This document shows positions 1-64,000 of a stretch of 64,000 nt of DNA, piece after piece. A model generated the notes under the pieces. That model was not told where the DNA came from, did not search any database, and saw only the letters and a list, made by a program, of their open reading frames with translations. This DNA comes from an uncultured Chloroflexia bacterium (GTDB lineage: Bacteria > Chloroflexota > Anaerolineae > Promineifilales > UBA4811): contig CAVPPE010000003.1 in the NCBI GenBank assembly GCA_963707345.1, forward strand, positions 440,426 to 504,425. The letters are read 5' to 3'. The translations under genes and the position numbers were made by a program. Positions within the stretch are counted from its first letter, which is position 1. Every line of letters begins with the position of its first letter.

Positions 1-2044
1 GGCTGAGTCCGGCGTGACCAAGGAACGGACGATGGACGCGCTGCGAGACCTGCGTGGCGGACAGCGCATTACCGACCCGGCCGCCGAGTCGCGATTCCGC
101 ACGTTGGAAAAGTACTCCCGTGACCTGACCGCATTGGCCAAGGCGGGTAAGCTGGACCCGGTCATCGGCCGGGATGACGAGATCCGGCGCGTGACCCAGG
201 TGCTCAGCCGCCGGACCAAAAATAACCCGGTGATGATCGGCGAGGCGGGCGTGGGAAAGACGGCCATTGTGGAGGGATTGGCGCAGAAGATAGCCGACAA
301 TGATGTACCAGAGCCGCTGATGGGCAAGACCATCGTCTCGCTGGACCTGGGTGCCATGGTGGCCGGCAGCCGCTTTCGCGGCGACTTTGAAGAGCGGCTA
401 AAGGCGACCATTGAGGAAATTCAGCGGGCCGAGGGCGAGATCATCCTGTTTATCGACGAGATTCACAACGTGGTGGGTGCCGGGGCGGCTTCTGGCGCGA
501 TGGATGCCTCCAACATGATGAAGCCGGCGCTGGCCCGCGGCGAGTTGCAGTGCGTGGGTGCAACCACGTTGGATGAGTACCGCCGTTACATCGAGCGGGA
601 CAGCGCCCTGGAGCGCCGCTTTGCGCCGGTCTTTGTGGATCAGCCCTCGGTGGATGAGACTATCCAGATGCTGCAGGGCATCCGCGACCGCTACGAAGCG
701 CATCACAAAGTGACTTTTGCCGATGAGGCCTTGGTGGCGGCCGCCAAGCTGTCGCACCGGTACGTGACAGACCGCCACCTGCCGGACAAGGCGATCGACC
801 TGATGGACGAAGCGGCCGCCAAGTTGCGCGTGGCGTTGTATACGCTGCCCGATGATCTGAAAGCGATGAAACGGGAGCTGGACCGCGTGACGGCCGAGAT
901 GGACCTGGCCAGCCAGTCACAGGACTATGAGCGGGCGGCCATCCTCAAGACCGAGCGCATCCGCATGGATGAGGAATTCAGCCAAAAGCGCGACGAGTGG
1001 CAGCAACAACACCAGTTGGACGAAGTGGTGGATGTGGAGGATATCGCCGAGGTGGTTTCCAGTTGGACCGGCATCCCGCTGAACCAGATGTTGGAGACCG
1101 AGGCGGAGAAGCTGCTCCAGATGGAAGAACGGTTGCACGAGCGGATCATTGGACAGGACGAGGCGATTCACGTGTTGGCAGATGCCATCCGGCGTGGCCG
1201 TTCCGGCCTCAAAGACCCCAGCCGGCCGATTGGCTCGTTTGTCTTCCTGGGCGCCAGTGGCGTGGGCAAGACCGAACTGGCCAAAGCGCTGGCCTGGTTC
1301 CTGTTCGACGACGAGGACGCGCTGGTGCGGGTGGACATGAGCGAGTATCGTGAACAACACACCGTCAGCCGGCTGTTTGGCGCGCCTCCGGGCTACGTGG
1401 GTTACGATCAGGGCGGGCAACTGACCGAGGCGGTCCGCCGCCGGCCGTACAGCGTGGTGCTGTTTGACGAGATCGAGAAGGCGCACCCGGACGTGTGGAA
1501 CGCGCTGCTGCAAATCCTGGACGACGGCCGGCTGACCGATGGCCAGGGCCGCACGGTGGATTTCCGCAACACGGTCATCATCATGACCTCCAATGTGGGT
1601 ACCCAGTTCTTCAAGCGCAGCGGCGCAATTGGCTTTTCCGGTATGCGTGAGGCGATCCGGGCCAGTGGCGACGACGAGTTCGAAGAGGCGCTCAAGCGGA
1701 CCTTCCGGCCGGAGTTTGTCAACCGCATCGACGAGATCATTGTCTTTGAGTCCCTGACGCCGGAGCACATGCTCCAGATCGTGGACCTGCAGATGAAGGA
1801 AATCCAGGAGCGGATGGACGAGCAGGGGTTGACCATCGGCCTGACCCCGGCGGCCAAAGAGTGGCTGGCCAAGGAAGGGTACGAGGAGCAGTTTGGTGCC
1901 CGGCCGCTGCGCCGCGCTTTGCAGCGCCACGTGGAAAGCCCGCTCTCCGTTCAATTGCTCAAGGGCGAGTTTGCCAGCGGAGATCACGTGTTGGTTGACC
2001 TGCACGATGGCCAGTTGGTCTTTCTCAAAGAGGAGACAGCCTAG
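1..2044 (+). CDS. clpC: ATP-dependent Clp protease ATPase subunit, ClpC-type (5' end outside window)
   Basis: Two AAA+ modules ([13 protein letters not shown]; [17 protein letters not shown]), short UVR-like middle domain (QDYERAA), ClpP-docking IGF loop (GAIGFS). Confidence 0.85.
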
Positions 2045-2094
2045 CGGGTGGTGAGCACTTGAGGTAGGAGACCTCCCGCGAGCGTGGTGTCTGC

Positions 2095-2118
2095 TCGGGT
2101 GAGCACCCGAGGTCTTTT
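2095..2118 (+). terminator. Probable intrinsic terminator after clpC
   Basis: CTCGGGTG-AG-CACCCGAG hairpin followed by GTCTTTT. Confidence 0.5.
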
Positions 2119-2182
2119 CCCCTTGCCCTCCCGTTTGCCATGCGGTACATTTGCCGCTGAATCCGTCGACCGAGGTTGCGCT

Positions 2183-2884
2183 ATGTCTTCCTCCCGTTCC
2201 GAGCTTTTTGCCGGCGTCAAAGCCATCTCCCCCATTTTGTTGGGCGTTGTGCCATTTGGGACCATTTCCGGCATTGCGGCCGTAGAGGCAGGGCTTTCGC
2301 CCGTGGCGGCCGTGGGGATGTCCCTGATTGTGTTTGCGGGCGCGGCGCAACTGGCGGCCGTGCAGCTTATTGGCATGGGTGCTTCCCCGGCCGTGATTGT
2401 TCTCACCGCCCTTGTCATCAATCTCCGTTTTGCCATGTACAGCGCTTCCATCGGCCCCCACCTGAAAAGGCTCTCCGGCCGGTTGAAGGGGCTTTCCGCC
2501 TATGTTCTTTCCGATCAGGCTTACGCTGTTTCCATTGCTAGCTTTAATGAGAGCCCGGGGCGGGCGTACCGGCACTGGTTTTACCTGGGTGCTGCCTGGG
2601 CCCTGTGGGTCACCTGGCAGATCTGTGCCCTGTTGGGTATCTTTGTGGGAACCAGGGTGCCGGAGAGCTGGTCATTGGACTTTGCCATTCCGGTGACTTT
2701 TCTGGCGGTGGTGGTGCCGGCGATCAAGGACCGGCCGGCCGCCGCGGCCGCGCTGGCGGCCGGGCTGGTGGCGGTGCTGGCGTTTGGCCTGCCGTTCAAC
2801 CTGGGGTTGATTCTGGGGGCGGCTGCCGGTATCCTGACCGGCTTGCTGGTTGAGTGGCGCACGGGAGCAAGCCATGAGCAGTAG
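2183..2884 (+). CDS. azlC: AzlC family branched-chain amino acid exporter
   Basis: MSLIVFAGAAQ, INLRFAMYSAS, LSDQAYA and LDFAIP motifs; ATG 2183 preferred over upstream GTG. Confidence 0.9.
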   Translation: MSSSRSELFAGVKAISPILLGVVPFGTISGIAAVEAGLSPVAAVGMSLIVFAGAAQLAAVQLIGMGASPAVIVLTALVINLRFAMYSASIGPHLKRLSGRLKGLSAYVLSDQAYAVSIASFNESPGRAYRHWFYLGAAWALWVTWQICALLGIFVGTRVPESWSLDFAIPVTFLAVVVPAIKDRPAAAAALAAGLVAVLAFGLPFNLGLILGAAAGILTGLLVEWRTGASHEQ

Positions 2885-3197
2885 CTCGCTGTGGCTCATT
2901 ATCCTGCTGGCGGGGGCCGGTACGTTCCTGATCCGGCTCTCGTTTATCTGGCTAATCGAGTACGTTGACCGGCTGGCGGCCGTGCGCCGTGCGCTGCGCT
3001 ACGTGCCGGTGGCGGTGCTGCCAGCCATTGTTGCCCCAGCGCTCCTCATGCAAAATGGGGCACCGGCCGTCTCATGGAACAACGCGCGGCTGGCGGCGGG
3101 ACTGATGGCCATCCTGGTGGCCCGGTTGACCAAGAGCATGCTGTTGACCATCGCAGCCGGCATGGCCACCCTGTGGTTGCTTCAGGCGCTGGGGTGA
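2874..3197 (+). CDS. azlD: AzlD family membrane protein
   Basis: GTFLIRLSF...ALRYVPVAVLPAIV motif; overlaps azlC end. Confidence 0.85.
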   Translation: MSSSSLWLIILLAGAGTFLIRLSFIWLIEYVDRLAAVRRALRYVPVAVLPAIVAPALLMQNGAPAVSWNNARLAAGLMAILVARLTKSMLLTIAAGMATLWLLQALG

Positions 3198-3216
3198 TCC
3201 GGCCGGGGCCAGGCGT

Positions 3217-4134
3217 TCAGCCGGCGAGCGACGTTTCCTGGTAATCTTCTGGTTCGGCGTGGACTATCACGTCGGCGCGCGGGATCAGCGCCCGGATGGC
3301 CGCTTCGGCCGCCTCGGTGATCGCATGTGCCGTTTCCAGCGGCTGGCGGCCGTCCACAACAATGTGAGCATCCACAAACATGCGGGGCCCGGCCGGCCGG
3401 ACGCGCACCTGGTGACACTCGATGACCCCTGGTACCGCTTCCACCGTGGCCCTGACCTGCCCGGCCAGACCGGCCGGGGCGGTGTCCAGCAGCGCCGCGA
3501 CCGTCCGCTTGCCCAATTGGACGCTGACGAGGATCACGATCAGCGCCACGCCCAGTGCGGCGACCGCGTCGGCCTGGGCCAGGAAGGCCAACTGCGGATT
3601 CCACTCCGCCAGCTTGACTCCGATCAAACCCAGGATTACCACGGTCGAACTCCAGATGTCGGTGCTGAAATGAAGCGCGTCTGCTTCCAGCGCCTGGCTG
3701 TTGTGCTTTTTTGCCACCCGCGATAACGCGCGCGAGCGGGAGATGTCGATCAAAATCGAGGTACCCATCACCAAAAAGGCCCAGATGGACGCGTCCACAT
3801 GGACCAACTCGACAAACAGCCGTTGGAATGCCTCATAGATGATCCAGACGCAGGTGGCAAGCAAGAGTAAGGTTTCCACCAGCGCGGAGAGGTTTTCTAC
3901 TTTGCCATGACCGTAGCGGTGCTGTTCGTCGGCCGGCCGGCCGGAGACGTTGACCGCAAAAAATGTCACCAGCGCGGCAACCAGGTCCAGCCCCGAGTGG
4001 GCTGCTTCCGAAAGGATACCCAGGCTGCCGGTCAGGATGCCGACGATGATCTTGAAGAGGGTGAGAAAGATCGCGGCGACGACGGAACTCAGTGCCACGT
4101 CCTTCTTTTCGCGCTCGGCCGCCAGGTCAGCCAT
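3217..4134 (-). CDS. Cation diffusion facilitator (FieF/CDF) metal transporter
   Basis: SEAAHSGLD, YGHGKVE and ADALHFSTD motifs; C-terminal ZT dimer domain. Confidence 0.92.
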   Translation of the reverse strand: MADLAAEREKKDVALSSVVAAIFLTLFKIIVGILTGSLGILSEAAHSGLDLVAALVTFFAVNVSGRPADEQHRYGHGKVENLSALVETLLLLATCVWIIYEAFQRLFVELVHVDASIWAFLVMGTSILIDISRSRALSRVAKKHNSQALEADALHFSTDIWSSTVVILGLIGVKLAEWNPQLAFLAQADAVAALGVALIVILVSVQLGKRTVAALLDTAPAGLAGQVRATVEAVPGVIECHQVRVRPAGPRMFVDAHIVVDGRQPLETAHAITEAAEAAIRALIPRADVIVHAEPEDYQETSLAG

Positions 4135-5485
4135 GCTGGTTTTCCTTCCTTGCCAGAGCAAACCGCGGGCCGATTTCGGTTGCCATCTCTCGTGCTCTGG
4201 CAAACACCTCGCGTTCATCCAACGTCAGTAGCTGGCGCTCTTGCATCACTATCCGGCCGTCAATGATCACCGTGGACACGTCCGCCTTATTGACTGCGTA
4301 GGCCAGGTGGGAATAGATATCGTACAACGGGATCAGGTGGGGTTGCTCCAGGTCAATCAAGATCAGGTCGGCGCGCTTGCCCGGCTCCAGTGTGCCGAGT
4401 TGATTGCCCAGGCCCAGCACGTCGGCCCCGTCACGGGTTGCCATGCGGACCACGGTGCGGGCATTGGCCGCCGTCGGGTCGCCGTTGACTAGCTTGTGCA
4501 GCATGGCGGCCGAGTTGACCTCGCCCCACATATCGAGGTCGTTGTTGCTGGCCGCGCCATCGGTGCCAAGGCCCACCCGCACCCCGGCCGCCAGCAGTTC
4601 GGGCAAACGCGCCGCGCCGGAGGCCAGCTTGAGGTTGCTTTGAGGGCAGTGGGCCACGGCCGTTTCGCGTTCGGCCATCAACGCGATGTCGTCGTCGCTC
4701 AGGTGAACACCGTGTGCAAAAACGGTGCTGCGATCCAGCACACCCAGGCTGTCCAGATACGCGGGTGGCGTGAGCCCGGTTTCGGCCTGCATTTCAGCCA
4801 CCTCGCCGGCCGTCTCGGCCACGTGCGTCAGCATGATAGTGCCGTGGCGGTTTGCCAGCTCCTTGCCTTTGGTCAGCAGCTCGGGCGAGGCAGAATAGGG
4901 CGCGTGCGGCTGGACGCTGACCCTCACCAGCGGGTCGCCCTGCCACTTGGTCAACAGCTCCTCGGTGTACGCCAGGCCCTCGGCCGGCGTTTTGCAGTTC
5001 GGGCTGGGAAAGTCGAGCAGCGCCTCACCCAGCAGCGCCCGGATGCCGGCCGTTTTGGCTGCCCGGCCGATATCGTCCTCGAAAAAGTACATATCCGAGA
5101 ACAGCGTCGTCCCGCCCCGGATCATCTCGGCCGCCGCCAGCAACGTGCCCCAATAGACCATCTCCGGCTTGACCGCCCAGGCTTCGGCCGGCCAGATGTG
5201 TTCGCGCAGCCACGTCTTCAGCGGCAGGTCGTCCGCCAGTCCGCGGAACAGGGTCATGGGGGCGTGCGTGTGGCAGTTGATCAGGCCGGGCAAGACTGCG
5301 TGTCCATTGGCGTCGACGGTTTCCGCCGCCAGAAAGCGCGTCGCCAGTTCCCCGGCTGGGCCGACCGCCAGGATCGCGCCGCCCCGAATTGCCACCGCTC
5401 CGGCCGGCAGGGTGGTCCAGCGGCTATCCATCGTCACCACCAGCCCGCCAGTTACCAGAAGGTCAATCGGGTCCGGCTTGATCAA
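4127..5485 (-). CDS. Amidohydrolase, MTA/SAH deaminase (MtaD/TrzA) family
   Basis: PGLINCHTH, HAPY, HVAET, HCPQSNLKLASG and GTDGAASNN motifs; TTG start after GGAGG. Confidence 0.85.
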   Translation of the reverse strand: MIKPDPIDLLVTGGLVVTMDSRWTTLPAGAVAIRGGAILAVGPAGELATRFLAAETVDANGHAVLPGLINCHTHAPMTLFRGLADDLPLKTWLREHIWPAEAWAVKPEMVYWGTLLAAAEMIRGGTTLFSDMYFFEDDIGRAAKTAGIRALLGEALLDFPSPNCKTPAEGLAYTEELLTKWQGDPLVRVSVQPHAPYSASPELLTKGKELANRHGTIMLTHVAETAGEVAEMQAETGLTPPAYLDSLGVLDRSTVFAHGVHLSDDDIALMAERETAVAHCPQSNLKLASGAARLPELLAAGVRVGLGTDGAASNNDLDMWGEVNSAAMLHKLVNGDPTAANARTVVRMATRDGADVLGLGNQLGTLEPGKRADLILIDLEQPHLIPLYDIYSHLAYAVNKADVSTVIIDGRIVMQERQLLTLDEREVFARAREMATEIGPRFALARKENQHG

Positions 5486-5930
5486 TATGGCCTCCCGGCA
5501 CGGGCTCATAGCTGGTGATCGCCTGCCGCCAATGCTCAGGCATCGCAATCGACTGCTGAGTTGAATAATCGTAACAAACCTGCACCGAGCGGCCGGTGGC
5601 GATCAAACCACGTTCAGTCTCGAGCCGATACTCAAAATGAAAGCTCTTGCGTCCCAGGTGGCTGACTCGTGCCCGAACCGTGACCGTTTCCCACATGAAC
5701 CCAGGGGCGAGATAATTGCAGGAAGCTTCGGCCACAATCATCGCAATCGAGTCAAAGCGATTGTCCTGCCACAATCCCACCTCGCGAACATAGCCCACCC
5801 GCGCCTGTTCCATGAACGTAAAGTAGGCTACATTATTGAGGTGGCGTTGAGCGTCAATGTCCGCGTAGCGGATGGGGACGGAGATAGCAAAACGATAAAG
5901 CTCGGGTGGCGAAAGTTGCAAAGCAGCCAA
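5463..5930 (-). CDS. Hotdog-fold acyl-CoA thioesterase (YbgC/FcbC-like)
   Basis: IRYADIDAQRHLNNVAYFTFMEQAR motif. Confidence 0.9.
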   Translation of the reverse strand: MAALQLSPPELYRFAISVPIRYADIDAQRHLNNVAYFTFMEQARVGYVREVGLWQDNRFDSIAMIVAEASCNYLAPGFMWETVTVRARVSHLGRKSFHFEYRLETERGLIATGRSVQVCYDYSTQQSIAMPEHWRQAITSYEPVPGGHIDQAGPD

Positions 5931-6069
5931 CTTGACCTCCGGATCGGTTGATGGGTAGACTTGGGGCAGAATTATAGCACAACAGTCGCGCTGTCCATAG
6001 CTTACGACGGCGGCCGGCGCGCACAGCGGCCATCATCAGATGGCCGCTGTGCGCACAAAAGGAAAAAGG

Positions 6070-6870
6070 CTAACGCAGGCCCAACTGGGCGGCCGCCTGG
6101 GCGCACAGACTGGCTCCCCCGGCCGCCAGCCATTCGTTCAGCGTGGAACTGGCCTCCATTCCGCTGCTCACTTCAGCGTAGATCCCGCCGCCCCAGCGGT
6201 AATACCGCTGGGTCTCGGCCGGCCAGGTGTTGAAGGCGCGCCCGATTGCCCCGTGACCGCCGTTGTACCCGGCCAACGCCAGCCCCACGTCGCCGGCTGC
6301 TTTCTCCAAAGATCCGCTGAGATAAGCCATTCCACGCGCTGCGTTACTGTCCGGGTCGAGCATATCTTCGCCGGCCGCAAAGTGAAACGGCATAACCTGA
6401 AACAGCCCACGTGCCCCGGCCCGTGACACCGCCTGCGGGTTGCCGCAGGATTCGATCTGCATGACGGTTGCCACCAGGTTGGGGTCCAGCCCGTGCTCGG
6501 CCGCCCACAATTTGATCTGTGGCTCCCAGAAACGGACCTCTGGCGTGAACGCGGCCGACAGAGTGCTGTTGTTGACCACCATGGTGGTGCCCATCCCATG
6601 GGCGCTGGATTGCGCGCCGGCCGTGCTGGGGCGCGCCCCTGCTTCGCTTTCCTCGGCCGGTGCTGGTTGGTTCAAGCTGCCGGTAATCTCGGCTCCGGCT
6701 GCCTCTGCCACCAGAGCCGGGTTGCCGAGCGTTGCCGAGGTGAGCGACCAGAGCAGCAGTCCCAACAGGAAAGCACACGCAAACCCCATCAGCACGACCA
6801 GTGCTGATTGGTAGCGGCGGAGAAAATGCGAAAACGGCGAAACGTAAGGTTGAGGTTGCATGACATGCAC
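6070..6870 (-). CDS. Membrane-anchored SLT-domain lytic transglycosylase
   Basis: N-terminal TM; MQIESCG (catalytic Glu), GARGLFQVMP, ALAGYNGG. Confidence 0.88.
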   Translation of the reverse strand: MHVMQPQPYVSPFSHFLRRYQSALVVLMGFACAFLLGLLLWSLTSATLGNPALVAEAAGAEITGSLNQPAPAEESEAGARPSTAGAQSSAHGMGTTMVVNNSTLSAAFTPEVRFWEPQIKLWAAEHGLDPNLVATVMQIESCGNPQAVSRAGARGLFQVMPFHFAAGEDMLDPDSNAARGMAYLSGSLEKAAGDVGLALAGYNGGHGAIGRAFNTWPAETQRYYRWGGGIYAEVSSGMEASSTLNEWLAAGGASLCAQAAAQLGLR

Positions 6871-6876
6871 TGGGGG

Positions 6877-7758
6877 CTAGACTAGCTTGCGCCTGCTGCC
6901 CGATGGGTTCCTGCGCATCTGGACCGGTACAGCCGCCGGCCGCCGGTTGCTTGCCGGTGGTCTGCGCACTGTTGGCCGGGACGGCGGTGCGCCATTGGGC
7001 CGCCGCGAGGTTGGCCGCACGGCCGGCTGGGCCAATTCCTCGTCCGCGTAATCATCATCCTGGTTTTCACGCGCGCGGGCGGCGAGCGGTTGGCGTGCGG
7101 CCGGGCCGGAAGAGGGCGCTCGGTGGGCAGGCTGGGGCTGGGCCCGAAGCGGCTGTGCCGGCCGGCGCGCGGTGTGCGTCTCCGTGCTTCGCTCGGAGCG
7201 CGTCCGGTTGGCGGCCGTGATGAAGCTGCTGATGATCAGGATGCGCGTGGTCCAGACCAGCACGGCAACAAAGATAGGAACAACTTTGAGTAATTGGGCG
7301 CGGGTCAGGACTTCATTGCCCAGGTTGTGATCCATCAGCGCCAGCGAGATGGACCACCAGGTCATGATCGCGTTCATCGCGCCTCCCAACAGCCAGGCGC
7401 CCATCAACAGGTATGACGGCTGCAGGAAAGCGTTGCCGCCCAATGGGTTCGCCTCGTCGTCTCCGGTGAGCAATCGCGCCAGCCCCGCAAAATCGATCCC
7501 ACAGAAGGCGATGGCCAGGATGGTGGCCCACCGGACGCTGACAAAGCTGACCGTCCCCAGCAAGTTTTCCAATGCGTACTCGGTGGTGTCAAAGTTGAAC
7601 ACCTCAAACGCCACCAGCGCCATGGTCAGGATGGCGCCCACAACCAATCGGCGCGTGTTGGTGTGTCGTTCCGAGAGCCAGAACTGGACCACGCCACCTG
7701 CCCGTTCCAGCACCCCCTCCATCAGAGTGGGTTGGTAGGACAACTGATGCTGTGCCAT
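6877..7758 (-). CDS. Hypothetical membrane protein (about 4 TM) with Pro/Arg-rich disordered C-tail
   Basis: AGGAGG RBS, hydrophobic segments, low-complexity tail; 6 nt from the SLT gene. Confidence 0.75.
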   Translation of the reverse strand: MAQHQLSYQPTLMEGVLERAGGVVQFWLSERHTNTRRLVVGAILTMALVAFEVFNFDTTEYALENLLGTVSFVSVRWATILAIAFCGIDFAGLARLLTGDDEANPLGGNAFLQPSYLLMGAWLLGGAMNAIMTWWSISLALMDHNLGNEVLTRAQLLKVVPIFVAVLVWTTRILIISSFITAANRTRSERSTETHTARRPAQPLRAQPQPAHRAPSSGPAARQPLAARARENQDDDYADEELAQPAVRPTSRRPNGAPPSRPTVRRPPASNRRPAAVPVQMRRNPSGSRRKLV

Positions 7759-7782
7759 GTTTACCTCCTACACTTGCGATAA

Positions 7783-7798
7783 TAGAACAAATGTGCTA
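7783..7798. promoter_or_regulatory. Putative LexA (SOS) box just downstream of an extended -10
   Basis: TAGAAC-AAAT-GTGCTA, one mismatch to GAAC-N4-GTTC; minus-strand TGaTATACT at 7816-7808. Confidence 0.55.
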
Positions 7799-7873
7799 CA
7801 CTGGGTAAGTATATCACGCTTGGCTGAGACTGGAAAAGGACAGACTCGCCTGATCAGAGGACAAATTAGGACA

Positions 7874-9169
7874 GTGCTTGCCCCGTTGAGCAAACCGAAT
7901 GGCAGTGGATTTGGTTCCCACCTGGAACTGGCAATGACCGCGGCCGGGCTGTCTCGCAAAGAGCTTGCCGGAAAGCTCAGTGTCGATCAATCGCTGGTAG
8001 GAAAATGGTTGCGCGGGAGTCGCACGCCATCAGTGGAGAACCTGAGGGGATTGGTCCGGCTGCTGGTCAGCGACGCGGCCGTGATGGCTCCGCACGATGC
8101 GGTCGAATGGGTGCGAAAGGCCAGGGCATCGGTTTCTGGCGAAACCGTTACGCAGTGGTGTGAGGGGCAGGTGAGAGCGGGCATCGGCCACTGGGTCACC
8201 ACGCAGCCCTATTTGCAATTGCGCCAGGCGGCGCTGAACCGCGCCTTGCCGGCCGACGATGTGCTGGCGGTGGTGGGCATGGCGGGCGTCGGGAAGAGCG
8301 CAATGCTCCAGACGCTGGGGCGCGATCCGGCCGTGCAGGAGCGTTTCGACCTGGTGCTTACCGTCGCAGGGGGAGAAGACCGGCGCTTGATGGAACTTTT
8401 GGCCGAGCTGTTGGCGCAAATCGATCCGGATGAGCAGCCCCCGGCCGACGAGGCGCGGTTGGTTGCGCGGCTCCAGCGTGCCTTGGTGAACCGCAGGGCG
8501 TTGGTTGTGGTGGACGAAGTGTGGGAGGAGGAACAACTGGGGCTGCGGGCGTTGGCCCGTGAGGACTGTCGGATCCTGTTGGCGACCAGACAAGAGGACT
8601 TGTTGGGGGCCACGCTCAACCGGGCCGCCCGCATAGAGGCGCAGCCAATGAGTGTATCGGAGGGGGTGCTGCTGTTGGAACGATTTCTGGGCCTCGATTG
8701 GCGGCCGGAGATGGCCCAACCGGCCGCTCACGCCGTCTCCCTGGTGGAAGGATTGCCATTGGCGCTAACCCTGATGGCGCTGCAGGTGCCGGCCGATGGC
8801 TGGGGACGCTGGCTGGCCTGGCTCGAGGATGAGCAGGGCTGTGTGAGCTATTTAAGGGCGCCAGGCCTGCATTCGGCCGGGAGCAGTGTGGCGGAGGCGC
8901 TGGCGCAGAGTCTCAGGCGGCTGGACGGCACTCACCGGGAGACCCTGGCCGCCATCTGCCGCCGGGCCGAGCCCCCAACTGCCGATGAGCTGGCGGTCGA
9001 GTTGAACGTCAACCCGGCCGAGGCCAATCGGCGGCTTAAACTATTGGCGTGGCGTCATCTGTTGCGGCTAAACGGCGGCCGGGTCCAAACGCATCGGCTG
9101 GTGTGCGCCTACTTGCGCTGGTGGCACGCCGCGGGTGGCGGATCGGTTTTGCCCGACCGGCCGGGCTGA
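7874..9169 (+). CDS. XRE-HTH + NB-ARC (STAND) NTPase protein without C-terminal sensor repeats
   Basis: HTH (LSRKELAGKLSVDQSLVGKWLRG), Walker A GMAGVGKS, Walker B VVVDEVW, GLPLAL, winged helix ending THRLV; start uncertain (7874 GTG or 7934 ATG). Confidence 0.75.
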   Translation: MLAPLSKPNGSGFGSHLELAMTAAGLSRKELAGKLSVDQSLVGKWLRGSRTPSVENLRGLVRLLVSDAAVMAPHDAVEWVRKARASVSGETVTQWCEGQVRAGIGHWVTTQPYLQLRQAALNRALPADDVLAVVGMAGVGKSAMLQTLGRDPAVQERFDLVLTVAGGEDRRLMELLAELLAQIDPDEQPPADEARLVARLQRALVNRRALVVVDEVWEEEQLGLRALAREDCRILLATRQEDLLGATLNRAARIEAQPMSVSEGVLLLERFLGLDWRPEMAQPAAHAVSLVEGLPLALTLMALQVPADGWGRWLAWLEDEQGCVSYLRAPGLHSAGSSVAEALAQSLRRLDGTHRETLAAICRRAEPPTADELAVELNVNPAEANRRLKLLAWRHLLRLNGGRVQTHRLVCAYLRWWHAAGGGSVLPDRPG

Positions 9170-9181
9170 GGTAGAATGCGG

Positions 9182-9281
9182 GTAGCTGCACAGGCAGTGT
9201 GAAGATTTTTCTGGGGGTGTGCGGGAGCGTAGCGCCCGCACACCCACCTCACCTCTCCAAGCCCTTGGGCTGAGCCGTTAC
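9182..9281 (+). repeat. ~100-bp dispersed TIR/hairpin repeat, copy A
   Basis: Ends GTAGCTGCACAG...CTGAGCCGTTAC; central hairpin with GC-GTA-GC loop. Confidence 0.85.
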
Positions 9282-9316
9282 GAATGCGGGTGCTGTTGAT
9301 AGCGAAAGGGTAGCGC

Positions 9317-9499
9317 ATGGAAAGCTTGAACCTCTCATCGGCCGAAATCGTACGTTTGTTGGTGGTCGCGGTGGTCTTGTTGGTTGGGCTGGGATTCCTC
9401 AAATGGGTGCTCAAGGCAACCATCAAAATGGTAGCGCTCGGCTGCCTGGGGACGGTAGTGGTTGTCGGTATTCTGCTGGTGTTGGCGCTAACCAGTTGA
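9317..9499 (+). CDS. Small two-TM membrane protein
   Basis: 60 aa, two hydrophobic helices, AAAGGG upstream. Confidence 0.6.
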   Translation: MESLNLSSAEIVRLLVVAVVLLVGLGFLKWVLKATIKMVALGCLGTVVVVGILLVLALTS

Positions 9500-9506
9500 C
9501 CGCGAT

Positions 9507-11882
9507 CTAGCTGGTTGAAAACTCGTCTTTGCCAAACGATTCCAACTCCAGCGCTAGATGTTGCAGCCGTGCCTGAACAGCATGGTGGATAGTGCCTTTC
9601 GGGTACGTGCCGCCAGCCCCCGATTCCCCGGCCGGCGTGCCGGTGAGGATCTCCAACCCTTCGTCGATGGTCCCCACTGCCCAAATGCTAAACTGCCCGG
9701 CCGACGCGGCCTCCACTACCTCTTCGCGCAGCATCAGGTCGCGCACGTTAGCGGCCGGGACAATCACGCCCTGTTGCCCCGACAGCCCCTGGATTTGGCA
9801 AATCTCGAAAAAGCCTTCTACCTTTTCGGTCACGCCGCCGATGGGTTGAACCTGGCCCCACTGGTTCACCGACCCGGTGACGGCGATCCCCTGGTTGATG
9901 GGTTTGCCAGCGAGGCTGGAGAGGAGGGCGTACAACTCGGCCGATGATGCGCTATCGCCCTCGATGCTGCTATAGTTTTGCTCAAATGCTAGGCTGGCTG
10001 AAAGTGAGAGTGGGTGCTCCTGGGCGTATTTGCCGCCCAGGTAGCCGGAAAGCGTCATTACGCCTCGATTGTGCAGCGGTCCGGAGAGCTCCACCTCCCG
10101 CTCGATGCTGACCACGCCCGTCCGTCCCATGTAGGTTTGGGCCGTGATGCGGGAGGGTTGCCCGAAGGAATGGTCGCCGATCTGCATCACGTACAGCCCG
10201 TTTACCTGTCCCACCACATCTCCATCTGTATCTACAAATAGCATCCCTTCCCGAATCTGACGCCGCAACCGCTCCTCAATCAGGTTGGAGCGGAAGGTAC
10301 GCTCGTTGATGGCCCGGGAGATATCTTCTGCCTGGACAGTAGTGCGTCCGGCCGTGCCGGCCCAATAGGATGCTTCCCGGATCACGTCTGCCACTTCGCC
10401 AAAGCGGGTGCTCAACTTGCCCTGCGAGCCAGCCAGCCGCGACCCGTATTCGATGATTTTGCCAATTGCCCCGCAGTCAAAATGCCTCAGGTTCTCTTCG
10501 TGGCAGCGAGCTGCAACAAAAAGCGCAAACTCGTTCTCATTCTCCGGCGTGCGGTCCATTTCAGCGTCAAAGTCTGCCTTGACCTTGAACAGCTTGGCAA
10601 AATCCTCTTCCAGCCCAAAAAGAGTGTAGTAGAGGGCCGGGGCCCCCAGCAAGACGACCTTGACGTTGAGCGGGATGGGTTCCGGGTCCAGAGTTTTGGT
10701 AGCAATGGCCTCGGCGGCCGGTTCCTCAATGCGGATGACTCGATCGGTAAGGGCGCGCTTGAGCGCCTGCCAGGCCCGGTCGTCGGTCAACACTTCGCCG
10801 GCGCGCAATACCAGGTAGCCGCCATTGGCCCGGTGCAGGCAGCCGGCTTTGATGTTGGTAAAGTTGGTGGTGGGCGCGCCAAATTTGATGTCGTACTCGA
10901 TCCGGCCGACCAGATTGTGATAGCTGGGATTGCTTTCCACGACAACTGGCGCACCGGCCGTTTTGCTGTGGTCCACAATCAGATTGACCTGGTAGCGCTG
11001 GAACGGATCGAGCTCGCCCTTGTCCTCTTCTTGCGGCCGAAAGTGGTCGACGTGCTGAATGATATCTTCCCGCATCAGGTCCAGGTGCAGCAGGGCTTCC
11101 TCTTCGACGGCGTAGGTGGATTGCAGAGCGCGGAAGTAATGCTCCGCTACCGAGGTGGCGACGCGTTGGTCCAGAGCCACCGTCTCTACCCTGGTTTCTT
11201 GCTCCAGTGAGATGACGGTTTTGAGCGCTTCTTCCAACTCCCGTTCCAACTCCCGCCGGGCGCTTTCCAGCCTTTCTTGCTCCTCGGCCGCGAGCGCGTT
11301 GAATGCCTCCTGTGGTATGGGCTGACCGTCTGCCACCGGGGTGATGACCAGGCCGTCTGGCGTGCGGATGATGGTGAACCCTTGCTCTGCCGCCTTGTGC
11401 TGGATCTTTTGCAGTACAAGGCTTCGCTGACCTTCGTACTCGTCAGAGATGCGGGCCAGCGCTTCGGAATACTCCTTGGTCTCGAACGCCTTGGGGATTT
11501 CGCGCCGCAGGCAGTTGATCAATTCGGCGATGTCATCCCGGAAACGAGCGCCCATGCCGGCCGGCATGGTGATGGCCCGCGGCCGACGCGGGTCTTGAAA
11601 GTTTTGCACGTACACCCAATCATCTGGCACCCGCGCCGAGACCGCCTTTTCTTTCAGAAACCGCTCGATGGAGGTGGTGCGGCCGCTGCCGGCCGGGCCC
11701 AGCACGTAAATGTTAAAACCAGGGCTGTCTATGTCTATCCCAAACTCGATTGAGCGGGTCCCGCGGGGCTGGCCGATGATCTTTTTGGTAAATGGAAGAT
11801 CAGCCGTCGTCTCAAACGTGAACCGGTCGGTTTCACAGACCCGGCGCAGTTGGTCCGGATTGAGTTTGGCTATTGGGCTCAT
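9507..11882 (-). CDS. Lon-like protease, LonC type (AAA_32 + Lon_C)
   Basis: IEGDSASSAE catalytic Ser, GGVTEKVEGF Lys; degenerate Walker A GPAGSGRTT. Confidence 0.88.
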   Translation of the reverse strand: MSPIAKLNPDQLRRVCETDRFTFETTADLPFTKKIIGQPRGTRSIEFGIDIDSPGFNIYVLGPAGSGRTTSIERFLKEKAVSARVPDDWVYVQNFQDPRRPRAITMPAGMGARFRDDIAELINCLRREIPKAFETKEYSEALARISDEYEGQRSLVLQKIQHKAAEQGFTIIRTPDGLVITPVADGQPIPQEAFNALAAEEQERLESARRELERELEEALKTVISLEQETRVETVALDQRVATSVAEHYFRALQSTYAVEEEALLHLDLMREDIIQHVDHFRPQEEDKGELDPFQRYQVNLIVDHSKTAGAPVVVESNPSYHNLVGRIEYDIKFGAPTTNFTNIKAGCLHRANGGYLVLRAGEVLTDDRAWQALKRALTDRVIRIEEPAAEAIATKTLDPEPIPLNVKVVLLGAPALYYTLFGLEEDFAKLFKVKADFDAEMDRTPENENEFALFVAARCHEENLRHFDCGAIGKIIEYGSRLAGSQGKLSTRFGEVADVIREASYWAGTAGRTTVQAEDISRAINERTFRSNLIEERLRRQIREGMLFVDTDGDVVGQVNGLYVMQIGDHSFGQPSRITAQTYMGRTGVVSIEREVELSGPLHNRGVMTLSGYLGGKYAQEHPLSLSASLAFEQNYSSIEGDSASSAELYALLSSLAGKPINQGIAVTGSVNQWGQVQPIGGVTEKVEGFFEICQIQGLSGQQGVIVPAANVRDLMLREEVVEAASAGQFSIWAVGTIDEGLEILTGTPAGESGAGGTYPKGTIHHAVQARLQHLALELESFGKDEFSTS

Positions 11883-11925
11883 GGTTTCGCTCCTGTTGTA
11901 GTTTGCGGGCCGCATTGCCCCGGGG

Positions 11926-11978
11926 AAAAAGACAAACCCTCACCCAGAATTTACATTTTTCCTGAATGAGGGTTTGAC
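11926..11978 (-). terminator. Intrinsic terminator after jag
   Basis: CAAACCCTCA...TGAGGGTTTG stem followed by TCTTTTT on the minus strand. Confidence 0.6.
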
Positions 11979-12004
11979 ATGACAGAAAGCCTCAGCGGGC
12001 AGCG

Positions 12005-12787
12005 CTAGCTCTTGGCCTTGGGCAGAATGGTTACCTTGCGCCGGTCCAGTTCTCCAACGCTTTCGGTGACCACGGTTGGGTGATTGCGCAGAGCCAGGTG
12101 GATGATGCGGCGCTCGTAGGCGTTCATTGGTTCCAGCGCAATCCGCCGATTGCGGCGGGTGGCCTGTTCCGCAATGCGCAACGCCAGCTTGCGGAGCGCT
12201 TTTTCACGGCGTGCTTTGTACCCTTCGATGTCTACCAGCAGGTTGACACGCTGCTTGGCTTCCTTGTTGATAATCAGCCGGGCAACGTGCTGGACGGCCG
12301 CCAGCGTTTCCCCTTTGCGGCCGATCAGGAAGCTCAGGTCCTGGCCGCGCAAATTCAGGATGTAGGTGTCTTCATCGCCTGTGTTGTTGGATGGCTCAAC
12401 GCGCCCCTCGATTTCTGCGTCTACCTGCATTCTGTCCAATAGCTCCGACAGCACCTCGCGCGAGCGTTCGAGAATCGCTTGAGGGCCGGCCAGGTCAGGT
12501 TCTGGCTCTCGCTCTGGCTTTGGCTCTGGTGCCGGTGCCGGCCGGGGCTGCGGGCGGGCTGCGGCTGGCGGTGGGGCGAGTTTCTCCGCGGCCGGCTGGG
12601 TCCCTCCGCTGGCAGTGAGGCGGACCAGAGCATCCCGCGAACCGATGCCGAGGACCCCCCGGCTGGGTTGCTGGATCACTTCAACCGTTACCTGCTCGCG
12701 CGCAACTCCCAGTTGGGCCAGCCCGGCCGCAATGGCGGATTCCACGTCAGCGCCGCTGGATTCAATCGATCGAATCTGTTGTACCAT
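12005..12787 (-). CDS. jag: Jag/EloR RNA-binding protein (Jag_N, KH, R3H)
   Basis: LIGRKGETL KH motif; MNAYERRIIHLAL R3H motif; follows yidC. Confidence 0.93.
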   Translation of the reverse strand: MVQQIRSIESSGADVESAIAAGLAQLGVAREQVTVEVIQQPSRGVLGIGSRDALVRLTASGGTQPAAEKLAPPPAAARPQPRPAPAPEPKPEREPEPDLAGPQAILERSREVLSELLDRMQVDAEIEGRVEPSNNTGDEDTYILNLRGQDLSFLIGRKGETLAAVQHVARLIINKEAKQRVNLLVDIEGYKARREKALRKLALRIAEQATRRNRRIALEPMNAYERRIIHLALRNHPTVVTESVGELDRRKVTILPKAKS

Positions 12788-12837
12788 GCTTTTCCCTCTC
12801 TCGCCTGGGCGCCGTGGCAACGGTACCCGGCAATCTG

Positions 12838-13662
12838 TTAGCGTTTGCTCTTGTTTTTACTTTTCTGCTTGGGCGGCGCGGGCGCGGGCGCGGGCACCAA
12901 TTTTTCGGCTGTGGCGGCCGAACTCTTGCTTCCTCTGAAACCCAGTCTGTTCATGCCCCAATATTGCAGCACGCCAATCAGGTTGGAAATGATAAAGTAG
13001 ATCGAGAGGCCAGAGGCGAACGAGAGGGCGAAAAAGCCAAACATGATGGGCATGGTCAACATCATGGACTGGTTCATGCCGGCCATCTGATTGTCCGACT
13101 GGCCGGAGGATGAAGGGGTCATGATTTTCTGCTGCCAGAAACCGGTTGCCACCACCAGCAGGATGAGGATGTAAGCGTACCATGGCTGGGCGCCTCCGGG
13201 CGGCTGGCCCAAATTGATGCCCAGCCACTTGTTGTTCAACGGGATAAGCTGGGTGAGATTGGGAAGGAAGGCATACAGGCGCTGGGAAAGCTCGAGGAGT
13301 TGCAAAGGGGTGGCCGCCAGGGAGGTGATGATGGCCTGATAGAGACCAAACATGATGGGCATGGTCAGCAGCAGCGGCAGACAGCCACCCAGAGGATTAA
13401 TCTTGTGCTCGCGGTAGAGCTCCATCTGTGCCTGGCTAAGCTTTTCTTTGTCGTTGACGTACTTTTTCTTGAGTTTTTCCAGTTCCGGCTGAAGGTCTTG
13501 CATGGCTTTGGCCGAGCGCTGTTGCTGGAGGGTGAACGGGAGGGTGATGAGCCTGGTGATGAGGGTGAAAACGGCCACTGCCAAGGCAAAGTTGTTGAAC
13601 AGTACCTGATACAACAGGAGCAGTAGATTGGTCATTGGGTTCAGAATCAAGTTGTCCCACAT
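12838..13662 (-). CDS. yidC: Membrane protein insertase YidC
   Basis: LQPELEKLKKKY, INPLGGCLPLL and GLSIYFIISN motifs. Confidence 0.95.
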   Translation of the reverse strand: MWDNLILNPMTNLLLLLYQVLFNNFALAVAVFTLITRLITLPFTLQQQRSAKAMQDLQPELEKLKKKYVNDKEKLSQAQMELYREHKINPLGGCLPLLLTMPIMFGLYQAIITSLAATPLQLLELSQRLYAFLPNLTQLIPLNNKWLGINLGQPPGGAQPWYAYILILLVVATGFWQQKIMTPSSSGQSDNQMAGMNQSMMLTMPIMFGFFALSFASGLSIYFIISNLIGVLQYWGMNRLGFRGSKSSAATAEKLVPAPAPAPPKQKSKNKSKR

Positions 13663-13676
13663 GGCGTTACCGTCTC

Positions 13677-14858
13677 CTACTTGTCGGTTGGCGGGATGTG
13701 CTGCCATTGGAGCACGCCCGTTTCAGCGTTGAATACTTGCAGCAGCACGTTTCCCTGCGCGGGTGTTACCAGCACCAGGTCTCCCTGCACGGCCGGACTG
13801 GTGTAGATGGTCTCATCGGTGGCCTGCTCCCAAACGATCCGGTAGTCGGCCGGATCCAGCGCCAGCACCACGCCGCGAGTGCTGATGTTGCCCGGATTGG
13901 CGACCTTGCGGCCGGTTACGTACAGTCGGCCGGTTTCCGGGTCGTAAACTGGCCGGCCGCGGATGGCATCGGCCACCTGTTGGCTCCACAATACCTCACC
14001 GCTGTCCGGGTCCACGGCGTACAGGTTGCCGCCCAGATCGCCGAAAAAGAGCTTGTCGCCGGCCAGTTCCGGCCGGTCCCAGACCCAGTTCTCGGCCACC
14101 ACCCGCCAGAGCTGTTGGCCGGTCTTGACGTCCAGCGCGTACAGGCTGTAGTCAAAGTTGCCCACAAAGAGCTTGTCTCCCTCGGCCGAAAGGAGCGGGG
14201 TGCCCGCCATGGCGCCGGGCAACTCGGCAGACCAGATCTCTCGGCCGGTCGCGGTCTCAAGGGCATACACATGGTGGTCCAGCGAGGAGATGTAGATCGT
14301 TTCCGGGGTCACCAGCGGCTCGGACCAGTTGCCGTGCTTGGTGGTGAACTGCCACTGGATTGCCGCCAACTCGGCCGCACGCCGCGCCTCATCTGCTTTT
14401 TCGGCACCCGTGCCCAGCCGTTCCAGTTCCGCCAGTTTGAGCGCGAATAGTTCGTTGCCGGCCGTGGCAACAAACACCATCCCATCAAACAGCACCGGGC
14501 TGCCAATATAACGGTCACTGGCGCGATGAAAGGCCCACTCTACCGTCAGGGATTCGCGGTCGATCCCGTACAGCACATTGTCGTATCCGCCTATCACCAT
14601 CAGACCGTCAGTGATCACTGGCGGCGCATAATAGGCTGGGCTCTTGGCATCAACCGCGCCGGGGAATTGCCACTGGACGCGCTGCGCTTGCGCGTCAATG
14701 GCATAAATGTTTTGATTAAAAGCGATGTATGCCAGGTTATCTTCTATCGAGATGCCAGGCCAGCTAGTAGAGGCCAGCCGGCTGCCGGAACAACCAGCCA
14801 GCAACAGGGTCAGGCCCACCATCAACAGGGGCCATAGAAAACGTTTATCCGGTTTCAA
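13677..14858 (-). CDS. PQQ-like beta-propeller lipoprotein (BamB-like repeats)
   Basis: Lipobox LLAGC; repeated YALDxxTGxxxW blades; TTG start after GGAGGG. Confidence 0.85.
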   Translation of the reverse strand: MKPDKRFLWPLLMVGLTLLLAGCSGSRLASTSWPGISIEDNLAYIAFNQNIYAIDAQAQRVQWQFPGAVDAKSPAYYAPPVITDGLMVIGGYDNVLYGIDRESLTVEWAFHRASDRYIGSPVLFDGMVFVATAGNELFALKLAELERLGTGAEKADEARRAAELAAIQWQFTTKHGNWSEPLVTPETIYISSLDHHVYALETATGREIWSAELPGAMAGTPLLSAEGDKLFVGNFDYSLYALDVKTGQQLWRVVAENWVWDRPELAGDKLFFGDLGGNLYAVDPDSGEVLWSQQVADAIRGRPVYDPETGRLYVTGRKVANPGNISTRGVVLALDPADYRIVWEQATDETIYTSPAVQGDLVLVTPAQGNVLLQVFNAETGVLQWQHIPPTDK

Positions 14859-14883
14859 CTCTTTCCCTCCACGAATAGCTTGC

Positions 14884-15093
14884 TCAAGGGACGGGGTCAA
14901 ACCCGCCAGGGTGAAATGGATGGCAGCGTGTTACACGCTTGATCGCCAGCCAGCCTCCGTTGAGCAGGCCGTGTTTTTCGATTGCCTGATAGCCGTATGT
15001 TGAGCAACTTGGTTCGAAGCGACAAGATGGGGGCATCACCCGCCCAAGCGTGAGCTGGTAAAAGCGAATAAGCCCCAATGCCAGGAATTTCAT
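14884..15093 (-). CDS. yidD: Membrane protein insertion efficiency factor YidD
   Basis: CRFEPSCSTY...RCHPFHPGGFDPVP. Confidence 0.95.
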   Translation of the reverse strand: MKFLALGLIRFYQLTLGRVMPPSCRFEPSCSTYGYQAIEKHGLLNGGWLAIKRVTRCHPFHPGGFDPVP

Positions 15094-15479
15094 GCCAAGT
15101 TTGGTTGGTCAGGTGGGGTGGCGGTCTGATGCTGGCCGGCCGGCGGGGTCCAAAGCCGGGCGCGTTGCAGCAATTGGAAGAAGGCTTGGTCTATCTGGGC
15201 CAGGGTCGCGTCGCGCAGCGGGGGGCGGGCGATGAGGACACAATCCCACCCGGCCGGGATGGAGTCCAACCGGTGGCGTACCGCCTCGCGCAGCAATCTT
15301 CGTGTCCTGTTCCGTTGGACTGCGTTGCCAATCCGCTTGCTGGCGATAAAGCCAAAGCGGCTGGTGGACAGGCCGGTGTCGACCGCCGAGAGCACCATCA
15401 GCCGGTTGGACCAGGTTTGCCCGCGTGCACGCACATGAGCAAAATCACGGGATCGCCTGAGCCGATGTCGTCGCTCCAT
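15090..15479 (-). CDS. rnpA: Ribonuclease P protein component
   Basis: SKRIGNAVQRNRTRRLLRE RNR motif. Confidence 0.95.
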   Translation of the reverse strand: MERRHRLRRSRDFAHVRARGQTWSNRLMVLSAVDTGLSTSRFGFIASKRIGNAVQRNRTRRLLREAVRHRLDSIPAGWDCVLIARPPLRDATLAQIDQAFFQLLQRARLWTPPAGQHQTATPPDQPNLA

Positions 15480-15521
15480 GACAAGCGCGGAGCCAAAGGG
15501 GGACAGACCGCCGACAACTGA

Positions 15522-15695
15522 TTACGCGTTCCAGTTGACCTTTTTGACGTGGTTGCGCTTCACCGCCAGTTGATGGCGCCCACGCAGGCGGCGTGCTTTG
15601 AGCACATTGCGGCCGCCGTGGGTCTTCATCCGCTGGCGAAAGCCATGGACGCGGGCGCGTCGGCGAATCTTTGGTTGATACGTTCTCTTTGGCAT
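15522..15695 (-). CDS. rpmH: 50S ribosomal protein L34 (57 aa; absent from the ORF track)
   Basis: Hand translation [57 protein letters not shown]. Confidence 0.97.
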
Positions 15696-15774
15696 TCCTT
15701 CTCTCCTACAACAACAGAGCCGCGCGTCTGCCCGGCCCTGTTAGGGTTTTGCTATTGGCTGTCAAAGCGCGAAA

Positions 15775-15803
15775 ATTATACCGCACTCGTCAGGCGTGGT
15801 CAA
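15775..15803 (-). promoter_or_regulatory. Sigma70-type promoter of the rpmH operon
   Basis: TTGACC-17 bp-TATAAT. Confidence 0.8.
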
Positions 15804-15822
15804 ATGCGTTTGCGGCATCCGT

Positions 15823-15878
15823 TTTGCACAAAACCTGCATCCTATCTCCATAGGTCCTTCATACTTCAGTGCTAGAAT
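15823..15878 (+). promoter_or_regulatory. Four 11-bp-phased repeats plus extended -10 (putative OmpR-family site 1)
   Basis: TTTGCACA/CCTGCATC/TCTCCATA/CCTTCATA at 15823, 15834, 15845, 15856; TGcTAGAAT with -10 at 15873. Confidence 0.7.
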
Positions 15879-15945
15879 GACAGACCTTATGCAGGTAGCA
15901 ATACCGCAAGTCCTGAATCGGAGCAGATGTGTATAGGAGAGGCAT

Positions 15946-16587
15946 ATGTCCAACGTAACGACGATTTCAAAACAAACTCGAGCCAATTGGCTAATTGACG
16001 CGGCCGTTTTCCTGACTGGGGCGGCGGCGATCCTTTCCGGGATCTATTTTCTTTTCCTGCCATCGGGCGGGTATGAAGGCGGCCGGAACCCGATGTACGG
16101 CGTGGTGATCCTGTTTGATCGGCACACCTGGGACGATCTGCACGTCTGGGGAGGTGTGCTGATGATTGCGGCTGCGGTGGTCCATTTTGCCATCCATTGG
16201 GATTGGGTCAAGCGGATGAGCCGCAGGGTGGTGAAGGCTCTGAGAGAGCCGGCCTGCGGTCTTTCGAAAGGCGCTTGGGTGAATGTGGTGGTGGACCTGG
16301 TGATTGCCATTAGCTTTGTGATCACGGCCGCGTCCGGCGTTTTCTTTTTGTTTGCCCCGGCCGGCGGCTTTCAGGGCGGCCGGAATCCCGGCTGGGACCC
16401 CGGTTTCCTGTTCAGCCGCGCCACCTGGGACCTGATTCACACCTGGGCCGGGGTGGTGATGGTGGCAGCGGCCGTGATGCATGTGTGGATTCATTGGCGC
16501 TGGGTGGTCAATGTGACCAGGCGCTTTTTCCTCTCGCTCCGGCCGCAGCCGCGCTTGGCGCCGGTGGTCGTGACCAAGTTTGAGTGA
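15946..16587 (+). CDS. Tandem DUF4405-like membrane protein (cytochrome b-like His pairs)
   Basis: Two internal repeats WxxxHxWxG...HxxxHWxW; AGGAG RBS. Confidence 0.8.
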   Translation: MSNVTTISKQTRANWLIDAAVFLTGAAAILSGIYFLFLPSGGYEGGRNPMYGVVILFDRHTWDDLHVWGGVLMIAAAVVHFAIHWDWVKRMSRRVVKALREPACGLSKGAWVNVVVDLVIAISFVITAASGVFFLFAPAGGFQGGRNPGWDPGFLFSRATWDLIHTWAGVVMVAAAVMHVWIHWRWVVNVTRRFFLSLRPQPRLAPVVVTKFE

Positions 16588-16627
16588 GACGGGCAACAAT
16601 CGGATATCAATAAGGGGAGATACAGCG

Positions 16628-17203
16628 ATGGTTAAGAGAATTCTGATAGGAACGCTTTTTGTCGGGCTGATCGGTTTTCTGGCGGCCGGGGCGGTCATCC
16701 GCACCCTGGATCGAACCGGCCCGGCGGCAGCGGCCGCCAGCGAGGAGACACGCGAGCAAACGGGCCAGGGCCGCGGCCGGGATGCGGAAGCGGCCGGCGA
16801 ATGTGGGGTAGATGGCCCCAAGACCGAGGGCACAGATTTACGCGGCCAGGGCAATGGTAATGCAGACCGCAGGGCGACCGGGGAGCAGGTCGGGGCAGGC
16901 CAGGCAGAGGTAGATGAATGGGTGCAGATCAGTGGCGCAGTCGTTGCGGTAGATGCAGAGATGTTGACAGTGCAGCTGCCTGATGGAAACCAGCTGATCG
17001 TCGACGGCCGGGCGTGGCGGTATGTTCAGGAGCAGGGTTTTGCGATCTCGGTGGGAGATGAGGTGACGCTGATTGGCTTTTTTGAGAATGGCGACTTGGA
17101 GGTTGGTCAGATCGACGACTACACCAGCGGCCAGACTGTGAGCATTCGCGACGAGTCCGGTCGGCCGCTGTGGGCCGGCCGCGGCCGGGGTGGTCAGTTT
17201 TAG
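16628..17203 (+). CDS. Secreted or membrane-anchored hypothetical protein with OB-fold-like C-terminal domain
   Basis: Signal/TM, Gly-rich linker, ISGAVVAVD...VGDEVTLIG beta pattern; GGGGAG RBS. Confidence 0.7.
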   Translation: MVKRILIGTLFVGLIGFLAAGAVIRTLDRTGPAAAAASEETREQTGQGRGRDAEAAGECGVDGPKTEGTDLRGQGNGNADRRATGEQVGAGQAEVDEWVQISGAVVAVDAEMLTVQLPDGNQLIVDGRAWRYVQEQGFAISVGDEVTLIGFFENGDLEVGQIDDYTSGQTVSIRDESGRPLWAGRGRGGQF

Positions 17204-17228
17204 TCAGACACCAGATTCAGAAGCGTGG

Positions 17229-17262
17229 CACCAGGGGCCCGGCCGGGCCCCTGGTGTTTTTT
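17229..17262 (+). terminator. Intrinsic terminator
   Basis: Perfect 28-bp palindrome CACCAGGGGCCCGGCCGGGCCCCTGGTG plus T6. Confidence 0.8.
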
Positions 17263-17299
17263 GGTGTGCGCGCTCAAGTTGTCGTCGTGGAAGAAAAAC

Positions 17300-17340
17300 G
17301 GGGGTGGGGATGGAGCGCGAAGCGCTCCATCCCCACCCCC
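17300..17340. repeat. Perfect 19-bp-stem hairpin with GAA triloop (divergent relative of the dispersed repeat)
   Basis: GGGGGTGGGGATGGAGCGC-GAA-GCGCTCCATCCCCACCCCC. Confidence 0.7.
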
Positions 17341-17477
17341 TATCACCATCCTGCTGGAGTCGAGTCACTCACAGCATCTGAGCACACACTTTTTTGTGGC
17401 GGGTTGTTGTTTTTTGCCTCGCTTGTGCTACAATCCGGCTCACGGGTTGCTACTACACTGGAAACGAGGAGGTCGCC

Positions 17478-18146
17478 ATGGATATTGGGAAGGCATTTAG
17501 CTTTGTCTTTGAAGATGAGGAATGGGTCAAAAAGGCGCTGATTGGTGCGGTTCTGGCGCTCACTGGCATCGGGTTTATCCCCATCATTGGTTATGGCATG
17601 GAGATTGTACGGCGGGTGGTCAAGGGCCATCCACAGGTCCTGCCTGAGTGGGATGATTGGGGCACCAAAATAATCGAGGGCCTTTTGAGTGGCGTTGTAT
17701 CGTTTGTCTGGTCGCTTCCTGCTGTACTGGTGAGCGTCTGTGTGGGTGTAGTGCTTGTCCCGCTGGCTGACCAGGGCGGAGATGCGGCCGGGATTCTGTT
17801 TGTCGCGCTGTCCGTCTGTGTCGGGCTGGTGGCCATCCTCTACAGCATCGCGCTGATGTTCGTGCTCCCGGCCGCACTGGCACATTACGCGGTCACCGGC
17901 GAGTTTGGAGCCGCGTTCCGCTTTGGCGAGATTATCGGCATGGTCCGGCAAAACCTGAGTGCCTACCTGATGGTCCTGCTGGTGACCATCCTGGCTCAAA
18001 TTGTTGCCAGTTTGGGTAGCATTGCGCTGGGCTGTGGTGTGTTTTTCACTTCCTTTTACTCGGTGCTGATTATGTACCACGCCTACGGGCAGGCGTACCG
18101 GGTAGCGGCCGGCAACGTGGAAGGTTCTGTCGCTTACAACTACTAG
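17478..18146 (+). CDS. DUF4013 family membrane protein
   Basis: MDIGKAFSFVFEDEEWVKK...GY...LPEWDDWG pattern; AGGAGG RBS. Confidence 0.85.
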   Translation: MDIGKAFSFVFEDEEWVKKALIGAVLALTGIGFIPIIGYGMEIVRRVVKGHPQVLPEWDDWGTKIIEGLLSGVVSFVWSLPAVLVSVCVGVVLVPLADQGGDAAGILFVALSVCVGLVAILYSIALMFVLPAALAHYAVTGEFGAAFRFGEIIGMVRQNLSAYLMVLLVTILAQIVASLGSIALGCGVFFTSFYSVLIMYHAYGQAYRVAAGNVEGSVAYNY

Positions 18147-18166
18147 CACAGTTTGAGCGTACGCTG

Positions 18167-18206
18167 GCCCCGGCCGCGCAACGGCGAGATCGGCCGGGGC
18201 TTTTTT
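18167..18206 (+). terminator. Intrinsic terminator
   Basis: GCCCCGGCCG...CGGCCGGGGC plus T6. Confidence 0.75.
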
Positions 18207-18221
18207 GTTTGGGAGGGTTGA

Positions 18222-18989
18222 TTGTCACCTATCGCAGAGACTGCCAGCGGGCCGATCTGGCATGCGCGTACCCGCCGGCCGGTTACCGGCCGGCCGCCGG
18301 TGGTGTTGATCCACGGCGCAGGCGGCTCGCATCTGCATTGGCCTCCTTATTTGCGGCGCTTGCCCGGCACTGACGTGCTGGCTTTGGATCTGCCGGGCCA
18401 CGGCCGTTCGGCCGGGGCCGGCCGGGATAGCATTGCCAACTATGCGGCCGATCTATTGGCCTGGCTGGACGCGCTGGCGGTGGAGCGGGCGGTTCTGTGC
18501 GGCCACTCGATGGGAGGAGCAGTAGCCCAATGGCTGGCACTGGAGCGGCCGGAGCGTGTGGCAGGGCTGGTGCTGATGGGTACCGGGGCCATGCTGCGGG
18601 TAGCGCCCATTTTGCTGGAAACCGTTTTAAATAACCCCGCGGCCGTTCTGGGGATGATGGCTGACTGGCTATACGGTCCGGCCGCGCCGCCGGCGCTGCG
18701 GGAATTGGGGATGCAGGCTATGGCCGCCGTCCCGCCGGCCGTCTTTCATGGTGATCTGCTGGCCTGCGACCAGTTTGACGTGCGCGGCCGGCTGGCAGAG
18801 ATTTGCGTTCCTACCCTGGTGGTCGGCGCGACCGAGGACAAGATGACCCCGCTCAAGTTCTCGCACTACCTGGCGGAAAATATCCCCGGTGCACAGTTGG
18901 TGATTGTTGCGGAAGCCGGCCACATGATGATGCTGGAGCGGCCGGATGAGGTGGGCGCGGCCGTGACCAGGTTCCTGAGTGCGTTATAA
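18222..18989 (+). CDS. Alpha/beta hydrolase
   Basis: LIHGAGG, DLPGHG, GHSMGG nucleophile elbow, AGHMM. Confidence 0.9.
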   Translation: MSPIAETASGPIWHARTRRPVTGRPPVVLIHGAGGSHLHWPPYLRRLPGTDVLALDLPGHGRSAGAGRDSIANYAADLLAWLDALAVERAVLCGHSMGGAVAQWLALERPERVAGLVLMGTGAMLRVAPILLETVLNNPAAVLGMMADWLYGPAAPPALRELGMQAMAAVPPAVFHGDLLACDQFDVRGRLAEICVPTLVVGATEDKMTPLKFSHYLAENIPGAQLVIVAEAGHMMMLERPDEVGAAVTRFLSAL

Positions 18990-19025
18990 TAGGGGCGACC
19001 ACACGGTCGCCTTTTGTCTGTGAGC

Positions 19026-19126
19026 CCAACTGCCTCGGCAGGTGGAAGATGCCAGGGGGAGTGCGGACGCGAAGCGTCCGCACTCCCCCCATCCGACCCC
19101 GCCAAGTCCTTGAGCCGGGCAATTAC
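19026..19126 (+). repeat. ~100-bp dispersed TIR/hairpin repeat, copy B
   Basis: Ends CCAACTGCCTCG...CCGGGCAATTAC; perfect 16-bp stem with GAA loop at 19055-19089. Confidence 0.8.
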
Positions 19127-19157
19127 CTATGGCTGGAAAACCGGATAGGGAAATGAG

Positions 19158-21833
<2,676 letters not shown>

Positions 21834-21854
21834 CGGCCGGCTGTTGCCTGGCTG

Positions 21855-21892
21855 AACAGCTCTCCGAAGGTTCCGCTTTTGGGGAGCTGTTT
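21855..21892. terminator. Hairpin between convergent genes
   Basis: AACAGCTCTCCGAAG...TTTTGGGGAGCTGTT imperfect stem. Confidence 0.5.
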
Positions 21893-21894
21893 CG

Positions 21895-22914
21895 TTAGGG
21901 GGCAATGGCGTCAATGCGCCAGTCGCCGTCTTGGTCGATCAGGGTAATGGTGCGGGTTGCAACCCGGCCTTCTGGAAAGGTGAGTTCGGCACGGACCAGG
22001 ACCCCACCTTTGCCATCCGACCCAATCAGATTAACATAAAACGAGCTATAAAGCTGCTGGACGCCGAGTAGGTCCAGCGACGCCCGGTCCCTCAAGTTGG
22101 TGCTCAGAAACTCGACCCCGGTCCCGCCCCGCAGCACAGTCCCCAGGTATTGCACCGCCACATCTATTGGATCATCCAGATTTGAACTGAGGGTGACAGA
22201 GTTGAGCAGCCGGTCCAGCACAGGCTGCAACGCGACCAACTCGGGTGTGTTCCGGCCGCTCACGTAAATGTCAACCGCCAACTGCGCCTCCGGCCGGAAG
22301 ATGATGTGTTTTTCCACCGCGATTGCTGTATTGTCGACCACCAACTGAACAGTAAATGCGGTCCCTTCGGTCCAGCCCAGGCCTACGCTGGAGGTTTGTA
22401 AAATGCGCGCCCCGGCCGGCAGCAATGCGGCCGGCTCCCAACCCGTTTCAACGCTGCCCCAGGTGACCCCCACCAGCCCGCCCGAGCTTCCCACCCAGCT
22501 CCACTCGTCGTCGCGCCATTGGAGCCAGTCGGCCGGCACTTCAAATGCCAGCCGGATTTCCGGTATCTGTATTCGCTGCCATTCGTCCGGTTGCGCAGCA
22601 GTGGGACGCGGCGTTGGGGTGCGGAGAGTCGCGGTCACGGTGATGGTCAGGGTAGGTGTCACGGCGGCCGGTTGGGTTGCGGTGGGAGGCGGCGCAACTG
22701 TGGATGTTGAGGTCGAGGTTGGGAGCGCGGCTGCGATCTCGATTGGTGCTACGGTTGGAATGGGAGGCGATGCCGAGATAGGGGCATCGGTGGCGGTCTG
22801 GGATTCGACCCGGCCGCTGGCTACTGCCAGGGCCAGCAGGCCGGTCAGTACTGCCAGCAGTGCGCCAACGGCGATCAGGGTGATCAGCGTGAATGGTTTA
22901 GCAATGCGCATCAC
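21895..22914 (-). CDS. Membrane-anchored extracytoplasmic protein with Pro/Thr-rich linker
   Basis: N-terminal TM, P/T stalk, globular C-terminus ending WRIDAI (NTF2-like is a guess). Confidence 0.7.
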   Translation of the reverse strand: MMRIAKPFTLITLIAVGALLAVLTGLLALAVASGRVESQTATDAPISASPPIPTVAPIEIAAALPTSTSTSTVAPPPTATQPAAVTPTLTITVTATLRTPTPRPTAAQPDEWQRIQIPEIRLAFEVPADWLQWRDDEWSWVGSSGGLVGVTWGSVETGWEPAALLPAGARILQTSSVGLGWTEGTAFTVQLVVDNTAIAVEKHIIFRPEAQLAVDIYVSGRNTPELVALQPVLDRLLNSVTLSSNLDDPIDVAVQYLGTVLRGGTGVEFLSTNLRDRASLDLLGVQQLYSSFYVNLIGSDGKGGVLVRAELTFPEGRVATRTITLIDQDGDWRIDAIAP

Positions 22915-22996
22915 GGCGTGATTGTACCAAAAGCGTGCTCTGTGTCACGGGCAGGGGCCTGTTTTGCTGCCGCCTGATACGATTGGTTTTACTCCT

Positions 22997-24228
22997 AAAG
23001 GCCAGCAAGCCCCACTGCTTGCGGTGGGGATGAATGGCCCTTACGCTTGACGGACATTCCGTCATGTACCATCATTTGAGCATGGCGACGAAAACTCTCA
23101 AGTACCGAATCTACCCTAGCAAGGCTCAAAGGACAGCGATGCAAGTCTCGCTCGATGCCTGCCGTTGGGTCTACCACAAGACGTTGGAAGTTCGCCGTGA
23201 TGCTTGGCAAGATAGGCAAGAATCTCTCTCGCTGTATGATACCAACAAGATGCTGACTCAATGGAAACAGGAATATCCCTGGTTGTCTCGGGCTTTCTCC
23301 CAATCTTTGCAGGAGGCCCAGGAGCGCATCGATTTGGCTTTCCAACATTTCTTTCGCCGCTGCCAGAAGGGAGAGAAACCTGGCTATCCTCGCTTCAAGG
23401 GCGACTGGAACAAGTCCTTCGCCTACCAGCAAGCCTGGAATGGCTTTAGTTTCACCGATGATGGCAAGCTCTACCTCTGCAAGATCGGCAACGTCAAGAT
23501 CAAGCTGCATCGTCCCATCGAGGGCCAGGTCAAGCGGCTGATTGTTAAGCGAGATACCCTCGGTAACTGGTATGCCGGTTTCATCGTCGAGTTTGAGCCC
23601 GACTTGCTCTCTCCGACACATCAAGTCGTTGGTGTTGACGTGGGCCTGACTCACTAAAATGGGCGGATACCCTTTCTCTGGCGAGAAGATCGAGAATCCG
23701 CGCAATCTTTCGAAGGACGATAGCTGTATGGCGAAGTCGACGCCGGAATGACCGCAAGCGTACGACCATACGTGTGATGCAACACACCATCACCGTGGGC
23801 ACGCGAAGTCACCGCAAGGGACCTGCGACGAGCTCCAGTCGGCGGTTAGTCAACGAATTTCAGATCATGGCCAGCGAACGACTTGGACATCCGAGATTGA
23901 ACGATGGGAGATAGCCAGGATGACATCGAGTATCGGTGATTCCCGCGTGGCATCAATTGCCCGTGTGGTGGGCAATTCACAACCTATCGCGGCCAGCATG
24001 GTAGGCAGTCTCCACGAGTTGAGCCGCGTAACACCACAGCGAGAGCTCTGGCTGTGGTCAGATTGGCCCAAAGATTGGTCTACTTCGTATCCCGGAAAGT
24101 AGGCGCTGCAGCTGCTGGCCGAGTTCTCGACAGTACATCGTAACATCACCCTGAATAAACTAGCACTGGGCAGTGCTATGGGTTCAAATCCTTAGAAGCC
24201 CCGTCGCTTGCGGCCGGGGAGCATTCAC
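22997..24228 (+). mobile_element. IS200/IS605-family (IS1341-type, tnpB-only) element, decayed
   Basis: Left hairpin AAGCCCCACTGCTTGCGGTGGGGA; right hairpin GAAGCCCCGTCGCTTGCGGCCGGGGAG ending TCAC at 24228; left boundary approximate. Confidence 0.85.
23082..24170 (+). pseudogene. tnpB: RNA-guided endonuclease TnpB pseudogene
   Basis: KTLKYRIYP, GYPRFK and RuvC-I VGVDVGL, then stop at 23655-23657; broken remnants (GEKIENPR, VEPRNTT) downstream. Confidence 0.88.
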
Positions 24229-24294
24229 TGTGAGACAAAGACAGGGCGGCTCCTTGGGGAAAACGCCCTGTCTGGCTTGGTGATGAGAAGGGGT

Positions 24295-24813
24295 TTATTC
24301 GGCTCCTTCTGCGGCCGGGGGAGTAAAGACGCGGGTTGCCATCTCTTTATCCAGCATGTACAGACCCATCTTGCTGCCCTCGATCATCTTGAGTTGGTCG
24401 ACGATCTCTTTGGCGCTGGCCTCTTCTTCAACCTGTTCGTTGATAAACCAGTGGAGCAACGGCCGGCTGGCATAGTCGCCTTCCTCTTGCGCCAGCTTGT
24501 ACAGGTGATTGATAGTGCCGCTGATGTACTTTTCGTGTGCGTAGGCAGCTTCAAATGCCGCCAACACCGATTCGTATGCGGTCTTGGGTTTGTCCAGTGC
24601 GTGGAGCTCCACTTCGCCATCGCGTTCGAAGACAAAGGCGAAAAACTTCATGGCATGGAACAGCTCTTCCTGCGCCTGCACGCGCATCCAGTTGGCGAAA
24701 CCCGGCAGGTTTTGGCTCTCAAAATAAGCCGCCATCCCCAGGTAAATGTACGACGAGTTCAGTTCGTTCTTGATTTGAGCGTTGAAACCGTTGACCAGTC
24801 TTTCACTTAGCAT
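24295..24813 (-). CDS. ftnA: Non-heme ferritin
   Basis: NELNSSYIYL, QAQEELFHAMK and WFINEQVEEE ferroxidase residues. Confidence 0.93.
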   Translation of the reverse strand: MLSERLVNGFNAQIKNELNSSYIYLGMAAYFESQNLPGFANWMRVQAQEELFHAMKFFAFVFERDGEVELHALDKPKTAYESVLAAFEAAYAHEKYISGTINHLYKLAQEEGDYASRPLLHWFINEQVEEEASAKEIVDQLKMIEGSKMGLYMLDKEMATRVFTPPAAEGAE

Positions 24814-24940
24814 GATTGTTCTCCTTAATTGAAACAAGCTTTGTCAATCGCAAGCTATTTTACCACATTTTTATATGATGATTGTTAAAAATTCCCAGTG
24901 TCCCAGGAATCCGGTGATCATGGGGGCGCAATGACTCGAG

Positions 24941-27190
24941 CTATCCAGCGCGCTCTTGCGCGTCGACGACGGCCAGTGCGGCTATATTGACGATATCGCG
25001 CACCTCATCTCCCCGTTGTAGCACGTGGACCGGCCGGCGCATCCCCATCAGCACCGGGCCGATGGTTTCCGCGCCGCCCAGTCGTTGGAGTAGTTTGTAG
25101 GCCACATTGGCCGATTCCAGGTTGGGGAAGATGAGCACGTTAGCGTCTCGCACCTGGCTAAAGGGGTACAGCGAGTCGATCATCTCCGGTACCACGGCCG
25201 TGTCGGCCATCATCTCGCCGTCAATGACCAGTTCCGGCCGGCGTTCGCGCACCAGCCTCACCGCCTCTCGCACCTTGTCCGCGAACGGGTGCCGGGTGCT
25301 GCCAAAGTTGGAAAAGCTGATCATCGCAATGCGTGGCTCAATGTCAAATCGCCGGGCTTCATGGGCCGTCATGATAGCGATTTCGGCCAGATCCTCGGCG
25401 CTGGGGTCGATGTTGACCGTTGGGTCCGCAAAAAAGTAGACCTTGTCGCGTACGATCACAATGTACATGCCTGCCACCTTGTGGACTTTTTTGGCGACTC
25501 CAACAACCTCCAGCGCCGGCCGGATGACATCTGGGTAATTGTGGTTCAATCCGGAGACAAACGCGTCGGCTTGTCCCTTCAGCACCATCATCGGGCCAAA
25601 GTAACTCCGCCGCCGCATGCACGATTGGGCGCGGGATGGGGTGACCCCTTTGCGCTGGCGGAGTTCAAAGAAGGCCTGGCAGTAGGCCTCAAATCGCTTG
25701 CTGTTGCGCGGGTTGATTATTCTCGGCTCGAAATCCAACCCCAGCTCGGCGATTCTCGGCCGGATGACCTTTTTCCGGCCGAGCAGGATCGGTTGGCCGA
25801 TTCCTTGCTCGACAATGGCGGCGGCCGCGCGGATGACCTTGGGGTCTTCGCCCTCGCCGAAAACCACCCGCTTGGGGTCGCTCTGCGCCTTGCTGATGAT
25901 GGTCCGCATCAATTCCCACCCCTTACCCAACCGCGCCTCCAATTGCCGCCGGTAAGCCTCCATGTCCACCGGCCGCCGGGCTACGCCGCTCTGCATGGCC
26001 GCTTCGGCCACGGCCGGGGCGACCCACAGCAGTACGCGGGGGTCAAACGGTTTGGGAATGATATAGTCCGGGCCAAAGCGGAGCGCCCGCAGGTTGTAGG
26101 CCTTGAGCACCGAGTCGGGCACGTCTTCCCGGGCCAGCGCGGACAGGGCCTTGGCGGCCGCCAGCTTCATCTCTTCGTTGATGGTGGTGGCGCGGACGTC
26201 CAGCGCACCGCGAAAGATAAAGGGAAACCCCAGCACGTTGTTGACCTGGTTTGGAAAGTCGCTTCGGCCGGTGGCCATGATCAAGTCCGGCCGGGCCTCT
26301 TTGGCCAAGTCGTATTTGATCTCCGGGTCGGGGTTGGCCATGGCAAAGATGACCGGATTGTCGGCCATCGAGCGAACCATCTCCTGAGTCACGACATCCT
26401 TCACCGAGAGCCCGATAAACACATCGGCCTTTTTGAGAGCGTCCTCCAGCGTGCGCGCCTCTGTCTCGCGAGCAAAGCGGGCCTTGAATTCGTTCATCCC
26501 CTCGCTCCGGCCGGCGTAGATCACCCCGGCCGAGTCACACATGGTGATGTTCTCCCGCTGGACGCCGCCCAGGACGATCATCTCCGCGCAGGCAATGGCG
26601 GCTGCGCCCGCACCGTTGAACACCACCCGCACTGCCCCGGCCGTCTTGCCCACGATTTCCAGCACGTTGAGCAGGCCTGCGGTGACGATGATTGCGGTGC
26701 CGTGCTGATCGTCGTGAAAAACCGGGATGTCCAGCATTTCCTTTAACCGTTGCTCAATGTAAAAGCACTCGGGGGCTTTGATGTCCTCCAGGTTGATGCC
26801 GCCAAAGGTGGGAGCGATGGCGCGCACCACGGTGATGACCTCCTCGGGGTCTTCCGTGTCTACCTCAATGTCAAACACGTCAATATCGGCAAAGCGCTTA
26901 AAGAGCACTCCCTTGCCTTCCATCACCGGCTTGGAGGCCAGCGCCCCCCGGTTGCCCAGGCCCAGGATGGCCGTTCCATTGGAGACCACCGCCACCAGGT
27001 TTCCCTTGCTGGTGTAGCGGTAAGCATCTTCCGGGTTTTCGGCTATCTCCAGAACTGGGATGGCTACGCCGGGAGTGTAGGCAAGCGAAAGGTCCAGTTG
27101 GGTGCGAGTAGGTTTGGTGGAGATGACTTCAATCTTGCCCGGCCGGCCTTCGGCATGGTAAGCCAGTGCATTGTCTTTTGTTATTTTCAT
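24941..27190 (-). CDS. maeB: NADP-dependent malic enzyme with PTA domain
   Basis: [28 protein letters not shown]; C-terminal phosphotransacetylase-like domain. Confidence 0.95.
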
Positions 27191-27269
27191 GGTGCCCACT
27201 CCTTGGGGTACTTGCGGGATACGTACTGTTATTCTACTCTCAAGATGGGTGGGCAGCCAGTGAAAAAGG

Positions 27270-29420
27270 TCACATTGTCACCCGCCGCATGCGCATACCG
27301 TTGAGGATTACGGCGACGGATGCGCCGACATCGGCGACAATGGCCAACCAGAGCGTTGCCAGCCCGGCCGCCGCCAGCGCAAACACAATCGCTTTGACCA
27401 CCAGCGCAAAGACAATGTTGGCGCGGATGGTCTGCCGGGTTTTCCGCCCCAGCCAGATCACAAATGGGAGTTGGGTCAGATCGTCGCCCATCAGCACCAC
27501 ATCGGCCGTTTCCATGGCCTGGGCGGACCCCGCGCCGCCCATGGCTATCCCCACCTCGGCTTGAGCCAGCGCCGGAGCATCGTTGACCCCATCGCCGACC
27601 ATGGCGACCGGTCCAAACCTGTCCGCCAATTTTGCAATGGCAGCCATCTTGTGCTCCGGCAGCAGCTCCGCCAGCACCTGATCCAGCCCTAATTCCCGGC
27701 CGATGGCTTGCGCGACCACCTGGCTATCGCCGGTGAGCATGGCGGTGTGCAGTTGCTCCGCTTTTAGCTGGCTCACCACGGCGCAACTCTTGGGGCGCGG
27801 GGTGTCGGCTACAGCGAACAGCCCGCAAACCTGGTTGCCGTGTTGCACCAGCATCACTGTTTTGCCCTCCGCCGCCAACTCTTCAGCCCGACGGCAGATC
27901 TCGGGTTCGTGGGGAAAGTGCCGGTCAAAGTGGGCGTGGCTGCCCACGGTGACCGTGGTATTGTTGATCGTCCCTTCAATGCCCCGGCCGCCCAGCACGG
28001 TCACGTCGCCGGCCGGGGCCAGCGCCACCTGACGGCGCTCTGCCTCTGCCAGCAGCGCGCGGGCCAGCGGATGGGACGACTGGGCTTCCAGTGAAGCGGC
28101 GTGGCGCAAGCCGCAATTCTCCGGGCACTCTCCGCAGGTGCACACGTCCAGGATGTCGGTGGCGACCGGCCTGCCGGCCGTGAGGGTGCCGGTCTTGTCA
28201 AATGCAAACACCCGCACCCTGCCGAGCGCATCCAGATAGCGCCCGCCCTTGATGAGCACGCCGCGGGAGGCGGCGTTGGTCATGGCGCTGACCACGCTGA
28301 CTGGAGTGCTAATGACCAGTGCACAGGGGCAGGCGATCACCAGCATTTGCAGTGCCCGCATCAGCCAACCCTGCGGGCCCCAGAATGGTTGCCCAAAGAG
28401 GAGTGGGGGCAGGGCGGCAACCAGCACGGCCGCCACAGCGACGGCCGGGGTGTACACACGGGCAAAGCGGTCGACGAAGCGTTGCACCGGCGCGTGGCGC
28501 GACCGGGCCTGCTGGACCAGCGCCACCATCCGGTTGAGCGTATTGTCGGCCGCCAAGTGAGTGACTCGGACTTGCAGCGCGCCGCTGCCATTGACCGTGC
28601 CGGCAAAGACCTGGTCGCTTGGCTCCTTTTCCACCGGCATGCTCTCCCCGGTGATGGGCGACTGGTCCACGGTGCTCCGGCCGGAGAGCACCACGCCATC
28701 CACGCTCACCCGGTCGCCCGGCCGGACCAGCACGTGATCTCCTACGGCCAACAATTCCACCGCAAGCTCCTGCAAACCCCCGTCGGGCAGCAACTTGTGG
28801 GCCATGGCTGGGGCCAGGTCCAGCAATGACGCCAGCGCGCCGCGCGCCCGATCGGCCGCATACCCCTCCAGCGCTTCTCCCAATGCAAAGAGGACCACCA
28901 CCACGGCCGCTTCGCCCCATTCGCCAATCACGGTCGCGCCGGTGACGGCGATAACCATCAGCGTGTTGATCCCCAGTGTGCGGCCACGCAACTCCCGCCA
29001 CGCTTGCTGCGCCACGGGAATCCCACCGACTGCAATGACGGCCGCAAATGTGCCTCTGGCGACGGCCGGGAGGCGAGCCAGGGACAGCACGAATCCCACC
29101 AAGGCCAGCAGCGCAGCGCCGGCGGTGAGGCCGGTGGCGGGAGAGGAAAAGAGGAATCGCAGAAAGCCCAATACCGGCCGGGCCTCTAACTGTCGGTGTT
29201 GCACCAGTCGGTGCCCGGTGGCGCTGACGGCGGCGCGGATCTGCTCGATCTCCGGCCGGCGGACACCAAAGGAGACGGTCAGCGTGCCGGCCGCCAGGTC
29301 CACCTGGCTATTGGCGACGCCTTCGATTTTGGCAACGGTCGCACGGACCTGCTCAGCGCAGTCCGCTCAAGTGAGCCCGGCTATGGTGTAGGTCTGCGTA
29401 TTGAGTTCTGTCTCAGTCAA
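27270..29420 (-). CDS. zntA: P1B-2 heavy-metal (Zn/Cd/Pb) P-type ATPase; N-terminal HMA domain with in-frame TGA (probable selenocysteine at codon 18)
   Basis: TGES, CPC, DKTGT, GDGVND, M7 Lys and M8 ADVG; upstream in-frame TTG with AGGAG RBS gives YTIAGLT-(TGA 29369-29367)-ADCAEQV. Confidence 0.85.
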
Positions 29421-29464
29421 ATCGGTGCTCCTGGTTCATCTCATCTGATCGCGTTTATGGCCCG

Positions 29465-29496
29465 ATTGTACACCTTCAAGTCGAGTTGAAGGTCAA
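29465..29496 (-). promoter_or_regulatory. MerR-type promoter/operator for the ATPase
   Basis: TTGACC-20 bp-TACAAT with dyad ACCTTCAA-N6-TTGAAGGT (29472-29493). Confidence 0.88.
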
Positions 29497-30245
29497 GGGT
29501 TGGGAGCTGACTCTTTCTCCAGGGCCAGAAAGAGTTGGGCAAAAAGAAAGGCATTGTCCCCATGGGCGATCAGCAGAGAGCCTTCAGGGTGGGATGCAAT
29601 CTGCGGTGCAGGATGGACCTGGCACTGGGACTCTAGTCCGGCCAACTCTTCCAGTGCGGCTCGGACCATCGGTTCCTGGCTTACAACCAGAATGTGATAG
29701 CTGGTTCCCGCCTGCCAGATGTGAACGTGACAACCGTGGAGCGGCTCCAACAGGCTCTGCGCCTCGGCCGAGCCCAGGCTACACCCGGTGCGTTGGACGA
29801 GCCATTCCAGAACCGTGTCCGCGTGGCCGGTGGACGTCGGGTCGGCACACACCTGGTTGAGCAGGCGCTCATAAAGCGATTCGGCCGCCTGGTTTGTCTG
29901 TCGCTCGCTCAGTTCCAGCAGCAGGTGCTCCAATTCGTGCCGCTGGACCATCAGCTCGGTCAACTGGCGTTCCAGTTCCAGGAACCGGTTTTCGGCCAGT
30001 GCGACGACCTCGGCCGTGCATGGGCCCTGCAGCAGCGCCTTGATATCGCCCAGCGAAAAACCTAGCCGCTGGGCCTGCTGGATAAAGCGCAGCGCCTGTT
30101 CCGCTTGTGGGTGAAAGAGCCGGTAGCCGGCCGCGCTCCGGCCGGCAGGGGCCAGCAATCCTTGCTCCTCGTAATAGCGGAGCGCGGATGTCCGCAGGCC
30201 GACCCGTTTGGCTAGCTGCCCGATGGTCAGCAAGGCGGAGGTCAC
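29493..30245 (-). CDS. MerR family transcriptional regulator with long Cys/His-containing C-terminal domain
   Basis: LTIGQLAKRVGLRTSALRYYEEQGLL...GYRLF...AQRLGFSLGDIK. Confidence 0.9.
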   Translation of the reverse strand: MTSALLTIGQLAKRVGLRTSALRYYEEQGLLAPAGRSAAGYRLFHPQAEQALRFIQQAQRLGFSLGDIKALLQGPCTAEVVALAENRFLELERQLTELMVQRHELEHLLLELSERQTNQAAESLYERLLNQVCADPTSTGHADTVLEWLVQRTGCSLGSAEAQSLLEPLHGCHVHIWQAGTSYHILVVSQEPMVRAALEELAGLESQCQVHPAPQIASHPEGSLLIAHGDNAFLFAQLFLALEKESAPNP

Positions 30246-30263
30246 GATAGAGACCTGGTGTGG

Positions 30264-30686
30264 CTAAATGAACAGGGTGATGGAAGAATCTCGCGCCTCT
30301 TTGATGTACATGCCCACCGCGCCGTATTCGTCAATCCATTCCTGGCGCAGCGCCCCTTTGCTGATGCCCATGATCTCCATGGTCATTTCGCAGGCAATGA
30401 CCTTGCCGCCCAACTCCTTAAAGTCATTCATCAACCGTTCCAGGGTGGCGACGTTGGCCTTTTTCATGCGCTGCTCGATCATCCATTTGCCCAGGCCAAG
30501 CATGTGCATCTTGGACAGCGGGCCTTTTGTGATGCCGCCTTTTTGCAGCCGTTGGAGTCCCCAAAAGGTAAAGTAGATGGACGCTTCCATCCCCATGGCC
30601 AGCGCTCCGTTGCCGATGATGAGCGCGCTGTACACTTTGTCCATGTCCCCGCTATGCAAGACGATTGTGGTTCGTTCGGTCTTCAT
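30264..30686 (-). CDS. DsrE/DrsH-like (DsrE2/YrkE type) sulfur carrier
   Basis: SGDMDK...IYFTFWGL...IACEMTM. Confidence 0.88.
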   Translation of the reverse strand: MKTERTTIVLHSGDMDKVYSALIIGNGALAMGMEASIYFTFWGLQRLQKGGITKGPLSKMHMLGLGKWMIEQRMKKANVATLERLMNDFKELGGKVIACEMTMEIMGISKGALRQEWIDEYGAVGMYIKEARDSSITLFI

Positions 30687-30753
30687 GTTCTCCTCCGGTG
30701 AGCGACGAACGACGGATGCCCGCCCTTTGTCGTACGTCCTTCGTCTTCCGTCC

Positions 30754-30975
30754 CTATCGTTGGATTTGGATAACCCAGTCGGTGTCGGTTCCTTCAACGC
30801 TGAGCAGTTCCAACTCCAGCGCCTCAGCCGCCATCGGGATCTCTACTTTAGATGCAGGGTGGGTCCCCACTACCTTGATTACGTCACCCGGTGCGGCCTT
30901 GCGCACCGCTTTGCGTGTCTCTACCAGCGGAACGGGGCAGGTCTCCCCACGTACATCAACTAGAATCTCGGTCAT
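30754..30975 (-). CDS. TusA/SirA family sulfur carrier
   Basis: VDVRGETCPVP motif; AAGGAG RBS. Confidence 0.92.
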   Translation of the reverse strand: MTEILVDVRGETCPVPLVETRKAVRKAAPGDVIKVVGTHPASKVEIPMAAEALELELLSVEGTDTDWVIQIQR

Positions 30976-31033
30976 GTTGTCTCCTTGTCGTGATAGCTCG
31001 GCTCAATTCCCCGGTTGCCTGAGCTGTTACTTC

Positions 31034-31699
31034 TCACCTTATCATTGGTAACGGGGGAAGTGCTTCTTTGTCAAATTGAACGATGACCTCGGTTACATCC
31101 CAGAGGTGTGCGATTTTTTCCTCTATTTCCTCGCGAATGTTGGCTGCAAACTGGTGAGTGGGGGGCAGGACTATTTCCACCCGCACCCGGCCGTCCTCGA
31201 CCTCGACCTCTTTCACCAGCTTGGTTCGCACCAGGTCCAGGCCCACCATCGGGTTCATGACTCGCTTGAGTCGTTTATAGACGACCTCGGTTGTGGTGGG
31301 GGTGCGCTCTTTGACCAAACCATGCTTTTCTTCGTAATTTTCGATAGCCGCCCGCAGCGAGTCGATGGCCAGCACCGAACAATGGACCTTGATGGATGGC
31401 AACCCGCCCAACGCGTCTGAAATGTCCTGCCAGGTCATGTTCTTGGCTTCGTCCAGGGTTTTGCCCTTGGCCATTTCGGTGATGATGGAGGCGGTGGCAA
31501 TGTTGGATGCGCAGCCATACGATTCAAAAGTGGCCTGAGTGATGGTGTGGGTCTCTGAATCGACCTTGAGATAAACGGCTACCATATCACCGCAGGCCGG
31601 GCTTCCCTCGACTGCTTTGGCGTCGGGGTCCTCAATCCGGCCGACGTTGCGCGGATTGCGGAAATGTTCCATCACGATGTCAGAATAGGGGATTGGCAT
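31034..31699 (-). CDS. IscU/NifU-N scaffold fused to a degenerate DUF59-like domain
   Basis: EHFRNPRNVG, PACGD, YGCAS, KVHCS; C-terminus LKRVMNPMVGLDLV...VRVEI. Confidence 0.85.
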   Translation of the reverse strand: MPIPYSDIVMEHFRNPRNVGRIEDPDAKAVEGSPACGDMVAVYLKVDSETHTITQATFESYGCASNIATASIITEMAKGKTLDEAKNMTWQDISDALGGLPSIKVHCSVLAIDSLRAAIENYEEKHGLVKERTPTTTEVVYKRLKRVMNPMVGLDLVRTKLVKEVEVEDGRVRVEIVLPPTHQFAANIREEIEEKIAHLWDVTEVIVQFDKEALPPLPMIR

Positions 31700-31700
31700 A

Positions 31701-32876
31701 TTACTCCTCGCTTGGGTCTTTGCCCAGTGGGCTGATGGCTCGCAGTCTCTCAATCACCTCGGTGATAGCGCCGGCCACGGCGTCCACGTCCTCCGGCCGG
31801 TTGAAACGGCCAAAGGTAAAGCGCACCGAGCCATGTGCCCGCTCGTGGTTGCCGCCGATACCCAGCATCACGTGGCTGGCCTCCAGCGAGCGACTGAAGC
31901 ATGCCGAGCCAGTGCTGACGGCAAAGCCACGCATGTCCAGATGCAATAGGATCGATTCGCCCTCCACAAAGCGGAAAGAGACGTTGGCGTTGTGCGGCAG
32001 CCGATGGATGGGGTGTCCGTTGAGAGTGGAATGGGGGATCCGCAGCAGTTGCTCGATCAGGCGGTCACGCATGGATTGCAGCCGGCCGGTCTCCTCCGGC
32101 GTCACCAGTTCAATTGCCTTGGCAAAGCCAACGGCGGCCGGGATGTTTTCGGCACCTCCGCGCAGGTTAAACTCCTGAAATCCGCCATCCATCCATTTTG
32201 CCAGCGGGGTTCCCTGGCGCACGTACAGGCCGCCGACCCCCTTTGGTCCGTGAACCCGGCTGGGGGTAATGGAGATCAGATCGATCGGCGTCTCCTGCAC
32301 GTTGATCGGGATGCGGGGGTAGGAGTGGGTGGCGTCGGTGTGGAACAGCACGCCGTTTTCCTTGCAGATAGCGCCAATGGCCTGGATGTCCTGCAGCGTG
32401 CCGATCTCCTGGTTGGCCGCTTGTACCGTGACCAGGATGGTCTGCGGGGTCAATGCGCTGCGCAGATGGTCCAGGTTCACCCGGCCGGTTGGGTCCACCG
32501 GCAGGAGTGTGACCGAAAACCCCTGTCTTTCCAAAGCCCGCACGCTGTACAGCACCGCAAAATCCTCGACGCTGGTGGTGATGAGGTGCTGCCCCTTCTT
32601 CCTACCCAACGCCATCGCCACCCCTTTGATGGCCAGGTTGCTGGCCTCGGTGCTGCCGGAGGTAAAGATGACCTCCTCCGGCGCAGCGTTCACCGAGCCG
32701 GCAATGCTGGCGCGGGCAGCGTCCAGCGCGTCCTTGGCGTCCACGCCGGGAGAGTAGCCGAATTGGGATGTGGCGACCGCGTACGTCTCAAAAAAGTAGG
32801 GGGTCATTGCCTCCAGCACCCGCTCGTCCAGGCGGGTGGCGGCCGCGTTGTCCAGATAGACTGTTTTTCCAAGCAT
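31701..32876 (-). CDS. IscS-like class V aminotransferase fold protein lacking the PLP lysine
   Basis: YLDNAA, FTSGSTEASN and STGSACFS retained; SxHK site reads TPSR. Confidence 0.85.
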   Translation of the reverse strand: MLGKTVYLDNAAATRLDERVLEAMTPYFFETYAVATSQFGYSPGVDAKDALDAARASIAGSVNAAPEEVIFTSGSTEASNLAIKGVAMALGRKKGQHLITTSVEDFAVLYSVRALERQGFSVTLLPVDPTGRVNLDHLRSALTPQTILVTVQAANQEIGTLQDIQAIGAICKENGVLFHTDATHSYPRIPINVQETPIDLISITPSRVHGPKGVGGLYVRQGTPLAKWMDGGFQEFNLRGGAENIPAAVGFAKAIELVTPEETGRLQSMRDRLIEQLLRIPHSTLNGHPIHRLPHNANVSFRFVEGESILLHLDMRGFAVSTGSACFSRSLEASHVMLGIGGNHERAHGSVRFTFGRFNRPEDVDAVAGAITEVIERLRAISPLGKDPSEE

Positions 32877-32952
32877 CAATCGTTTATCCCTTTGACCATC
32901 TTTGCATCTGCGCAACTGGTGGGCTCGGCCGGAGCGGTTTCATGTGCCCAAG

Positions 32953-33051
32953 GTAACTGCCCAGCCAGTATCAAGTTGTTCGGGGTGTGAGAGCGCGGAG
33001 CGCCCGCACACCCCAGCTTTCCGTTCCCAAGCCCATGGGCTTGGTAGTTAC
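32953..33051 (+). repeat. ~100-bp dispersed TIR/hairpin repeat, copy C
   Basis: Ends GTAACTGCCCAG...CTTGGTAGTTAC; central hairpin with GC-GGA-GC loop. Confidence 0.85.
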
Positions 33052-33218
33052 TGACTAAGTATAGCAGGAGAGGGGGCAGTTCGTCCAGGACAAAAGTCAT
33101 ATATTTATCTGAAAAACCTCGCATGACAGGCGTGTTTCAGATGCCAGTGTGAGGGTGAAACCGGCCGGAAAGGCCAGGTTGCGTAATGGATACACGGGTG
33201 CGAACTGCCGGCCGTCCG

Positions 33219-35561
33219 CTAGTCTCGGACGGGGAGCAGGAAAACCGGCGATTGAGATTGATCCACCACCCGTTTGGCCGCGCTGCCCATGATGAGGCGA
33301 TCCAGGCCACCGCGGCCGCGTGTGGATAGCATGATCAGGTCGGCGTGTTCGGCCTCGGCCGTCTCCACGATGGTTCGCACGGGATACGACCCGGTCACGA
33401 TGGTCTGCACGCTCACACACTCGTCACAAATGTAGGCTGCCACGTCGTTCAAATAGTGCCACAGTTGCCCCTCTGCTTCAGCACGCATTCTTCCCACCCG
33501 GTCAGGCGCTGCACCAAACTCATCCGCTTCCGGCACTTCGGGCACCGACAACAGCACAATCTTGGCCTTGAACGCGGCCGCCAGCGCCCTGGCGTACGGC
33601 AGAATGCGCTCGGCGAATTCAGAGCCGTCCAGATTGACCAGCAAGGTTTCAATCTTTGGCTCGCTCGAGCCATCAGACTGGACCAACAGCACCGGCTGGT
33701 TGATGGTGCTGACCAGCTTGCGGGCCACGCCGCCGCTTAACCAATGCCGGGCACCGGAGCCCCCCCGCGTGCTAGTCACTACCAGGTCGGCGTCGGTCTC
33801 ATTGATCAATTGGCCAATTGTCTCGGTGACCGAGCCGTTACCGGTGACAAAATCGACATTCAGGCCGGTTTTGCGCAGTTGGGCGGCCATGCGCGCAAGG
33901 TAATCTCTGTTCTCTTCCAGCGCTGATACCAGGGTGAGGTGGGTGGCATACTTTCGGCAGATAGTCTGTGCCATCGGCAATGCCTGTTCGGCAAAGGATG
34001 AGCCGTCGAGTGGAACCAACAAGTGGTCCGGGCCAATGGGGTCTCCGCTGAGCCGGACGGCCAGGGCTGGCGAGGGGTGCCAATCGGCCGGGGCAGCGCG
34101 GGCCCTCACCGGCCGGCGGCCGAGGTTGCCGGTCACCTGGCGGATCGCCTGGCCCAAACCAAAGCCGCCCAGCATGCCACCGTGAATTTCGCCCATTGCC
34201 TCTCTCATCGCGCCGGGTTCGCCCAGCGTGCGCCGGAAGTAGTCAAAGATGGTGTACAGGATGGGAATAAAAACCAGGTAGGTCCAGGCACCCTCCAAGA
34301 AACGTTCGGAAAAGATGAGGACGGTTGCGCCGGAGGTAAGCAATGCGGCGATGCTGGTCCCAATCAACAGCGCGGCGATTGTGGGCGTAAAATTACGGCC
34401 CAGTTCTCGCAACAATCTTTTGGCGGCCGCCCAGCCAGTCATGCTGAGCAGGATAAAGACCCCGGCCGCATAGATTGCAAGGTAAGTTTCCTCGTGGGTG
34501 CCAAACAGCATAAAGATGAGGCAGGCCAGCCCCACTTCAATCCAGACCGGCTTGTCAGCGACCTCGAACTTGTTCCTCTGGCCCAGCGAGGGGGGAATGT
34601 AGTGGCGTTCCTTGAGTCCCAGCGCCAGGTTTTGCAGCCCCTGAGCGCTGGCGGCCGAAGCTGACATCAACACCGCAATGCCCACCAGTGTGCCCAAGTA
34701 GGGTAGAGGCGCGGGCAGTATCAAGTCCATCGTCTGGGTAAAGACCGATACTTCTCTGTTCAACGGGTCTGCCAGATCAAAGATAGCCGGGCCCACAACC
34801 AGCATGGTCACGGCTGTGGTTCCCATGACGATGATCAGGCTACCGAACGCTTTGTTGCTTTTCTGCTGGGGTGTGCCGTCATAGGCGGCCACCAGGTTGG
34901 CAAACACCTCAATGCCGGTCATCACCGCCAGGATGCGCGTAAAACCGCCAAATGTGAAATGGAGGTTGGCTGGCGAAAATGCCTGCGGGTTGATACTGGG
35001 CAAGCGAAAGCCATATTTCCAGATGGAAGCAAAGACCATTAGCCAGAGCAGCAGCAGCACCCCGGCCGTGGCCGGGCCAAATGCCCGCGCCGCCACCTTT
35101 GGCCCCCGGTTCACCACCCATCCGATCAGGACGCTCAACACGACGGCAACCAAGGTGCGGTACTGAATCCCCAGCACGGCTTCGTTCAACATCGGAAAAC
35201 GGTCGGCGATAAAGGTGACCAGGGCGGCCATGCTGACCAGGAAGGTGAGCGTGTACTCAATGAAGGTGATGCTGGCGTTAACTTTGACCGCCCACCGGCC
35301 GAACTCTTCCTCGCTCAACCCGCTGCCGCCGCTGCCATCGGTCACCCAGTTCATCACCAGCCGGTACATGGCGGAAACCATGGTGATGGTCAGGATGACC
35401 AGCCAGATCGTGGCGCCAAAGGTGATGCTGGCAACACCTCCGACAACGATCAGTTTGAGAAATGGCCCAAACACGTACAGGGGGGAGGTCGCCGGATCGC
35501 CTCCGCCGGCCAGGGCGCCTTCCAATGAATTTGAGAGCTTGTGGGTGGGTGCGTGCGCCAC
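33219..35561 (-). CDS. APC-superfamily transporter fused to two universal stress protein domains
   Basis: About 12 TM (TGIEVFAN motif) followed by LLVPLDGS and LLVNLDGS...STRGRGGLDRLIMGS. Confidence 0.82.
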   Translation of the reverse strand: MAHAPTHKLSNSLEGALAGGGDPATSPLYVFGPFLKLIVVGGVASITFGATIWLVILTITMVSAMYRLVMNWVTDGSGGSGLSEEEFGRWAVKVNASITFIEYTLTFLVSMAALVTFIADRFPMLNEAVLGIQYRTLVAVVLSVLIGWVVNRGPKVAARAFGPATAGVLLLLWLMVFASIWKYGFRLPSINPQAFSPANLHFTFGGFTRILAVMTGIEVFANLVAAYDGTPQQKSNKAFGSLIIVMGTTAVTMLVVGPAIFDLADPLNREVSVFTQTMDLILPAPLPYLGTLVGIAVLMSASAASAQGLQNLALGLKERHYIPPSLGQRNKFEVADKPVWIEVGLACLIFMLFGTHEETYLAIYAAGVFILLSMTGWAAAKRLLRELGRNFTPTIAALLIGTSIAALLTSGATVLIFSERFLEGAWTYLVFIPILYTIFDYFRRTLGEPGAMREAMGEIHGGMLGGFGLGQAIRQVTGNLGRRPVRARAAPADWHPSPALAVRLSGDPIGPDHLLVPLDGSSFAEQALPMAQTICRKYATHLTLVSALEENRDYLARMAAQLRKTGLNVDFVTGNGSVTETIGQLINETDADLVVTSTRGGSGARHWLSGGVARKLVSTINQPVLLVQSDGSSEPKIETLLVNLDGSEFAERILPYARALAAAFKAKIVLLSVPEVPEADEFGAAPDRVGRMRAEAEGQLWHYLNDVAAYICDECVSVQTIVTGSYPVRTIVETAEAEHADLIMLSTRGRGGLDRLIMGSAAKRVVDQSQSPVFLLPVRD

Positions 35562-35649
35562 GCCGCTGTCCTTCCAACGAATTATAGTAATGAAACAACA
35601 CGCATTTATACATCAAAACCGGCCGCGATGCTAACGTACTTGTGCCCAA

Positions 35650-35705
35650 ATTGCACACCAATTCCACCAGGTCTCCACAGCTTCTCCACACTTCTTTGCT
35701 ATCCT
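35650..35705 (+). promoter_or_regulatory. Four 11-bp-phased repeats plus extended -10 (putative OmpR-family site 2)
   Basis: ATTGCACA/ATTCCACC/TCTCCACA/TCTCCACA at 35650, 35661, 35672, 35683; TGcTATCCT with -10 at 35700. Confidence 0.75.
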
Positions 35706-35764
35706 ATGGTCAGTTTACTGAAGCGATCACCTATCACAAGTATTGTATACAAGGAGTGTATGGT

Positions 35765-36547
35765 ATGAAGACCGTTTTCAAGATAGCTGGAATTGGGTTT
35801 GTATTGTTGGCAGTGCTGGCGCTGGGAGTGACCCTGGTGCTGGCCCAGGAGCCGGCGCCAGAGGCCGAGCCGGCCGAGGTGCCAGAGTGGGGCGGCCCGT
35901 TTGGCGGCCGCGGCCGGATGGGACATGGTGGCATGGGCTTTGCTCCTGACGGCGGCATGTTCGACACGCTGGCAGAGCAATTCGGGATGACGATTGAGGA
36001 AATCATGACCGAATTGCGCAGCGGCATCAGCGTTGCCGAGTTGGCAGAGAGCAACGGTGTGGATGTAGAGGCGTTGATTGACGCGCTGACCGCCGACGCC
36101 CGTGAAAAGATCACCGAGCGGGTGCAGACCCCCTGGACCGGCGGTTTTGCGGGCATGCGCGGTGGCTCGCTGGTGAGCACGCTGGCTGAACTGCTCGAGA
36201 TGGATGTGGCAGATGTCGTGACTGAATTGCAGACAGGCATCAGCATTGCCGAGCTGGCGGAGAGCCACGGTCTGGAGCCGCAACAGGTAGTGGATGCTTT
36301 CCTGGCAGACCATCAAGCCATGCTGGACGCGGCCGTTGAGTCCGGCCGGATCACCCAGGAGCAGGCCGACGAGATGCAGGCACACATGGCTGAAGAGATT
36401 GCCGAGCGGATCACCGAGCCCTGGTCTGCGGGTAACTGTGGCTCCGGCATGCGGCCGGGTGGCTTTGGCGGCCATGGAATGCGCGGCGGCCAGGGCATGT
36501 GGGGCGGCCAGCCGGGCGGTGACTCCCCTCGTGGCCCCAGCTTTTAG
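35765..36547 (+). CDS. Secreted protein with two helical repeats and Gly/Met-rich linkers
   Basis: Signal peptide (VLA-QE); repeats GISVAELAESNG and GISIAELAESHG; AAGGAG RBS. Confidence 0.8.
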   Translation: MKTVFKIAGIGFVLLAVLALGVTLVLAQEPAPEAEPAEVPEWGGPFGGRGRMGHGGMGFAPDGGMFDTLAEQFGMTIEEIMTELRSGISVAELAESNGVDVEALIDALTADAREKITERVQTPWTGGFAGMRGGSLVSTLAELLEMDVADVVTELQTGISIAELAESHGLEPQQVVDAFLADHQAMLDAAVESGRITQEQADEMQAHMAEEIAERITEPWSAGNCGSGMRPGGFGGHGMRGGQGMWGGQPGGDSPRGPSF

Positions 36548-36566
36548 CAAAGCGGGTTGACGGTTG

Positions 36567-36606
36567 ACGGGTAATGGGGTACCCTCCCCATTACCCGTTG
36601 TTTTTT
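36567..36606 (+). terminator. Intrinsic terminator
   Basis: ACGGGTAATGGGG...CCCCATTACCCGT plus T-tract. Confidence 0.75.
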
Positions 36607-36618
36607 GGGTCTGGTGGT

Positions 36619-37332
36619 ATGAAAACGATCTTGGTGGTGGACGACGAGCCGGAAATCATCCGTGTTGCCAGGGGATACCTGGAGCGAGCGGGATTTCGGG
36701 TCGTCTCGGCCGGGGACGGCAACGCTGCGCTGATCGCCTTTCGCCGGGAACAGCCGGACCTGGTAGTGCTGGACCTGAACCTGCCTGCGCCACCCGGCCG
36801 GCAGCCACTGGACGGGCTGGATGTGGCGCGAACGATTCGCCAATCCCGCGGCCCGGCCGCCAACATCCCCATCATCATGCTCACCGCCCGCGTGGATGAG
36901 ACAGACCGGGTGATTGGGCTGGAACTGGGGGCCGACGATTACGTCCCCAAGCCTTTTAGCCCTCGCGAGCTGGTGGCGCGGGTGCGGGCGGTTTTGCGTC
37001 GGACCGCCCCGGCACTGGCCGAGGCCGAACCCATCATTCGCGCCGGCCGGCTGACGGTCGACCCCGGACGGCGCAGCGTTACGCTGGACGACCAGCCGGT
37101 GGAACTCACACCGACCGAGTTTACCTTGTTGTGGACGATTGCGGCCGCACCCGGCCGTGTCTTTAGCCGGCCGCAGCTACTGGATGCGCTGGGATTGGAC
37201 TATGAGGGGTTGGAACGGACGATTGACAGCCACATCAAAAACCTGCGTGCCAAAATCGAAGCCGACACCCAGAACCCCGAGTTTGTGCTGACGGTTTTTG
37301 GCACAGGGTACAAGTTCAATGAGCGCATCTAG
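36619..37332 (+). CDS. OmpR/BaeR-family response regulator
   Basis: ILVVDDE, LDLNLP, GADDYVPKPF, winged helix IDSHIKNLRAK. Confidence 0.95.
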   Translation: MKTILVVDDEPEIIRVARGYLERAGFRVVSAGDGNAALIAFRREQPDLVVLDLNLPAPPGRQPLDGLDVARTIRQSRGPAANIPIIMLTARVDETDRVIGLELGADDYVPKPFSPRELVARVRAVLRRTAPALAEAEPIIRAGRLTVDPGRRSVTLDDQPVELTPTEFTLLWTIAAAPGRVFSRPQLLDALGLDYEGLERTIDSHIKNLRAKIEADTQNPEFVLTVFGTGYKFNERI

Positions 37333-38770
37333 CCGCCGCCGGCCGCAGCTGGGATTCTTTGCCAAGCTGATGGGGGCGTTTATCATCGTGGTGCTGGTGG
37401 TGGGCTTGCTGGTCACCTGGCGGGTGGGTTGGGCCACACAGCGCGAATTTGACCTCTTTGCCTCCAATGTCAGCCGGCAACAGGCGGAGCGGCTGGTGCC
37501 CCTGTTCACCGCTTATTACGAGTTGGCCGGTGGGTGGGAAGGCGTGGACGAGTTGCTTTCCATCTGGCCCGGCGATTTTGCCCCGCGGCGCAATATGCCC
37601 ATGCGGCCGGAGGGGATGATGCCGGGAGGGATGGGGAACGACTTTTGGCGCGTGACCGAGATCGACGTAGTGATCGTCGGCACCGATGGGCAGGTGGTGG
37701 CCGCCTCGGCCGAGGAGTGGGTTGGTAAGCAGGTGCACAAGGAGCAGTTGGCGGCCGGGGCGCCGGTCTGGGTGGATGGGGAGTTGGTTGGAATGGTGCT
37801 GGTCACCGTGGGTGCGGTTTCTGGCAACCAGATTGATGCTTACTTGACCCAGGTCGGCCGGGCCACCTGGCTGGCGGCGCTGGTCGCCGGGCTGGTGGCG
37901 CTGGTGCTGGGCGGTCTTATCACCTGGGGGGTGACCCGGCCGATGCGCGAGTTGACCCAGGCGGCCGAGGCGATTGCGGCCGGTGACCTGAGCCAGCGGG
38001 TCCACATCTCCGGCGGAGACGAGATTGGCGAGCTGGCCGCGGCGTTTAACCGTATGGCGGCCGAGTTGCAGCAGGCAGAAGAGTTGCGCCGGCAGATGAC
38101 GGCCGACATCGCTCACGAGCTGCGCACCCCGCTCAGCGTCATTCAGGGGAACGTGGAAGCGCTGCAAGATGGCGTTTTCCCGCTCACCATGGAGGCGCTG
38201 GAGCCCATCCAGGCCAAGACGGAACTGCTGGCGCGATTGGTGGAGGATTTGCGCAACCTGGCACTGGCGGAAGCCGGCCGGCTGCCGCTGGATCGCCAGC
38301 CCACCGACCTGGCGGAGTTGGTGCAGCGGGTGATCGTGGGCTTTCATCCGGCCGCCGAGGCGAGATCGATTGACATGACGTTGTTGCCGGCCGGGCCGTT
38401 GCCCCCGGCCGATCTGGATCCGCAACGAATCGAGCAGGTGCTCGTAAACCTGCTCTCCAATGCCCTGCGCCACACGCCGAATAGCGGCCGGATTGCGGTG
38501 GAAATCTCCCCGGCCGGGCCGGACAGGCTGACCGCGCGAGTGACGGACAGTGGGCCAGGCATCCCGGCCGCGGATTTGCTGCGGGTCTTTGAGCGCTTTT
38601 ACCGTGTGGACAAGGGGCGGGCGCGTGGCCAGGATGGGGATGGAACCGGACTGGGGTTGGCGGTGGCGCGCTCCATCGTAGAAGCGCACGGGGGCAAGAT
38701 TGGCGTGGAAAGCGAGCTGGGTCAAGGGGCCAGTTTCTGGTTCACCGTGCCGACCGCCCCCCGCGCATAG
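37319..38770 (+). CDS. BaeS-like HAMP sensor histidine kinase
   Basis: 2 TM, HAMP domain, ADIAHELRTPL, N/G1/G2 boxes. Confidence 0.95.
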   Translation: MSASSRRRPQLGFFAKLMGAFIIVVLVVGLLVTWRVGWATQREFDLFASNVSRQQAERLVPLFTAYYELAGGWEGVDELLSIWPGDFAPRRNMPMRPEGMMPGGMGNDFWRVTEIDVVIVGTDGQVVAASAEEWVGKQVHKEQLAAGAPVWVDGELVGMVLVTVGAVSGNQIDAYLTQVGRATWLAALVAGLVALVLGGLITWGVTRPMRELTQAAEAIAAGDLSQRVHISGGDEIGELAAAFNRMAAELQQAEELRRQMTADIAHELRTPLSVIQGNVEALQDGVFPLTMEALEPIQAKTELLARLVEDLRNLALAEAGRLPLDRQPTDLAELVQRVIVGFHPAAEARSIDMTLLPAGPLPPADLDPQRIEQVLVNLLSNALRHTPNSGRIAVEISPAGPDRLTARVTDSGPGIPAADLLRVFERFYRVDKGRARGQDGDGTGLGLAVARSIVEAHGGKIGVESELGQGASFWFTVPTAPRA

Positions 38771-38790
38771 TCCGGTTCGGTTCTCGGCCG

Positions 38791-38846
38791 GCTGCATTGC
38801 AATTCCACTGTATCTCCACAGAATCTCCATAATTTGTTGATATGAT
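38791..38846 (+). promoter_or_regulatory. Four 11-bp-phased repeats plus extended -10 (putative OmpR-family site 3)
   Basis: GCTGCATT/ATTCCACT/TCTCCACA/TCTCCATA at 38791, 38802, 38813, 38824; TGaTATGAT with -10 at 38841. Confidence 0.75.
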
Positions 38847-38847
38847 T

Positions 38848-38938
38848 TGGGTGTGTTTCATCTCAGCGGAAAGTAGTCCAAAATTGCGGTTTTCCCCCTT
38901 TCTCTTGAAGGTGCTTCCGCTCATTTGAAATGCACCCA
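38848..38938. repeat. 91-bp inverted-repeat element (MITE-like or structured leader)
   Basis: TGGGTGTGTTTCA...TGAAATGCACCCA outer arms; AGCGGAA/TTCCGCT inner arms. Confidence 0.55.
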
Positions 38939-39037
38939 TATGATTTTGGGTGACTGCCAAGCCCTCTGGCTGGTTGAGCAGGCAAGTGGTCGTTTTCCTG
39001 GCAGCAGGTCAGGCGATTTTTGACAGGAGCAGGAGAG

Positions 39038-40612
39038 ATGAGAAAAAAAGGCTTGTGGGTCGGTTTGGCTCTGGTCGTGTTGGTGGGAGCCGTTGGCGGC
39101 CTGTACTACTATCGCAATATCTATGCGGCCGCCGCGGGGCCGGTGGAGGAACAAGCGATGCAGACAGCCACCGTCCGGCGCGGGTCGATTGTGATCTCGG
39201 CCAGCGGCGCGGGTACCGTTATCCCGGCCGCGGAACTGGACCTAACGTTTCAGTCGGGTGGCTTGTTGACCGAGCTGCTGGTGGAAGTGGGTGATTGGGT
39301 GCAGGTGGGCGATGTGCTGGCTCGCGTAGACGACACCCAGGCCCGCAAAGCGCTAATCGCGGCCGAGTTGCAACTGGTTCAGGCGCAGGAAAAGCTGGCC
39401 GACCTGTTGGATATCGCCAAGGAGCAGCAAGACCTGGCGCTGGCCGAAGCCAACCTGACGCTGGCGCAACTCAAGTTGGACGAGTTGCTCAACTGGGGGC
39501 CGGACCCGGAGACCATCGAGCAGACACAGGCCAGCCTGGAGGCGGCCCAGGCCGATTACGAGTCAGCCACCCGGAAATCGTCTTATGATCAGACGACCTC
39601 TGCTCGCATCAGCCTGGAGCAGGCCCAGCAGAGCCTGGCAGACGCCCAGGTAGCCTATGACACCGCCTATGACCCAGCCCGCGATTGGGAGTTGAACGAC
39701 CCGCGCCAAGCCACCCGGCTGGAAAACGAACGGGAATCGGCCGCGCGCAACCTGGAAAAAGCGCAACAGAATCTTGAAATTGCGCAGGCAAACTATAACC
39801 TCGCTTGGGCCGGCGTCAGTGAAAGCGCCGAGCTGACCGCCTGGAACAAGGTGCTCAATGCCCAGGCGGCGCTGGTTGATGCCCAGGCCGGCCCCGACCA
39901 GCAGGAGGTCCAGTCGGCCCAAATCCAGGTGCTGCAGGCGCAAATCTCGCTGGCCAACGCACAGACGGCGCTGGAGGCCGGTTCGCAGGAGCTTGAACTC
40001 ACACTGGAACAGGCGCAGCTCAACCTGGAGATTGCCCAGCGAGACCTGGATGGCACAGCGCTGGTCGCGCCGATGGACGGGACGGTGATGTCAATCGCGG
40101 CCGGGGTGGGCGAGTATGCGGGCAGCGGGGTGTTTATCACCCTGGCTGCCATCGACCAGCCCAGCATTGAGGTTTACCTCGACGAGACCGACCTGAACAG
40201 CGTGGGGGTCGGCTTTGAGGTGGAGGTGGTCTTTGACGCGCTGCCTGATGCAACCTTCACCGGCCGGGTTGTTCGGGTCGATCCGGCGCTGGTGACGGTG
40301 CAGCAGGTACCGATGGTGCGGGCCATCGTGCAACTGGACGCTTCTTCCTACTCCAAGCCGCAAATTGTGCCCATTGGGGCCAACGCGACCGTGGATGTGA
40401 TCGGCGGCCGGGCGGAAAACGTGCTGCTGGTGCCGGTGGAGGCGCTCAACGAGATTTCTGCCGGCCGGTATGCTGTGTTTGTGATGCAGGATGGCGAGCC
40501 CGTGTTCACGCCGGTTGAAGTTGGGCTGATGGACTATAGCTTTGCCGAGATCCGCTCCGGACTTCAGCAGGGGGATGTGGTCACCACCGGCATTGTGGAG
40601 ACGGGTGGATGA
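39038..40612 (+). CDS. MacA/YknX-like efflux adaptor (membrane fusion protein)
   Basis: [16 protein letters not shown] lipoyl half, long coiled coil, LVAPMDGTV. Confidence 0.9.
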
Positions 40613-41325
40613 GCGAGCGGCCGATTATTGAGACGCACAGTCTGCGCAAAGTTTACGGCATGGGCGACGTGCAGGTGGCCGCTCTGGACGGCGTAGACAT
40701 CACGATCCGCGAGGGCGAGTTTGTGGCCGTGATGGGGCCTTCGGGCTCGGGCAAAAGCACGTTGATGAATATTGTGGGTTGCCTGGACCGGCCGACCGAG
40801 GGGCGATATGTGCTGAACGGCAAGGATGTGAGCAATCTGAACAAGGTCCAGCTAGCCAACATCCGCAACGAACAGATCGGGTTTATCTTCCAGTCCTATA
40901 ACCTGCTGTCGCGTACCTCGGCGCTGAAGAACGTGATGTTGCCCATGTTGTACCAGCGCAACGGCAAGTTGAGCCCGGCCGAGCTAGAGGAGCGAGCTGT
41001 TGCGGCGCTGGAAACGGTTGGTCTTGCGGATCGCATGTCCCACAAGCCACAGGAGTTGTCCGGCGGCCAGAACCAGCGGGTGGCCATCGCCAGGGCATTG
41101 GTCAACGATCCGGTTATTTTGCTGGCCGACGAACCCACCGGCAACCTGGACACGGCCTCTGGTGAGGAGATTATGGCCATCCTGCACGCATTGCACGGCC
41201 GCGGCCGGACCATTGTGATGGTGACCCACGACCCCGAGATTGCGGCCCACTCCCAACGGACTATCCACATGCGCGACGGGCGCATCGAAACCGACCAGCA
41301 GAACGGCGCGAAGCGAGGTGGGTGA
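40609..41325 (+). CDS. MacB/LolD-family ABC ATPase
   Basis: [23 protein letters not shown]. Confidence 0.95.
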
Positions 41326-42554
41326 TGCATACGACCCAAGTGATCAAGGTTGCCTGGGAAGGGATTACGGCCAACAAAGTTCGCTCGCTGCTCACCATGT
41401 TGGGGGTCATCATTGGCGTGGCGGCTGTGATCGTGATGATCGCCGTAAGCGCCGGGACCGAGGCCACCATCGCCGATCAGATCAACAGCCTGGGCGCCAA
41501 TCTGATCTTTATCACCGGCGGGTTCGGCCGGGGGCGCATGCCCGGCGGCCAGGAATCCGGTCCCAGTCTGGTTTACGATGACGCGCTGGCGATCCAGGAG
41601 TTGAACGGGGTGGTTAGCATTGCGGTGGAGCAGCCCAGCGCCCAGATGGTCAAGGCCGACAGTGCGGTGCTGGAGGATGTGTCGATCCTTGGCACAACGC
41701 CCGGCTTTCCATCGGTGCGCGACATGGAGGTCGCCAGCGGCCGGTTTTTCACCGAGACCGATCTGGAGCGCACGGCCAAGCTGGCAGTGCTGGGCGCGGG
41801 CCTAGCACAAGAGTTATTTGGTGACGAGTCCCCCGTTGGGCAGACCGTGACCGTCGGCTCGGTCAAGCTCACCGTCGTGGGTGTGCTGGCCGAGCGCGGC
41901 ATGGTGGGCAACGAGGATTACGATGCCCGCCTGTATGTCCCCATTACCCTGGTGTTCAAGTACTTTATCCCCAGCCAGTTTGCCCGCATGATGGGCGACA
42001 ACGTCCGGTTGGTTTACGTGGAAGTAGAAGATCAGGACTCTTTTGACAGCGTCATCCTGCAAATCCAGCTTTTGCTGGCTCGCCGCAAGGAAGTGGCGGT
42101 TGAAGAGTTGCCCTTTACCATCACCACCCAGTTGGATGTCATCGAGACGCAAGAGTCGACCACGGCCGCCTTTCGTTCGCTGCTGGCCTGGGTGGCGGCC
42201 GTATCGCTGATTGTGGGTGGCATTGGCATCATGAACATCATGCTGGTCAGCGTCACCGAGCGCACGCGCGAGATCGGCATCCGGCAAGCGGTAGGGGCAG
42301 CGCCCAATGATATCCGCCGCCAGTTTCTGACAGAGGCGCTGATGTTGAGCCTGGTTGGCGGGTTGATTGGCGTGGCGGCCGGCGTGGCTGGTTCGTGGGT
42401 GTTTGGCGCGACCAGTGACATGCGGACCGTGGTTGTACCGGCCTCCATCGTGCTGGCGTTTGGCTCGGCGGCCGCAGTTGGTATCTTTTTTGGCTTTTAC
42501 CCCGCCAACAAGGCGGCGCAGTTGGACCCGATTGAGGCCTTGAGGCACGAATAG
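41322..42554 (+). CDS. MacB-family ABC permease
   Basis: [45 protein letters not shown]. Confidence 0.95.
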
Positions 42555-42568
42555 TGAGGAAGATGGCG

Positions 42569-43534
42569 ATGAAAACTAGGACGATTCTACTGAGTAGTTT
42601 GGCACTGGTCTTGCTGCTGGCGGCCTGCGGTGGGGCGGCCGGAACGGGAGATGAAAATGGAGTTGGCGGCGCAAGCGCCGTCAAGCAAGTAAGCTTGAGC
42701 GAAGACGATGACGACGCGCTGCCGGTGGATGCCCAGTTGGCGCTGGGCTCGCTCAAGCTGGAAGCTGAATTGGCAGTCGATGAGGCGCAAGCGGGCCAGT
42801 TGCTGCCCCTGTGGCAGGGCTACCAATCCTTGCTCAACAGCGACAAAGCGGCCGAGGCCGAACTGAGCGCTTTGCTCAAGCAAATACAGGGTGTCATGAC
42901 CCCCGACCAGGTTGAGGCCATCGCCGGCATGCAATTGACGAATGAAGATCTGACCAGCTATGTGCAGGAACAAGGCGGTGGTTTTCGGCTCGGTGGGATG
43001 ATGGGGCAAACCGCGCGCGAAGATAGCGGAGGTTTACCTGGTGGTGGCTTCCCGGGTGGTGGAGTGCCGGGCGGCGGTGTCCCGGGGAGTGGCGTCCCAG
43101 GAGGTGGCTTTCCAGGTGGCGGACAAGGGAATGCCGGCAACGCGGACGCCCGTGCCACGCGAATGGCCGAGATGGGCGTGGAAGGCACGATGGCGCAGTT
43201 CATGAACCGCGCTATGGTAGGGCTGCTGATTACCGAGCTACAGATCACGACTGGTGAATTGGATGCTGATGAACTGCGGATTGCCGGCCTGATGCGGAGG
43301 GCCTGGACCGTCATCAGCGAGACCACCGGTATCCCCATGGAAACCTTGCGGGCGGAGGCGGCCGGAGGTGCAACGTTCGCGGAGATCATCGCTGCCCAAG
43401 GCGGTGACCTGGAGGTGGTCAAGGCGGCTTTGCGGGAAGCTTTCAGCCAGATGCCCTCCATGGAGGGTCAGGACCTGGAACAGAGTGTTTCCGATGTGCT
43501 GAATACGCCGCTCTCTACTGGGGACAGCCAGTAG
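42569..43534 (+). CDS. Lipoprotein with PGGG repeats
   Basis: Lipobox LAAC; (PGGG[F/V])n tract near 43030-43120. Confidence 0.8.
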   Translation: MKTRTILLSSLALVLLLAACGGAAGTGDENGVGGASAVKQVSLSEDDDDALPVDAQLALGSLKLEAELAVDEAQAGQLLPLWQGYQSLLNSDKAAEAELSALLKQIQGVMTPDQVEAIAGMQLTNEDLTSYVQEQGGGFRLGGMMGQTAREDSGGLPGGGFPGGGVPGGGVPGSGVPGGGFPGGGQGNAGNADARATRMAEMGVEGTMAQFMNRAMVGLLITELQITTGELDADELRIAGLMRRAWTVISETTGIPMETLRAEAAGGATFAEIIAAQGGDLEVVKAALREAFSQMPSMEGQDLEQSVSDVLNTPLSTGDSQ

Positions 43535-43632
43535 CACCGCCAGACCTCGCAATTGAAACTCCGTTGTGGGCCTTTGCTGGGCCGCAATAGGGTTTTTGCG
43601 TTTCGGCCGGGATGGATGCGAGCGCCGGTCAG

Positions 43633-44301
43633 CTACTCGCCAACCCGGGCCATCTCGATGGCTTGCCGGATGGACGAGACGGCAAAGATTAGGAAGAGCA
43701 GCGCAGCAATGGCACCAATGATCAGGTCGTACACCGCAACTGTCCCAAACCCCAAGGTTACGTTGATCTGGCGGCCGAAAAACATGATGGTGTTGATGAT
43801 AATCAAAATGACCCGAACCTCGGTTGGCCCAAACTTGCCGTAGGAAATCTGAAATACGCCATCCACGTACGTGCGGATGTAGACCAGCACGGACAACAAC
43901 AGGTAGCCGATCAACGCCAGGCAGGCCACCTCGAACTTGACAAAGGGGGTCAAACCCAGACCCAGGACCACCAGCACCTCGGCAAACGCGTCCACGATGT
44001 GGTCTACAAAAAAGCCATACTTGGGGCGTTCGATTTTACGATAGCGGGCCAACGTGCCGTCCAGGCTGTCCCCAAACCAATTGATGACAAAACCCAGGCT
44101 CGCCAGCCAGAGGAAAGCCAGGTTGACGTTACTGAGCAGATAGCTGGCAAAGATAATGACCGCGCCAGCGATGCCGATGCCGGTCAGGATGTCGGGGTTG
44201 ACCCAGGGGGGCATGTGGGCCGCCAGCCACCGGAGCGCCGGCCGCTCCAATGGCCCTAGCAAGATGTCGTTTACGCGTTTGTGGGGCTTGACGTTCGCCA
44301 T
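43633..44301 (-). CDS. CDP-alcohol phosphatidyltransferase family protein
   Basis: DSLDGTLAR...GFFVDHIVD motif; AAGGAG RBS before ATG 44301. Confidence 0.9.
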   Translation of the reverse strand: MANVKPHKRVNDILLGPLERPALRWLAAHMPPWVNPDILTGIGIAGAVIIFASYLLSNVNLAFLWLASLGFVINWFGDSLDGTLARYRKIERPKYGFFVDHIVDAFAEVLVVLGLGLTPFVKFEVACLALIGYLLLSVLVYIRTYVDGVFQISYGKFGPTEVRVILIIINTIMFFGRQINVTLGFGTVAVYDLIIGAIAALLFLIFAVSSIRQAIEMARVGE

Positions 44302-44364
44302 CAAATCTCTCCTTGTTGGGACCGAATCTGGTCTGCCAAGTATACTCGCCCCGGTGCCAGGCGC

Positions 44365-44408
44365 AAAACGGCCGCCCCGATTCGCGTGCTCAGAACGGCC
44401 GTTTTTTC
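44365..44408. terminator. Probable terminator
   Basis: AAAACGGCCG...CGGCCGTTTTTT. Confidence 0.5.
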
Positions 44409-44414
44409 GGCTGG

Positions 44415-45188
44415 TTATTGTTGCTGCTCGCCAGCGGCCAGCCGTGCGATGAAAGCGGCCGTCTGCTGCCAGACCAGTTCCCGCTCGCCGTCGCACAAGA
44501 TGTTGTGCCCCGAGTCGTGCAGCGTGACCAACTCTTTGTCCGACGAGCCAATTTGCTGGATGACGTGTGGCCCGCTCTTGTAGCGGATCGAGTTGTCCCC
44601 AGTGCTCATCACCACCAGCGCTGGAGCGGTGATGGAAGGCAGCAGCTTGCGCACGCGCTTGTTGAACAGGTTGACCTGATGGGCCGCCCGGCCGGGGATG
44701 GCGTCGTAGCACCATATCCGGCCGCCGGCCGCGGGATCGACCAGATCGGCATCCAGGTCCTTGGTGCGGATGGTGAGAGGAATGATGGTAGCAATCCAGC
44801 TCAGGCTCATCAGCCGGTCGGCAAAAAAGATGGCCGGCGAGTAGAGGGCGATGCCATCGACGGGATGGGCGGCCGCCAGGTTGAGCGTCAGCAGAGATCC
44901 CAGCGAGAGGCCGGCGACAAAGACCTGCTTGCACCGGCCGGCCAGCTCCCGGTATGTCTGCTCCACGGCTGCTACCCACTCAGGCCAGGTGCGGCCGGCC
45001 AGATCCTCCACTGACGTCCCGTGTCCCGGCAGCAGTAGCCCGGAAACGGTGTGGTTCTGGGCTGCCAGAAACTCGCCCAGCGGCCGCATTTCGGTTGGCG
45101 CGCCGGTAAAGCCGTGAATCAGCAGGACCCCCACCGGGCCGCCGGCGAAAAAGAACGGACTTGGATCGAGCCAGGAATGTTGTGTCAT
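44415..45188 (-). CDS. Carboxylesterase/monoacylglycerol lipase (YvaK/Est30-like)
   Basis: LLIHGFTG, LPGHGT, GLSLG, SGH. Confidence 0.88.
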   Translation of the reverse strand: MTQHSWLDPSPFFFAGGPVGVLLIHGFTGAPTEMRPLGEFLAAQNHTVSGLLLPGHGTSVEDLAGRTWPEWVAAVEQTYRELAGRCKQVFVAGLSLGSLLTLNLAAAHPVDGIALYSPAIFFADRLMSLSWIATIIPLTIRTKDLDADLVDPAAGGRIWCYDAIPGRAAHQVNLFNKRVRKLLPSITAPALVVMSTGDNSIRYKSGPHVIQQIGSSDKELVTLHDSGHNILCDGERELVWQQTAAFIARLAAGEQQQ

Positions 45189-45224
45189 TTTTTACCTATT
45201 TTGGGGCGCTCGGCTGAACGTCCC

Positions 45225-47885
45225 TTACAAAGCTTCCAATCTTTCCGCCAACGTAGCGCGCGTGGCTTGCAGTTCGGCCAGCTTGTCTTGCTCGCGTTGG
45301 ACCACCTCGGCCGGGGCGCGCTGGGCAAACGGACCGGCCAGCAGCCCTTCGCTGCGGGTGATCTGCTGATCGAGTTCGGCCAACTCCTTCCCCAGCCGGG
45401 CGCGTTCCTCGCCCAGGTCCACCATGCCAGCCAGCGGCAGGTAACAGATCACCTCGCCAAAGGCCAGCGTGATGGCCTTGTCCGGTGCCGTCATGGCGGG
45501 CGCAATGGTGAGCGTGTCAGCACTGAGACGCGCCAGCCGGACCAGCAGATCGCGTTGCTGTTCCAGCATGGCTGCCTGCCGGCCGCCAGCAATCAGCGCC
45601 GTAATCCACCTACCCGGCTCCACATTGCTCTCGGCGCGGGCGTTGCGGATGCTGCGGATGAGTTCCATCAGCAGGTTGAAATCGGCCTCGGCGTCCTCGT
45701 CGGGCTGCCCGGTCGTTTCCGGCCAGCGGGCGATGATGAGCGCCTCCGGCCAGCCACCGGCCGGTTCTAGCTCTGGTCGGCCGGCACACGCTTGCTTCAG
45801 GTTCTGCCAGATCTCCTCGGTCACAAATGGGATGAATGGGTGGAGCATGCGCAGGACTTGATCCAGCACCGTCACCAGGGTCTTGCCGGCCGCCAGCGCT
45901 GAACGATCCCTTTGGGGCAGGGGCAGTTTGCTGGCTTCAATGTACCAGTCCGCGTACTCGCTCCAGAAAAAGTCGTACAGTTGCCGGCCGGCCTCGCCGA
46001 ACTGGTAGCCGGCAAACAGGCGATTCACCGCGGCCGTCACCTTGTTGAGCCGGCTGGTTATCCAACGATCAGCCAACCCGTAGGCTGGATCGCCGCCAGC
46101 CGGCACCTGGTCTAGCGACCCGATGATGAACCGCGCCGCGTTCCACAGCTTGTTGGTGAAATTACGGCTGTTCTCCAGCCGGCCGGGGTTCAGATTCATG
46201 TCGTTTCCGGGCGTGCTGGAGGTCAGCAAGGCAAAGCGCAGCGCGTCGGTTCCGTACTGATCCATCAGTTCCAGCGGGTCCATCGCATTGCCCAGACTCT
46301 TGGATACCTTGCGGCCGTGCTCGTCACGGATTAGCCCGTGCAGGTAGACCGTGTGGAACGGGATCTTGTTGGTGAACAGCAGACTGTCCATAATCATCCG
46401 CGCCACCCAGAAAAAGAGGATGTCGTAGGCGGTCTCCATGACGTCGGTGGGGAAGAAGCGCCGCAGGTCGGGGGTGTCATCCGGCCAACCCAGGGTGCTA
46501 AAGGGCCACAGCGCCGAGCTGAACCAGGTGTCCAACACATCTTCCTCTTGCTTGATTTGACTGTTGCCACAATGAGCGCAGCGGTCCGGGTCGGTGCGGG
46601 GCACAGTCATCCGGCCGCATTGATCGCAGTACCACACCGGGATGCGGTGGCCCCACCAGAGCTGGCGGCTGATGCACCAGTCACGGATATTTTCCAGCCA
46701 GTTGTAGTACACTTTGGTGAACCGGTCGGGCACGATGGTGATCCGGCCGGCGCGCACTGCCTCCAGCCCCAGTTCGGCCAGCGGTTTCATTTTGACGAAC
46801 CATTGGGTGGAGATCATCGGTTCCACGATCTCGCCGCCGCGCTGGCTGCGGGGGATGGACATCGGGTAGTCCTCTTCGCGGATGGTAAGCCCGACCGTCT
46901 TCATATCTTCCCACAGTGCCTCGCGGCACTCGAAGCGGTCCAGCCCCGCATAGGGTCCGGCGTTGGCGTTCATAGTGGCGTCCGGGCCGAGCACGTTGAG
47001 GATCTGCAGCCCGTGGCGCTGGCCGATCTCAAAGTCGTGCGGGTCGTGCCCCGGCGTGATCTTGAGCGCCCCGGTGCCAAACTCCATGTCCACGTAGGTG
47101 TCCTGGATGATGGGGATTGGCCGGTTGAGGATCGGCACCAGGCAGGTTTCGCCGTGCAGGTGGCGGTAGCGCTCGTCGGCGGGGTGGATGGCCACGGCCG
47201 TGTCGCCCAGGATGGTCTCCGGCCGGGTAGTGGCCACCGGGATGGACTCGCCCTTGCGGCCGGCGATGGGATACTTGAAGTAATAGAGCTTGCCCATCTC
47301 GTCCGAGTATTCCACTTCCAGGTCGCTGACGGCCGTGCGCAGCCCAGGCGACCAGTTGATGAGGTACTCGCCACGGTAAATGAGCCCCATCTCGTACAGG
47401 CGTACAAAGGCCTCCCGCACTGCCCGGCTCAAGCCATCGTCCAGCGTAAAGCGCTCGCGATCCCAGTCGCAGGATGCGCCCAGCCGCTCGTGCTGGCGGG
47501 TGATCCGGCTGCCGTACTCTTCCTTCCATTGCCAGGTGCGGCGCAGGAACGCCTCCCGGCCGATCGCCTCCCGGCTGGTGCCCTCTTTTTGCAGAGCCTG
47601 CTCCACCACCAGTTGGGTGGCAATCCCGGCGTGGTCGGAGCCGGGCACCCAGAGGGCGGCAAAGCCCCGCATCCGGTGGTAGCGGATCATCAGGTCCTCC
47701 ACCGAAGCGGTAATGGCGTGGCCGGTGTGCAGCGCGCCGGTCACGTTGGGCGGCGGCATGGAGATGACAAACGGCTTGGCAGCCGGCCCGGCCGCTTCCG
47801 GCTTGAACCAGCCATTCTCCCGCCACCAGTTGTAAAGCCGTTCCTCGGTGGCTTCAAAGTCGTAGGTTTTCGGCATCTCGGTCAT
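45225..47885 (-). CDS. valS: Valine--tRNA ligase
   Basis: PPPNVTGALHTGH, DWCISRQLWWGH, KVSKS, C-terminal coiled coil. Confidence 0.98.
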   Translation of the reverse strand: MTEMPKTYDFEATEERLYNWWRENGWFKPEAAGPAAKPFVISMPPPNVTGALHTGHAITASVEDLMIRYHRMRGFAALWVPGSDHAGIATQLVVEQALQKEGTSREAIGREAFLRRTWQWKEEYGSRITRQHERLGASCDWDRERFTLDDGLSRAVREAFVRLYEMGLIYRGEYLINWSPGLRTAVSDLEVEYSDEMGKLYYFKYPIAGRKGESIPVATTRPETILGDTAVAIHPADERYRHLHGETCLVPILNRPIPIIQDTYVDMEFGTGALKITPGHDPHDFEIGQRHGLQILNVLGPDATMNANAGPYAGLDRFECREALWEDMKTVGLTIREEDYPMSIPRSQRGGEIVEPMISTQWFVKMKPLAELGLEAVRAGRITIVPDRFTKVYYNWLENIRDWCISRQLWWGHRIPVWYCDQCGRMTVPRTDPDRCAHCGNSQIKQEEDVLDTWFSSALWPFSTLGWPDDTPDLRRFFPTDVMETAYDILFFWVARMIMDSLLFTNKIPFHTVYLHGLIRDEHGRKVSKSLGNAMDPLELMDQYGTDALRFALLTSSTPGNDMNLNPGRLENSRNFTNKLWNAARFIIGSLDQVPAGGDPAYGLADRWITSRLNKVTAAVNRLFAGYQFGEAGRQLYDFFWSEYADWYIEASKLPLPQRDRSALAAGKTLVTVLDQVLRMLHPFIPFVTEEIWQNLKQACAGRPELEPAGGWPEALIIARWPETTGQPDEDAEADFNLLMELIRSIRNARAESNVEPGRWITALIAGGRQAAMLEQQRDLLVRLARLSADTLTIAPAMTAPDKAITLAFGEVICYLPLAGMVDLGEERARLGKELAELDQQITRSEGLLAGPFAQRAPAEVVQREQDKLAELQATRATLAERLEAL

Positions 47886-48010
47886 AGTTGTCTTCTTTCC
47901 TCTCCGAATTGGTGGTCATTGCTTTTCTCTGTCTGGTGTCGGCCGGCGACGACCGGCCGGCAACGTTGGACATCAACTCCTGAAACCCCGTCTGCAACAG
48001 TGACAGGCAC
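47882..48010 (-). CDS. Putative Val-rich small ORF coupled to valS (42 aa)
   Basis: AGGAGG 8 nt before GTG; MPVTVADGVSGVDVQRCRPVV...; stop overlaps the valS start (ATGA). Confidence 0.35.
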   Translation of the reverse strand: MPVTVADGVSGVDVQRCRPVVAGRHQTEKSNDHQFGEERRQL

Positions 48011-48028
48011 GGTCATCACCTCCTTCTT

Positions 48029-48391
48029 CTAGCACGTGATGTGAAACAACCCAATCACTTTGCCGCGCAGTTCGTTCCAGGCCTCGGCCGCGGCCGGCGT
48101 TGGCTGGATCTCGACTTGCACGCCCTTCTGCCGGAAGAACCCGGCCGCCTCGTCAGACAACTCGACCAGGCCAATCTGGCCACTGCCGATCAAGAGCCGT
48201 TCCGCACCTTTTTCATATACGTACTCCGCCTCCGGCAGCGAGACGATGTGCGAGGTGCCGTACAATTCCTTGGAAAGCTTTTTCTTGCGCTTGCGCACCC
48301 TGCCGTCCAACCCAATCAGGATATCGTGAGCGTATTCCTCACCTTCCACGGTGATGGAGCCAAAGCTGGTTTTGCTGATCTCTGGTCTCAT
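48029..48391 (-). CDS. Mth938-like (DUF498) protein
   Basis: FGSITVEG, GTSH, LLIGSGQ, PTPAA, GLFHITC terminus. Confidence 0.88.
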   Translation of the reverse strand: MRPEISKTSFGSITVEGEEYAHDILIGLDGRVRKRKKKLSKELYGTSHIVSLPEAEYVYEKGAERLLIGSGQIGLVELSDEAAGFFRQKGVQVEIQPTPAAAEAWNELRGKVIGLFHITC

Positions 48392-48445
48392 CTCAATAAC
48401 CTTCTCACACGGAGTTTGATCAACTGCCTGGTTGAGTGGTCGCCA

Positions 48446-48700
48446 CAAAACAAAAAACCCTGGCGTCACAAGGACGAAAGGGTTCCTTCCGTGGTACCAC
48501 CTTGTTTCGGCCGGCACACAGCCGCACCGCACTCGGGGAGACGTTAACGGGCCTCAAGCGGCCGTGCTTGTCCAGGCTGTCCGGTTCAGCACAGCAACTC
48601 CCAAGCGACCTTCAACAGGGGGCGCTGTAAGGGCTTGCAGCCGGTGACCCTTTTCTCTGCTGCAGGGCCTGACCTGTTTACTCCTCTTGATCGTCGTCTT
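48446..48700 (-). ncRNA. T-box riboswitch, valine specifier
   Basis: AGTA, AGAGA and GCTG stem I motifs; specifier GTC (48609-48607); T-box AAGGTGGTACCACGG (48503-48489); terminator with T-tract. Confidence 0.92.
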
Positions 48701-48719
48701 TGCTTGTTAAATTGTCAGG

Positions 48720-48792
48720 CGTCCTTGGCGCGATTCGAACGCGCGGCCTTTGCCTCCGCAGGGCAACGCTCTATCCACTGAGCTACAAGGAC
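48720..48792 (-). tRNA. tRNA-Arg(GCG)
   Basis: Cloverleaf; anticodon arm TTGCC-CTGCGGA-GGCAA; T-loop GTTCGAATC. Confidence 0.92.
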
Positions 48793-48795
48793 GCG

Positions 48796-48885
48796 TGGCG
48801 GGGAGGTAGGGATTCGAACCCTAGGTGGCTTTTACACCACAACCACTTAGCAGGCGGCCCCGATCGTCCACTCCGGCACCTCCCC
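48796..48885 (-). tRNA. tRNA-Ser(GCT)
   Basis: Anticodon loop CT-GCT-AA, long variable arm, encoded CCA. Confidence 0.95.
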
Positions 48886-48894
48886 AAGTATGTT

Positions 48895-49022
48895 GCAACT
48901 GCTCAACTCAAGGTCCTGGGTAGGGTGAGATGGTGGGTGTGCGGGCGTCGGACATCCCGCGTACAGCGGGGCGAAGCGCCCGCACACCCACCGAAAAATC
49001 TTCACGCTGCCTGAGCAGTTAC
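48895..49022 (-). repeat. Dispersed TIR/hairpin repeat, copy D (128 bp, 24-nt insertion in the hairpin)
   Basis: Minus strand GTAACTGCTCAGGCAGCGTGAAGATTTTT...TTGAGCAGTTGC; lies between two tRNA-Ser genes. Confidence 0.88.
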
Positions 49023-49034
49023 CAATTGTTAAGG

Positions 49035-49117
49035 CGGAGGGAGAGGGATTCGAACCCCCGAAGCTTGCGCTTGCCGGTTTTCAAGACCGGTGCCATAGTC
49101 CACTCGGCCATCCCTCC
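49035..49117 (-). tRNA. tRNA-Ser(TGA)
   Basis: Anticodon arm CCGGT-CTTGAAA-ACCGG, long variable arm. Confidence 0.95.
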
Positions 49118-49148
49118 GGGAAGGGGGAACCTCTCCCCAAGCGCGAAA

Positions 49149-49177
49149 AGTATAACACAGCCAAATAGGGGCGTCAA
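49149..49177 (-). promoter_or_regulatory. Sigma70 promoter of the tRNA cluster
   Basis: TTGACG-17 bp-TATACT with TG extension. Confidence 0.8.
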
Positions 49178-49247
49178 TGTCGCGCCGTGACCCCCAAAAC
49201 GCACCTGGCATTGTCCGATCTCGTGTGCCGAGTTCAAGCCCAACTGT

Positions 49248-49276
49248 TTGACGGGGTATAGGCGTGACAGTATAAT
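49248..49276 (+). promoter_or_regulatory. Sigma70 promoter of maf (probably leaderless)
   Basis: TTGACG-17 bp-TATAAT; ATG 7 nt downstream. Confidence 0.8.
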
Positions 49277-49283
49277 TCAACCA

Positions 49284-49970
49284 ATGATTCAGTCAGCAAG
49301 CATTGAGCGGCCGCTGGTGTTGGCCTCTGCGTCGCCCCGCCGCCGGGAGTTGATGGGATTGCTTGGGATGGCCTTTAGCGCCCGGGTTGCCCAGGTGGAG
49401 GAGCAGATCCATTCCCAGGAGATGGCACTGGAGGCGGCGCAACGTTTTGCGCGACAGAAAGCGGCGGCCGTAGCACAGAAAATGAATCCGGCGAGTTATG
49501 CCTTGGTGATTGGCGCGGACACGATTGTTGCCCTGGATGGCGAGCCACTGGGCAAGCCGCGCGACGCGGCCGAGGCAGAGGTGATGCTGCGCAAACTCCG
49601 CGGCCGGAAGCACCAGGTCTTTACTGCTTTGTCGCTGGTCTCTGTCCCGACTGGGCAGAGCTGGCACCATTTGGCAGAGACCGATGTCCCGATGCGCGAC
49701 TATTCCGATGAAGAGATCTATTTGTACGTCCGCAGTGGAGACCCGTTTGACAAGGCGGGCGCATATGCCATTCAGAATCACGATTTCCGGCCGGTGACCA
49801 ACATGCAAGGTTGTTACGCCAACGTTATGGGGCTGCCGTTATGCCACCTCACCGTCCTGTTGCGTCAGCAGGGGGTTGAGCCGCTGGTGGACGTACCGCA
49901 GGCTTGCCAGGAGCGGCTGGCCTATCGTTGCCCAGTCTATGCCCGTGTGCTGGCAGGGGAACCGGCATGA
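49284..49970 (+). CDS. maf: Maf family nucleoside triphosphate pyrophosphatase
   Basis: LVLASASPRRREL, GADTIV, DKAGAYAIQ, NVMGLP. Confidence 0.95.
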   Translation: MIQSASIERPLVLASASPRRRELMGLLGMAFSARVAQVEEQIHSQEMALEAAQRFARQKAAAVAQKMNPASYALVIGADTIVALDGEPLGKPRDAAEAEVMLRKLRGRKHQVFTALSLVSVPTGQSWHHLAETDVPMRDYSDEEIYLYVRSGDPFDKAGAYAIQNHDFRPVTNMQGCYANVMGLPLCHLTVLLRQQGVEPLVDVPQACQERLAYRCPVYARVLAGEPA

Positions 49971-52240
49971 AGCGCTTGGGGCTGATCTTGCTGGCCAGCT
50001 GGCTGGTGTTGAGCAGTTGTGTGCGCACGCCTCCGCCGACCAGCGGCCCGCAGCCGACGGGGACATCACCCCTGGTGGCTACACCAGAGCCGGGGCTCAC
50101 GCTGGCCCCATCCGCCACGCCTACCCAGTATGCTCCAGGCGCGGACGGGGTTGCCACTGCCTATTTACGTGCGTGGAAGAACGGTGACTTTGCGGGAATG
50201 TACAGCCTCCTTTCGCGCACCAGCCAATCCGTGCTGGACCAGCATACGTTTGCCGAGCGATATCAGGATGCGCAGTCGGCCGCCACGGTGGTGCAGGTAG
50301 ATACCCGGCCGATCGCCATTTTGCAGGACGGTGAAAAGGCCGAGGTCTCGTTTCGCCTGACCTGGAAGACTGCGCTGTTGGGCGACATCGAGCGCGAGAT
50401 GACGATGCCGCTGGTATACGAGGGCGGCCGGTGGGCCGTCAGTTGGTCGGAGGCCTTGATTCTGCCCGAATTGGGTGGCGGCAACCGGCTGCAACTGGAG
50501 TATCATATCCCGGTGCGGGCCAACATTTACGACCGCAGCGAGGACAACGACGTTGGACTGGCGGTGGAGGGCACGGCCGTTACCCTGGGCGTGGTGCCCG
50601 CCAGTTTCCCGGAAGGTGAAGAAGAGACGCTGCTGGGCCTGTTGAGCCAGATCATGGGGCAGCCGGCCGAGGAGATTCAGGCGCGCTACATTGGCTCGGA
50701 GCCCACCTGGTATATCCCGCTGGGCGACGTTCCCCTGGATCGTGTTTCTCCACACCTGGATGCTTTGCGAACGTTCATTGATACCGGGGCGCTGCAACTG
50801 CGCGAGCGCAAAACTCGAATCTACCGCGATGGAGGGGTCGCGCCGCACGTGATTGGCTACACCAGCGTCGTCCCGGCCGAACAACTGGACGCCTGGCAAG
50901 CCCAAGGGTACCGTGGCGACGAGAGGGTAGGATTGGCGGGTCTGGAAGCGTGGGGCGAACCGTACCTGGGCGGCGCCCGTGGGGGCAGCCTGCATCTCGT
51001 CTCGCCGACTGGGGACTATTTGCGCACGATTGCGGAAGTACCGGCCCGTTCCAACCGCAGCATCTACACTACGCTGGACAAGGAATTCCAGATGGCGGTG
51101 GAACAAGCGCTGGCAGATGCCATCCAGAGCCACCCAGACGGTCACGCCGGGGCGGTGGTGGTGATGGACGTCAACAGCGGGCAAATTCTGGCTTTGGCCA
51201 GCTACCCGGATTTTGACCCCAATCTGTTTGATCCCATCAATCCCGACTCGGCCGGTGGCCTGCGGCTCGTGCTCAATCACCCCGGCCGGCCGCTGGTCAA
51301 CCGGGCAGCAATGGGCATCTACCCAGCCGCCTCTGTTTTCAAGATCGTCACCCTGTCGGCCGCGCTCATCTCTGGCGCCTATTTGCCGGACACGCGCTAC
51401 ACCTGCACCGGGACCTGGGATGGGCTTGGCCCCAACTATGTCAAAAAGGACTGGCTCGAGGGCGGGCACGGCAACATCACGTTGCGGCAGGCGCTGACCT
51501 ATTCCTGCGACCCCTACTTTTACCAGGTTGGCCTTACGCTCGATCAGGTCGATTCGTTCATCATTCCCGAGACTGCCCGAGCGTTTGGGTTGGGGGTGTT
51601 AACCGGGATTCAGGGCCTGGCGGAAGAGGACGGGATTATCCCGGATCCAGAGTGGAAGCTGGCGACTTTTGGGGAGGGGTGGGGCCGCGGCGACAGCGTC
51701 AACATGGCGATAGGGCAGGGATTTGTGGCTGTGACTCCGCTGCAAGTGGCCACTATGATGGTCGCCGTTGCCAATGGTGGCACGCTGTACCGGCCGCAAA
51801 TCGTCCAGCGCATTGGCGAAGGCGGCGGTGCGCCGGAGGAGGCAATTGGCTCCGAAGTGATCGGCCAGCTTCCCATCACGGCCGATCAAGTTGCTCTCAT
51901 CCAGGAGAGCCTGTTGGCGGTGACTACCCAGAAGGGGGGCACGGCCGAGCACCGTTTCCGCAATATGCCCATCCCCGTGGCTGGCAAAACCGGCACGGCC
52001 GAAGTGCCACCCATTCTCCGCGATGACGGCACCCTGAACGACGAGCCGACCGCCTGGTTTGCCGCTTACGCCCCGGCCGCAGCTACTCCGGAGCTGGAGA
52101 ATGTGCCGGATCTGCCAGAGATAGCCATTGTGGCGATAGTGGAGAACGCTGGCGAAGGGTCGGCCGTGGCCGCACCGATCGTTCGGCGCATCGTCGAGTT
52201 GTATTACGGCATTCAACCTCTTACCCCGTACCCGTGGTAG
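49967..52240 (+). CDS. Class B penicillin-binding protein (PBP2-like, NTF2/MecA_N N-terminus, likely lipoprotein)
   Basis: LSSC lipobox; SVFK, SCD and KTGT motifs. Confidence 0.88.
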   Translation: MKRLGLILLASWLVLSSCVRTPPPTSGPQPTGTSPLVATPEPGLTLAPSATPTQYAPGADGVATAYLRAWKNGDFAGMYSLLSRTSQSVLDQHTFAERYQDAQSAATVVQVDTRPIAILQDGEKAEVSFRLTWKTALLGDIEREMTMPLVYEGGRWAVSWSEALILPELGGGNRLQLEYHIPVRANIYDRSEDNDVGLAVEGTAVTLGVVPASFPEGEEETLLGLLSQIMGQPAEEIQARYIGSEPTWYIPLGDVPLDRVSPHLDALRTFIDTGALQLRERKTRIYRDGGVAPHVIGYTSVVPAEQLDAWQAQGYRGDERVGLAGLEAWGEPYLGGARGGSLHLVSPTGDYLRTIAEVPARSNRSIYTTLDKEFQMAVEQALADAIQSHPDGHAGAVVVMDVNSGQILALASYPDFDPNLFDPINPDSAGGLRLVLNHPGRPLVNRAAMGIYPAASVFKIVTLSAALISGAYLPDTRYTCTGTWDGLGPNYVKKDWLEGGHGNITLRQALTYSCDPYFYQVGLTLDQVDSFIIPETARAFGLGVLTGIQGLAEEDGIIPDPEWKLATFGEGWGRGDSVNMAIGQGFVAVTPLQVATMMVAVANGGTLYRPQIVQRIGEGGGAPEEAIGSEVIGQLPITADQVALIQESLLAVTTQKGGTAEHRFRNMPIPVAGKTGTAEVPPILRDDGTLNDEPTAWFAAYAPAAATPELENVPDLPEIAIVAIVENAGEGSAVAAPIVRRIVELYYGIQPLTPYPW

Positions 52241-52244
52241 TCAC

Positions 52245-53237
52245 TTGATGGTGGAACGCACAGGCCTGGTGGTCAAAGCGCAGAGCGGCTTTTTTACCGT
52301 GCAGACGGCCGCTGGCCCGGTGGTGTGTCGCATCCCCGGCCGGCTGAAAGAAGAACACCAGCGACAGGTTGAATTGGACCCCGACTTTGGCCGTAGCGAC
52401 ATCGTTGCTGTAGGGGATCGGGTGGAGATCACGGATTTTGGGGGTGGCAGCGGCGAGATTGAAGCGGTGCAAGAGCGCGAGCGGGCGCTCACCCGGCGGG
52501 CCCCATTGCCCGGCGGCCGGGGTGCTAACGCCACCGAACACGAGTACAAACAGATCATTATTGCCAACCCGGACCAGGCGGTCTTTGTCTTTTCGGTCAT
52601 GGACCCGGAGCCCAGCTTGCGAATGCTGGACCGCTTCTTGGTGATGGCGGAAGATGCCGGGATCCCGGCCGCCATCTGTGTGAACAAAATCGACCTGGCG
52701 CTGGAGGCCGCGCAGCCCGATTACCCATCGGAGCTCTTTGGCCTGTACGCTCAAATTGGCTATCCGGTAGTCTATGCCAGCGCCCGGGATCGGAAGGGCA
52801 TTGACCAGTTGCAAAACCTGCTTGCAGGCAAGATCTCTGTGCTGGCGGGCCCCTCTGGGGTGGGAAAATCCAGCCTGCTCAACGCGATACATCCCGGTTT
52901 GGGTTTGGCAATCCAGGAGGTCAGCCAGGCCACAGGCAAGGGGCGCCACACGACTCGGGTCCGCGAGTTGATCCCGTTGGAGGGGGGCGGCTACGTGGCG
53001 GACACCCCCGGCTTGCGCACGATGGCGCTGTGGGATATCGAGCCCGATGAACTGGACGCCTATTTCCGCGAGATTGCTCCGCTGGTGACCGATTGCGCCT
53101 TTAGTGATTGCAGCCATACCCACGAACCGGGCTGCGCCGTGCTGGAAGCCGTGGACGATGGGCGCATCCATCCGGACCGATACGAGAGCTATTTGCGGCT
53201 GCGGGACGAAGCGGCCGAGCGGCCATGGTGGTATTAG
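52245..53237 (+). CDS. rsgA: Ribosome small subunit-dependent GTPase A
   Basis: NKID, GPSGVGKSS, GRHTT, DTPG, CxFxDCxHxxEPGC. Confidence 0.96.
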   Translation: MMVERTGLVVKAQSGFFTVQTAAGPVVCRIPGRLKEEHQRQVELDPDFGRSDIVAVGDRVEITDFGGGSGEIEAVQERERALTRRAPLPGGRGANATEHEYKQIIIANPDQAVFVFSVMDPEPSLRMLDRFLVMAEDAGIPAAICVNKIDLALEAAQPDYPSELFGLYAQIGYPVVYASARDRKGIDQLQNLLAGKISVLAGPSGVGKSSLLNAIHPGLGLAIQEVSQATGKGRHTTRVRELIPLEGGGYVADTPGLRTMALWDIEPDELDAYFREIAPLVTDCAFSDCSHTHEPGCAVLEAVDDGRIHPDRYESYLRLRDEAAERPWWY

Positions 53238-53298
53238 AAAACTAGTTCGAAAAAAACCCGGTTTTCTTATTGCCTTCTTCTGTAAAGTCGACTAAAAT

Positions 53299-54251
53299 AT
53301 GTCAAGTATGAGCGGCTCGTTGCGTCACACGATTACCCGAATCATCTTGATTGGCCTGGCTGGGTTCCTGATACTCTCCAGCGATGGGCTGGCTCAGGAG
53401 GGCGTTGACTCCCTTTTCTTCCCCGAGACCGGGCATACCGTGCCCCGCGAGTTTGTGCCCTTTTTCCGTCAGTACGGTGGCCTGCAGGTTTTTGGTTACC
53501 CTATCACCGAGATCTTTTTCTACGAGCCAGACGGCCGGTACGTGCAGTACTATCAGAATTGCCGGCTGGAGATCGAGTTGCCGGGCCGCGTGTTTGTCAG
53601 CGCGCTCCCGCTTGATTTGCACCAGGAAAAGCGAGAGCCTCGCCTGGAACCCAACCAGGTTCCACTGGACGCAACATACTACCCTCTTACTGGTCACAGC
53701 GTTCGAATGTCGTTTTTGGACTTTTATCTGGCCCACGGCGGGCCGCAGGTCTTTGGCTACCCCATTACCGAATTGCTCACGGAACACGGCCGGCAGGTTC
53801 AATATTTCGAGCGAGTCAAATTTGAGTGGTGGCCCGAACTACCCAATGGTTTCAAGGTGCAATTGGCCAGGATGGGCGAGTACATGTTCCACGAGGCCAA
53901 TTTAGATGATGTCCTGCTGAACCCCATCGCGCGCGTGGAAACGACCGGGATTCATCTGGCTGCTTCAGTGCAGACGGCGGTGATGACGCGGGAGGGGGAG
54001 TCCAAAAGGTGTATGTGTTGGTCACCGATCAGCATAAGAATGCTGTGCCGGGTGCCAATGTGAGTGTTCGGCTGCTCTGGCCGCAGGGAGAGATTGCGGT
54101 AGACCCGATTGGCACAGACGGGGATGGAATCGCCGTGTTTGAGCCCAATGTGTATTCGCTCCCGGCCGGGACCACCATCTCGGTCAAGGTGAGCGCCACC
54201 TACCAAAACCACCAGCGGGACACGGCGACCGCTTTCCTGATCTGGTGGTGA
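53299..54251 (+). pseudogene. Secreted protein with FPETGH repeats and Ig-like C-terminus, split by a frameshift at G-run 53994-53998
   Basis: Two F/YPxTGH...FGYPITE repeats; one added G joins ORFs 53299..54063 and 54009..54251. Confidence 0.65.
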
Positions 54252-54443
54252 TTATTCCCAGCCGATAATCCAAATGCACGCCCCGGCAACCAGCACGGTC
54301 GCGATGACCAGTGCGGCCCACTGATGGGGCAGCAGGCCCACGTCGCGAGCCTCCCAGACAAGGATAGCCACCATGCCCAGGGCCAGCACGGCCCAGGCGG
54401 ACAGTTGGGGGTGGTTCTTGACCCAGTTGGTAATTCTTGACAT
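54252..54443 (-). CDS. Small two-TM membrane protein
   Basis: 63 aa, two hydrophobic helices, GGGAG RBS. Confidence 0.7.
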   Translation of the reverse strand: MSRITNWVKNHPQLSAWAVLALGMVAILVWEARDVGLLPHQWAALVIATVLVAGACIWIIGWE

Positions 54444-54473
54444 CGAATTCTCCCAATGCTCCGCAAACGGCCG

Positions 54474-54968
54474 CTAGACGGGTCGCATCACCCGTTTTTC
54501 ACGCAACTTGCGGGTCATCACAAAGGTGTCGGCCGGCATGGATTGCTCGGCCGCTCGCCGCCAGGCGGGAATCAGGTCGCCGAGTGCGGCCTCGGCAAAG
54601 TCACACGCCTGGTACAGGCTGAGGAGCTTGTCCGGTGCGCCGAGTGGCGGGAAGAGCAACGCAACCTCGCACATCAGATCGTGGGCTGACTGGCAGACCG
54701 CTTCCAGCAGCAGCAGGGCCACATCCCGGCCGGTAGGGAGTATCGTCACCTGCCGGATGCGGGCAATAAAATCTTCCGCGTGCCAGCCGATCAGGGCCTG
54801 AATTTGTCCGTCCACTTCCGCTACCATGTAACCGTGCTCGCCAAAGCTTTGCAGCACCTGGACACGGTCCACAGGGAGGTGATCTGGTTGCGACTGGTTG
54901 ATAAAGGCCACCAGCGCATCCACGTCACGTGGTCCCGCTCGCCGAATCACCGTTTCGTAGCTCATCAC
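54474..54968 (-). CDS. GNAT-like fold hypothetical protein
   Basis: IRRAGPRDV...MVAEVDGQI pattern; overlaps coaE stop. Confidence 0.65.
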   Translation of the reverse strand: MMSYETVIRRAGPRDVDALVAFINQSQPDHLPVDRVQVLQSFGEHGYMVAEVDGQIQALIGWHAEDFIARIRQVTILPTGRDVALLLLEAVCQSAHDLMCEVALLFPPLGAPDKLLSLYQACDFAEAALGDLIPAWRRAAEQSMPADTFVMTRKLREKRVMRPV

Positions 54969-55573
54969 TCCGCTCTGATCGATGGCAGGTTGCGCCAGGC
55001 TTGCTCCACCTGCTCTTCCGTTGACTCGATATTTCCGGAGGTGTCGATTATCACGTCCGCCTGTGCCAGCTTGGCCGCCTGCGGCGGCTGGCTGCGAATG
55101 CGAGTCCAGGCCTGCTCCGGTGTCATCTGCCGGCCGGCCACCAGCCGCGCCAACTGTTGCTCCTCCGGGCAGTCCGTTACCCAGATACTCTGGCAGCGGT
55201 GCCGCAGATCGCCTTCCAATAGTTTGATGGCCTCAATGACCACCACGGCCGCGCCAGCACCGGCTATCAGTGTGCTTACCTGCTGACCAACCCGTGGGTG
55301 GACAATCGATTCCAGGTCGCGCATCCCGGCCGGGTTTCCAAACACCCTGGCGCCCAACTCGGCCCGGTTGATGGTCCCGTCGGCGTTCCGCACCCCGGGA
55401 CCAAAGCGGGCGATGATTTCCTGCTGGACGGCCGGGTCGCTTGCCAGAATCTGATGTGCCAACTGGTCCGCGTCAATCACCCGTGCGCCACGCTGGGCCA
55501 GCATAGCCAGCACAATAGATTTGCCGGTGGCAATGTTGCCTGTGAGGCCGATGACGATAGGATTATCCCTCAT
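54965..55573 (-). CDS. coaE: Dephospho-CoA kinase
   Basis: IGLTGNIATGKS, IDADQLAH, LESIVHP. Confidence 0.95.
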   Translation of the reverse strand: MRDNPIVIGLTGNIATGKSIVLAMLAQRGARVIDADQLAHQILASDPAVQQEIIARFGPGVRNADGTINRAELGARVFGNPAGMRDLESIVHPRVGQQVSTLIAGAGAAVVVIEAIKLLEGDLRHRCQSIWVTDCPEEQQLARLVAGRQMTPEQAWTRIRSQPPQAAKLAQADVIIDTSGNIESTEEQVEQAWRNLPSIRAE

Positions 55574-57488
55574 GGATGCCAGCAAGCTGCGCCCATTCTG
55601 CCAGGCGGCGCTCCAAGTCTGCTTCCACTGTGCTGTATTCTAGCCCCAACTGGCGAACTTTGTCAAACTGCTGTGCCGAGCCGGCCGCTTCCAGTTGCTG
55701 TGCCAGTAGGTTCAAGTGGGTTTCCAGTTGGTGGATAGCGTTCTCCAATGCAGCGGCCTGCTGGGAAGCGAGTCGCAGCGCACGGTCTTGCTCGGAGCGT
55801 TGACGCGTGGGGCGTACGGCCTTTCGCTCTGCCTGCGCCTGAGCGGCCTCCATGACCGCTTCATGCGCTCGCGCCGCCAGGTACTCGTCGTAACCGCCCT
55901 CGTACACCCGTAGCCGGCCGCGGTCCAGCAGCCAAATCTGGCTGGCCAGCCGGCTCACCAAGTAACGGTCGTGGCTCACCAGCAGGATAGTTCCATCAAA
56001 CTCGTCCAGCACGCTTTCCAGTACCTCCTGGGCGGGGATATCCAGGTGGTTGGTGGGCTCGTCCAGCAGCAACAGGTTGGCTTGCTGGCGCATCAGCAGG
56101 GCCAGTGCCAATCGGCCGCGCTCGCCGCCGCTCAACGCGCTCACCGGCTTGTAGATGTCGTCACCGGTAAAGAGAAAGCGGGCCAGGTAGTTCCGTGCCT
56201 CGCTGGTCAGCATAAAGTGGTGAACCAGCAGCTCTTCCAACACCGTCCGTCCGGTGTCCATGTCCAGTTCGTCGTGTGCCTGAGCAAAGTAGCCCAGGTC
56301 CAAGCTGGCTCCGTGTCGCAACCGGCCGCTCAGCGGTGGCAGGTCGCCCAGAATGGTTTTGAGAAAGGTGGTCTTGCCGGCACCGTTGGGGCCGATCAGC
56401 GCGGCACATTCGGTCCGGCGAAAGTCGATGTCATCGGCCGCAAACAGCGGCGCGGCCGGTGTGTAACCGATCACCAAATCTTTGGTCTGCAAGATAATGT
56501 CGCCACTGCGACGCTTGGACTGGAAACGGAGCTTGAGCCGCCGGCCGGTCTGCGGCCGGGCCACCAGGTTGTCCCGTTTGAGTCTCTCCAATCGTTTCCG
56601 CCGGCCCTGCGCCTCCTTGGTTCGCTGGCCCGAGATGTGGCGCCGGATAAAGTCCTCTTCGCGGGCGATAATGGCTTGTTGGGTTTCAAATTCAGCAAGG
56701 CGGCGATCCATCCGTTCCTGTCGCTGGTTCACGTAAGCGCTATAGTTCCCGCGGTAGGTCTCGACCTCTCCCCAGTCCAGTTCCCACACCCGGTTCACCA
56801 CCTGGTCCAGGAAGTAACGGTCGTGGCTGACAAGCAGAAGCGCTCCAGGCCAGTTGGCCAGGTGGTTCTCCAGCCATTCGATGGCTTGAATGTCCAGGTG
56901 ATTGGTCGGCTCGTCCAGCACCAGCAGGTCGGGCGCGCGCAGGATCAATTTCGCCAGCAGGGTGCGGGTCTTTTGCCCTCCACTGAGGTGGGCGATGGGC
57001 ATCCAAAAGTCGGTTTCCGCAAAGCCAAGGCCGGACAGCACCTGGCGGATGCGCAATTCGAATTCGTACCCGCCCTCCAACTCAAAGCGCTCCAGTGCTG
57101 TTCCGTACCGTTCAATCAACTCTTCGGCCGGCCCATTGACGTTATCTGGCGCGCTCATTTGCCGCTCCATCTCCCGCAGGGTCCGCTCCTGCTTCTGCAG
57201 CCCGGCAAAAACGGTCAGCATCTCGGTCCAAACCGGCCGTCCTTCGTCCTCAAAGGCGTGTTCGGCCTCCTGGGGGAGATAGCCAATGGTGATGTTGCGC
57301 GCCAAGTGGACCACCCCGGCCGAAGGGGGCTCCAGCCCGATCAGAATGCGAATAAAGGTTGTCTTGCCGGCGCCATTGGGCCCCACCAGCGCAATCCTCG
57401 CCCGGTGCGGTAGAGAGACCGAGATGTTCCAAAAGATATCGTCGGCGCCAAACGATTTAGCCACCTTGCTTGCGGTCAGAATAGCCAT
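55563..57488 (-). CDS. ABC-F family ATP-binding protein
   Basis: Two ABC domains (GPNGAGKTT; LDEPTNHLD twice), no TM, C-terminal coiled coil. Confidence 0.93.
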   Translation of the reverse strand: MAILTASKVAKSFGADDIFWNISVSLPHRARIALVGPNGAGKTTFIRILIGLEPPSAGVVHLARNITIGYLPQEAEHAFEDEGRPVWTEMLTVFAGLQKQERTLREMERQMSAPDNVNGPAEELIERYGTALERFELEGGYEFELRIRQVLSGLGFAETDFWMPIAHLSGGQKTRTLLAKLILRAPDLLVLDEPTNHLDIQAIEWLENHLANWPGALLLVSHDRYFLDQVVNRVWELDWGEVETYRGNYSAYVNQRQERMDRRLAEFETQQAIIAREEDFIRRHISGQRTKEAQGRRKRLERLKRDNLVARPQTGRRLKLRFQSKRRSGDIILQTKDLVIGYTPAAPLFAADDIDFRRTECAALIGPNGAGKTTFLKTILGDLPPLSGRLRHGASLDLGYFAQAHDELDMDTGRTVLEELLVHHFMLTSEARNYLARFLFTGDDIYKPVSALSGGERGRLALALLMRQQANLLLLDEPTNHLDIPAQEVLESVLDEFDGTILLVSHDRYLVSRLASQIWLLDRGRLRVYEGGYDEYLAARAHEAVMEAAQAQAERKAVRPTRQRSEQDRALRLASQQAAALENAIHQLETHLNLLAQQLEAAGSAQQFDKVRQLGLEYSTVEADLERRLAEWAQLAGIHEG

Positions 57489-57622
57489 CACATGCCTGCT
57501 CTTTGCCAAGTGGACGGAATTATACCACAGGCGCTCAGTCTAGTTCTCCCCCCAAAAACATTACTGCCTGAGCGGTTACAGGGCAGTTACCATTTTTTCT
57601 GATTTGGACTATAATCTGCCCC

Positions 57623-58033
57623 ATGAAAAAACAGCGTGATTTTGGCCCCTGGCCTGCCTTGATTGCGGGTGCAGGTCTTGGCGTGGGCGGCTGGGCTTTA
57701 TTGATCGATCTCCTCGGCCGGTGGCCCGTCTCGCCGGAACGGGACTGGCGATTCCTCTTTCTGTCTTCCCTCTGGCTGGGTGTGACCGGCACTGCGTTGC
57801 CGCTGGTCTGGCTGTTGCAGCGCCGCTTTGGCCGGCCGGACGCCGCGACCGGCTGGCACCCCTATTGGGTGCAGGCCCGACGGGCGGCCTGGGTGGGGTC
57901 CTGGGTGGCGCTTTGTGCGCTGCTGCAAATGCATCGCCTGCTTAATTGGGCGATGGCGTTGTTGTTGCAGGTGGTGCTGGTTTTGCTGGAGGCGCTGTTG
58001 AGCAAGCGGCGGGAAGCGGAGCAGGAGGTATGA
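57623..58033 (+). CDS. Four-TM hypothetical membrane protein
   Basis: Hydrophobic ORF overlapping the selA start (ATGA). Confidence 0.7.
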   Translation: MKKQRDFGPWPALIAGAGLGVGGWALLIDLLGRWPVSPERDWRFLFLSSLWLGVTGTALPLVWLLQRRFGRPDAATGWHPYWVQARRAAWVGSWVALCALLQMHRLLNWAMALLLQVVLVLLEALLSKRREAEQEV

Positions 58034-59407
58034 ACACGGAGCTGTTTCGCCAGTTACCCAGCGTGGAGCAACTGCTGCAAACTCCGGCCGTTGCTGGATT
58101 GGCCGCTACTTACGGCCGCCCGGCCGTGCTGGAGGCGTTGCGCGCCACGCTGGACGGTGCGCGGGAGGCGATCCGCGCCGGCCGGGGATTATCCATCGCC
58201 GACGGGGAGTTGCTGGCGCAGGCAGAAGACTTGCTGGTGAAACTGATGGCCCCCACGTTACGCCCGGTGATCAATGCCACCGGAGTAATTGTTCACACCA
58301 ACCTCGGCCGATCGCCGCTCAGCACGGCCGCCCGCCGGGCGGTTGCCGCCGCAGCCGCACAGTACAATACGCTGGAATACGATCTGGCTGAAGGGGCGCG
58401 GGGCTCCCGCTCGATCCACGCCCAGAATCTACTGACGCGGCTGGTGGGAGCGGATGATGCCACGGTGGTCAACAACAATGCTGCGGCCGTGCTGCTCACC
58501 CTCACCGCATTGGCGCAGGGCAGGGAGGTGATTATCTCCCGCGGCCAACTGGTGGAGATTGGCGGCAGCTTTCGCATCCCGGAGGTGATGGCCCAATCCG
58601 GAGCCAGGCTGGTGGAGGTGGGGGCTACCAATCGCACCCACCTGCGCGATTACCGCGACGCCATCACCGAGAACACGGCCGCCATCATGGTGGCGCATCG
58701 TTCCAATTTTATGATTGTGGGCTTTACGGCCGAGCCCGAACTGGCCGAACTGGGTGCGCTGGCAAACGAGCATGGTCTGTTGCTGTTGCACGATCTGGGC
58801 AGCGGCACGCTGTTGGACACCGCGCCCTATGGGCTGGCGCACGAGCCGACGGTGCAGGAGAGTTCTGGCGGCCGGGGTGGACGTGGCCTGCTTTAGCGGG
58901 GACAAGCTACTGGGCGGCCCGCAGGCCGGGTTGATCGTCGGCCGGGAGGAGCTGCTGGCGCGGATCAAAAAGCACCCGCTGGCCCGCGCGGTCCGGCCGG
59001 ACAAGCTGTGTTACGCCGGTCTGACGGCTACCCTGTTGCATTATCTCAAAGATGAAGCCGTTCGCGAGATTCCCATCTGGCGGATGATGGCGATGCCGGC
59101 CGATCAGTTGAAACGGACCGCGCGGCGCTGGGCTGGCCGGTTGCGACGAGCCGGCTTGGCGGCGGCAGCGGTCCCTGGCGAGTCGACGGTGGGCGGGGGG
59201 AGTTTGCCAGGTCAGACTTTGCCGACCTGGCTGGTGGCGCTGGAGCATCCCAGCCCGGCCGGGCTGGCGGCCCTGTTACGGGCGGCCGACCGGCCGGTGA
59301 TCGGCCGGATTGAAAGCGACCGGTTCCTGCTGGACCCCCGCACCGTGCTGGCGGAACAGGAAAACGACCTATTGGAAACTGTCGTGTCGATGGCGCTGGC
59401 CGCCTAG
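58030..59407 (+). pseudogene. selA: L-seryl-tRNA(Sec) selenium transferase with a +1 frameshift at 58863-58864 (real or sequencing error)
   Basis: VINATGVIVHTNLGR, VNNNAAA, SRGQLVEIGGSFR, then FSGDKLLGGPQAG in another frame. Confidence 0.92.
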
Positions 59408-59443
59408 ACGTGCGTACTTTTGATCACGACTGTGTTTTGTGGA

Positions 59444-59546
59444 GTAACTGCTCAGGCAGTGTGACGACTCTTGGGGGGTGTGCGGGCGCGGAGTGTCCGC
59501 ACACCCCCCATCTTGCCCCACCCACGTCTTTGGGCTGAGCAGTTGA
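59444..59546 (+). repeat. ~100-bp dispersed TIR/hairpin repeat, copy E
   Basis: Ends GTAACTGCTCAG...CTGAGCAGTTGA; hairpin with GGA loop. Confidence 0.88.
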
Positions 59547-59564
59547 TTTGTGGATAGGAAAATC

Positions 59565-60797
59565 ATGAAATCTGATCTGGACCGCCTGATGGCGGAGCGA
59601 GAAATGGACGCGGCCGTGGTGTCCGGCCGGGTGTATGGCAACCCGCTGATGTACTATATGACCAACGGAGCCAAGCTGACTTATGGGATCGTGGTCAAAC
59701 CGGCCGGCCGGCCGGCGGTCTTGTGCTACTACCCTATGGAGCGGGACGAAGCGGCCAAGGCGGGGATGGAGACGGTCAATCTGGGCGAGTTTGACCCCCG
59801 CGCGTTGATGGAAGAGGCGGGTTCGGCGCTGGGCGGCGCGACTGTGCTGTACCAAAAGCTACTGGAGCGGCTGGGGGTCAGCGGCCGGGTCGCCTTTTAC
59901 GGCGAGGTGGACCAGGGCCGCTCCTTTGCCTTGCTGAATGCGCTGCAAGCGCAGATCCCCGGTCTCGCGGTGATGGGCGAGTATGACAGCACGATTTTTG
60001 ATTACGCCCAGCTCACCAAGGATCCGGCCGAGATCCAGCGGATGAAAGAGATCGGGCGCAGGACCGCTACTGCTATGCAGACGGCGATAGACTTTATCCA
60101 GCGACACAGGGCCAACAACGGTCTGATGGTCCGGCCGGATGGCTCGCCGCTGACCGTGGGGGACGTCAAGCGGGAGGTGACGCGCAAGCTGTTCGAGTTG
60201 GGGCTGGAGGACCCGGAGGGGATGATCTTTGCCATCGGCCGGGATGCAGGCGTGCCGCACAGCGCCGGGGAGCCAGATGAACCACTGCGCCTGGGTGAGA
60301 GCATCGTCTTTGACCTCTTTCCCCGCGAGGCCGGCGGCGGCTATTTTCACGACATGACCCGCACCTTCTGCCTGGGCTATGCCCGGCCGGAGGTGCAAGA
60401 GCTGTTTAGCCAGGTTCAGTTGTGCTATGACCAGGTGGTAGCCGCGCTAAAGGTAAACGAGTTCGGCCGGGTGTATCAGGATTTGACCTGCGATATCTTT
60501 GAAGAGATGGGGCACGATTCGCCGCGCACCAATTCGCAGGCGGAAAGCGGATACGTGCACAGCCTGGGGCATGGCGTGGGGCTGGAATTGCACAGCCGGC
60601 CGCGCCTGGCAAGCAGCGAGTTGAACACCGACCGGCTGGAACCAGGCTCGGTGTTTAGCATCGAACCGGGCTTGTACTACCCGGACAAGGGGTATGGCGT
60701 GCGGCTGGAGGATCTGTGGACCGTGGATGCGGACGGTAAGTTCCACTGTCTGACCGATTTCCCCAAGACGCTGGTGATTGCGGTGGAGCAGGGCTAG
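59565..60797 (+). CDS. M24 family (Xaa-Pro) peptidase
   Basis: PH, FDLFP, DMTRT, HSLGHGVGLELH, IEPGLY, GVRLED. Confidence 0.92.
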   Translation: MKSDLDRLMAEREMDAAVVSGRVYGNPLMYYMTNGAKLTYGIVVKPAGRPAVLCYYPMERDEAAKAGMETVNLGEFDPRALMEEAGSALGGATVLYQKLLERLGVSGRVAFYGEVDQGRSFALLNALQAQIPGLAVMGEYDSTIFDYAQLTKDPAEIQRMKEIGRRTATAMQTAIDFIQRHRANNGLMVRPDGSPLTVGDVKREVTRKLFELGLEDPEGMIFAIGRDAGVPHSAGEPDEPLRLGESIVFDLFPREAGGGYFHDMTRTFCLGYARPEVQELFSQVQLCYDQVVAALKVNEFGRVYQDLTCDIFEEMGHDSPRTNSQAESGYVHSLGHGVGLELHSRPRLASSELNTDRLEPGSVFSIEPGLYYPDKGYGVRLEDLWTVDADGKFHCLTDFPKTLVIAVEQG

Positions 60798-60826
60798 CCG
60801 CCGGCCGCGGCCGGAGAGGGCGTGAG

Positions 60827-61987
60827 ATGACCGAGCCAAGTTTGCCAACCTACTATGCGCCGGCCGAGCGGGCATCGCAGGAGGTGGTGCAGCAACAGGC
60901 GGCCGTCTTTCGCGGGCTGTCCCTGCTCCGCGAAGCGTTGGACGGCGTACCCGATCTGGTGATCATTTTGAACGGCCAGCGCCAGGTGGTGTACGCCAAC
61001 CGCGCCCTGTTGCAGTTGCTGAACCTGGCAGACGAGAAGGCTGTGCTGGGGAAACGGCCGGGCGAGGCGTTGAACTGCATCCATGCGTCCGAGACTGCGG
61101 GTGGATGTGGCACGACCGAGTTTTGCAGCACCTGTGGCGCGGTGAATGCCATCCTGGTTACCCTGCTGGGAAACAGCTCGGTACAGGAGTGCCGCATTAC
61201 CCAGGATGTGGACGGTGAAATCCAGGCGCTGGAGTTGCGCGTCTGGGCGACTCCGTTGGCGCACGCTGATGAGCAATATACCATCTTTTCCGCCATCGAC
61301 ATCAGCAACGAGAAGCGGCGCCGGGTGCTGGAGCGGATCTTTTTCCACGATGTGCTCAACACGGCCGGCGCGCTGCAGGGGGCAGCTTATCTTCTGACCA
61401 ACGGACAGGTGCCCGATGCCGACGAGTTGGAAGAGATGGTGTTCCAGCTTTCCAACCAGTTGATCGACGAGATTCAGGCGCAGCGTGCCCTGCTGGCGGC
61501 CGAACGAGATGAGTTGTCGATCCATCCCAGCCCCGTTGATTCGATGTGCTTTTTGCTAGAGTTGGTCCGCCATTACGCTGCTCACGCGGTGTGCGACGGC
61601 CGGCAACTCCGCGCGGATCCATCTGCGGCGCCGGTTGCTTTTTCCAGTGACCCTGTCCTGCTGCGACGCGTCGTTGGCAACATGGTCAAGAACGCGCTGG
61701 AGGCGTCGTTGCCGGGGCAAACGGTGACCGTGGGTTGCCGGCCGGCCGGTGACGGCTTGCAGTTCTGGGTCCACAACCAGACCTTTATCCCGCGCGAGGT
61801 CCAGCTACAGCTTTTCCAGCGCTCGTTTTCCACCAAGGGTGCCGGCCGGGGGCTGGGAACCTATAGCATGCGCCTGCTCAGCGAGCGCTATTTGCAGGGC
61901 GCGGTTTCCTTCGTCTCCACGCCAGATGAGGGGACTACTTTTGTGGTGACTTTACCGCTCCAGTTGCACCAGGAGGGACAGCCATGA
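60827..61987 (+). CDS. Cytoplasmic histidine kinase with Cys-rich PAS-like sensor
   Basis: CIH...GCG...CSTC motif, FFHDVLN H-box, NMVKNALEA, GRGLGTY. Confidence 0.85.
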   Translation: MTEPSLPTYYAPAERASQEVVQQQAAVFRGLSLLREALDGVPDLVIILNGQRQVVYANRALLQLLNLADEKAVLGKRPGEALNCIHASETAGGCGTTEFCSTCGAVNAILVTLLGNSSVQECRITQDVDGEIQALELRVWATPLAHADEQYTIFSAIDISNEKRRRVLERIFFHDVLNTAGALQGAAYLLTNGQVPDADELEEMVFQLSNQLIDEIQAQRALLAAERDELSIHPSPVDSMCFLLELVRHYAAHAVCDGRQLRADPSAAPVAFSSDPVLLRRVVGNMVKNALEASLPGQTVTVGCRPAGDGLQFWVHNQTFIPREVQLQLFQRSFSTKGAGRGLGTYSMRLLSERYLQGAVSFVSTPDEGTTFVVTLPLQLHQEGQP

Positions 61988-62985
61988 TTCGCATTTTGGG
62001 CATCGAAACGTCGTGCGACGAAACTGCCGCCGCCGTGGTCGTGGACGGCCGGACGATCCTGTCCAATGTCGTCGCTTCGCAGATTGACCTGCACGCACAG
62101 TATGGCGGCGTCTTTCCAGAAGCTGCCTCCCGCATGCATGTGGAGACCATCTACCCGGTTATTCACGAAGCGATGGAGACCGCCCACCTGGGCTGGGATG
62201 ACCTGGATGCCATTGCCGTGACCCGCGGGCCGGGGCTGGCGGGTAGTTTGCTGGTGGGGGTCAACACGGCCAAGGGGATTGCCCTCGGCCGGGGGTTGCC
62301 GCTGCTGGGCATCAACCATCTGGAGGCGCACATCTACTCTGTCTGGCTGACCGAAGCGGCCGAGGAACTGGCTTTTCCGCTGCTGGCTTTGATTGTCTCC
62401 GGCGGCCACACCGAACTGGCGCTGATGACCGACCACGGCCAGTACCAGCGGCTGGGCGCGACGATGGATGACGCGGCCGGCGAGGCGTTCGACAAGGTCG
62501 GCCGGTTGCTACACCTGCCATACCCTGGTGGGCCGTCGATCCAAAAAGCGGCCCAGAATGGCGACCCGGAGAGATTCCGCTTCCCGCGCGCCTGGATGGA
62601 CGAGTTGTACCATTTCAGTTTCAGCGGGCTCAAGACGGCCGTCCTGCGCCAGGTGCAGGAGTTGGACGAAGAGGATGGTTCGCTGCCGGTGGCCGACTTG
62701 GCGGCCTCGTTCCAGGAGGCGGTGGTGGAGGTGCTGGTGAGCAAGACGGCGCAGGCGGCGGCCGAATACGATGCAGCCGCGGTGGTGCTGGCCGGCGGGG
62801 TCTCTGCCAACCTGGCGCTGCGCCAGGTGATGAAAGCCGCCACCGACCGGCCGGTTCACATCCCGCCCGTTTCGCTGTGCACGGACAACGCGGCCATGAT
62901 TGCCGCCTGCGGCTACTGGCGCTTCCAGGCCGGGCAGCGAGACGGCTGGGAGATGGACGTGATCCCCAATTTGCCGCTGGCTTGA
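61984..62985 (+). CDS. tsaD: tRNA threonylcarbamoyladenosine synthase TsaD
   Basis: GIETSCDET, NHLEAH, SGGHT, DDAAGEAFDK, CTDNAAMIA. Confidence 0.97.
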   Translation: MIRILGIETSCDETAAAVVVDGRTILSNVVASQIDLHAQYGGVFPEAASRMHVETIYPVIHEAMETAHLGWDDLDAIAVTRGPGLAGSLLVGVNTAKGIALGRGLPLLGINHLEAHIYSVWLTEAAEELAFPLLALIVSGGHTELALMTDHGQYQRLGATMDDAAGEAFDKVGRLLHLPYPGGPSIQKAAQNGDPERFRFPRAWMDELYHFSFSGLKTAVLRQVQELDEEDGSLPVADLAASFQEAVVEVLVSKTAQAAAEYDAAAVVLAGGVSANLALRQVMKAATDRPVHIPPVSLCTDNAAMIAACGYWRFQAGQRDGWEMDVIPNLPLA

Positions 62986-62997
62986 TTCCCCGATTCC

Positions 62998-63813
62998 TTG
63001 ATGCTGCAGGTTACAGTCCATGGCCCTGTCACCTCTCTACGCCTGGCGCGCACCGTGCTGGGCCGGCCGCTTTACACTGTGATCGTTTATCTGGTGGATG
63101 GGTTGCTGGTCGATAGCGGCCCGCCGGCCACCGCTCTCGAACTGACGGCCTGGTGTCGGAGTCAGACGGTGCAGCAGGTAGTCAATACCCACCAGCACGA
63201 GGACCATGCAGGTGGCAACGCCCGATTGGAACGTGCGCTGAATGCCCCGGTCTGGGCGCCGGCCGGGGCCGTGCCTATCCTGGCGGCCGCACCCCGCATC
63301 CCGCTTTATCGCAGGCTGGTGTGGGGGCAGCCGCGGTCGTTCCGTGCCCGGCCGCTGGACCAGTTTGTTAAAACCCCCCACTACTGTTTTCAAATCATCC
63401 CTACGCCGGGCCACTGTCCGGACCACATCTGCCTGTACGAGCCGGAGCAGGGCTGGCTGTTTGGCGGCGATCTGTTTGTGCAGGAGCGGCCGCGCTACCG
63501 CTGGGAGGGGGAAAACCTGGCCGGAATGGCTCGTTCGCTGCGGCGGGTGCAGGCGTTGCAGCCGCGGGTGCTGTTTTGCTCCCACGCTGGCCGGATTGAC
63601 GACCCGTGCGAGGCGATTGAGCGCAAGCTGGCATACTGGGACGAAATGCGCCAACAGGCTCGGTCGCTGCAGGCGGCCGGGCTGGGCGAGCGGGAGATTA
63701 CCGGCCGGCTGCTGGGCGCCGAAGGATGGGCCACCCGCATCTCGCGCGGCCAGATCAGCAAGCTAAACCTGGTCCGGGCGCTACTCAACCACTCAGGAGA
63801 AGAAGATGATTGA
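62998..63813 (+). CDS. Metallo-beta-lactamase fold hydrolase
   Basis: [22 protein letters not shown]. Confidence 0.9.
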
Positions 63814-64000
63814 ACTTGCCGATCGAACCTATGCGATTTCCCCTTCTATGACGCTGGCTATCTCCAGCCAGGCTAAAGCCTTGCGCGCGGCCGGGGTGGA
63901 CGTGTGCAACTTTGGCGTGGGCGAACCTGATTTCAACACCCCGGCGCACATCCGCGAGGCGGCCAAAAAAGCGCTGGATGAGGGCAAAACCAAGTACGCG
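63806..64000 (+). CDS. Class I pyridoxal phosphate aminotransferase (AspAT-like), runs off window
   Basis: Hand translation [46 protein letters not shown]. Confidence 0.9.

Follow-up and report, generated by a model that had tools for sequence, protein, structure and literature searches.

Five copies of a ~100-bp repeat with inverted ends and a central hairpin are scattered through the 64-kb stretch of Chloroflexota DNA analysed here (hereafter, the window), raising the question of what this repeat is and what moved it. A first-pass annotation had left the choice between a non-autonomous MITE, a REPIN-like element and a structured ncRNA. Comparison of the ends, target sites and interiors of the copies across the genome makes it very probable that the repeats are a ~100-bp MITE family, most likely moved by an IS66-type transposase encoded elsewhere in the genome.

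Results

Copies in the window and in the genome

Applied to the window without filters, covariance model R1, which was built from genome copies including four of the five window copies, scores the five full copies at 71-104 bits, and direct reading agrees with the coordinates first assigned to them. The features of the window are as follows.

9182..9281 (+), full MITE copy, 100 bp; 82.2 bits
19026..19126 (+), full MITE copy, 101 bp; 71.1 bits
32953..33051 (+), full MITE copy, 99 bp; 81.8 bits
48895..49022 (-), long-loop MITE copy, 128 bp; R1 match at 48899-49018 (-), 74.2 bits
59444..59546 (+), full MITE copy, 103 bp; 103.6 bits
57527..57590 (-), internally deleted copy; 11.8 bits, E 0.62 (weak if taken alone)
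30990..31030 (-), remnant: terminal-repeat-like GTAACAGCTCAGGC with 1 mismatch, then ~27 nt of degenerate sequence
17266..17385 (+), copy of a separate repeat family with different ends and a similar G-rich 19-bp hairpin at 17300-17340

Perfect 8-bp target-site duplications bracket the 9182 copy (GAATGCGG, at 9174-9181 and 9282-9289) and the 59444 copy (TTTGTGGA, at 59436-59443 and 59547-59554). A -10-like TAGAAT at 9172-9177 reads into the former, and the next ORF after the latter begins at most ~20 nt away. The 8-mers flanking the 32953 copy, TGCCCAAG and TGACTAAG, agree at 6/8 positions, and this copy lies 37 nt upstream of the start of a minus-strand ORF beginning at 32915. The 19026 copy has compensated stem changes (GGGGGAGTGCGGACGC / GCGTCCGCACTCCCCC), a TATAAT box 35 nt upstream and flanks that, read directly, are degenerate (4/8 identical). 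The 48895 copy occupies the spacer between tRNA-Ser(GCT), at 48796-48885, and tRNA-Ser(TGA), at 49033-49117, and is longer than the others because of a 24-nt insertion in its hairpin loop. All five are intergenic, as first annotated, under our own crude ORF calls. The two end remnants reported earlier are likewise present, as terminal-repeat-like 14-mers with one mismatch each on the minus strand (31017-31030 and 57566-57579). The second belongs to the deleted copy (57527-57579, ~53 nt), which retains the left terminal repeat and left arm (GTAACCGCTCAGGCAGTAATGTTTTTGGGGGG) before it is truncated; directly beside it, at 57581-57590, lies a further partial terminal repeat, GTAACTGCCC. A 411-nt contig of metagenome run X3 spans 59295-59700, including the element, with zero differences, and no contig skipping the 59444 copy was found among the contigs of four DNA metagenome runs.

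Across the 3.66-Mb genome, nhmmer gave 113 matches that resolve into 74 loci. These are spread over all 4 contigs, and 63 are near full length, a family far beyond chance; model R1 gave 118 matches in the same genome with both strands counted. The density of one copy per 13 kb proposed from the window holds locally, whereas genome-wide it is about one per 50-58 kb. Copies are 92-131 bp long, none contains an ORF, and all share one layout: a terminal repeat, a variable left arm, the central hairpin (17 bp, G/C-rich, 3-nt loop), a pyrimidine-rich right arm, a small 5-bp palindrome (CCCAA GCCC TTGGG) and the second terminal repeat. The consensus of 40 copies matches the one first proposed, with 12-bp terminal inverted repeats GTAACTGCTCAG ... 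CTGAGCAGTTAC whose 'helix' is 84.7% complementary over these copies. Searched by itself with up to 2 mismatches, the 12-mer core is uninformative: 22 sites match where 21.3 are expected. A stringent search for mini copies, requiring two terminal repeats separated by 18-90 nt and allowing no more than 3 mismatches over both, adds only 3 to the nhmmer matches. By eye, about 10 further mini copies can be seen, which are shorter or more degenerate and are excluded from the counts. Pairwise identity between copies has a median of 69% and a maximum of 90%; given that no pair exceeds 90%, there is no sign of current activity.

Insertion duplicates 8 bp of target

The left and right flanking 8-mers are identical at 17 of the 63 near-full-length copies, agree at 7/8 or better at 31 and at 6/8 or better at 42, whereas among mismatched-flank controls the rate of agreement at 7/8 is 0.0008 (0.08%). 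Taking 6, 7, 9, 10 or 11 nt from the same element ends leaves no perfect pair, which fixes the duplication at exactly 8 bp. At insertion, the target was cut in such a way that exactly 8 bp of it became duplicated.

Comparison with relatives at one site, the tRNA-Ser/tRNA-Ser spacer, shows the unoccupied state. Three genomes from sister genera of the same family (G002, G003 and G004) have a spacer of 13-22 nt that lacks the element and carries a single CAGTTGT-like motif. In the window's own genome (G000), the 128-bp element stands between ...TGTT and CAATTGTT. The left duplication is eroded here (4/8), and the site therefore records an insertion without a clean duplication. Some metagenome contigs have 16-25 different letters between the two tRNA genes; these belong to other organisms and were set aside. 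Together, the terminal repeats, the exact 8-bp duplications, the ~74 dispersed loci, the lack of an ORF and the empty site bear out the first-pass reading of a non-autonomous MITE.

Genomic location and the central hairpin

Location was scored with a crude ORF caller and a simple -10 rule; the caller over-extends starts because it takes the longest ORFs. On this basis, convergent intergenic regions contain 0 of 62 copies where 9.9 would be expected (P = 2e-5), and 3 of 62 where 9.2 would be expected once stricter gene sets are used (P = 0.013), the 9182 copy being non-convergent only if a predicted 60-aa hydrophobic ORF that begins beyond it at 9317 is counted. A -10-like hexamer reads into the element from within 45 nt at 31 of 63 copies, compared with 21.6% of random intergenic points, while one reads away from it at 12 of 63, compared with 22%. 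The median distance from a copy to the called start codon is 46 nt. Insertion or retention may favour sites that lie after the -10 box of a promoter but before the start codon, so that transcription would turn many copies into 5' leaders with a strong fold.

The hairpin itself is the best-conserved part of the element (stems 90-92%, arms 72-76%). Its stems vary yet stay paired, as the first-pass annotation had noticed: 94.9% of the cells in the central helix are paired, 14 of its 17 pairs have changes on both sides, and 0 of 500 shuffles attain the observed covariation measures. The accompanying statement that the structure looks conserved is right as an observation, but conservation alone does not imply an RNA function. 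The loop occurs in opposite orientations among the 63 near-full-length copies, with 20 GGA-like, 16 TCC-like, 8 long-forward and 8 long-reverse loops, 1 ambiguous between the two long forms and 10 unclassified. To explain the loop states on a flank-based tree takes 9 changes, compared with 11.9 on average after shuffling, although this tree is weak (~73 columns). Copies L011 and L022 have flanks that are 91% identical and loops that are opposite.

These data bear on the possibility that the repeat is primarily a cis-acting RNA leader or small RNA, whose hairpin is kept for the transcript and for which mobility is merely a means of spread. Such a role would account for the compensatory changes, for folding energies of -42.6 to -69.4 kcal/mol (z-scores -2.7 to -7.1) and for the placement of copies just downstream of -10-like boxes and close to called starts. 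However, the element shows no orientation bias relative to the nearest gene start (29 vs 20, P = 0.25) and no preference at promoter-facing ends (18 vs 15), and its loop is present in both orientations. In addition, the per-pair table sums to 32 double-change cells and only 8 one-sided, G-U type cells (34 cells are unpaired), so that G-U intermediates are rare and the changes are mostly Watson-Crick swaps. No described Rfam family is matched: at the gathering threshold the whole window yields only 3 tRNAs, and six copies searched at E up to 1 yield sub-threshold miRNA-like noise of at most 28.5 bits, against gathering scores of at least 38. We therefore regard a primary RNA role as unlikely, and the structured ncRNA of the first-pass annotation does not hold as the primary identity of the repeat.

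For the MITE, with G-U pairs few and the loop present in both orientations, the hairpin covariation looks like upkeep of a palindrome at the DNA level. Hairpin-loop inversions occur in plastid DNA. Template-switch mutation at quasipalindromes is an established mechanism, according to the accessible portion of a published account (PMC7202029). Such mutation and the plastid inversions resemble what may happen in the MITE, in that imperfect inverted repeats are perfected by templated multi-base changes and a loop between perfect arms can invert. Unlike in those systems, the process in the MITE is deduced from the double changes, the rarity of G-U pairs and the presence of the loop in both orientations. 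One route could be arm-to-arm template switching or intrastrand correction, with the loop flipped in the same process; another would be selection for a DNA or leader-RNA hairpin.

A candidate parent element

The first-pass annotation found no cognate transposase in the window. This is correct for the window, but the genome does hold a candidate, on contig C2.

G000:C2:1050298-1051758, candidate parent IS, 1461 bp, single ORF, IS66-family

Elements of the IS66 family are recognised by GTAA ends and direct repeats of 8-9 bp. The transposase of the resident IS matches Pfam PF03050 (E 1.1e-41), and NF033517 (transpos_IS66) matches its two ORF pieces over profile positions 4-111 and 118-377; between the repeats, the 1461 bp contain nothing but these two pieces of one NF033517/PF03050 gene. 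One TnpC-type DDE transposase ORF, with neither tnpA nor tnpB, is the arrangement of the ISBst12 group, to which we assign this IS. The IS ends in GTAACTGTTCA (11 nt), which with two flanking bases forms a 13-nt perfect inverted repeat whose arms are 1439 nt apart, and a perfect 8-bp target duplication, GTCTGAAC, lies on both sides. Its end GTAACTGTTCAGG is identical to the MITE end GTAACTGCTCAGG at 12 of 13 positions; at terminal-repeat position 8 the IS has T and the MITE has C. Beyond the first 11-13 nt, no significant similarity was found between MITE and IS (best P = 0.07, TGGGGTAAG), and the hairpin, arms and small palindrome of the MITE have no significant counterpart in the IS. The MITE also differs in its length of ~103 bp, in the lack of a transposase gene and in number, with ~74 loci against 1 full copy and 1 fragment of the IS.

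Homologous elements of 1.43-1.47 kb with GTAACTGTTCAC ends are present in G002, G005 and G032, and the copy in G002 has a perfect 8-bp duplication; G019 has a homologue of 444 aa that is uninterrupted. The MITE, the resident IS and its relatives all start with GTAAC and all have 8-bp duplications. A further parallel is ISDge4 of Deinococcus geothermalis, which the available part of its description (PMC12898284) assigns to the IS66 family (ISBst12 group) and credits with one transposase of 449 aa, ends GTGACTACTCAGCA and GTAACTGCTCAGCA, an 8-bp direct repeat and experimentally demonstrated mobility. On those published ends, GTAACTGCTCAGC at the right end of the MITE agrees with ISDge4 in 13 of 14 bases, and position 7 of the terminal repeat varies between G and A both in the two ISDge4 ends and among MITE copies; the MITE differs from ISDge4, as from the resident IS, in its size and in having no transposase gene.

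A transposase of the ISBst12 group would bind the shared GTAAC termini and so mobilise the MITEs in trans. Since position 8 differs and the subterminal similarity is non-significant, the actual mobiliser may be a lost or different member of this group. The identity values among copies, one apparent in-frame TGA in the transposase gene of the only full-length IS copy and the fragmentary state of the second copy point to a family that is old and probably immobile now. The central hairpin appears not to be derived from the IS, and its palindrome seems to be kept mainly at the DNA level. A 2.68-kb repeat with a weak PF03050 match was also considered as the mobiliser and rejected, as its ends are unrelated.

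The mismatch at position 8, the unmatched subterminal sequences and the survival of the resident IS as one broken full-length copy and one fragment would also fit a transposase outside the IS66/ISBst12 group that happens to make 8-bp duplications, with the similarity of the ends coincidental. We consider this very unlikely, given the agreement of the MITE ends with the resident IS and with ISDge4 as published, the shared duplication length and a genome-wide terminal-repeat scan in which only MITE copies, their remnants and the resident IS carry such ends.

Terminators and REPINs

It is highly improbable that the hairpins are intrinsic transcription terminators repeated by happenstance. Their stem is long and G/C-rich, and on the minus strand a T-run follows the similar stand-alone hairpin at 17300-17340; in the MITE consensus, however, the T-run precedes the stem on its 5' side (GAAGATTTTT-stem-ATCTTACC), so that on neither strand does a T-run come after the stem, and the copies are depleted in convergent, terminator-type regions.

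A REP/REPIN element spread by a RAYT (Y1/HUH) transposase, the other half of the original proposal, can be dismissed as scarcely credible: the MITE shares with REPINs a dispersed, extragenic and palindromic character, and the genome does encode Y1_Tnp proteins at C1:714729-715091 and C2:1058796-1059127, but REPINs are tied to a RAYT gene and lack target duplications, whereas the MITE has exact 8-bp duplications, no copy near either Y1 locus in the genome hit list and no conserved GTAG or CGTC tag at the hairpin foot in the 40-copy consensus. To our knowledge, HUH transposition does not yield target duplications, and REPINs make none.

Discussion

The MITE family resembles other bacterial MITEs, among them Correia/NEMIS, RUP and ERIC, in being small and intergenic, with terminal inverted repeats, target-site duplications, a stable predicted fold and a probable reliance on an IS transposase acting in trans. 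MITEPsy1 of Pseudomonas syringae, for example, has a length of 100 nt, 18-nt terminal repeats and a 4-nt duplication in the accessible text of its report (PMC3189936). The present family is set apart by its putative IS66/ISBst12 parent, its 8-bp duplication and its Chloroflexota host, and by a central hairpin that forms a separate module, not made by the IS ends and better conserved than they are. Our literature search found no paper describing MITEs of the ISBst12 branch or in Chloroflexota, and the portion of a 2024 review of prokaryotic MITEs that is available (PMC10969869) has 0 mentions of IS66 or Chloroflex. The family thus appears to be undescribed; the kind of element is ordinary, and what is unusual is a hairpin so well kept, just ahead of genes.

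With this family, miniature elements become connected to ISBst12, the little-studied branch of IS66 that has a single ORF, and MITEs are extended to Chloroflexota. The family also accounts for ~74 intergenic repeats which, left unexplained, would be a source of error when genomes of this lineage are annotated and assembled. The strong promoter-proximal 5' bias of the copies could reflect target choice by the ISBst12 transposase group. In addition, the two-state loop suggests that inversion or template switching is frequent at perfect palindromes. For annotation, the hairpin is a warning that 'covariation' in a mobile palindrome is no evidence of an RNA gene.

Similar hairpins lie outside the family. 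The repeat at 17266-17385 belongs to a second, smaller family with 3 full copies genome-wide. A scan for CTCAGGCAGN{55,85}TTGGGYTGARYAGT in a genome contig collection that excludes the window's own genome gave 1 match, in the record of an unrelated sheep-rumen bacterium, which we take to be chance. Among 40 relatives, model R1 finds matches in 5 genomes, all of at most 44 bits compared with up to 119.5 bits in G000. We rejected these as members of the same family, and do not count them, because the six loci that were read have only the G/C-rich hairpin in common with the MITE and lack its ends. It is tempting to speculate, though we think it unlikely, that the G-rich hairpin is an independent, self-correcting DNA module with recurrent loop flips, shared by several unrelated repeat families of this Anaerolineae lineage and positioned, by arrival or by retention, after the -10 box and ahead of the start codon of ~60 genes. 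In that position it would either set mRNA stability as a hairpin in the 5' leader or mark promoter-proximal DNA as a target for transposition. Examples of such a module would be the MITE, the second family and the hairpin-only matches in G005 (13), G006 (40) and G014 (9); the other two genomes have a single locus matched on both strands (G001) and one weak match with E 4.5e-4 (the unpublished G030, used for no other result).

Insertion evidence and family size

The dispersed ~100-bp repeats with 12-bp terminal inverted repeats and a central hairpin are MITEs, as indicated by exact 8-bp target-site duplications, the terminal inverted repeats and the lack of an ORF. All five copies in the window share one layout: in direct reading, one end carries GTAACTGCTCAG and the opposite end its complement, with a long G/C hairpin mid-element and a CCCAAGCCCTTGGG palindrome ahead of the right end. 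Mean column identity in the five-way alignment is 66%. In three of these copies the duplications are eroded, matching at 4-6 of 8 positions.

Full MITE copies in the window and their duplications
9182-9281: MITE, perfect 8-bp duplication, GAATGCGG
19026-19126: MITE, eroded duplication
32953-33051: MITE, eroded duplication
48895-49022 (-): MITE, eroded duplication
59444-59546: MITE, perfect 8-bp duplication, TTTGTGGA

A profile from the five-copy alignment gave 113 matches across the host genome (3.66 Mb, four contigs, 62% G+C), resolving to 74 non-overlapping loci, 63 of them with near-whole-element coverage. The covariance model R1, built from 40 short-loop copies (alignment A2) that include four of the five window copies, gave 118 genome-wide matches, both strands counted. 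With filters off, R1 returned exactly the five intervals proposed in the first-pass annotation, at 71-104 bits. The two 'end remnants' proposed there also hold up: each is a 14-mer resembling the terminal repeat with one mismatch, and the one at 57527-57590 proves to be a copy that has lost internal sequence, with a further partial repeat adjoining. Five copies in 64 kb amount to ~4 times the genome average.

Of the 63 near-full copies, 17 have the same 8-mer on the left and right flanks, 31 agree at 7 or more of 8 positions and 42 at 6 or more; for left and right flanks drawn from different copies, agreement at the 7-of-8 threshold has a rate of 0.0008. With the element ends unchanged, no perfect flank matches of any length other than 8 were found. 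Comparison with relatives, as earlier suggested, yielded an empty site. The 48895 copy sits between tRNA-Ser(GCT) and tRNA-Ser(TGA); in genomes G002, G003 and G004, from other genera of the same family, this pair lies 13-22 nt apart, and the element is absent from the spacer, where a single CAGTTGT-like motif is present. The host tRNA cluster spans window 48718-49117 (-) and comprises tRNA-Arg(GCG), tRNA-Ser(GCT) and tRNA-Ser(TGA). Because the MITE lies inside it, the 128-nt element may be part of a tRNA precursor transcript.

The family looks old, given a pairwise identity among copies with a median of 69% and a maximum of 90%, numerous eroded duplications and numerous internally deleted copies.

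Candidate transposase

Pfam DDE_Tnp_IS66 has four matches in the host genome, the best inside a 1461-bp resident IS on contig C2 (1050298-1051758). A perfect 13-nt inverted repeat containing the 11-nt IS end GTAACTGTTCA delimits this IS, and a perfect 8-bp duplication, GTCTGAAC, flanks it. The sole gene of the resident IS encodes an IS66-family transposase that a single TGA splits into two pieces, covering NF033517 profile positions 4-111 and 118-377, and the absence of tnpA and tnpB corresponds to the single-ORF layout of the ISBst12 group. The resident IS end GTAACTGTTCAGG and the MITE end GTAACTGCTCAGG differ at one of 13 positions. Homologues of 1.43-1.47 kb with GTAACTGTTCAC ends are present in the related genomes G002, G005 and G032, with a perfect 8-bp duplication in G002. 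ISDge4 of Deinococcus geothermalis, an ISBst12-group element covered in a 2026 paper (PMC12898284), encodes one transposase of 449 aa, has GTGACTACTCAGCA and GTAACTGCTCAGCA as its ends, makes an 8-bp direct repeat and was observed to transpose. The second of these published ends is identical to the MITE right end at 13 of 14 positions, and the G/A difference between the two ends also occurs as a polymorphism among the MITE repeats, at their position 7. Based on the resident IS ends, the duplications and the ISDge4 comparison, we regard the ISBst12 group of IS66 as the putative source of the MITE and of the transposase that mobilised it. Past the first 11-13 nt the MITE has no resemblance to the resident IS, and the actual helper may be a lost relative with C at position 8.

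Two other IS66-related loci were observed. A degenerate second ISBst12-group transposase gene (C2:300354-300845; 79% identity over residues 117-280, two TAG stops) has a GTAACTGTTCAG end close by. A 2683-bp repeat in two copies (C2:923300-925982 and C3:118328-121010; 99.9% identical) contains an 812-aa ORF that matches DDE_Tnp_IS66 only weakly (E 5.8e-12). The ends of this repeat differ from those of the MITE, and it may represent an atypical element related to IS66.

Central hairpin

The hairpin was earlier described as covarying, and this description is correct. In 40 copies the 17-bp helix is 94.9% paired with both-side changes in 14 of 17 pairs, values attained in 0 of 500 shuffles, and sliding the helix partners lowers pairing to 34-46%. 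By our own sum of the per-pair table, deviating cells comprise 32 Watson-Crick swaps, 34 mismatches and 8 of G-U type. The 3-nt loop is found in a GGA-like and a mirrored TCC-like state, and a 24-nt longer loop variant likewise occurs in both orientations. Among the 63 near-full copies, the short loop is GGA-like in 20 and TCC-like in 16, and the long loop runs forward in 8 and in reverse in 8; 1 copy could be either long form and 10 are unclassified. Opposite loops occur in copies whose flanks are 91% identical, and a flank-built tree requires 9 loop-state changes versus 11.9 for shuffled labels. The few G-U cells, the two-orientation loops and the orientation of the element either way toward genes lead us to argue that the covariation does not stem from RNA-level selection. 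Templated arm-to-arm correction at quasipalindromes, described as a known mutational process (PMC7202029), would generate the double changes as well as the flipped loops. Stems are 90-92% conserved, compared to 72-76% for arms and 83-86% for terminal repeats; since unbiased correction alone would not make stems the best conserved part, the hairpin is likely to be under some selection, acting at the level of transposition or of the host.

Genomic context and alternative roles

Context was scored with an ORF caller of our own, which takes the longest ORFs and scores codon usage. By these calls, 0 of 62 copies lie between convergent genes, where intergenic length predicts 9.9 (P = 2e-5), or 3 of 62 versus 9.2 when only ORFs of at least 100 aa are used (P = 0.013). 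Of 13 apparent ORF overlaps, 12 involve over-extended 5′ ends, and the nearest called start lies a median of 46 nt from the copy. A -10-like hexamer reading into the element occurs within 45 nt of 31 of 63 copies versus 21.6% of random intergenic points, and hexamers reading away are not enriched (12/63 versus 22%). These 31 copies contribute 33 sites, 25 of which have a co-oriented gene start past the element; taken relative to 63 copies, the corresponding figure for other genes, at matched upstream distances, is 15.7% (P = 4e-6). The inward hexamers and co-oriented starts suggest that many copies would be transcribed as strongly folded 5′ leaders, with predicted folding of -42.6 to -69.4 kcal/mol. 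Promoter-proximal placement may reflect target choice or retention. A 60-aa, very hydrophobic putative ORF with two membrane-spanning stretches predicted by eye (window 9317-9499 (+)) immediately follows the 9182 copy and a TAGAAT box, and the context class of that copy depends on this ORF being a real gene.

A cis-RNA role is possible as a secondary function; the element has no Rfam match, a check proposed at the outset. A role as transcription terminators is unlikely, since a terminator would need its T-run on the other side of the stem. A REPIN/RAYT origin is ruled out by the 8-bp duplications and the lack of adjoining Y1 genes. The first-pass observation is confirmed and its interpretation partly supported: the MITE reading stands on the duplications, terminal repeats and lack of an ORF, and the REPIN-like reading falls. 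The element is an ordinary bacterial MITE in kind, and our literature searches returned no MITE description for the ISBst12/IS66 parent group or the host phylum. Its chief points of interest are the loop-flip signature and promoter-proximal placement.

Similar hairpins outside the family

G-rich hairpins resembling that of the MITE also occur outside the family, and weak R1 matches in sister genomes have only this hairpin theme in common with it. A second repeat family of ~120-220 bp (three full copies plus partial ones) has a similar G-rich 19-22-bp hairpin, a 3-nt loop in both orientations (GAA and TTC) and ends unlike those of the MITE, GTGCGCGC...GCACACAC.

Full copies of the second repeat family
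Window 17266-17385: repeat copy, hairpin at 17300-17340
C2:247094-247312: repeat copy
C2:1019361-1019579: repeat copy

Outside MITE copies, the host genome has 104 long hairpins (stem at least 13, at most 1 mismatch, loop 3-6), many of which fall into small sequence groups on a 5′-GGGGG...triloop...CCCCC-3′ theme.

Example hairpins outside MITE copies
C1:436061-436103: long hairpin
C2:199333-199375: long hairpin
C3:415037-415071: long hairpin
C4:189125-189165: long hairpin

Follow-up and report, generated by a model that had tools for sequence, protein, structure and literature searches.

Results

Within the window, by which we mean the whole 64,000-nucleotide stretch of DNA that was analyzed, a two-component system lies between a gene for a secreted protein and an exporter operon, all on the plus strand. 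The response regulator (36619..37332) belongs to the OmpR/PhoB family, with PF00072 (receiver; 3.6e-27) and PF00486 (winged-helix Trans_reg_C; 2.3e-21) both above cut-off, and carries a BaeR-type recognition helix, RTIDSHIKNLR. The sensor histidine kinase (37298..38770) consists of a transmembrane segment, an extracytoplasmic domain of about 150 amino acids, a second transmembrane segment, and HAMP, HisKA, and HATPase domains; its best named family is BaeS. The upstream gene, here called REP (35765..36547), encodes a secreted protein with two helical repeat domains and Gly/Met/His-rich disordered tails, in keeping with the secreted helical-repeat protein that an earlier note on this DNA had placed before the regulator and kinase; it had no structural match in the PDB. 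A perfect 15-bp hairpin followed by a U run (36565..36600, plus strand) separates REP from the regulator gene and is likely a partial terminator or attenuator. The same arrangement is found in one relative and was not seen in another. Since the hairpin is strong, autoregulation would depend on readthrough or on an unseen promoter.

Downstream of the kinase gene, also on the plus strand, are genes for a HlyD-type membrane-fusion (adaptor) protein with a long coiled coil (39020..40612; HlyD_D23/HlyD_3), an ABC transporter ATPase (40609..41325; PF00005, 5.7e-33), and a MacB-type permease (41322..42554; MacB_PCD, PF12704, 4.7e-44, and FtsX, PF02687, 3e-22). The adaptor scored 104.4 bits against NCBIfam RND_mfp, above the cut-off of 94.9. 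With a permease combining the MacB core and FtsX, an ATPase, and a membrane-fusion protein, the constituents of a MacB-type exporter are all present, as the earlier proposal of a MacAB-like (type VII ABC) exporter at this place had it. The operon continues with a lipoprotein gene (42554..43534) whose product has an LLLAAC lipobox, a Gly/Pro/Met-rich center, and a weak REP-like helical unit (E value of 0.045); a homologue follows the exporter in two relatives (G003 and G004).

Some 20 kb upstream, on the same strand, is a gene for a DUF4405 membrane protein of the heme-b cytochrome family (15946..16587; PF14358, 3.8e-24). Its score of 85.4 bits against a cut-off of 26.7 and its two histidine pairs, in two H...H..H segments, point to membership in this family, one member of which is reported to bind heme b (bioRxiv 10.1101/2024.03.13.584918). 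The next gene (16628..17203, plus strand; longest ORF from 16580) encodes SEC207, a membrane-anchored extracytoplasmic protein with a G/Q/R-rich linker and a C-terminal OB-fold-like domain. Its predicted structure has a pLDDT of 85 to 97 over residues 100 to 180, and its structural matches are the OB folds of IF1 and LysRS, albeit weak (best E value of 1.5e-3). The heme-b-like membrane protein and secreted protein expected here are thus both found, the second as an anchored one. A terminator-like hairpin of 14 pairs with a T run (17227..17258, plus strand) ends the operon.

In front of each of these three gene sets lies the same promoter-like array, which we call S1 (15823..15878), S2 (35650..35705), and S3 (38791..38846), all on the plus strand. 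Read directly from the sequence, each has four 8-mers with an 11-bp period between unit starts: TTTGCACA/CCTGCATC/TCTCCATA/CCTTCATA in S1, ATTGCACA/ATTCCACC/TCTCCACA/TCTCCACA in S2, and GCTGCATT/ATTCCACT/TCTCCACA/TCTCCATA in S3. The start of unit 4 is exactly 17 bp from the −10 hexamer and 14 bp from the TG of an extended −10, TGnTAnnnT (TGC-TAGAAT, TGC-TATCCT, and TGA-TATGAT), and predicted transcription starts are near 15885, 35712, and 38853, respectively. The consensus of the repeat is TCTNCAYA plus 3 variable bases. The geometry given in the earlier note holds at all three sites, as does its statement that a canonical −35 is missing: the best −35 match at 16- to 18-bp spacing is at most 3/6, and a sigma-70 consensus scan called no promoter at these positions. 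With direct repeats on one strand at an 11-bp period, a fixed distance to the −10, and no apparent −35 hexamer, the sites have the sequence features of a PhoB-type class II activator-dependent promoter. When the S3 region was compared with that of two relatives, the array and the −10 were the only conserved part.

The number of such promoters has to be revised from three to four. A fourth site, S4, lies outside the window on another contig of the same genome (G000:C1:233918-233973, minus strand), before an operon encoding a TtcA-like PP-loop enzyme, a 299-amino-acid protein without a Pfam match, and a probable J-domain chaperone. Both S1 and S4 have TCTCCATA as unit 3 and CCTTCAYA as unit 4. 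The G000 genome is 3.66 Mb, and 7,319,858 positions were scored on both strands. TCTCCAYA-N3-TCTCCAYA matches only twice in it, at S2 and S3, and with a matrix made from these two alone, S1 ranks third of all positions and is thus the top non-training one. The pattern CTNCAY-N5-CTYCAY-N10-TANNNT has four matches, S1 to S4, and none when eight other −10 distances or seven other unit spacings were used. The matrices and pattern derive from these same sites, so that recovery in relatives is partly circular; this was addressed by reversed and spacing controls and by a matrix from eight sites of other genomes, mostly of the CTCCA type. With this relatives-only matrix, S2 scored 56.8, S3 55.0, S1 48.6, and S4 47.6, and the next independent position scored 13.1. 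The earlier note had considered that the spaced motif might be common in random DNA; the maximum in a Markov-1 simulated genome was 11.3.

In other genera, too, the array is found in front of the exporter and of the orthologous regulator/kinase operon. Footprinting in related genomes, as the earlier note had suggested, found it upstream of the regulator/kinase orthologues in 8 of 9 loci (kinase identity of 46 to 62%); the ninth is truncated, its contig ending a short distance upstream of the regulator gene. An S2-like and an S3-like site occur together in two genomes, which belong to the same genus. G003 has its regulator, kinase, adaptor, ATPase, permease, and lipoprotein genes in one block, with a single site in front of it. 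Across 41 related genomes, the pattern gave 57 matches, compared to 3 for the reversed control and only 7 once the −10 distance was lengthened by one base. Outside G000, 36 of 50 distinct places lie in front of homologues of the G000 regulon families (7 orthologous two-component operons, 9 exporters, 6 DUF4405 operons, 3 SEC207-like genes, 9 paralogous two-component operons, and 2 REP-like genes). In units 1 and 2, on which the search pattern placed no constraint, an in-register CAY is present in 23 and 20 of 53 matches, respectively, compared to 0 to 8 for out-of-register shifts.

The best PDB match of the regulator is E. coli BaeR (4b09; 3.6e-50), in which the recognition helix is identical. 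Within G000, this helix occurs in one regulator only, among about 10 winged-helix OmpR-type regulators. The score against the NCBIfam BaeR equivalog (NF007982) is 207.5 bits, with a cut-off of 380, and the top NCBIfam match by E value is PhoB, below the PhoB cut-off; judged by these profiles, the regulator is BaeR-like and cannot be filed as a BaeR equivalog. Similarly, the kinase scores 261.5 and 244.8 bits against the BaeS families NF012163 and NF007837, below their cut-offs of 500 and 603; its best-ranked NCBIfam family is BaeS_SmeS, in an alignment spanning residues 20 to 472. Published BaeR boxes are given as TTTTTCTCCATDATTGGC and TCTNCANAA in PMC3799227, where the TCTCCAT that the earlier note had named is also found within a BaeR box. 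TCTNCAYA fits TCTNCANAA, and helix and box together suggest a BaeR-like specificity.

Helix and box also change together in the relatives. Orthologues with the D-S-H helix have CTCCA boxes in 7 of 7 cases (one with a single CTGCA unit), and three more D-S-H regulators adjoin exporters with CTCCA boxes; autoregulated paralogues with D-V-H have CTTCA boxes in 10 of 10. One D-T-H regulator (G015) adjoins an exporter with mixed boxes. The helix residue and the box base covary, Ser with CTCCA and Val with CTTCA. The arrays of Ser-helix regulators routinely include TGCA or TTCA units, and at the base where CTCCA and CTTCA differ, the published BaeR box reads N (PMC3799227).

Discussion

The explanation that we favor with good confidence is a BaeSR-like, self-activating regulon with PhoB-type promoters. 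We consider it highly likely that the regulator at 36619 acts directly on S2 and S3, a link made in the earlier note and supported here by the conserved arrays, the BaeR helix, the matching box, and the covariation of helix and box. S1 and S4 are probably direct targets as well. S1 is assigned to this regulator because G000 offers no other candidate: in six relatives, DUF4405, with or without SEC207, follows CTTCA-box promoters, in three of them with a paralogous regulator and kinase in the same operon, and no second system of this kind was found in G000, where all of the relatives' paralogues match the window pair best.

From these data, we infer that the regulator binds these promoters, as two dimers each, and activates them; where transcription starts and what the signal is are likewise inferred. 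The kinase would sense an extracytoplasmic signal, by analogy with BaeSR most likely the action of a metal, an oxidant, or a toxic compound on the envelope, and would phosphorylate the regulator. The envelope-stress or metal response proposed in the earlier note is compatible with the resemblance to BaeSR. Regulator dimers would bind the 11-bp direct repeats head to tail; the four units, taken as two dimers, would cover about −62 to −22, in place of the missing −35, and the regulator would from there recruit RNA polymerase to the extended −10 in the manner of PhoB-type class II activators. We imagine that S2 drives REP and, past the hairpin, the regulator and kinase genes, giving positive autoregulation through readthrough. 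S3 would drive the exporter and lipoprotein, S1 the cytochrome and the anchored OB-fold protein, and S4 the TtcA-like enzyme, the 299-amino-acid protein, and the probable J-domain chaperone.

Could the sites be something else? The likeness among them is real and far beyond chance; that it is a coincidence or a low-complexity artifact has next to no probability, being refuted by the matrix, pattern, reversed, spacing, and register controls. The arrays overlap the −35 position, where a bound protein can occlude polymerase, and they might thus be operators for repression, a roadblock, or an insulator, with transcription coming from other promoters. However, the 10-base gap between unit 4 and TAnnnT does not vary from genus to genus, and little of the signal is left if it is set to 11; given this fixed gap, a contact with polymerase would be expected rather than simple occlusion. 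Moreover, an activator is needed because the sites have no −35, and the same geometry defines promoters that are activated by PhoB, as described in PMC4415409. We therefore regard repression as very improbable.

A more serious alternative is that only S2 and S3 belong to the regulator, and that S1 and S4 are remnants of the regulon of a Val-helix, CTTCA-box paralogous system that has been lost, either silent today or under the control of a different factor. The company that DUF4405 keeps in the relatives, the lack of a second system in G000, and the CCTTCAYA of unit 4 in both sites all fit such a loss. The S4 target, moreover, is not conserved: of the five relatives searched, two were found to have a TtcA orthologue, and the site is absent at both (best scores of −16 and −10). 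Against this, S1 and S4 retain the full four-unit geometry and the −10, a matrix built mainly from CTCCA sites gives them 48.6 and 47.6, and their unit 3 is the TCTCCATA also present in S3. TGCA or TTCA units are routine in the arrays of Ser-helix regulators, in line with the N of the published box (PMC3799227). Finally, with neither a −35 nor an activator, the genes would be unexpressed, and an unused site should decay. On balance, this alternative seems unlikely.

One can envision, more tentatively, a broader history that keeps all four sites under the regulator. It is possible that BaeR-like two-component systems are radiating in Anaerolineae as a family with one shared promoter design, its specificity re-tuned by a single helix residue, and that G000 has lost the Val-type paralogue, whose targets were captured by the surviving Ser-type regulator via hybrid boxes (TCTCCATA plus CCTTCAYA). 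Ser, Val, Thr, and Ala at the middle position of D-x-H may be matched to the fourth or fifth box base (CTCCA, CTTCA, CACACA, and CTGAA); the captured genes may be those for the DUF4405 cytochrome and the OB-fold protein, and the TtcA/J-protein operon may be newly recruited. If so, two ancestral stress regulons would have merged into one.

Returning to the BaeSR-like regulon that we favor, its nearest counterpart is BaeSR of E. coli and Salmonella (mdtABCD-baeSR, spy, and acrD). BaeR is the closest solved relative of the regulator, with an identical recognition helix; BaeS is the best family of the kinase and matches it in the sensor domain too; and TCTNCAYA fits the TCTNCANAA and TCTCCAT boxes (PMC3799227). 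Here as there, the regulon would couple an exporter, its own two-component genes, and a secreted stress-type protein. The single block of exporter and two-component genes in relatives is reminiscent of E. coli mdtABCD-baeSR, which PMC7657598 treats as a single operon, with a BaeR peak upstream of mdtA. In contrast to BaeSR, the two proteins do not reach the NCBIfam equivalog cut-offs and have moderate identity overall, the host group is Anaerolineae (Chloroflexota), the exporter is of the MacB ABC type rather than RND, no resemblance of REP to Spy was detected, and there are extra targets, the cytochrome and OB-fold pair and the TtcA-like operon.

The pho box is described in PMC4415409 as 11-nucleotide direct repeat units, bound head to tail with a sigma-70 contact; E. 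coli PhoB promoters thus share with ours the repeat with a conserved and a variable part and the box that replaces the −35. The PhoB box, CTGTCAT, and its regulon differ, the kinase here does not have PhoR architecture, and four units are the rule, whereas a pho box has two. B. subtilis PhoP promoters, with four repeats in an 11-bp layout, would be a closer likeness still.

The exporter resembles MacAB-type (type VII ABC) exporters in its MacB_PCD and FtsX permease, separate ATPase, and HlyD-like adaptor and differs in the conserved, cotranscribed Gly/Met-rich lipoprotein. The DUF4405 protein shares its Pfam domain and paired histidines with flavinylation- and ferrosome-associated and MsrQ/PepSY-like heme-b cytochromes, whereas its partner appears to be an anchored OB-fold protein, not ApbE or flavoproteins, and its control is putatively by a two-component system. 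E. coli MsrPQ, under HprSR control, provides a parallel for the latter.

These findings make a well-supported case for a regulon of textbook kind in a little-studied bacterial group. They provide a concrete regulon and operator model for a regulator from Anaerolineae, in which transcription control is almost without experimental study. The pairing of BaeR helix and box appears to have been kept between Proteobacteria and Chloroflexota, and the covariation of Ser/Val with C/T offers a simple hypothesis on how specificity is read in OmpR/PhoB-family regulators. Three gene sets of obscure role, namely, the DUF4405 cytochrome and anchored OB-fold protein, the helical secreted proteins rich in Gly/Met, and the MacB-type exporter and lipoprotein, would be tied to one stress circuit, which narrows the search for their function.

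RESULTS

Three promoters in the window share one design, in which four 8-mers start 11 bp apart, a TAnnnT hexamer lies 17 bp past the start of the last 8-mer, and TGn precedes the hexamer. Read directly from the sequence, S1 (15823-15878) has the units TTTGCACA, CCTGCATC, TCTCCATA, and CCTTCATA with TGC TAGAAT; S2 (35650-35705) has ATTGCACA, ATTCCACC, TCTCCACA, and again TCTCCACA with TGC TATCCT; and S3 (38791-38846) has GCTGCATT, ATTCCACT, TCTCCACA, and TCTCCATA with TGA TATGAT. In all three, the geometry is exactly as the earlier note had described it, and its claim that a canonical -35 is missing also held: the best match to TTGACA, 16 to 18 bp upstream of the -10, covers 1 to 3 of 6 positions, and a sigma-70 consensus scan called no promoter at S1, S2, or S3. 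The same scan did call the canonical divergent promoter of rnpA that adjoins S1. This near-consensus promoter (TTGACC-17-TATAAT, 15775-15803, minus strand) is directed at rnpA (15090-15479, minus strand), with its back to S1, and indicates that ordinary promoters of the source genome, G000, do have a -35.

Across the G000 assembly (3.66 Mb, four contigs, 62% G+C, with the window at G000:C3:440426-504425), the dimer TCTCCAYA-N3-TCTCCAYA occurs on either strand only twice, at S2 and S3. With a 56-bp matrix trained solely on S2 and S3, S1 ranks third of 7,319,858 positions, and next comes a fourth promoter of the same design, S4, which lies outside the window (G000:C1:233918-233973, minus strand). 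A matrix built from eight sites of other genomes, with zero G000 sequence, scored S2 at 56.8, S3 at 55.0, S1 at 48.6, and S4 at 47.6; the best of the remaining independent G000 positions scored 13.1, and the peak in an equally large Markov-1 simulated genome was 11.3. The spaced motif is thus not common in random DNA; a common occurrence there had been named as an observation that would speak against a regulon. The genome-wide scan with a spacing constraint, proposed earlier as a check, gave the same four places: CTNCAY-N5-CTYCAY-N10-TANNNT matched S1 to S4 exclusively, and changing the -10 distance to 6-9 or 11-14, or the unit gap to 2-4 or 6-9, left no G000 match. A dimer-only matrix (units 3 and 4, without the -10) gave no further convincing G000 site, its best extra score (23.3) falling in GC-rich, coding-looking sequence. 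We conclude from the matrix ranking and the exact-pattern scan that G000 has four promoters of the phased design; the three first proposed are all real, but the count was wrong, given S4 on C1. TG stands ahead of the -10 at 4/4 G000 sites, compared to 11/53 matches elsewhere. S4 resembles S1 across the 56 bp, a likeness that stops outside, and both are hybrids, with TCTCCATA followed by CCTTCAYA.

The genes first assigned to S1, S2, and S3 (a DUF4405 protein plus a secreted protein, a secreted repeat protein before the regulator and kinase, and a MacB-type exporter plus a lipoprotein) were confirmed. The first gene after S2 (35765-36547) encodes REP, a secreted protein in which Gly/Met/His-rich tails flank two helical repeat domains. 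A fold search of REP against the PDB gave nothing at E ≤ 0.001, and we therefore draw no tie to Spy, CpxP, or ZraP. Between its stop (36547) and the start of the regulator gene (36619) lies a hairpin (36565-36600) with 15 bp of perfect pairing and a U run, so that REP may exceed the regulator and kinase in amount. The related genome G020 keeps the REP-hairpin-regulator order, with a 14-bp hairpin at the equivalent place (L024 9141-9106, minus strand); in G005, no hairpin was found between REP and the regulator. The response regulator (36619-37332) and histidine kinase (37298-38770; HAMP, HisKA, and HATPase) follow, the extracytoplasmic domain of the kinase having a Gly/Met-rich loop that varies between orthologues.

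S3 begins 20 bp after the kinase stop, and its operon (39020-43534) encodes, in order, an HlyD-type adaptor, an ABC ATPase, a MacB_PCD/FtsX permease, and a lipoprotein that shares a weak helical unit with REP (E 0.045). The S3 leader (38853-39037, about 185 nt) is similar in length to those in G005 and G006, shows no conservation against either, and has a terminator-like hairpin (38997-39013) immediately before the adaptor gene. No Rfam family reached its gathering score in positions 15000-44500 of the window, which include this leader.

Behind S1 lie a DUF4405 protein (15946-16587; PF14358, 3.8e-24) and SEC207, a membrane-anchored protein (16628-17203), followed by a terminator-like hairpin (17227-17258). 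DUF4405 proteins are described as heme-b membrane cytochromes, as demonstrated in one member (bioRxiv 10.1101/2024.03.13.584918). SEC207 matched no Pfam or NCBIfam family; it combines a low-complexity linker with a beta domain modelled at high confidence, for which a fold search of the predicted model gave OB folds as the best, weak, matches. Gly/Met/Arg-rich low-complexity composition is common to the REP tails (35765-36547), the centre of the lipoprotein (42554-43534), the SEC207 linker (16628-17203), and the kinase loop (37298-38770). The first gene after S4 encodes a TtcA-like PP-loop protein (Pfam PP-loop; NCBIfam TtcA 3.5e-51, below cut-off); the next gene, with a 4-nt overlap, encodes a 299-aa protein that matched nothing in Pfam, and a J-domain protein (DnaJ plus DnaJ_C) lies 98 nt beyond. 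Among five relatives searched, a TtcA orthologue was found in two, and neither has the array at it.

When 40 relatives were searched with the kinase, nine genomes yielded orthologues, with identities of 46-62%; the named records closest to the kinase are Anaerolineae MAGs. The G000 matrix found the 56-bp architecture at 8/9 orthologous loci; the ninth is truncated by a contig end immediately before the regulator gene. When the S3 region was aligned with G005 and G006, only the array and the -10 were conserved, so that footprinting in related genomes, another check suggested earlier, came out in favor of the sites. Both of these genomes have one site before REP-regulator-kinase and another between kinase and adaptor, in the same order as in the window. 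G003 has a single site ahead of contiguous regulator, kinase, adaptor, ATPase, permease, and lipoprotein genes, and G004 has one before a SEC207 homologue, divergent from the regulator.

In 41 genomes, the exact pattern gave 57 matches in 28/41, with 53 outside G000; the reversed pattern gave 3, and one extra base before the -10 gave 7, with 0 in G000. (The unpublished genome G030 is included in the kinase-search and pattern tallies and is the basis of no claim.) CAY stands in register at unit 1 in 23/53 and at unit 2 in 20/53, compared to 0-8 at shifted registers, and the pattern leaves both units free. The 53 matches fall at 50 distinct places, downstream of which are orthologous (REP-)regulator-kinase operons (7), HlyD-ABC(-FtsX) exporters (9), DUF4405(-SEC207) operons (6), SEC207-like genes (3), paralogous regulator-kinase operons (9), REP-like genes (2), and genes without a homologue of the G000 set (14). 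In the last group, several matches look like chance, for instance those within reading frames that resemble acyl-CoA dehydrogenase genes. At others, the genes downstream encode secreted Cys/Asp-repeat proteins, DUF2202 ferritin-like lipoproteins (confirmed by Pfam at L086 and recognized visually at L097, through a motif in common), a lipoprotein in which a cytochrome-c motif was recognized by eye (L096), or a VTC-domain protein plus DUF4956 (L106, with a site of the same design).

The closest solved structure to the regulator is E. coli BaeR (4b09, 3.6e-50), followed by RegX3 and MtrA, and in alignment its recognition helix, RTIDSHIKNLR, is identical to that of 4b09. The top NCBIfam family of the kinase is BaeS_SmeS (1.4e-77, residues 20-472). 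Since both proteins fall under the curated NCBIfam equivalog cut-offs, we call the pair BaeSR-like rather than BaeSR. Among about ten winged-helix OmpR-type regulators in G000, this one alone has the D-S-H-I-K-N-L-R helix; the nearest other is RTVDMHIAHLR.

Orthologous regulators (60-77% identity) have D-S-H in 7/7 cases and CTCCA units in their own promoters, one of which has a single CTGCA unit. Ten autoregulated paralogues (50-56% identity) have D-V-H and promoters with CTTCA units. Three more D-S-H regulators, in a second family of relatives, adjoin CTCCA-box exporter operons, and one D-T-H regulator adjoins an exporter with mixed boxes. In a distant set of 80 kinase-homologue loci from named Anaerolineae and other Chloroflexota MAGs (L112-L191), the strict pattern, slightly relaxed by leaving the fourth position of unit 4 free, was found at 8 loci (reversed control, 0), and a relaxed matrix found the same layout with other box variants paired with D-T-H, D-A-H, and D-V-H/R helices. 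Across this set, D-S-H, D-V-H, D-T-H, and D-A-H accompany differing repeats (CTCCA, CTTCA or CTGAA, CACACA-ATT), with the 11-bp phasing and the -10 distance kept.

DUF4405-SEC207 genes in relatives are preceded by CTTCA-type sites, and the operon often includes a regulator and kinase of its own; sites before DUF4405 also occur in G006 and G001. No second system was found in G000 (97.3% complete), where every paralogue from relatives best matches the window's pair. At five loci with CTTCA-box promoters, L085, L072, L087, L088, and L094 (G034:C5, G037:C478, G014:C131, G010:C1, and G025:C9), the first genes encode small secreted NFVDEDGDGVCDNC-like repeat proteins, and the paralogous regulator and kinase come after them. 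These may be metal-binding or accessory sensor proteins; REP of G005 and G006 starts with one DGDGLCD motif of the NFVDEDGDGVCDNC-like kind.

DISCUSSION

In PhoB-type activation, as described in PMC4415409, 11-nt direct repeat units are bound head to tail and sigma is contacted. With a transcription start 7 nt past the hexamer, the four units here would span about -62 to -22; the array stops 9 bp short of the -10, its distance from the -10 is invariant, and a -35 is absent. In our best reading, the phosphorylated regulator would recruit polymerase at all four promoters. S2 would then provide positive feedback on regulator and kinase by read-through of the hairpin, and S3 a separate input to the exporter. 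Although PhoB is by E-value the top NCBIfam family of the regulator, a phosphate regulon was considered and set aside, since neither the targets nor the box nor the architecture of the kinase matches one.

The published BaeR consensus, as quoted in PMC3799227, is TTTTTCTCCATDATTGGC (Nishino 2005) or TCTNCANAA (Yamamoto 2008), with a conserved CTNCA core. The likeness to the E. coli box, given in the earlier note, is borne out there, and judged by its letters, the TCTNCAYA unit is the same box. We think that S1 and S4 are also read by the window's regulator, since TGCA or TTCA units are frequent at sites of Ser-helix regulators and the corresponding position of the published BaeR box is N; this is the weakest link.

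E. coli BaeR is reported to directly control mdtABCD-baeSR and spy (PMC7657598), which the present regulon would parallel in logic. The circuit seems to work like BaeSR, with PhoB-style promoters; the pair is not an equivalog by NCBIfam thresholds, the exporter type differs, and neither sequence nor fold searches relate REP to Spy. The likeness to BaeSR, the exporter, the secreted Gly/Met-rich proteins, and the Gly/Met-rich kinase loop suggest that the probable signal is an insult to the envelope, whether chemical, metal, or redox.

What is new here is the content of the regulon, the conservation of helix and box across phyla, and the covariation of one residue with one base. It is possible that two paralogous regulons have merged in G000, which, if so, would be new as well.

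Follow-up and report, generated by a model that had tools for sequence, protein, structure and literature searches.

Gene content of the locus

The window analysed here, a stretch of 64,000 nucleotides from an uncultured Chloroflexia bacterium, encodes on its minus strand a P1B-type heavy-metal ATPase (27270..29420), delimited by its open frame, Pfam and NCBIfam matches and an alignment to ZntA; the gene has 716 codons plus a stop, with a TTG start and an in-frame TGA, the candidate selenocysteine (Sec) codon, at codon 18. Starting at the TTG (29420) and reading through that TGA, translation can continue for 717 codons, up to a TGA stop (27272-27270). Because a further in-frame stop (29438-29436) lies just 5' of the TTG, this is the sole canonical start in the open frame, and an AGGAG ribosome-binding site can be read from the sequence 7 nt upstream of it (29428..29432, minus strand), in agreement with the start proposed in an earlier, sequence-only reading of this DNA. 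Pfam matches are to HMA, E1-E2_ATPase and Hydrolase, the HMA (heavy-metal-associated) domain covering residues 10-70 (29211..29393, minus strand; PF00403, 46 bits, E 6e-12). The P-type core comprises TGES (residues 257-260), the DKTGT phosphorylation motif placed by the ZntA alignment (residues 408-412; 28185..28199, minus strand) and GDGxNDxP (residues 609-616).

A lysine and an aspartate in the last two membrane helices, together with a membrane CPC motif, are the signature of the P1B-2 (Zn/Cd/Pb) subclass. The ATPase has the transmembrane CPC motif of the ion site at residues 364-366 (28323..28331, minus strand, by alignment to ZntA), and its last two membrane helices (27318..27401, minus strand) contain Lys676 (VVKAIV) and Asp697 (ADVGAS), which align to the ZntA Lys and Asp. 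Among NCBIfam models it scores over the cut-off for TIGR01525 (600 bits) and TIGR01512 (501 bits, cut-off 313.5), and reaches 404 bits against the copper model TIGR01511 (cut-off 397). The TIGR01512 score and the three aligned ion-site features uphold the Zn/Cd-type assignment made from the letters alone, and assignment as a Zn/Cd/Pb-type (P1B-2-like) metal exporter is supported, with metal specificity predicted by sequence.

Upstream of the ATPase lies a predicted MerR-type promoter (29465..29496, minus strand), read from the sequence as TTGACC (29496-29491), a 20-nt spacer and TACAAT (29470-29465), with a 22-bp palindrome in the spacer (29472-29493, minus strand). Spacers of 19-20 nt typify MerR-family promoters. 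A promoter scan with the standard 16-18-nt spacer found nothing at 29465..29496, as expected since the 20-nt spacer is over-long. Adjoining the promoter is a gene for a 250-aa MerR-family regulator (29493..30245, minus strand; matches to MerR_1, MerR and MerR-DNA-bind), the stop codon of which falls inside the -35 box. The earlier placement of a MerR promoter upstream of the pump holds, and a near-identical element is found upstream of the orthologue in a related genome (G003). The regulator consists of an N-terminal HTH and dimerisation helix followed by a C-terminal extension of ~130 aa that has no Pfam match, with cysteines at positions 76, 133, 154, 171 and 207. It scores 75 bits against the CueR/ZntR models, below their cut-offs, and is also below those of the MerR and CadR models.

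Conservation of the in-frame TGA

The TGA (29367..29369, minus strand), readable as selenocysteine 18, occupies the first Cys position in the HMA motif G-L-T-U-A-D-C, as indicated by the frame, the orthologues and the alignment to ZntA (4umv), in which codon 18 falls opposite the leading Cys in GMDCAAC; translation and alignment thus both bear out the position assigned to it previously. The family to which this genome belongs comprises seven genomes including this one (G000), five of which have an orthologue of the ATPase. Four of these five have TGA at the identical codon, namely G000, G002 (70% identity), G006 (68%) and G003 (54%), and the fifth, G005, has TGT and is of the same genus as G006 (TGA at loci L022, L024 and L025; TGT at L023). 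A search for Cys/TGA pairs in relatives, which the sequence-only reading had proposed as a check, therefore finds one within a single genus, and the possibility that the TGA is unique to this strain, which would have spoken against a selenoprotein, is ruled out by G002, G003 and G006. Because three other genera have TGA at that codon, it is not a chance occurrence.

Elsewhere in the class, all 25 N-terminal matches among 400 genomes searched have a Cys and no stop at the site, the codon in the remaining orthologues examined being TGC or TGT, and among the 105 loci listed (25 from the class and 80 from metagenomes) there is no in-frame TGA at this position. The metagenome loci, at least 80 in number, were mostly matched through the generic MVGDGVND pattern, and those listed include no close relative with an N-terminus, the sole close one (L186, 67% identity) being a C-terminal piece. 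TGA-type motif matches at the metagenome loci L085 and L087 are spurious, arising from other frames of GC-rich DNA, and that at L226 was dropped on the same grounds. A match in G015 (G015:C33:50545-52680; 41% identity) has one TGA and one TAA.

That the TGA is a base-call error, the true codon being TGC or TGT and the organism having the Cys form, is extremely unlikely. The TGA of this genome is known from the assembly alone and the assembly does contain errors, but the errors seen are homopolymer indels and not substitutions, as in a G-run at 53993 that splits one ORF, which an otherwise identical X1 contig restores; moreover, 25 of the 32 contig pieces listed show no other letter relative to the assembly, and TGA recurs at this codon in three other genomes. 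The source run was not found among the sequencing runs, the best-matching run sharing 0.26 of the words; habitat is not inferable from such runs, and gaps in contig cover over the 20-kb stretch carry no meaning.

The nine codons 5' of the TGA keep the pattern x-T-F/Y-x-I/V-x-G-L-T across the orthologues while differing synonymously (GGG/GGC, CTC/CTT/CTG and ACT/ACC), and each orthologue has a start codon of its own 7-13 codons 5' of the conserved strand. Judged by this conserved peptide with its synonymous changes, the part upstream of the TGA is coding. We considered whether the TGA might be an ordinary stop throughout the family, ending a 17-codon upstream peptide, with the ATPase starting downstream and any upstream resemblance to an HMA strand being residual. 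The shortness of the upstream part and the weakness of the SECIS-like hairpin described below, which lacks covariation, are in keeping with this, but it is rendered highly improbable by the protein-level conservation of the upstream residues over four genera, by the Cys form in G005, which reads straight through the same alignment, and by the exact coincidence of the stop with a metal-binding Cys codon; furthermore, were translation to begin 3' of the TGA, the HMA fold would be truncated and would lack its metal-binding motif. Separately, the G003 orthologue has five extra TGAs at residues 349-395, for which indels are suspected because selA of that genome is also in three pieces.

Candidate SECIS element

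Bacterial SECIS elements are stem-loops just 3' of the UGA, with an apical loop that lies ~16-37 nt from it and contains a G. The stem-loop GCAGGTC-CGTGC-GACCGTTGC reported earlier at 14 nt after the TGA is present, as is the alternative hairpin mentioned with it, which at +4..+27 is the minimum-energy fold in this genome. The SECIS-like hairpin extends over +18..+38 from the U of the UGA (29332..29352, minus strand), with a conserved core stem of four consensus pairs at +21..+24 / +30..+33 (29349-29337, minus strand) and an apical loop CGUGC at +25..+29 (29345-29341, minus strand). The +21..+33 hairpin with a CGUGN loop occurs in all four Sec sequences; the RNAalifold consensus is restricted to the four core pairs, one of which is broken in G006, and the four sequences contain no compensatory change. 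Longer outer helices were rejected as covariation, their registers differing between sequences. At the nucleotide level, [G/C]TC CGT is invariant in all five family sequences, and the eight listed Cys orthologues of other families have CGA, CGG, CAG or CAA at the position of the CGT. The same CGUGC loop appears in the putative SECIS hairpins of two further TGA-containing genes of this genome, encoding a thioredoxin (+30) and a GrdB-like protein (+27), and that of an HdrA gene has a GGUC loop at +31. No Rfam family was detected at 29250-29450 (E up to 10). Fold energies over +10..+46 range from -4.9 to -12.8 kcal/mol in the Sec forms and from -1.0 to -20.7 kcal/mol in the Cys orthologues, and since the two are not separated, fold energy is no evidence either way; the Cys form in G005 also folds at the hairpin site. 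Of the SECIS-like element claimed at the outset, the hairpin itself stands, and with its 4-bp consensus stem it is only compatible with such a role.

Selenocysteine machinery and other TGA-containing genes

Searches for selB, selC and selD, suggested with the original prediction, gave a mixed outcome. The genome has a tRNA-Sec (selC; 69.5 bits, called SeC with anticodon tca by ARAGORN) and a selB in a single 636-codon frame (335 bits, over the cut-off). A profile search of the 3.66-Mb, 4-contig assembly (97.3% complete) did not find selD: its best match (95 bits, cut-off 125) was rejected as an AIR-synthase-like paralogue that relatives carry besides SelD, and tblastn with a relative's SelD against this genome gave nothing better than E 0.039. 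SelD, whose N-terminus in the family reads G-U-A-A-K, scores over the cut-off in 37 of 41 related genomes, and all four of selA, selB, selC and selD are present in G002 (95% complete), a genome that shares the ATPase TGA. Next to selD in G001 and G005 lies an ABC-ATPase gene; its match in this genome (G000:C1:221572-222312; 50-53% identity, orthology unsure) has no selD beside it. The selA (selenocysteine synthase) gene noted earlier in the window is indeed there (58045..59383, plus strand; domains of 375 and 184 bits), and it is broken into two reading frames near 58862. A 221-letter contig from run X3 (depth 3.7) covers 58694-58915 with one base fewer and no other difference; it comes from another sample and is the single evidence for an error at the break, which is most likely a homopolymer assembly error; loss of a single T near 58862 would bring selA back into one frame. 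With selD not found and selA frame-broken, the Sec machinery is only partly accounted for in this assembly.

At least eight further genes have a TGA at a Cys position, in seven of the eight within a recognisable Cys-containing motif. They encode HdrA/FlpD, two DsbA-like proteins, a thioredoxin, AhpC/TSA, a [NiFe] hydrogenase, a GrdB-like protein and PCYCGC. A Pfam match extends across the TGA in six of the eight, the AhpC/TSA and hydrogenase frames ending early, and a search of 40 relatives at E <= 1e-60 returned no orthologue of the hydrogenase gene. These genes came from a relaxed scan in which 31,958 TGA sites were reduced to 197 by a coding filter and to 19 by having a Cys within four residues, eight being taken to Pfam; the ATPase was missed, its upstream coding score (-0.02) being under the filter. 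Under strict thresholds, a scan yielded 16 sites; each was an ordinary gene junction, and the ATPase was again not among them.

The gaps in the machinery raise the possibility that the ATPase is a relic of a decaying Sec trait, in which selD has been lost, selA is broken and UGA18 terminates translation, leaving the pump dead or made without its HMA domain from an internal start. In addition to the state of selD and selA, the lack in this genome of the Sec-type formate dehydrogenase present in G001, G002 and G005 would agree with such decay. Against it, selB and tRNA-Sec are intact, the further genes just described keep their TGAs at Cys positions, the remaining 698 codons of the ATPase frame are undamaged, no Shine-Dalgarno sequence lies close to an internal GTG at 29303, and the assembly demonstrably contains homopolymer indels, with the X3 contig one base shorter across the selA break. 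We regard a relic as unlikely.

Discussion

Taken together, the gene probably encodes a Zn/Cd/Pb-type (P1B-2-like) metal-exporting ATPase with selenocysteine at residue 18 of its N-terminal HMA domain, a reading that draws on frame, alignment and orthologues. In the mechanism that we propose, a palindrome-bound MerR-type regulator would activate the promoter when metal is present, and during translation SelB with Sec-tRNA(Sec) would bind the hairpin that lies 18-38 nt 3' of the UGA so that Sec is inserted. A soft divalent metal may then be bound in the cytoplasmic HMA domain by the Sec18 selenolate, the Cys21 thiolate and perhaps Asp20, and the metal-loaded domain would regulate or feed the membrane site (Cys364-Pro-Cys366, Lys676 and Asp697), which would export the metal through an Asp408 phosphoenzyme cycle. 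By analogy with other Sec/Cys pairs, Sec should provide a ligand that is fully ionised, softer and faster-exchanging than Cys, and we infer, as did the sequence-only reading, a selenol-based capture of metal by the pump.

A more speculative idea, which we put forward tentatively as doubtful, is that selenium tunes the metal sensing of the pump, Sec18 giving the regulatory HMA domain a far higher affinity, or quicker exchange, for soft metals such as Cd(II), Hg(II) or Pb(II). With the UGA at codon 18 of a gene induced through MerR, pump synthesis would itself hinge on the selenium supply, and an ecological tuning of this link between selenium and pump would fit the repeated switching between Sec and Cys seen in the one-genus pair and in at least three changes across two phyla. 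To our knowledge, almost all selenoproteins that have been characterised are redox enzymes; Sec as a metal ligand in the regulatory domain of a transporter would be a different use of selenium, so far predicted only. The locus adds a well-supported candidate Sec-ATPase from a new lineage, and the natural Sec/Cys pair (G006 and G005), together with a parallel in culturable Bacillaceae, makes the role of Sec in the HMA site testable. There is also a practical consequence for annotation, as gene callers will truncate the Sec-ATPase, and homopolymer indels of the assembly around it break genes, selA among them.

A 'cation-transporting ATPase, E1-E2' with a UxxC motif is already a catalogued selenoprotein family (PMC13188914, PMC9312934), of which the ATPase described here would therefore be a new member. 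A table of a 2016 survey gives 32 UxxC ATPase genes in 25 organisms (PMC5029168), and an ocean survey gives one Sec form versus 882 Cys forms (PMC2398784); the ATPase family is not mentioned in Zhang et al. 2006 (PMC1794560). With these figures, its listing in reviews and the six Bacillaceae genomes described below, such ATPases are commoner than the 'predicted only rarely' of the initial reading implied. Like the catalogued family, which is defined as TIGR01525 / COG2217 ATPases with a UxxC in the N-terminal metal-binding domain, the present protein combines a TIGR01525 match with a UxxC in which the leading Cys of the N-terminal motif is replaced by Sec, both being known from sequence only. 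It differs in its motif, G-L-T-U-x-D-C, with an Asp within the UxxC, and in its Chloroflexota lineage, the closest named records being from Anaerolineales/Anaerolineae. The term 'Chloroflexi' is absent from the main text of PMC5029168, and both 'Chloroflexi' and 'Chloroflexota' from PMC13188914; organism lists of either may stand in supplements.

Six CadA-like loci of Bacillaceae (L208, L211, L212, L217, L219 and L224, in Bacillus, Neobacillus and Halalkalibacter) have a TGA at the HMA position. They resemble the present gene in having TGA where the HMA CxxC of a Cd/Zn-type P1B ATPase (~41-43% identity) has its first Cys, and in having a small hairpin at +21..+33, but they form a separate clade (100 SH-aLRT) that is interleaved with Cys forms, their motif is G-F-S/T-U-x-x-C and they have a second hairpin at ~+37..+56. 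Because well-supported branches of the tree force the Sec/Cys changes counted above, the Sec forms point to independent origins, and the one described here apparently arose independently in Anaerolineales-like bacteria.

The regulatory arrangement is that of the ZntR/zntA, CueR/copA and MerR/mer systems in that a MerR-family gene adjoins an over-long spacer, here of 20 nt and filled by the palindrome. Unlike those systems, the regulator is co-directional with its target and ends within the -35 box, and it departs from ZntR, CueR, MerR and CadR in its length of 250 aa, its C-terminal extension without a family match and its sub-threshold scores. The best solved relative of the pump itself is ZntA of Shigella sonnei / E. 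coli (4umv, 4umw; E 5e-123), with which it shares a single N-terminal HMA domain and an aligned CPC, DKTGT and last-helix Lys and Asp. ZntA has Cys in GMDCAAC where the present protein is predicted to have Sec, and the latter is under the cut-offs of the NCBI ZntA equivalogs (NF008262, 583 vs 1005 bits; NF033775, 515 vs 1240 bits); it is therefore a pump of the ZntA/CadA kind and not ZntA itself.

Reading frame and conservation of the in-frame TGA

The first possible start of the P1B ATPase (pump) gene (27270-29420, minus strand) after an in-frame stop (29438-29436) is a TTG at 29420, with an AGGAG (29432-29428) 7 nt before it. M and 16 further residues precede the in-frame TGA (29369-29367), and translation with read-through meets no further stop before the terminal TGA of the frame (27272-27270), giving 717 positions in all from the TTG. 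Pfam assigns residues 10-70 of the read-through protein to HMA, followed by E1-E2_ATPase and Hydrolase, and the TGA codon pairs with the first Cys of GMDCAAC in solved ZntA (4umv, E 5e-123). The start with its ribosome-binding site, the position of the TGA and its placement at the first HMA Cys are all as described in the sequence-only reading.

We searched whole genomes with the read-through pump protein, reading through stops. Five of the seven species genomes of the window's family have an orthologue, with TGA at the identical codon in four (the window's own genome, G000; G002, 70% identical; G006, 68%; G003, 54%) and TGT in G005, which belongs to the same genus as G006; no match was obtained in G001 (92% complete) or G004 (69% complete). 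The Cys/TGA pairs that the sequence-only reading had proposed to look for in relatives are therefore present, and the TGA, rather than being unique to this strain, is found in four genera. The same codon in four genera cannot come from a nonsense mutation, from a change peculiar to one strain or from an error in sequencing. The sister family has six orthologues with TGC or TGT at the site, and none of 25 N-terminal matches among 400 genomes drawn from the class has a stop there. Among the matches listed, TGA occupies the site in none of 105 loci scanned (these 25 and 80 from metagenomes); two TGA motif matches were in other reading frames and were dropped as spurious. Outside the family, Cys at this site is the rule. 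In the family orthologues, the nine codons before the TGA conserve T-F/Y-x-I/V-x-G-L-T with synonymous third-base differences, and each orthologue starts from a codon of its own, 7-13 codons ahead of this stretch; together these features indicate a translated N-terminus and not a leader ended by a stop. The G003 orthologue has five further in-frame TGAs (residues 349-395), probably caused by indels in that assembly, and the selA of G003 is in three pieces.

Selenocysteine machinery and other TGA-for-Cys genes

The G000 assembly (3.66 Mb in 4 contigs, 97.3% complete) contains both selC (tRNA-Sec, 69.5 bits; SeC with anticodon tca by ARAGORN) and selB (above cut-off, a single 636-codon frame), the two genes whose absence, according to the sequence-only reading, would have made the TGA a nonsense mutation. 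The selA gene that it had reported in the window is present at 58045-59383, but split over two frames with a break near 58862; selA is single-frame in nine of the 12 relatives searched. The search for selD, also proposed, came out negative for the assembly by both profile search and tblastn. The best profile match reaches 95 bits (cut-off 125) and belongs to an AIR-synthase-like paralogue that occurs in relatives alongside SelD, the second is HypE, and tblastn with the SelD of a relative gave a best E of 0.039. Of 41 related genomes, counting the unpublished G030, 37 have SelD above cut-off, and all 38 matches at that level have their own TGA except a C-terminal fragment in G032. G002 (95% complete), which has the same pump TGA, encodes selA, selB, selC and selD.

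A genome scan of G000 scored 31,958 in-frame TGAs for coding signal on both sides, of which 197 passed. A Cys lies within 4 residues at 19 of these sites, and in all eight genes taken on to Pfam the TGA stands where a recognised family has Cys: HdrA fused to FlpD (D-C-S-I-U), two DsbA-like proteins (U-S-Y-C and U-P-H-C), a thioredoxin (W-U-I-T-C), AhpC/TSA (U-P-F-C), a GrdB-like protein, a PCYCGC protein (L197, G000:C2:557082-557561, minus strand; PF13798, E 2e-25; H-A-F-G-[TGA]-T-I-C) and, outside the window, a [NiFe] hydrogenase large subunit (L195, G000:C3:790323-791405, minus strand; PF00374, E 1e-126). The scan missed the pump, with a score of -0.02 for the short part before its TGA; given this low sensitivity the eight genes are a minimum, bringing G000 to at least nine TGA-for-Cys genes. 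The hydrogenase TGA replaces the second Cys of the N-terminal motif R-I-C-G-V-[TGA]-T-T-V-H; its frame stops 267 codons later, possibly through an indel, and no orthologue was found at E <= 1e-60 in 40 relatives. Known [NiFeSe] enzymes have Sec in a C-terminal DPUxxC motif.

Contigs of four metagenome runs were aligned to 44001-64000, no source run having been found. A contig from X1, a run from another sample, has an extra G after 53993, in a G-run, and is otherwise identical over 571 bases. With this base, 53296-54063 and 53910-54251 read as a single ORF, indicating that the G000 assembly has gene-breaking homopolymer indels; gene calls on it will include false frameshifts. Over 58694-58915, a contig from a second such run, X3 (221 letters, depth 3.7), has one base fewer and no other difference; such a change would put selA back into one frame, the gap being placed only to within this stretch. 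A very recent loss of selD or of the Sec trait in G000 is possible, but selB and selC are intact and there are many TGA genes, most of them open around the TGA, so that G000 is most simply a Sec user with its selD in unassembled or unbinned sequence.

Candidate SECIS hairpin

The stem-loop noted from sequence is present and begins 14 nt past the TGA. The hairpin common to the four Sec sequences pairs G21-C33, G22-C32, U23-A31 and C24-G30 (numbered from the U of UGA) around a CGUGN loop (+25 to +29). The minimum-energy fold in G000 is a competing hairpin (+4 to +27); one pair is broken in G006, one changes from U-A to U-G, and no compensatory change occurs among the four. An Rfam search of the region gave no match, fold energies do not differ between Sec forms and Cys orthologues, and the Cys form G005 also folds at the site. 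The codons of the 5' arm and loop, [G/C]TC CGT, are invariant in all five family sequences, and the same position reads CGA, CGG, CAG or CAA in eight Cys orthologues of other families, among the matches listed. Hairpins also follow the TGA at a similar distance in the thioredoxin (CGUGC at +30), GrdB-like (CGUGCU at +27) and HdrA (GGUC at +31) genes of G000. The invariant codons and these similar loops speak for a function of the hairpin. In bacterial SECIS elements the loop lies 16-37 nt from the UGA and has a G among its first bases; the hairpin fits this pattern, which is compatible with a SECIS role without proving it. The Sec reading of the pump is weakest in three places: selD is missing from the assembly, the repair of selA is putative, and structural support for a SECIS element is thin.

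Pump type and gene neighbourhood

The pump scores 600 bits against TIGR01525 (heavy-metal P1B ATPases) and 501 bits against TIGR01512 (Cd/Zn subfamily; cut-off 313.5) in NCBIfam, and falls below the ZntA equivalog cut-offs. Its C364-P-C366, D408KTGT, K676 and D697 align with the corresponding residues of ZntA, the Lys and Asp being a mark of Zn/Cd/Pb pumps. Sec18 and Cys21, perhaps with Asp20, would bind metal in the regulatory HMA domain, and by analogy with other Sec/Cys pairs Sec18 would be fully deprotonated and a softer ligand than Cys.

Directly upstream lies a MerR-family regulator gene (29493-30245, minus strand; 250 aa) of about twice the usual length, whose product has a C-terminal half (Cys133, 154, 171, 207) without Pfam match; G003 conserves the final part of this half. 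The MerR-type promoter was correctly recognised in the sequence-only reading: TTGACC and TACAAT are separated by a 20-nt spacer, with a 22-bp palindrome in the spacer and the stop codon of the MerR gene inside the -35 box. A standard sigma-70 search, limited to spacers of 16-18 nt, found nothing here, as expected for a promoter with so long a spacer. The element is nearly identical in G003 and degenerate in G005 and G006, and G002 has no MerR gene between its DrsE_2 gene and the pump. Overall, the evidence supports the interpretation that this Zn/Cd/Pb-type pump contains Sec and that its control is of the MerR type. Upstream of the MerR gene, all on the minus strand, are a DrsE_2/DsrE-like gene (30264-30797), a NifU-like gene with FeS_assembly_P (31034-31753) and a class-V aminotransferase of the NifS/cysteine desulfurase type (31701-32915). 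In G002, G003, G005 and G006 the DrsE_2 gene is likewise found ahead of the pump; in G002 it is itself preceded by a TusA-like CPxP gene. These neighbours may form a sulfur or selenium relay tied to the pump, or may represent only family-level synteny.

Comparison with known Sec-ATPases

A Sec cation-transporting ATPase family is tabulated in reviews of 2026 (PMC13188914) and 2022 (PMC9312934), and a 2007 paper on Olavius symbionts has it among known families. A 2016 survey of >5,200 genomes counted 32 genes in 25 organisms (PMC5029168), and an ocean metagenome survey one Sec form versus 882 Cys forms (PMC2398784). UxxC ATPases are less rare than the sequence-only view implied, and are known from sequence only. 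The roles of Sec transporters 'require further investigation' (PMC13188914), and the literature examined yielded no experimental work on Sec-ATPases. The pump is therefore a member of an already catalogued, experimentally untouched selenoprotein family. 'Chloroflexi' is absent from the main texts of PMC5029168 and PMC13188914, whose organism lists may sit in supplements; the nearest named records to the pump are titled Anaerolineales or Anaerolineae bacterium.

In our species-genome scan, six Bacillaceae records (L208, L211, L212, L217, L219 and L224) from named, partly cultured species also have TGA in place of this Cys. These pumps are CadA-like, with TGA as the first HMA Cys in V-Y-R-V-Q-G-F-S/T-[TGA]-x-x-C and two conserved hairpins after it (+21 to +33 and about +37 to +56). 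A tree was built of 42 pumps, leaving out loci with an incomplete N-terminus and the distant, long-branched L104, L105, L106, L108 and L109. In it the five family sequences cluster (93 SH-aLRT) within a clade of Anaerolineae pumps that have G-L-T-C-x-D-C (100), and the Bacillaceae Sec forms fall in a separate clade (100), mixed with Cys forms. Well-supported branches of this tree force at least three Sec/Cys changes, and a smaller tree needs two. The Sec pump thus appears to have arisen independently in the window's lineage. ZntA shares the CPC, DKTGT, Lys and Asp of the pump but has Cys as the first motif residue (GMDCAAC) where the pump has Sec, and the Bacillaceae pumps carry G-F-S/T-U-x-x-C, whereas the motif of the pump is G-L-T-U-x-D-C, with an Asp within the UxxC.

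Follow-up and report, generated by a model that had tools for sequence, protein, structure and literature searches.

Among the described systems closest to the one analysed here is the IscS2-IscU pair of Archaeoglobus fulgidus (structures 4eb5, 4eb7 and 4hvk; D199K variant, 4r5f), in which a protein of IscS fold lacks the PLP-binding lysine, keeps the cysteine of its mobile loop and is found next to IscU. This IscS is reported to be inactive and to provide a cysteine ligand to the [2Fe-2S] cluster of IscU (PMC7585200, PMC13066941), and IscS1 of M. acetivorans is also reported to be without the lysine (PMC7585200). The MIS systems (MisS/MisU) of anaerobes likewise have a two-component IscS/IscU core without chaperones; according to a 2026 review they can use sulfide, and the same review knows of no sulfurtransferase serving minimal Fe-S systems and treats the sulfur source without cysteine desulfurases as open (PMC13066941). 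In E. coli, IscS is itself the source of sulfur and a hub for IscU and for the TusA-TusBCD relay. Mutation of its residue E49 or D52 is reported to abolish TusA binding (PMC2854127), and each of the single substitutions H104Q, Q183E and K206A to kill its activity, the K206A protein retaining some PLP (PMC9978102); H2S can reportedly feed IscU-dependent assembly in E. coli without iscS (PMC13015791). TusA also stands beside a DsrE2-type protein with one active cysteine in the rhd-tusA-dsrE2 clusters of sulfur oxidisers and in the archaeal DsrE2B/DsrE3A-TusA pairs, homologues of which are described as exchanging persulfide or thiosulfonate (PMC11094781).

In this work, a four-gene locus was analysed within a 64,000-nucleotide stretch of DNA (the window) from an uncultured Chloroflexia bacterium. 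Residues of its IscS-like protein, here called IscSx, are given in E. coli numbering, taken from an alignment in which E. coli K-12 IscS (locus L116) is one of the rows; homologue counts refer to the best 120 database homologues of IscSx, and locus counts to 83 related genomic loci. The genes under discussion are the following.

24295..24837, minus strand: ferritin, which may be an accessory source of iron; it is set apart from the operon by genes for MerR, a P1B-ATPase and malic enzyme
27270..29303, minus strand: CPC-type heavy-metal P1B-ATPase, a neighbour
29493..30245, minus strand: MerR-family regulator with a long C-terminal extension, a neighbour; module membership is not implied
30264..30686, minus strand: DsrE2B-like sulfurtransferase with a single conserved Cys99 (PF13686)
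30754..30975, minus strand: TusA-family sulfur carrier with CPxP Cys13 (PF01206)
31034..31699, minus strand: IscU fused to a DUF59/SufT-like domain (PF01592 and PF01883)
31701..32876, minus strand: IscSx, 391 aa, of IscS/NifS type, without the catalytic Lys and with a remodelled PLP pocket (PF00266)

IscSx belongs to the aminotransferase class V family, covering the entire PF00266 profile (227 bits), and its structure model (pTM 0.85, mean pLDDT 81.6) predicts an intact fold. Against the NifS family TIGR03402 it scores 434.7 bits, under the cut-off of 530.75, and it falls below every NCBIfam equivalog cut-off. The alignment with E. coli IscS gives the changes H104D, Q183H, H205S and K206R, and thereby upholds the first-pass annotation, which had read the His-Lys pair as Ser-Arg, the stacking His as Asp and DAxQ as DATH. 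Arginine thus takes the place of the lysine that forms the PLP Schiff base in class I cysteine desulfurases (K206). Further replacements in the same alignment are N35V, D79S, N155Q, Y208H and T243A; T76, N154, D180, R354 and Cys328 (Cys326 in the numbering of IscSx itself) are unchanged, and the mobile loop STGSAC is intact.

The substitutions are by no means unique to this strain. Position 206 is occupied by L in 110, R in 5 and T in 5 of the best 120 homologues and by K in none, and lysine is found there in 0 of the 83 loci. The pocket positions 104, 183 and 155 read D, H and Q in IscSx and in at least 115 of the 120 homologues (position 104: D 115, N 5), and the replacement residues are themselves fixed (V35 in 118, S79 in 120, D104 in 115, Q155 in 120, H183 in 118 and H208 in 120), position 243 being the sole variable one among those replaced. 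Among 131 lysine-bearing representatives, H104 is present in 130, Q183 in 128 and N155 in 126. Asp180, Arg354 and Cys328 occur in 120 of 120 homologues, so that the persulfide cysteine, which had been noted as retained in the window, is kept throughout this set. IscSx is 64-80% identical between classes, and its reading frame is open in 82 of the 83 loci. Judged from the sequences, the substitutions are a remodelling, neither chance nor decay of a strain, because the lysine is missing throughout the best 120 homologues and the 83 loci, the replacements are conserved and linkage of the four genes is maintained. In a single relative (G003, locus L034) the IscSx copy is broken. In a G345 paralogue the loop reads SGSAC, an apparent change of Cys328 to Ser having come from pairwise alignment only.

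The top solved-structure matches of both IscSx and its IscU partner are the A. fulgidus pair 4eb5 (E values of 5e-99 and 1e-37, respectively), and IscSx has the same combination of a missing PLP lysine, a retained loop cysteine and an adjacent IscU; the parallel that had been drawn with A. fulgidus IscS is therefore well supported. The two proteins nevertheless differ in their pockets, since A. fulgidus IscS keeps His104, has Ala at the position of Gln183 and changes His205, whereas the window clade has His183, mostly keeps His205, and has H104, N35, N155 and Q183 all replaced by fixed residues. The window clade is also bacterial and separate by signature, its IscU is fused to DUF59, and TusA, DsrE2 and often ferritin are linked to it. 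In a FastTree phylogeny of 155 rows, from which the A. fulgidus sequence itself was left out, its placement being by signature alone, the window clade lies inside a starred (97) group of 10 proteins, all without the lysine. Rows with the A. fulgidus-like signature H-D-A-N-D-C fall elsewhere in this tree, which on that signature argues against common descent of the two lysine-less proteins, and at least 7 state changes are needed on it. The wider clade of IscS proteins linked to IscU-DUF59 still has lysine-bearing members, the lysine having been lost at least 4 times within it. A query with the sequence P0123 against 400 Chloroflexota genomes returned only the window's own clade, with no member of the P0123 group found in those genomes.

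The IscU part of the fusion protein (residues about 1-130; PF01592, 141.7 bits, below the NCBIfam equivalog cut-offs) contains Cys36, Cys63, Cys107, Asp38 and His106, with the motifs ACGD and HCS, and its three cysteines are present in 120 of 120 homologues. Many DUF59 proteins carry a conserved cysteine. In the DUF59/SufT-like part (residues about 138-205; PF01883, 56.4 bits) none is conserved and only 15 of the 120 homologues have any Cys there; the window domain is Cys-poor, in agreement with its first description as an IscU with all three cysteines fused to a Cys-less DUF59-like domain.

The TusA protein matches PF01206 with 68.9 bits and does not reach the E. coli-type TusA equivalog (35.6 against a cut-off of 78). 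Its Cys13-Pro14-x-Pro16 motif is invariant in 30 of 30 sequences, Cys13 is present in 72 of 72 TusA-bearing loci, and Arg21 (invariant in the 30 sequences) and Arg25 (at least 90% conserved) are spaced as Arg27 and Arg31 of E. coli TusA. On the side of IscSx, the TusA-contact positions 49, 52 and 55 are D in 117, D in 104 and R in 120 of the best 120 homologues, and E309, G310 and E311 of the IscU-contact helix are invariant among them, in likeness to the contact residues E49/D52/R55 and the IscU helix of the E. coli hub, which has the same partners (PMC2854127). Both the acidic docking residues of IscSx and the TusA arginines are more conserved in the lysine-less clade than among canonical IscS. 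Complex prediction for two IscSx chains with TusA gave a score of 0.04 against a mark of 0.32, a result that weighs neither for nor against binding. The DsrE2-like protein (PF13686, 121 bits) has its nearest solved chains in 3pnx and 2qs7, with the Cys aligned, and Cys99 is present in 60 of 60 matched loci; since it does not reach the DsrE2 equivalog NF047629 (63.8 against 210), it is considered a DsrE2B-like relative and not the DsrE2 of sulfur oxidisers.

The four genes are tightly joined: the TAA stop codon of IscSx is one base from the ATG of IscU, while tusA and dsrE2 begin after spacers of 58 and 67 nt that contain GGAG-type sites. Among the 83 loci, IscU was found in 79, DUF59 in 75, TusA in 72, DsrE2 in 61 and the complete set in 60, which confirms the linkage proposed from the window. 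Incomplete sets lie mostly on loci ending at a contig end; several full-length loci have no DsrE2 match in reach, and several of the 22 loci in which DsrE2 was not found are on long contigs. Two gene orders occur (59 and 13 loci), IscS-first (Anaerolineae-type) and TusA-first, with the four genes linked in both. A single DsrE2B-like gene stands here in place of the E. coli TusBCD, and the operon has no TusE, MnmA, HscAB, IscA or Fdx. Of the 83 loci, 15 have a ferritin gene inserted between IscSx and IscU, and another 2 have one close by. A scan for promoters and terminators gave nothing over the shuffled expectation, and in the RNA-library run X7, searched as assembled contigs, one identical 205-nt contig (30432-30636) falls inside the dsrE2-like gene, which is not proof of transcription.

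These observations are consistent with a self-contained module that assembles Fe-S clusters along minimal IscS/IscU (MIS/ISC) lines, the likeness to MIS resting on gene content; dedicated sulfur carriers, a DUF59 fusion and ferritin are not part of MIS as it has been described. IscSx would be a non-catalytic docking subunit that has lost its PLP chemistry and uses its C-terminus and the conserved helix 309-316 to hold IscU-DUF59. Its mobile-loop cysteine may serve as a persulfide relay point and/or, by analogy with A. fulgidus IscS, as the fourth ligand of the [2Fe-2S] cluster of IscU. Whereas E. coli IscS is the sulfur source, IscSx is predicted to be unable to make persulfide, and the flow must therefore start elsewhere: TusA (Cys13) and the DsrE2B-like protein (Cys99) would bring sulfur in as persulfide, after being charged with sulfane sulfur of environmental or metabolic origin, or sulfur would enter straight as sulfide. 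Iron may be taken from ferritin, and the DUF59 domain may help to pass clusters to target proteins. The direction of flow from TusA/DsrE2 to IscSx/IscU, the loading source and the roles of ferritin and DUF59 are what we infer. For the whole account, in which an Archaeoglobus-type non-catalytic IscS docks IscU, and persulfides of TusA/DsrE2 or free sulfide replace cysteine as the sulfur supply, we judge the chances to be even. The first-pass annotation had proposed a pseudo-enzyme scaffold fed by TusA/DsrE; the scaffold is well supported, and the feeding is still inferential, strengthened by the docking residues and by genomes free of other desulfurases (see below). Several points count against the account. 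In E. coli the flow runs from IscS to TusA, DsrE2 is absent from part of the loci, and one relative has the broken IscSx copy. Lysine-bearing members of the wider clade have the same TusA/DsrE2 neighbours, so the carriers may at first have accepted sulfur and may even now belong to another pathway.

IscSx could instead act purely as the A. fulgidus protein does, only stabilising IscU and giving a cysteine ligand, with free sulfide entering and with TusA and DsrE2 present for another use, for instance to thiolate tRNA or cofactors or to buffer sulfane sulfur. The match to 4eb5, the inactivity of A. fulgidus IscS, the H2S-supported assembly in E. coli and the loci without DsrE2 all agree with this, as do the titles of many source records, which name MAGs of spring, sediment, brine, digester and biofilm origin, sites that may be sulfidic or anoxic, although no title says so. 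It accounts poorly, however, for TusA-docking acids and TusA arginines that are better conserved than in canonical IscS and for a TusA that stays linked through a rearrangement of gene order, and the loci showed no acceptor of the MnmA, TusE or DsrC type; we regard it as rather unlikely. Alternatively, IscSx might serve as adaptor to an active desulfurase whose gene lies elsewhere, either as a heterodimer with a lysine-bearing IscS/NifS or by receiving persulfide from SufS/NifS via TusA. SufS-SufU is encoded in the window's own genome, as is a NifS/IscS paralogue whose site is intact, so that sulfur could come from those, but this paralogue is just 42% identical to IscSx. SufS and a SufU-like protein lie inside locus L046, a second, SufU-like IscU match (31-40% identity) was found in 6 loci (L043, L046, L053, L058, L077 and L102), and 12 of 12 sampled IscS-first genomes have at least 3 PF00266 matches. 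In the 97% complete genome G203, on the other hand, the only PF00266 matches under an E value of 1e-20 are IscSx and a BhcA-like aminotransferase, and IscSx is the sole match under 1e-40 in 7 of 13 further, TusA-first genomes, the completeness of these 13 not being established. Because these genomes show no other IscS/SufS-type match, a heterodimer with an active IscS, as had been suggested, is disfavoured as a general mechanism, and the adaptor role as a whole appears improbable.

Some C-S cleavage of cysteine or another substrate might persist with non-covalently held PLP or another cofactor, or the gene might be a decaying pseudogene. The PLP retained by E. coli K206A, the preserved D180, T76 and R354 and the broken copy in L034 could be taken in this sense; the joint replacement of at least five pocket residues, the freedom to vary of the phosphate-binding T243 position and the identity and open frames noted above make it very improbable. 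A selenium relay, also raised by the first-pass annotation, in which TusA/YedF-like and DsrE proteins would hand selenium to a selenocysteine-lyase-like protein, finds a hint in the weak likeness of TusA to the YedF family (33.6 and 28.5 bits, below cut-offs of 79 and 110). Selenocysteine lyase, however, also requires that PLP lysine, an Fe-S scaffold and ferritin are what lies nearby, and in the 97%-complete own genome no SelD match passes the 125-bit cut-off, the best one scoring 95.1; the selenium reading was rejected on this negative search and is scarcely credible.

Returning to a non-catalytic IscSx supplied by the carriers, we tentatively propose a more specific form, which we hold to be possible, with the balance somewhat against it: a cysteine-independent bacterial Fe-S assembly line in which sulfane sulfur would pass from TusA/DsrE2B to the loop cysteine of a PLP-less IscS and on to IscU-DUF59, with iron from ferritin, and which would be the sole IscS-type system in some Dehalococcoidia-type organisms. 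As a bolder addition, the former PLP pocket, with its conserved Asp104, Asp180, His183, His205 and His208, is now a putative metal- or ligand-binding site. If true, the missing sulfur-delivery step for anaerobes without cysteine desulfurase would be identified, and this conserved Chloroflexota operon may reveal how Fe-S assembly proceeds in some anaerobes without cysteine sulfur. The four proteins form a defined, expressible and testable candidate for sulfur delivery in minimal systems, and the natural series from lysine-bearing to fully remodelled IscS would trace a path from enzyme to scaffold. Proteins of the clade bear names like "cysteine desulfurase" or "cysteine desulfurase NifS" in source records, and metabolic reconstructions of Chloroflexota that relied on such names would credit these bacteria with too great a capacity to mobilise sulfur.

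The surroundings of the module vary. While the rhd-tusA-dsrE2 clusters of sulfur oxidisers feed dissimilatory oxidation (rDsr, sHdr), the carriers here stand beside proteins of Fe-S assembly, and the loci showed neither dsr nor shdr genes. The window MerR, used as a query, has a module-adjacent match in only one of the 83 loci (L034), where a P1B-ATPase of 52% identity lies downstream of MerR. P1B-ATPase copies of 68-70% identity are found downstream of DsrE2 in L033, L038, L052, L055 and L082 and upstream of IscSx in L051. An 81-aa "NPCC" protein returned only unnamed clusters in an atlas search. The cst operon of Staphylococcus aureus, which encodes CstA (rhodanese-TusA-DsrE) and CstB (metallo-beta-lactamase-rhodanese), detoxifies sulfide stress and has no IscS or IscU. 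A metallo-beta-lactamase and rhodanese gene is present in 7 loci, giving a cst-like combination with TusA and DsrE, and a two-domain rhodanese was seen in one examined locus (L099); both point to a sulfane-sulfur setting and speak for the carrier-fed account. A small 4Fe-4S ferredoxin is encoded upstream in 8 loci, and an encapsulin together with a ferritin-like protein in 4.

The module consists of four genes, all encoded on the minus strand:

31701-32876, minus strand, IscS/NifS-type protein of 391 aa, here IscSx (PF00266, 227 bits)
31034-31699, minus strand, IscU fused to DUF59, here IscU~DUF59 (PF01592 and PF01883)
30754-30975, minus strand, TusA (PF01206)
30264-30686, minus strand, DsrE2-like protein (PF13686)

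The set looks like one operon; a single base separates the IscS stop codon from the IscU start, and tusA and dsrE2 are preceded by spacers of 58 nt and 67 nt, both containing a ribosome-binding site. The best NCBIfam match of IscSx is NifS, at 434.7 bits below the cut-off of 530.75, and the A. fulgidus pair 4eb5 is the best solved-structure match of both IscS and IscU. Among solved chains DsrE2 is closest to 3pnx and 2qs7, and its Cys aligns with theirs; 2qs7 is described as a DsrE2B homotrimer of archaeal origin (PMC11094781). Immediately upstream, 33219-35561 of the same strand encodes a protein of 780 aa that combines a long membrane part with two Usp domains at its C terminus, a position kept in L034, L035 and L060. 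Directly downstream of the operon is a MerR-family regulator (29493-30245) that ends in an extension of about 130 aa with no family match. A CPC-type P1B heavy-metal ATPase (27270-29303) also lies there and recurs near the module in L033, L038, L051, L052, L055 and L082 (68-70% identical) and in L034 (52%).

IscSx was aligned with E. coli K-12 IscS (whose numbering is used for IscS residues), with 131 lysine-bearing representatives and with its 120 best database matches, which are 75-100% identical and mostly from Anaerolineae and Chloroflexota MAGs. Relative to the E. coli enzyme it carries N35V, D79S, H104D, N155Q, Q183H, H205S, K206R, Y208H and T243A, and T76, N154, D180, R354 and Cys328 are unchanged; the residue calls of the first-pass annotation were all correct by this alignment. 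Each of H104Q, D180G, Q183E, K206A and C328S is reported to abolish desulfurase activity in E. coli IscS (PMC9978102). Since three of these five positions are altered, desulfurase activity of IscSx is very unlikely. The AlphaFold2 model of the protein is confident (pTM 0.85, mean pLDDT 81.6, 30-row alignment), with low-confidence parts at the termini, residues 30-44, residues 230-243 (the loop normally bearing T243) and the Cys loop. At the lysine position the 120 homologues have Leu (110), Arg (5) or Thr (5); the His104 position is Asp in 115 and Asn in 5, the Gln183 position is His in 118, and the STGSACFS Cys loop is invariant. Further replacements are fixed (V35 in 118; S79, Q155 and H208 in all 120), and the T243 position alone varies freely (Glu 35, Ala 34, Val 19). 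This fixation indicates a pocket remodelled under selection rather than relaxed. Decay, which substitutions confined to this strain had been expected to signal, does not fit a lysine missing from 120 of 120 homologues. One ortholog from the window's family (L034:6279-7439, in the 57%-complete MAG G003) is broken by two TGA codons and what looks like a frameshift close to where the Lys once was; either the copy is decaying or the assembly is at fault.

The docks for both TusA and IscU appear to be retained. According to PMC2854127, mutation of W45, E49 or D52 in E. coli IscS abolishes TusA binding, and R27 and R31 of TusA are salt-bridged to E49 and D52. Among the 120 homologues position 49 is Asp in 117, position 52 is Asp in 104 and R55 is kept in all; in the canonical representatives position 49 is Glu in only 32 of 131. 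In the module TusA, Arg21 is invariant and Arg25 at least 90% conserved, 8 and 12 residues past the active Cys, the spacing at which R27 and R31 follow C19 in the E. coli protein. Within the helix that contacts IscU (309-316), E309, G310, E311, L314, L315 and H316 are invariant across the 120 homologues, the other two positions being Ser in 119 and Ile in 97.

Gene linkage was surveyed in 80 loci of species-representative genomes (IscS 64-80% identical) and three from the window's own family, 83 in all. By their record titles the 80 belong to Anaerolineae, Dehalococcoidia, Thermoflexia and Ardenticatenales, apart from a few MAGs that carry the label Syntrophaceae or Deltaproteobacteria. Every locus has a Lys-less IscS (Thr 44, Leu 35, Met, Val, Arg and the broken copy one each). 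IscU follows in 79 loci, DUF59 in 75, TusA in 72 and DsrE2 in 61, and most loci without IscU, DUF59 or TusA are truncated by a contig end; seven of the 22 loci without DsrE2 are at least 10 kb long (L036, L053, L058, L081, L085, L089 and L103). With the full set in 60 of 83 loci, the tie of Lys-less IscS to IscU-DUF59, TusA and DsrE claimed from the window holds widely. The order is IscS-IscU~DUF59-TusA-DsrE2 in 59 loci and TusA-DsrE2-IscS-IscU~DUF59 in 13, so the linkage has outlasted a rearrangement. TusA Cys13 (72/72 loci), DsrE2 Cys99 (60/60) and the IscU cysteines (120/120 homologues) are all kept.

An IscSx ortholog (E 1e-166 or better) was found in four of six genomes of the window's family and in none of 34 neighbouring-family genomes, where canonical paralogues are only 38-45% identical (one genome in this tally is flagged unpublished), and in six of 400 other sampled genomes of the phylum, over five families. 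Such patchy occurrence, together with an identity of 64-80% across classes, suggests either that the module travels as one block or that it is under very strong constraint. The lysine is absent from 19 of 150 representatives of 50%-identity IscS clusters. A FastTree tree of 155 rows requires at least seven changes of Lys/no-Lys state and places the window clade among 10 rows that all lack the lysine and form a starred (97) group; the A. fulgidus-like signature H-D-A-N-D-C belongs to rows that fall elsewhere. Metagenome loci gathered with the sister Lys-less protein P0123 as query extend this view; in that set a starred 25-row clade takes in every IscS followed by the IscU~DUF59 fusion. All its members have Val at position 35 (Leu once) and a changed position 155, and some bear the lysine: L138 differs by N35V and N155Q alone and is accompanied by the whole IscU~DUF59-TusA-DsrE2 set, and Q183L is additionally changed in L131, L133, L139, L140 and L141. 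The phylogeny and neighbourhood survey, proposed as a check in the first-pass annotation, place at least four separate losses of the lysine in this clade (L135-137 by L131; L143 by L140/141; the P0123/L126/L127 group; the window clade). Such a mixture of lysine-bearing members and several Lys-less origins implies a module older than the loss: it formed around a lysine-bearing IscS whose PLP site was then eroded stepwise and repeatedly, with the inner branch order of the FastTree tree taken with care. A second, unrelated Lys-less group (metagenome loci L167-L189; Ser/Ala at position 155, Ala at 183, Asp at 205, Gln at 206, Val at 354) adjoins plain IscU without DUF59, so lysine loss is recurrent among environmental IscS proteins.

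The evidence best supports a minimal IscS/IscU-type assembly module whose IscS component, IscSx, would now be a non-catalytic, docking and Cys-donating subunit. This role is described as known for A. fulgidus IscS and suspected for M. acetivorans IscS1 (PMC7585200); in the window's module it is joined to two persulfide carriers and to iron storage. Because IscSx would be unable to load itself and its TusA dock is conserved, TusA, with DsrE2, is the likeliest sulfur donor, with free sulfide as the chief alternative. Since cysteines can pass persulfide to each other in either direction, we can only infer the direction of flow, and the same neighbours in lysine-bearing relatives mean that TusA and DsrE2 may have begun as acceptors. 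Of the earlier proposal of a pseudo-enzyme scaffold fed by TusA/DsrE, the scaffold is supported by the lost catalytic residues, and the feeding, made more likely by the kept TusA dock, stays conjectural. Literature searches found no paper describing the module.

IscSx had alternatively been cast as the heterodimer partner of an active IscS. The window's own genome does encode SufS and SufU plus an intact NifS/IscS paralogue, and at least three PF00266 matches are present in 12 of 12 genomes with the IscS-first order. Among 13 TusA-first genomes, the Lys-less IscS is the sole PF00266 match below E 1e-40 in seven (coordinates checked against the loci; these 25 genomes carry no completeness figure). 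In G203 (1.4 Mb, 97% complete) the only two PF00266 matches below E 1e-20 are the Lys-less IscS and a BhcA-like aminotransferase; for Fe-S assembly it further encodes SufC together with a SufB/SmsB-like protein, and an Mrp carrier beside a second IscU-like gene. Genomes in which the Lys-less protein is the sole IscS/SufS-type match argue against the idea that IscSx as a rule requires an active desulfurase as partner. The selenium version of the relay lost ground as well, with no SelD above the cut-off in the window's own genome. Several small Dehalococcoidia-type genomes have canonical, lysine-bearing IscS domains embedded in very long open frames of 1129-1156 aa (G122:C1:73366-74445; G464:C66, G466:C15, G468:C71), which suggests a large fusion protein.

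In 15 loci a ferritin gene (PF00210) separates IscS from IscU; in L035 it comes immediately behind DsrE2, in L033 some kilobases further downstream, and in the window it is at 24295-24837. Greedy ORF clustering found encapsulin with a ferritin-like protein in four loci, and a small 4Fe-4S ferredoxin and a Crp/Fnr regulator upstream in eight each. Encapsulin (PF04454) and rubrerythrin/ferritin-like (EncB-like) genes near the module (L099:2884-3681, L103:2826-3392, L234:11199-12795; G203 included) add to its iron-storage theme. A metallo-beta-lactamase plus rhodanese gene occurs in seven loci and an Asp/Glu-racemase-like gene in three; among the loci examined, a two-domain rhodanese (L099) and SufS with a SufU-like protein (L046) were each seen once. 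Ten loci encode an unnamed 81-aa protein in which an NPCC motif is conserved and which has a GGGGH stretch (for example L114:8407-8652), in most of them between TusA and DsrE2; it matched no Pfam family and only unnamed clusters in an atlas search, and may be a further small carrier of sulfur. In L043 (10017-11371) TusA and DsrE2 are separated by a CdhD-like corrinoid-domain membrane protein (PF03599) and, following it, a 2x[4Fe-4S] ferredoxin that ends in a Cys-rich tail, which we take to resemble the HgcA/HgcB mercury-methylation pair; a hemerythrin gene adjoins them. Serine-acetyltransferase-like hexapeptide repeats fused to DUF59 are encoded close to the module at L058:3794-4795 and L046:10353-10970, the latter beside SufS, SufU, a cysteine synthase fragment and a CcdA-like membrane protein.
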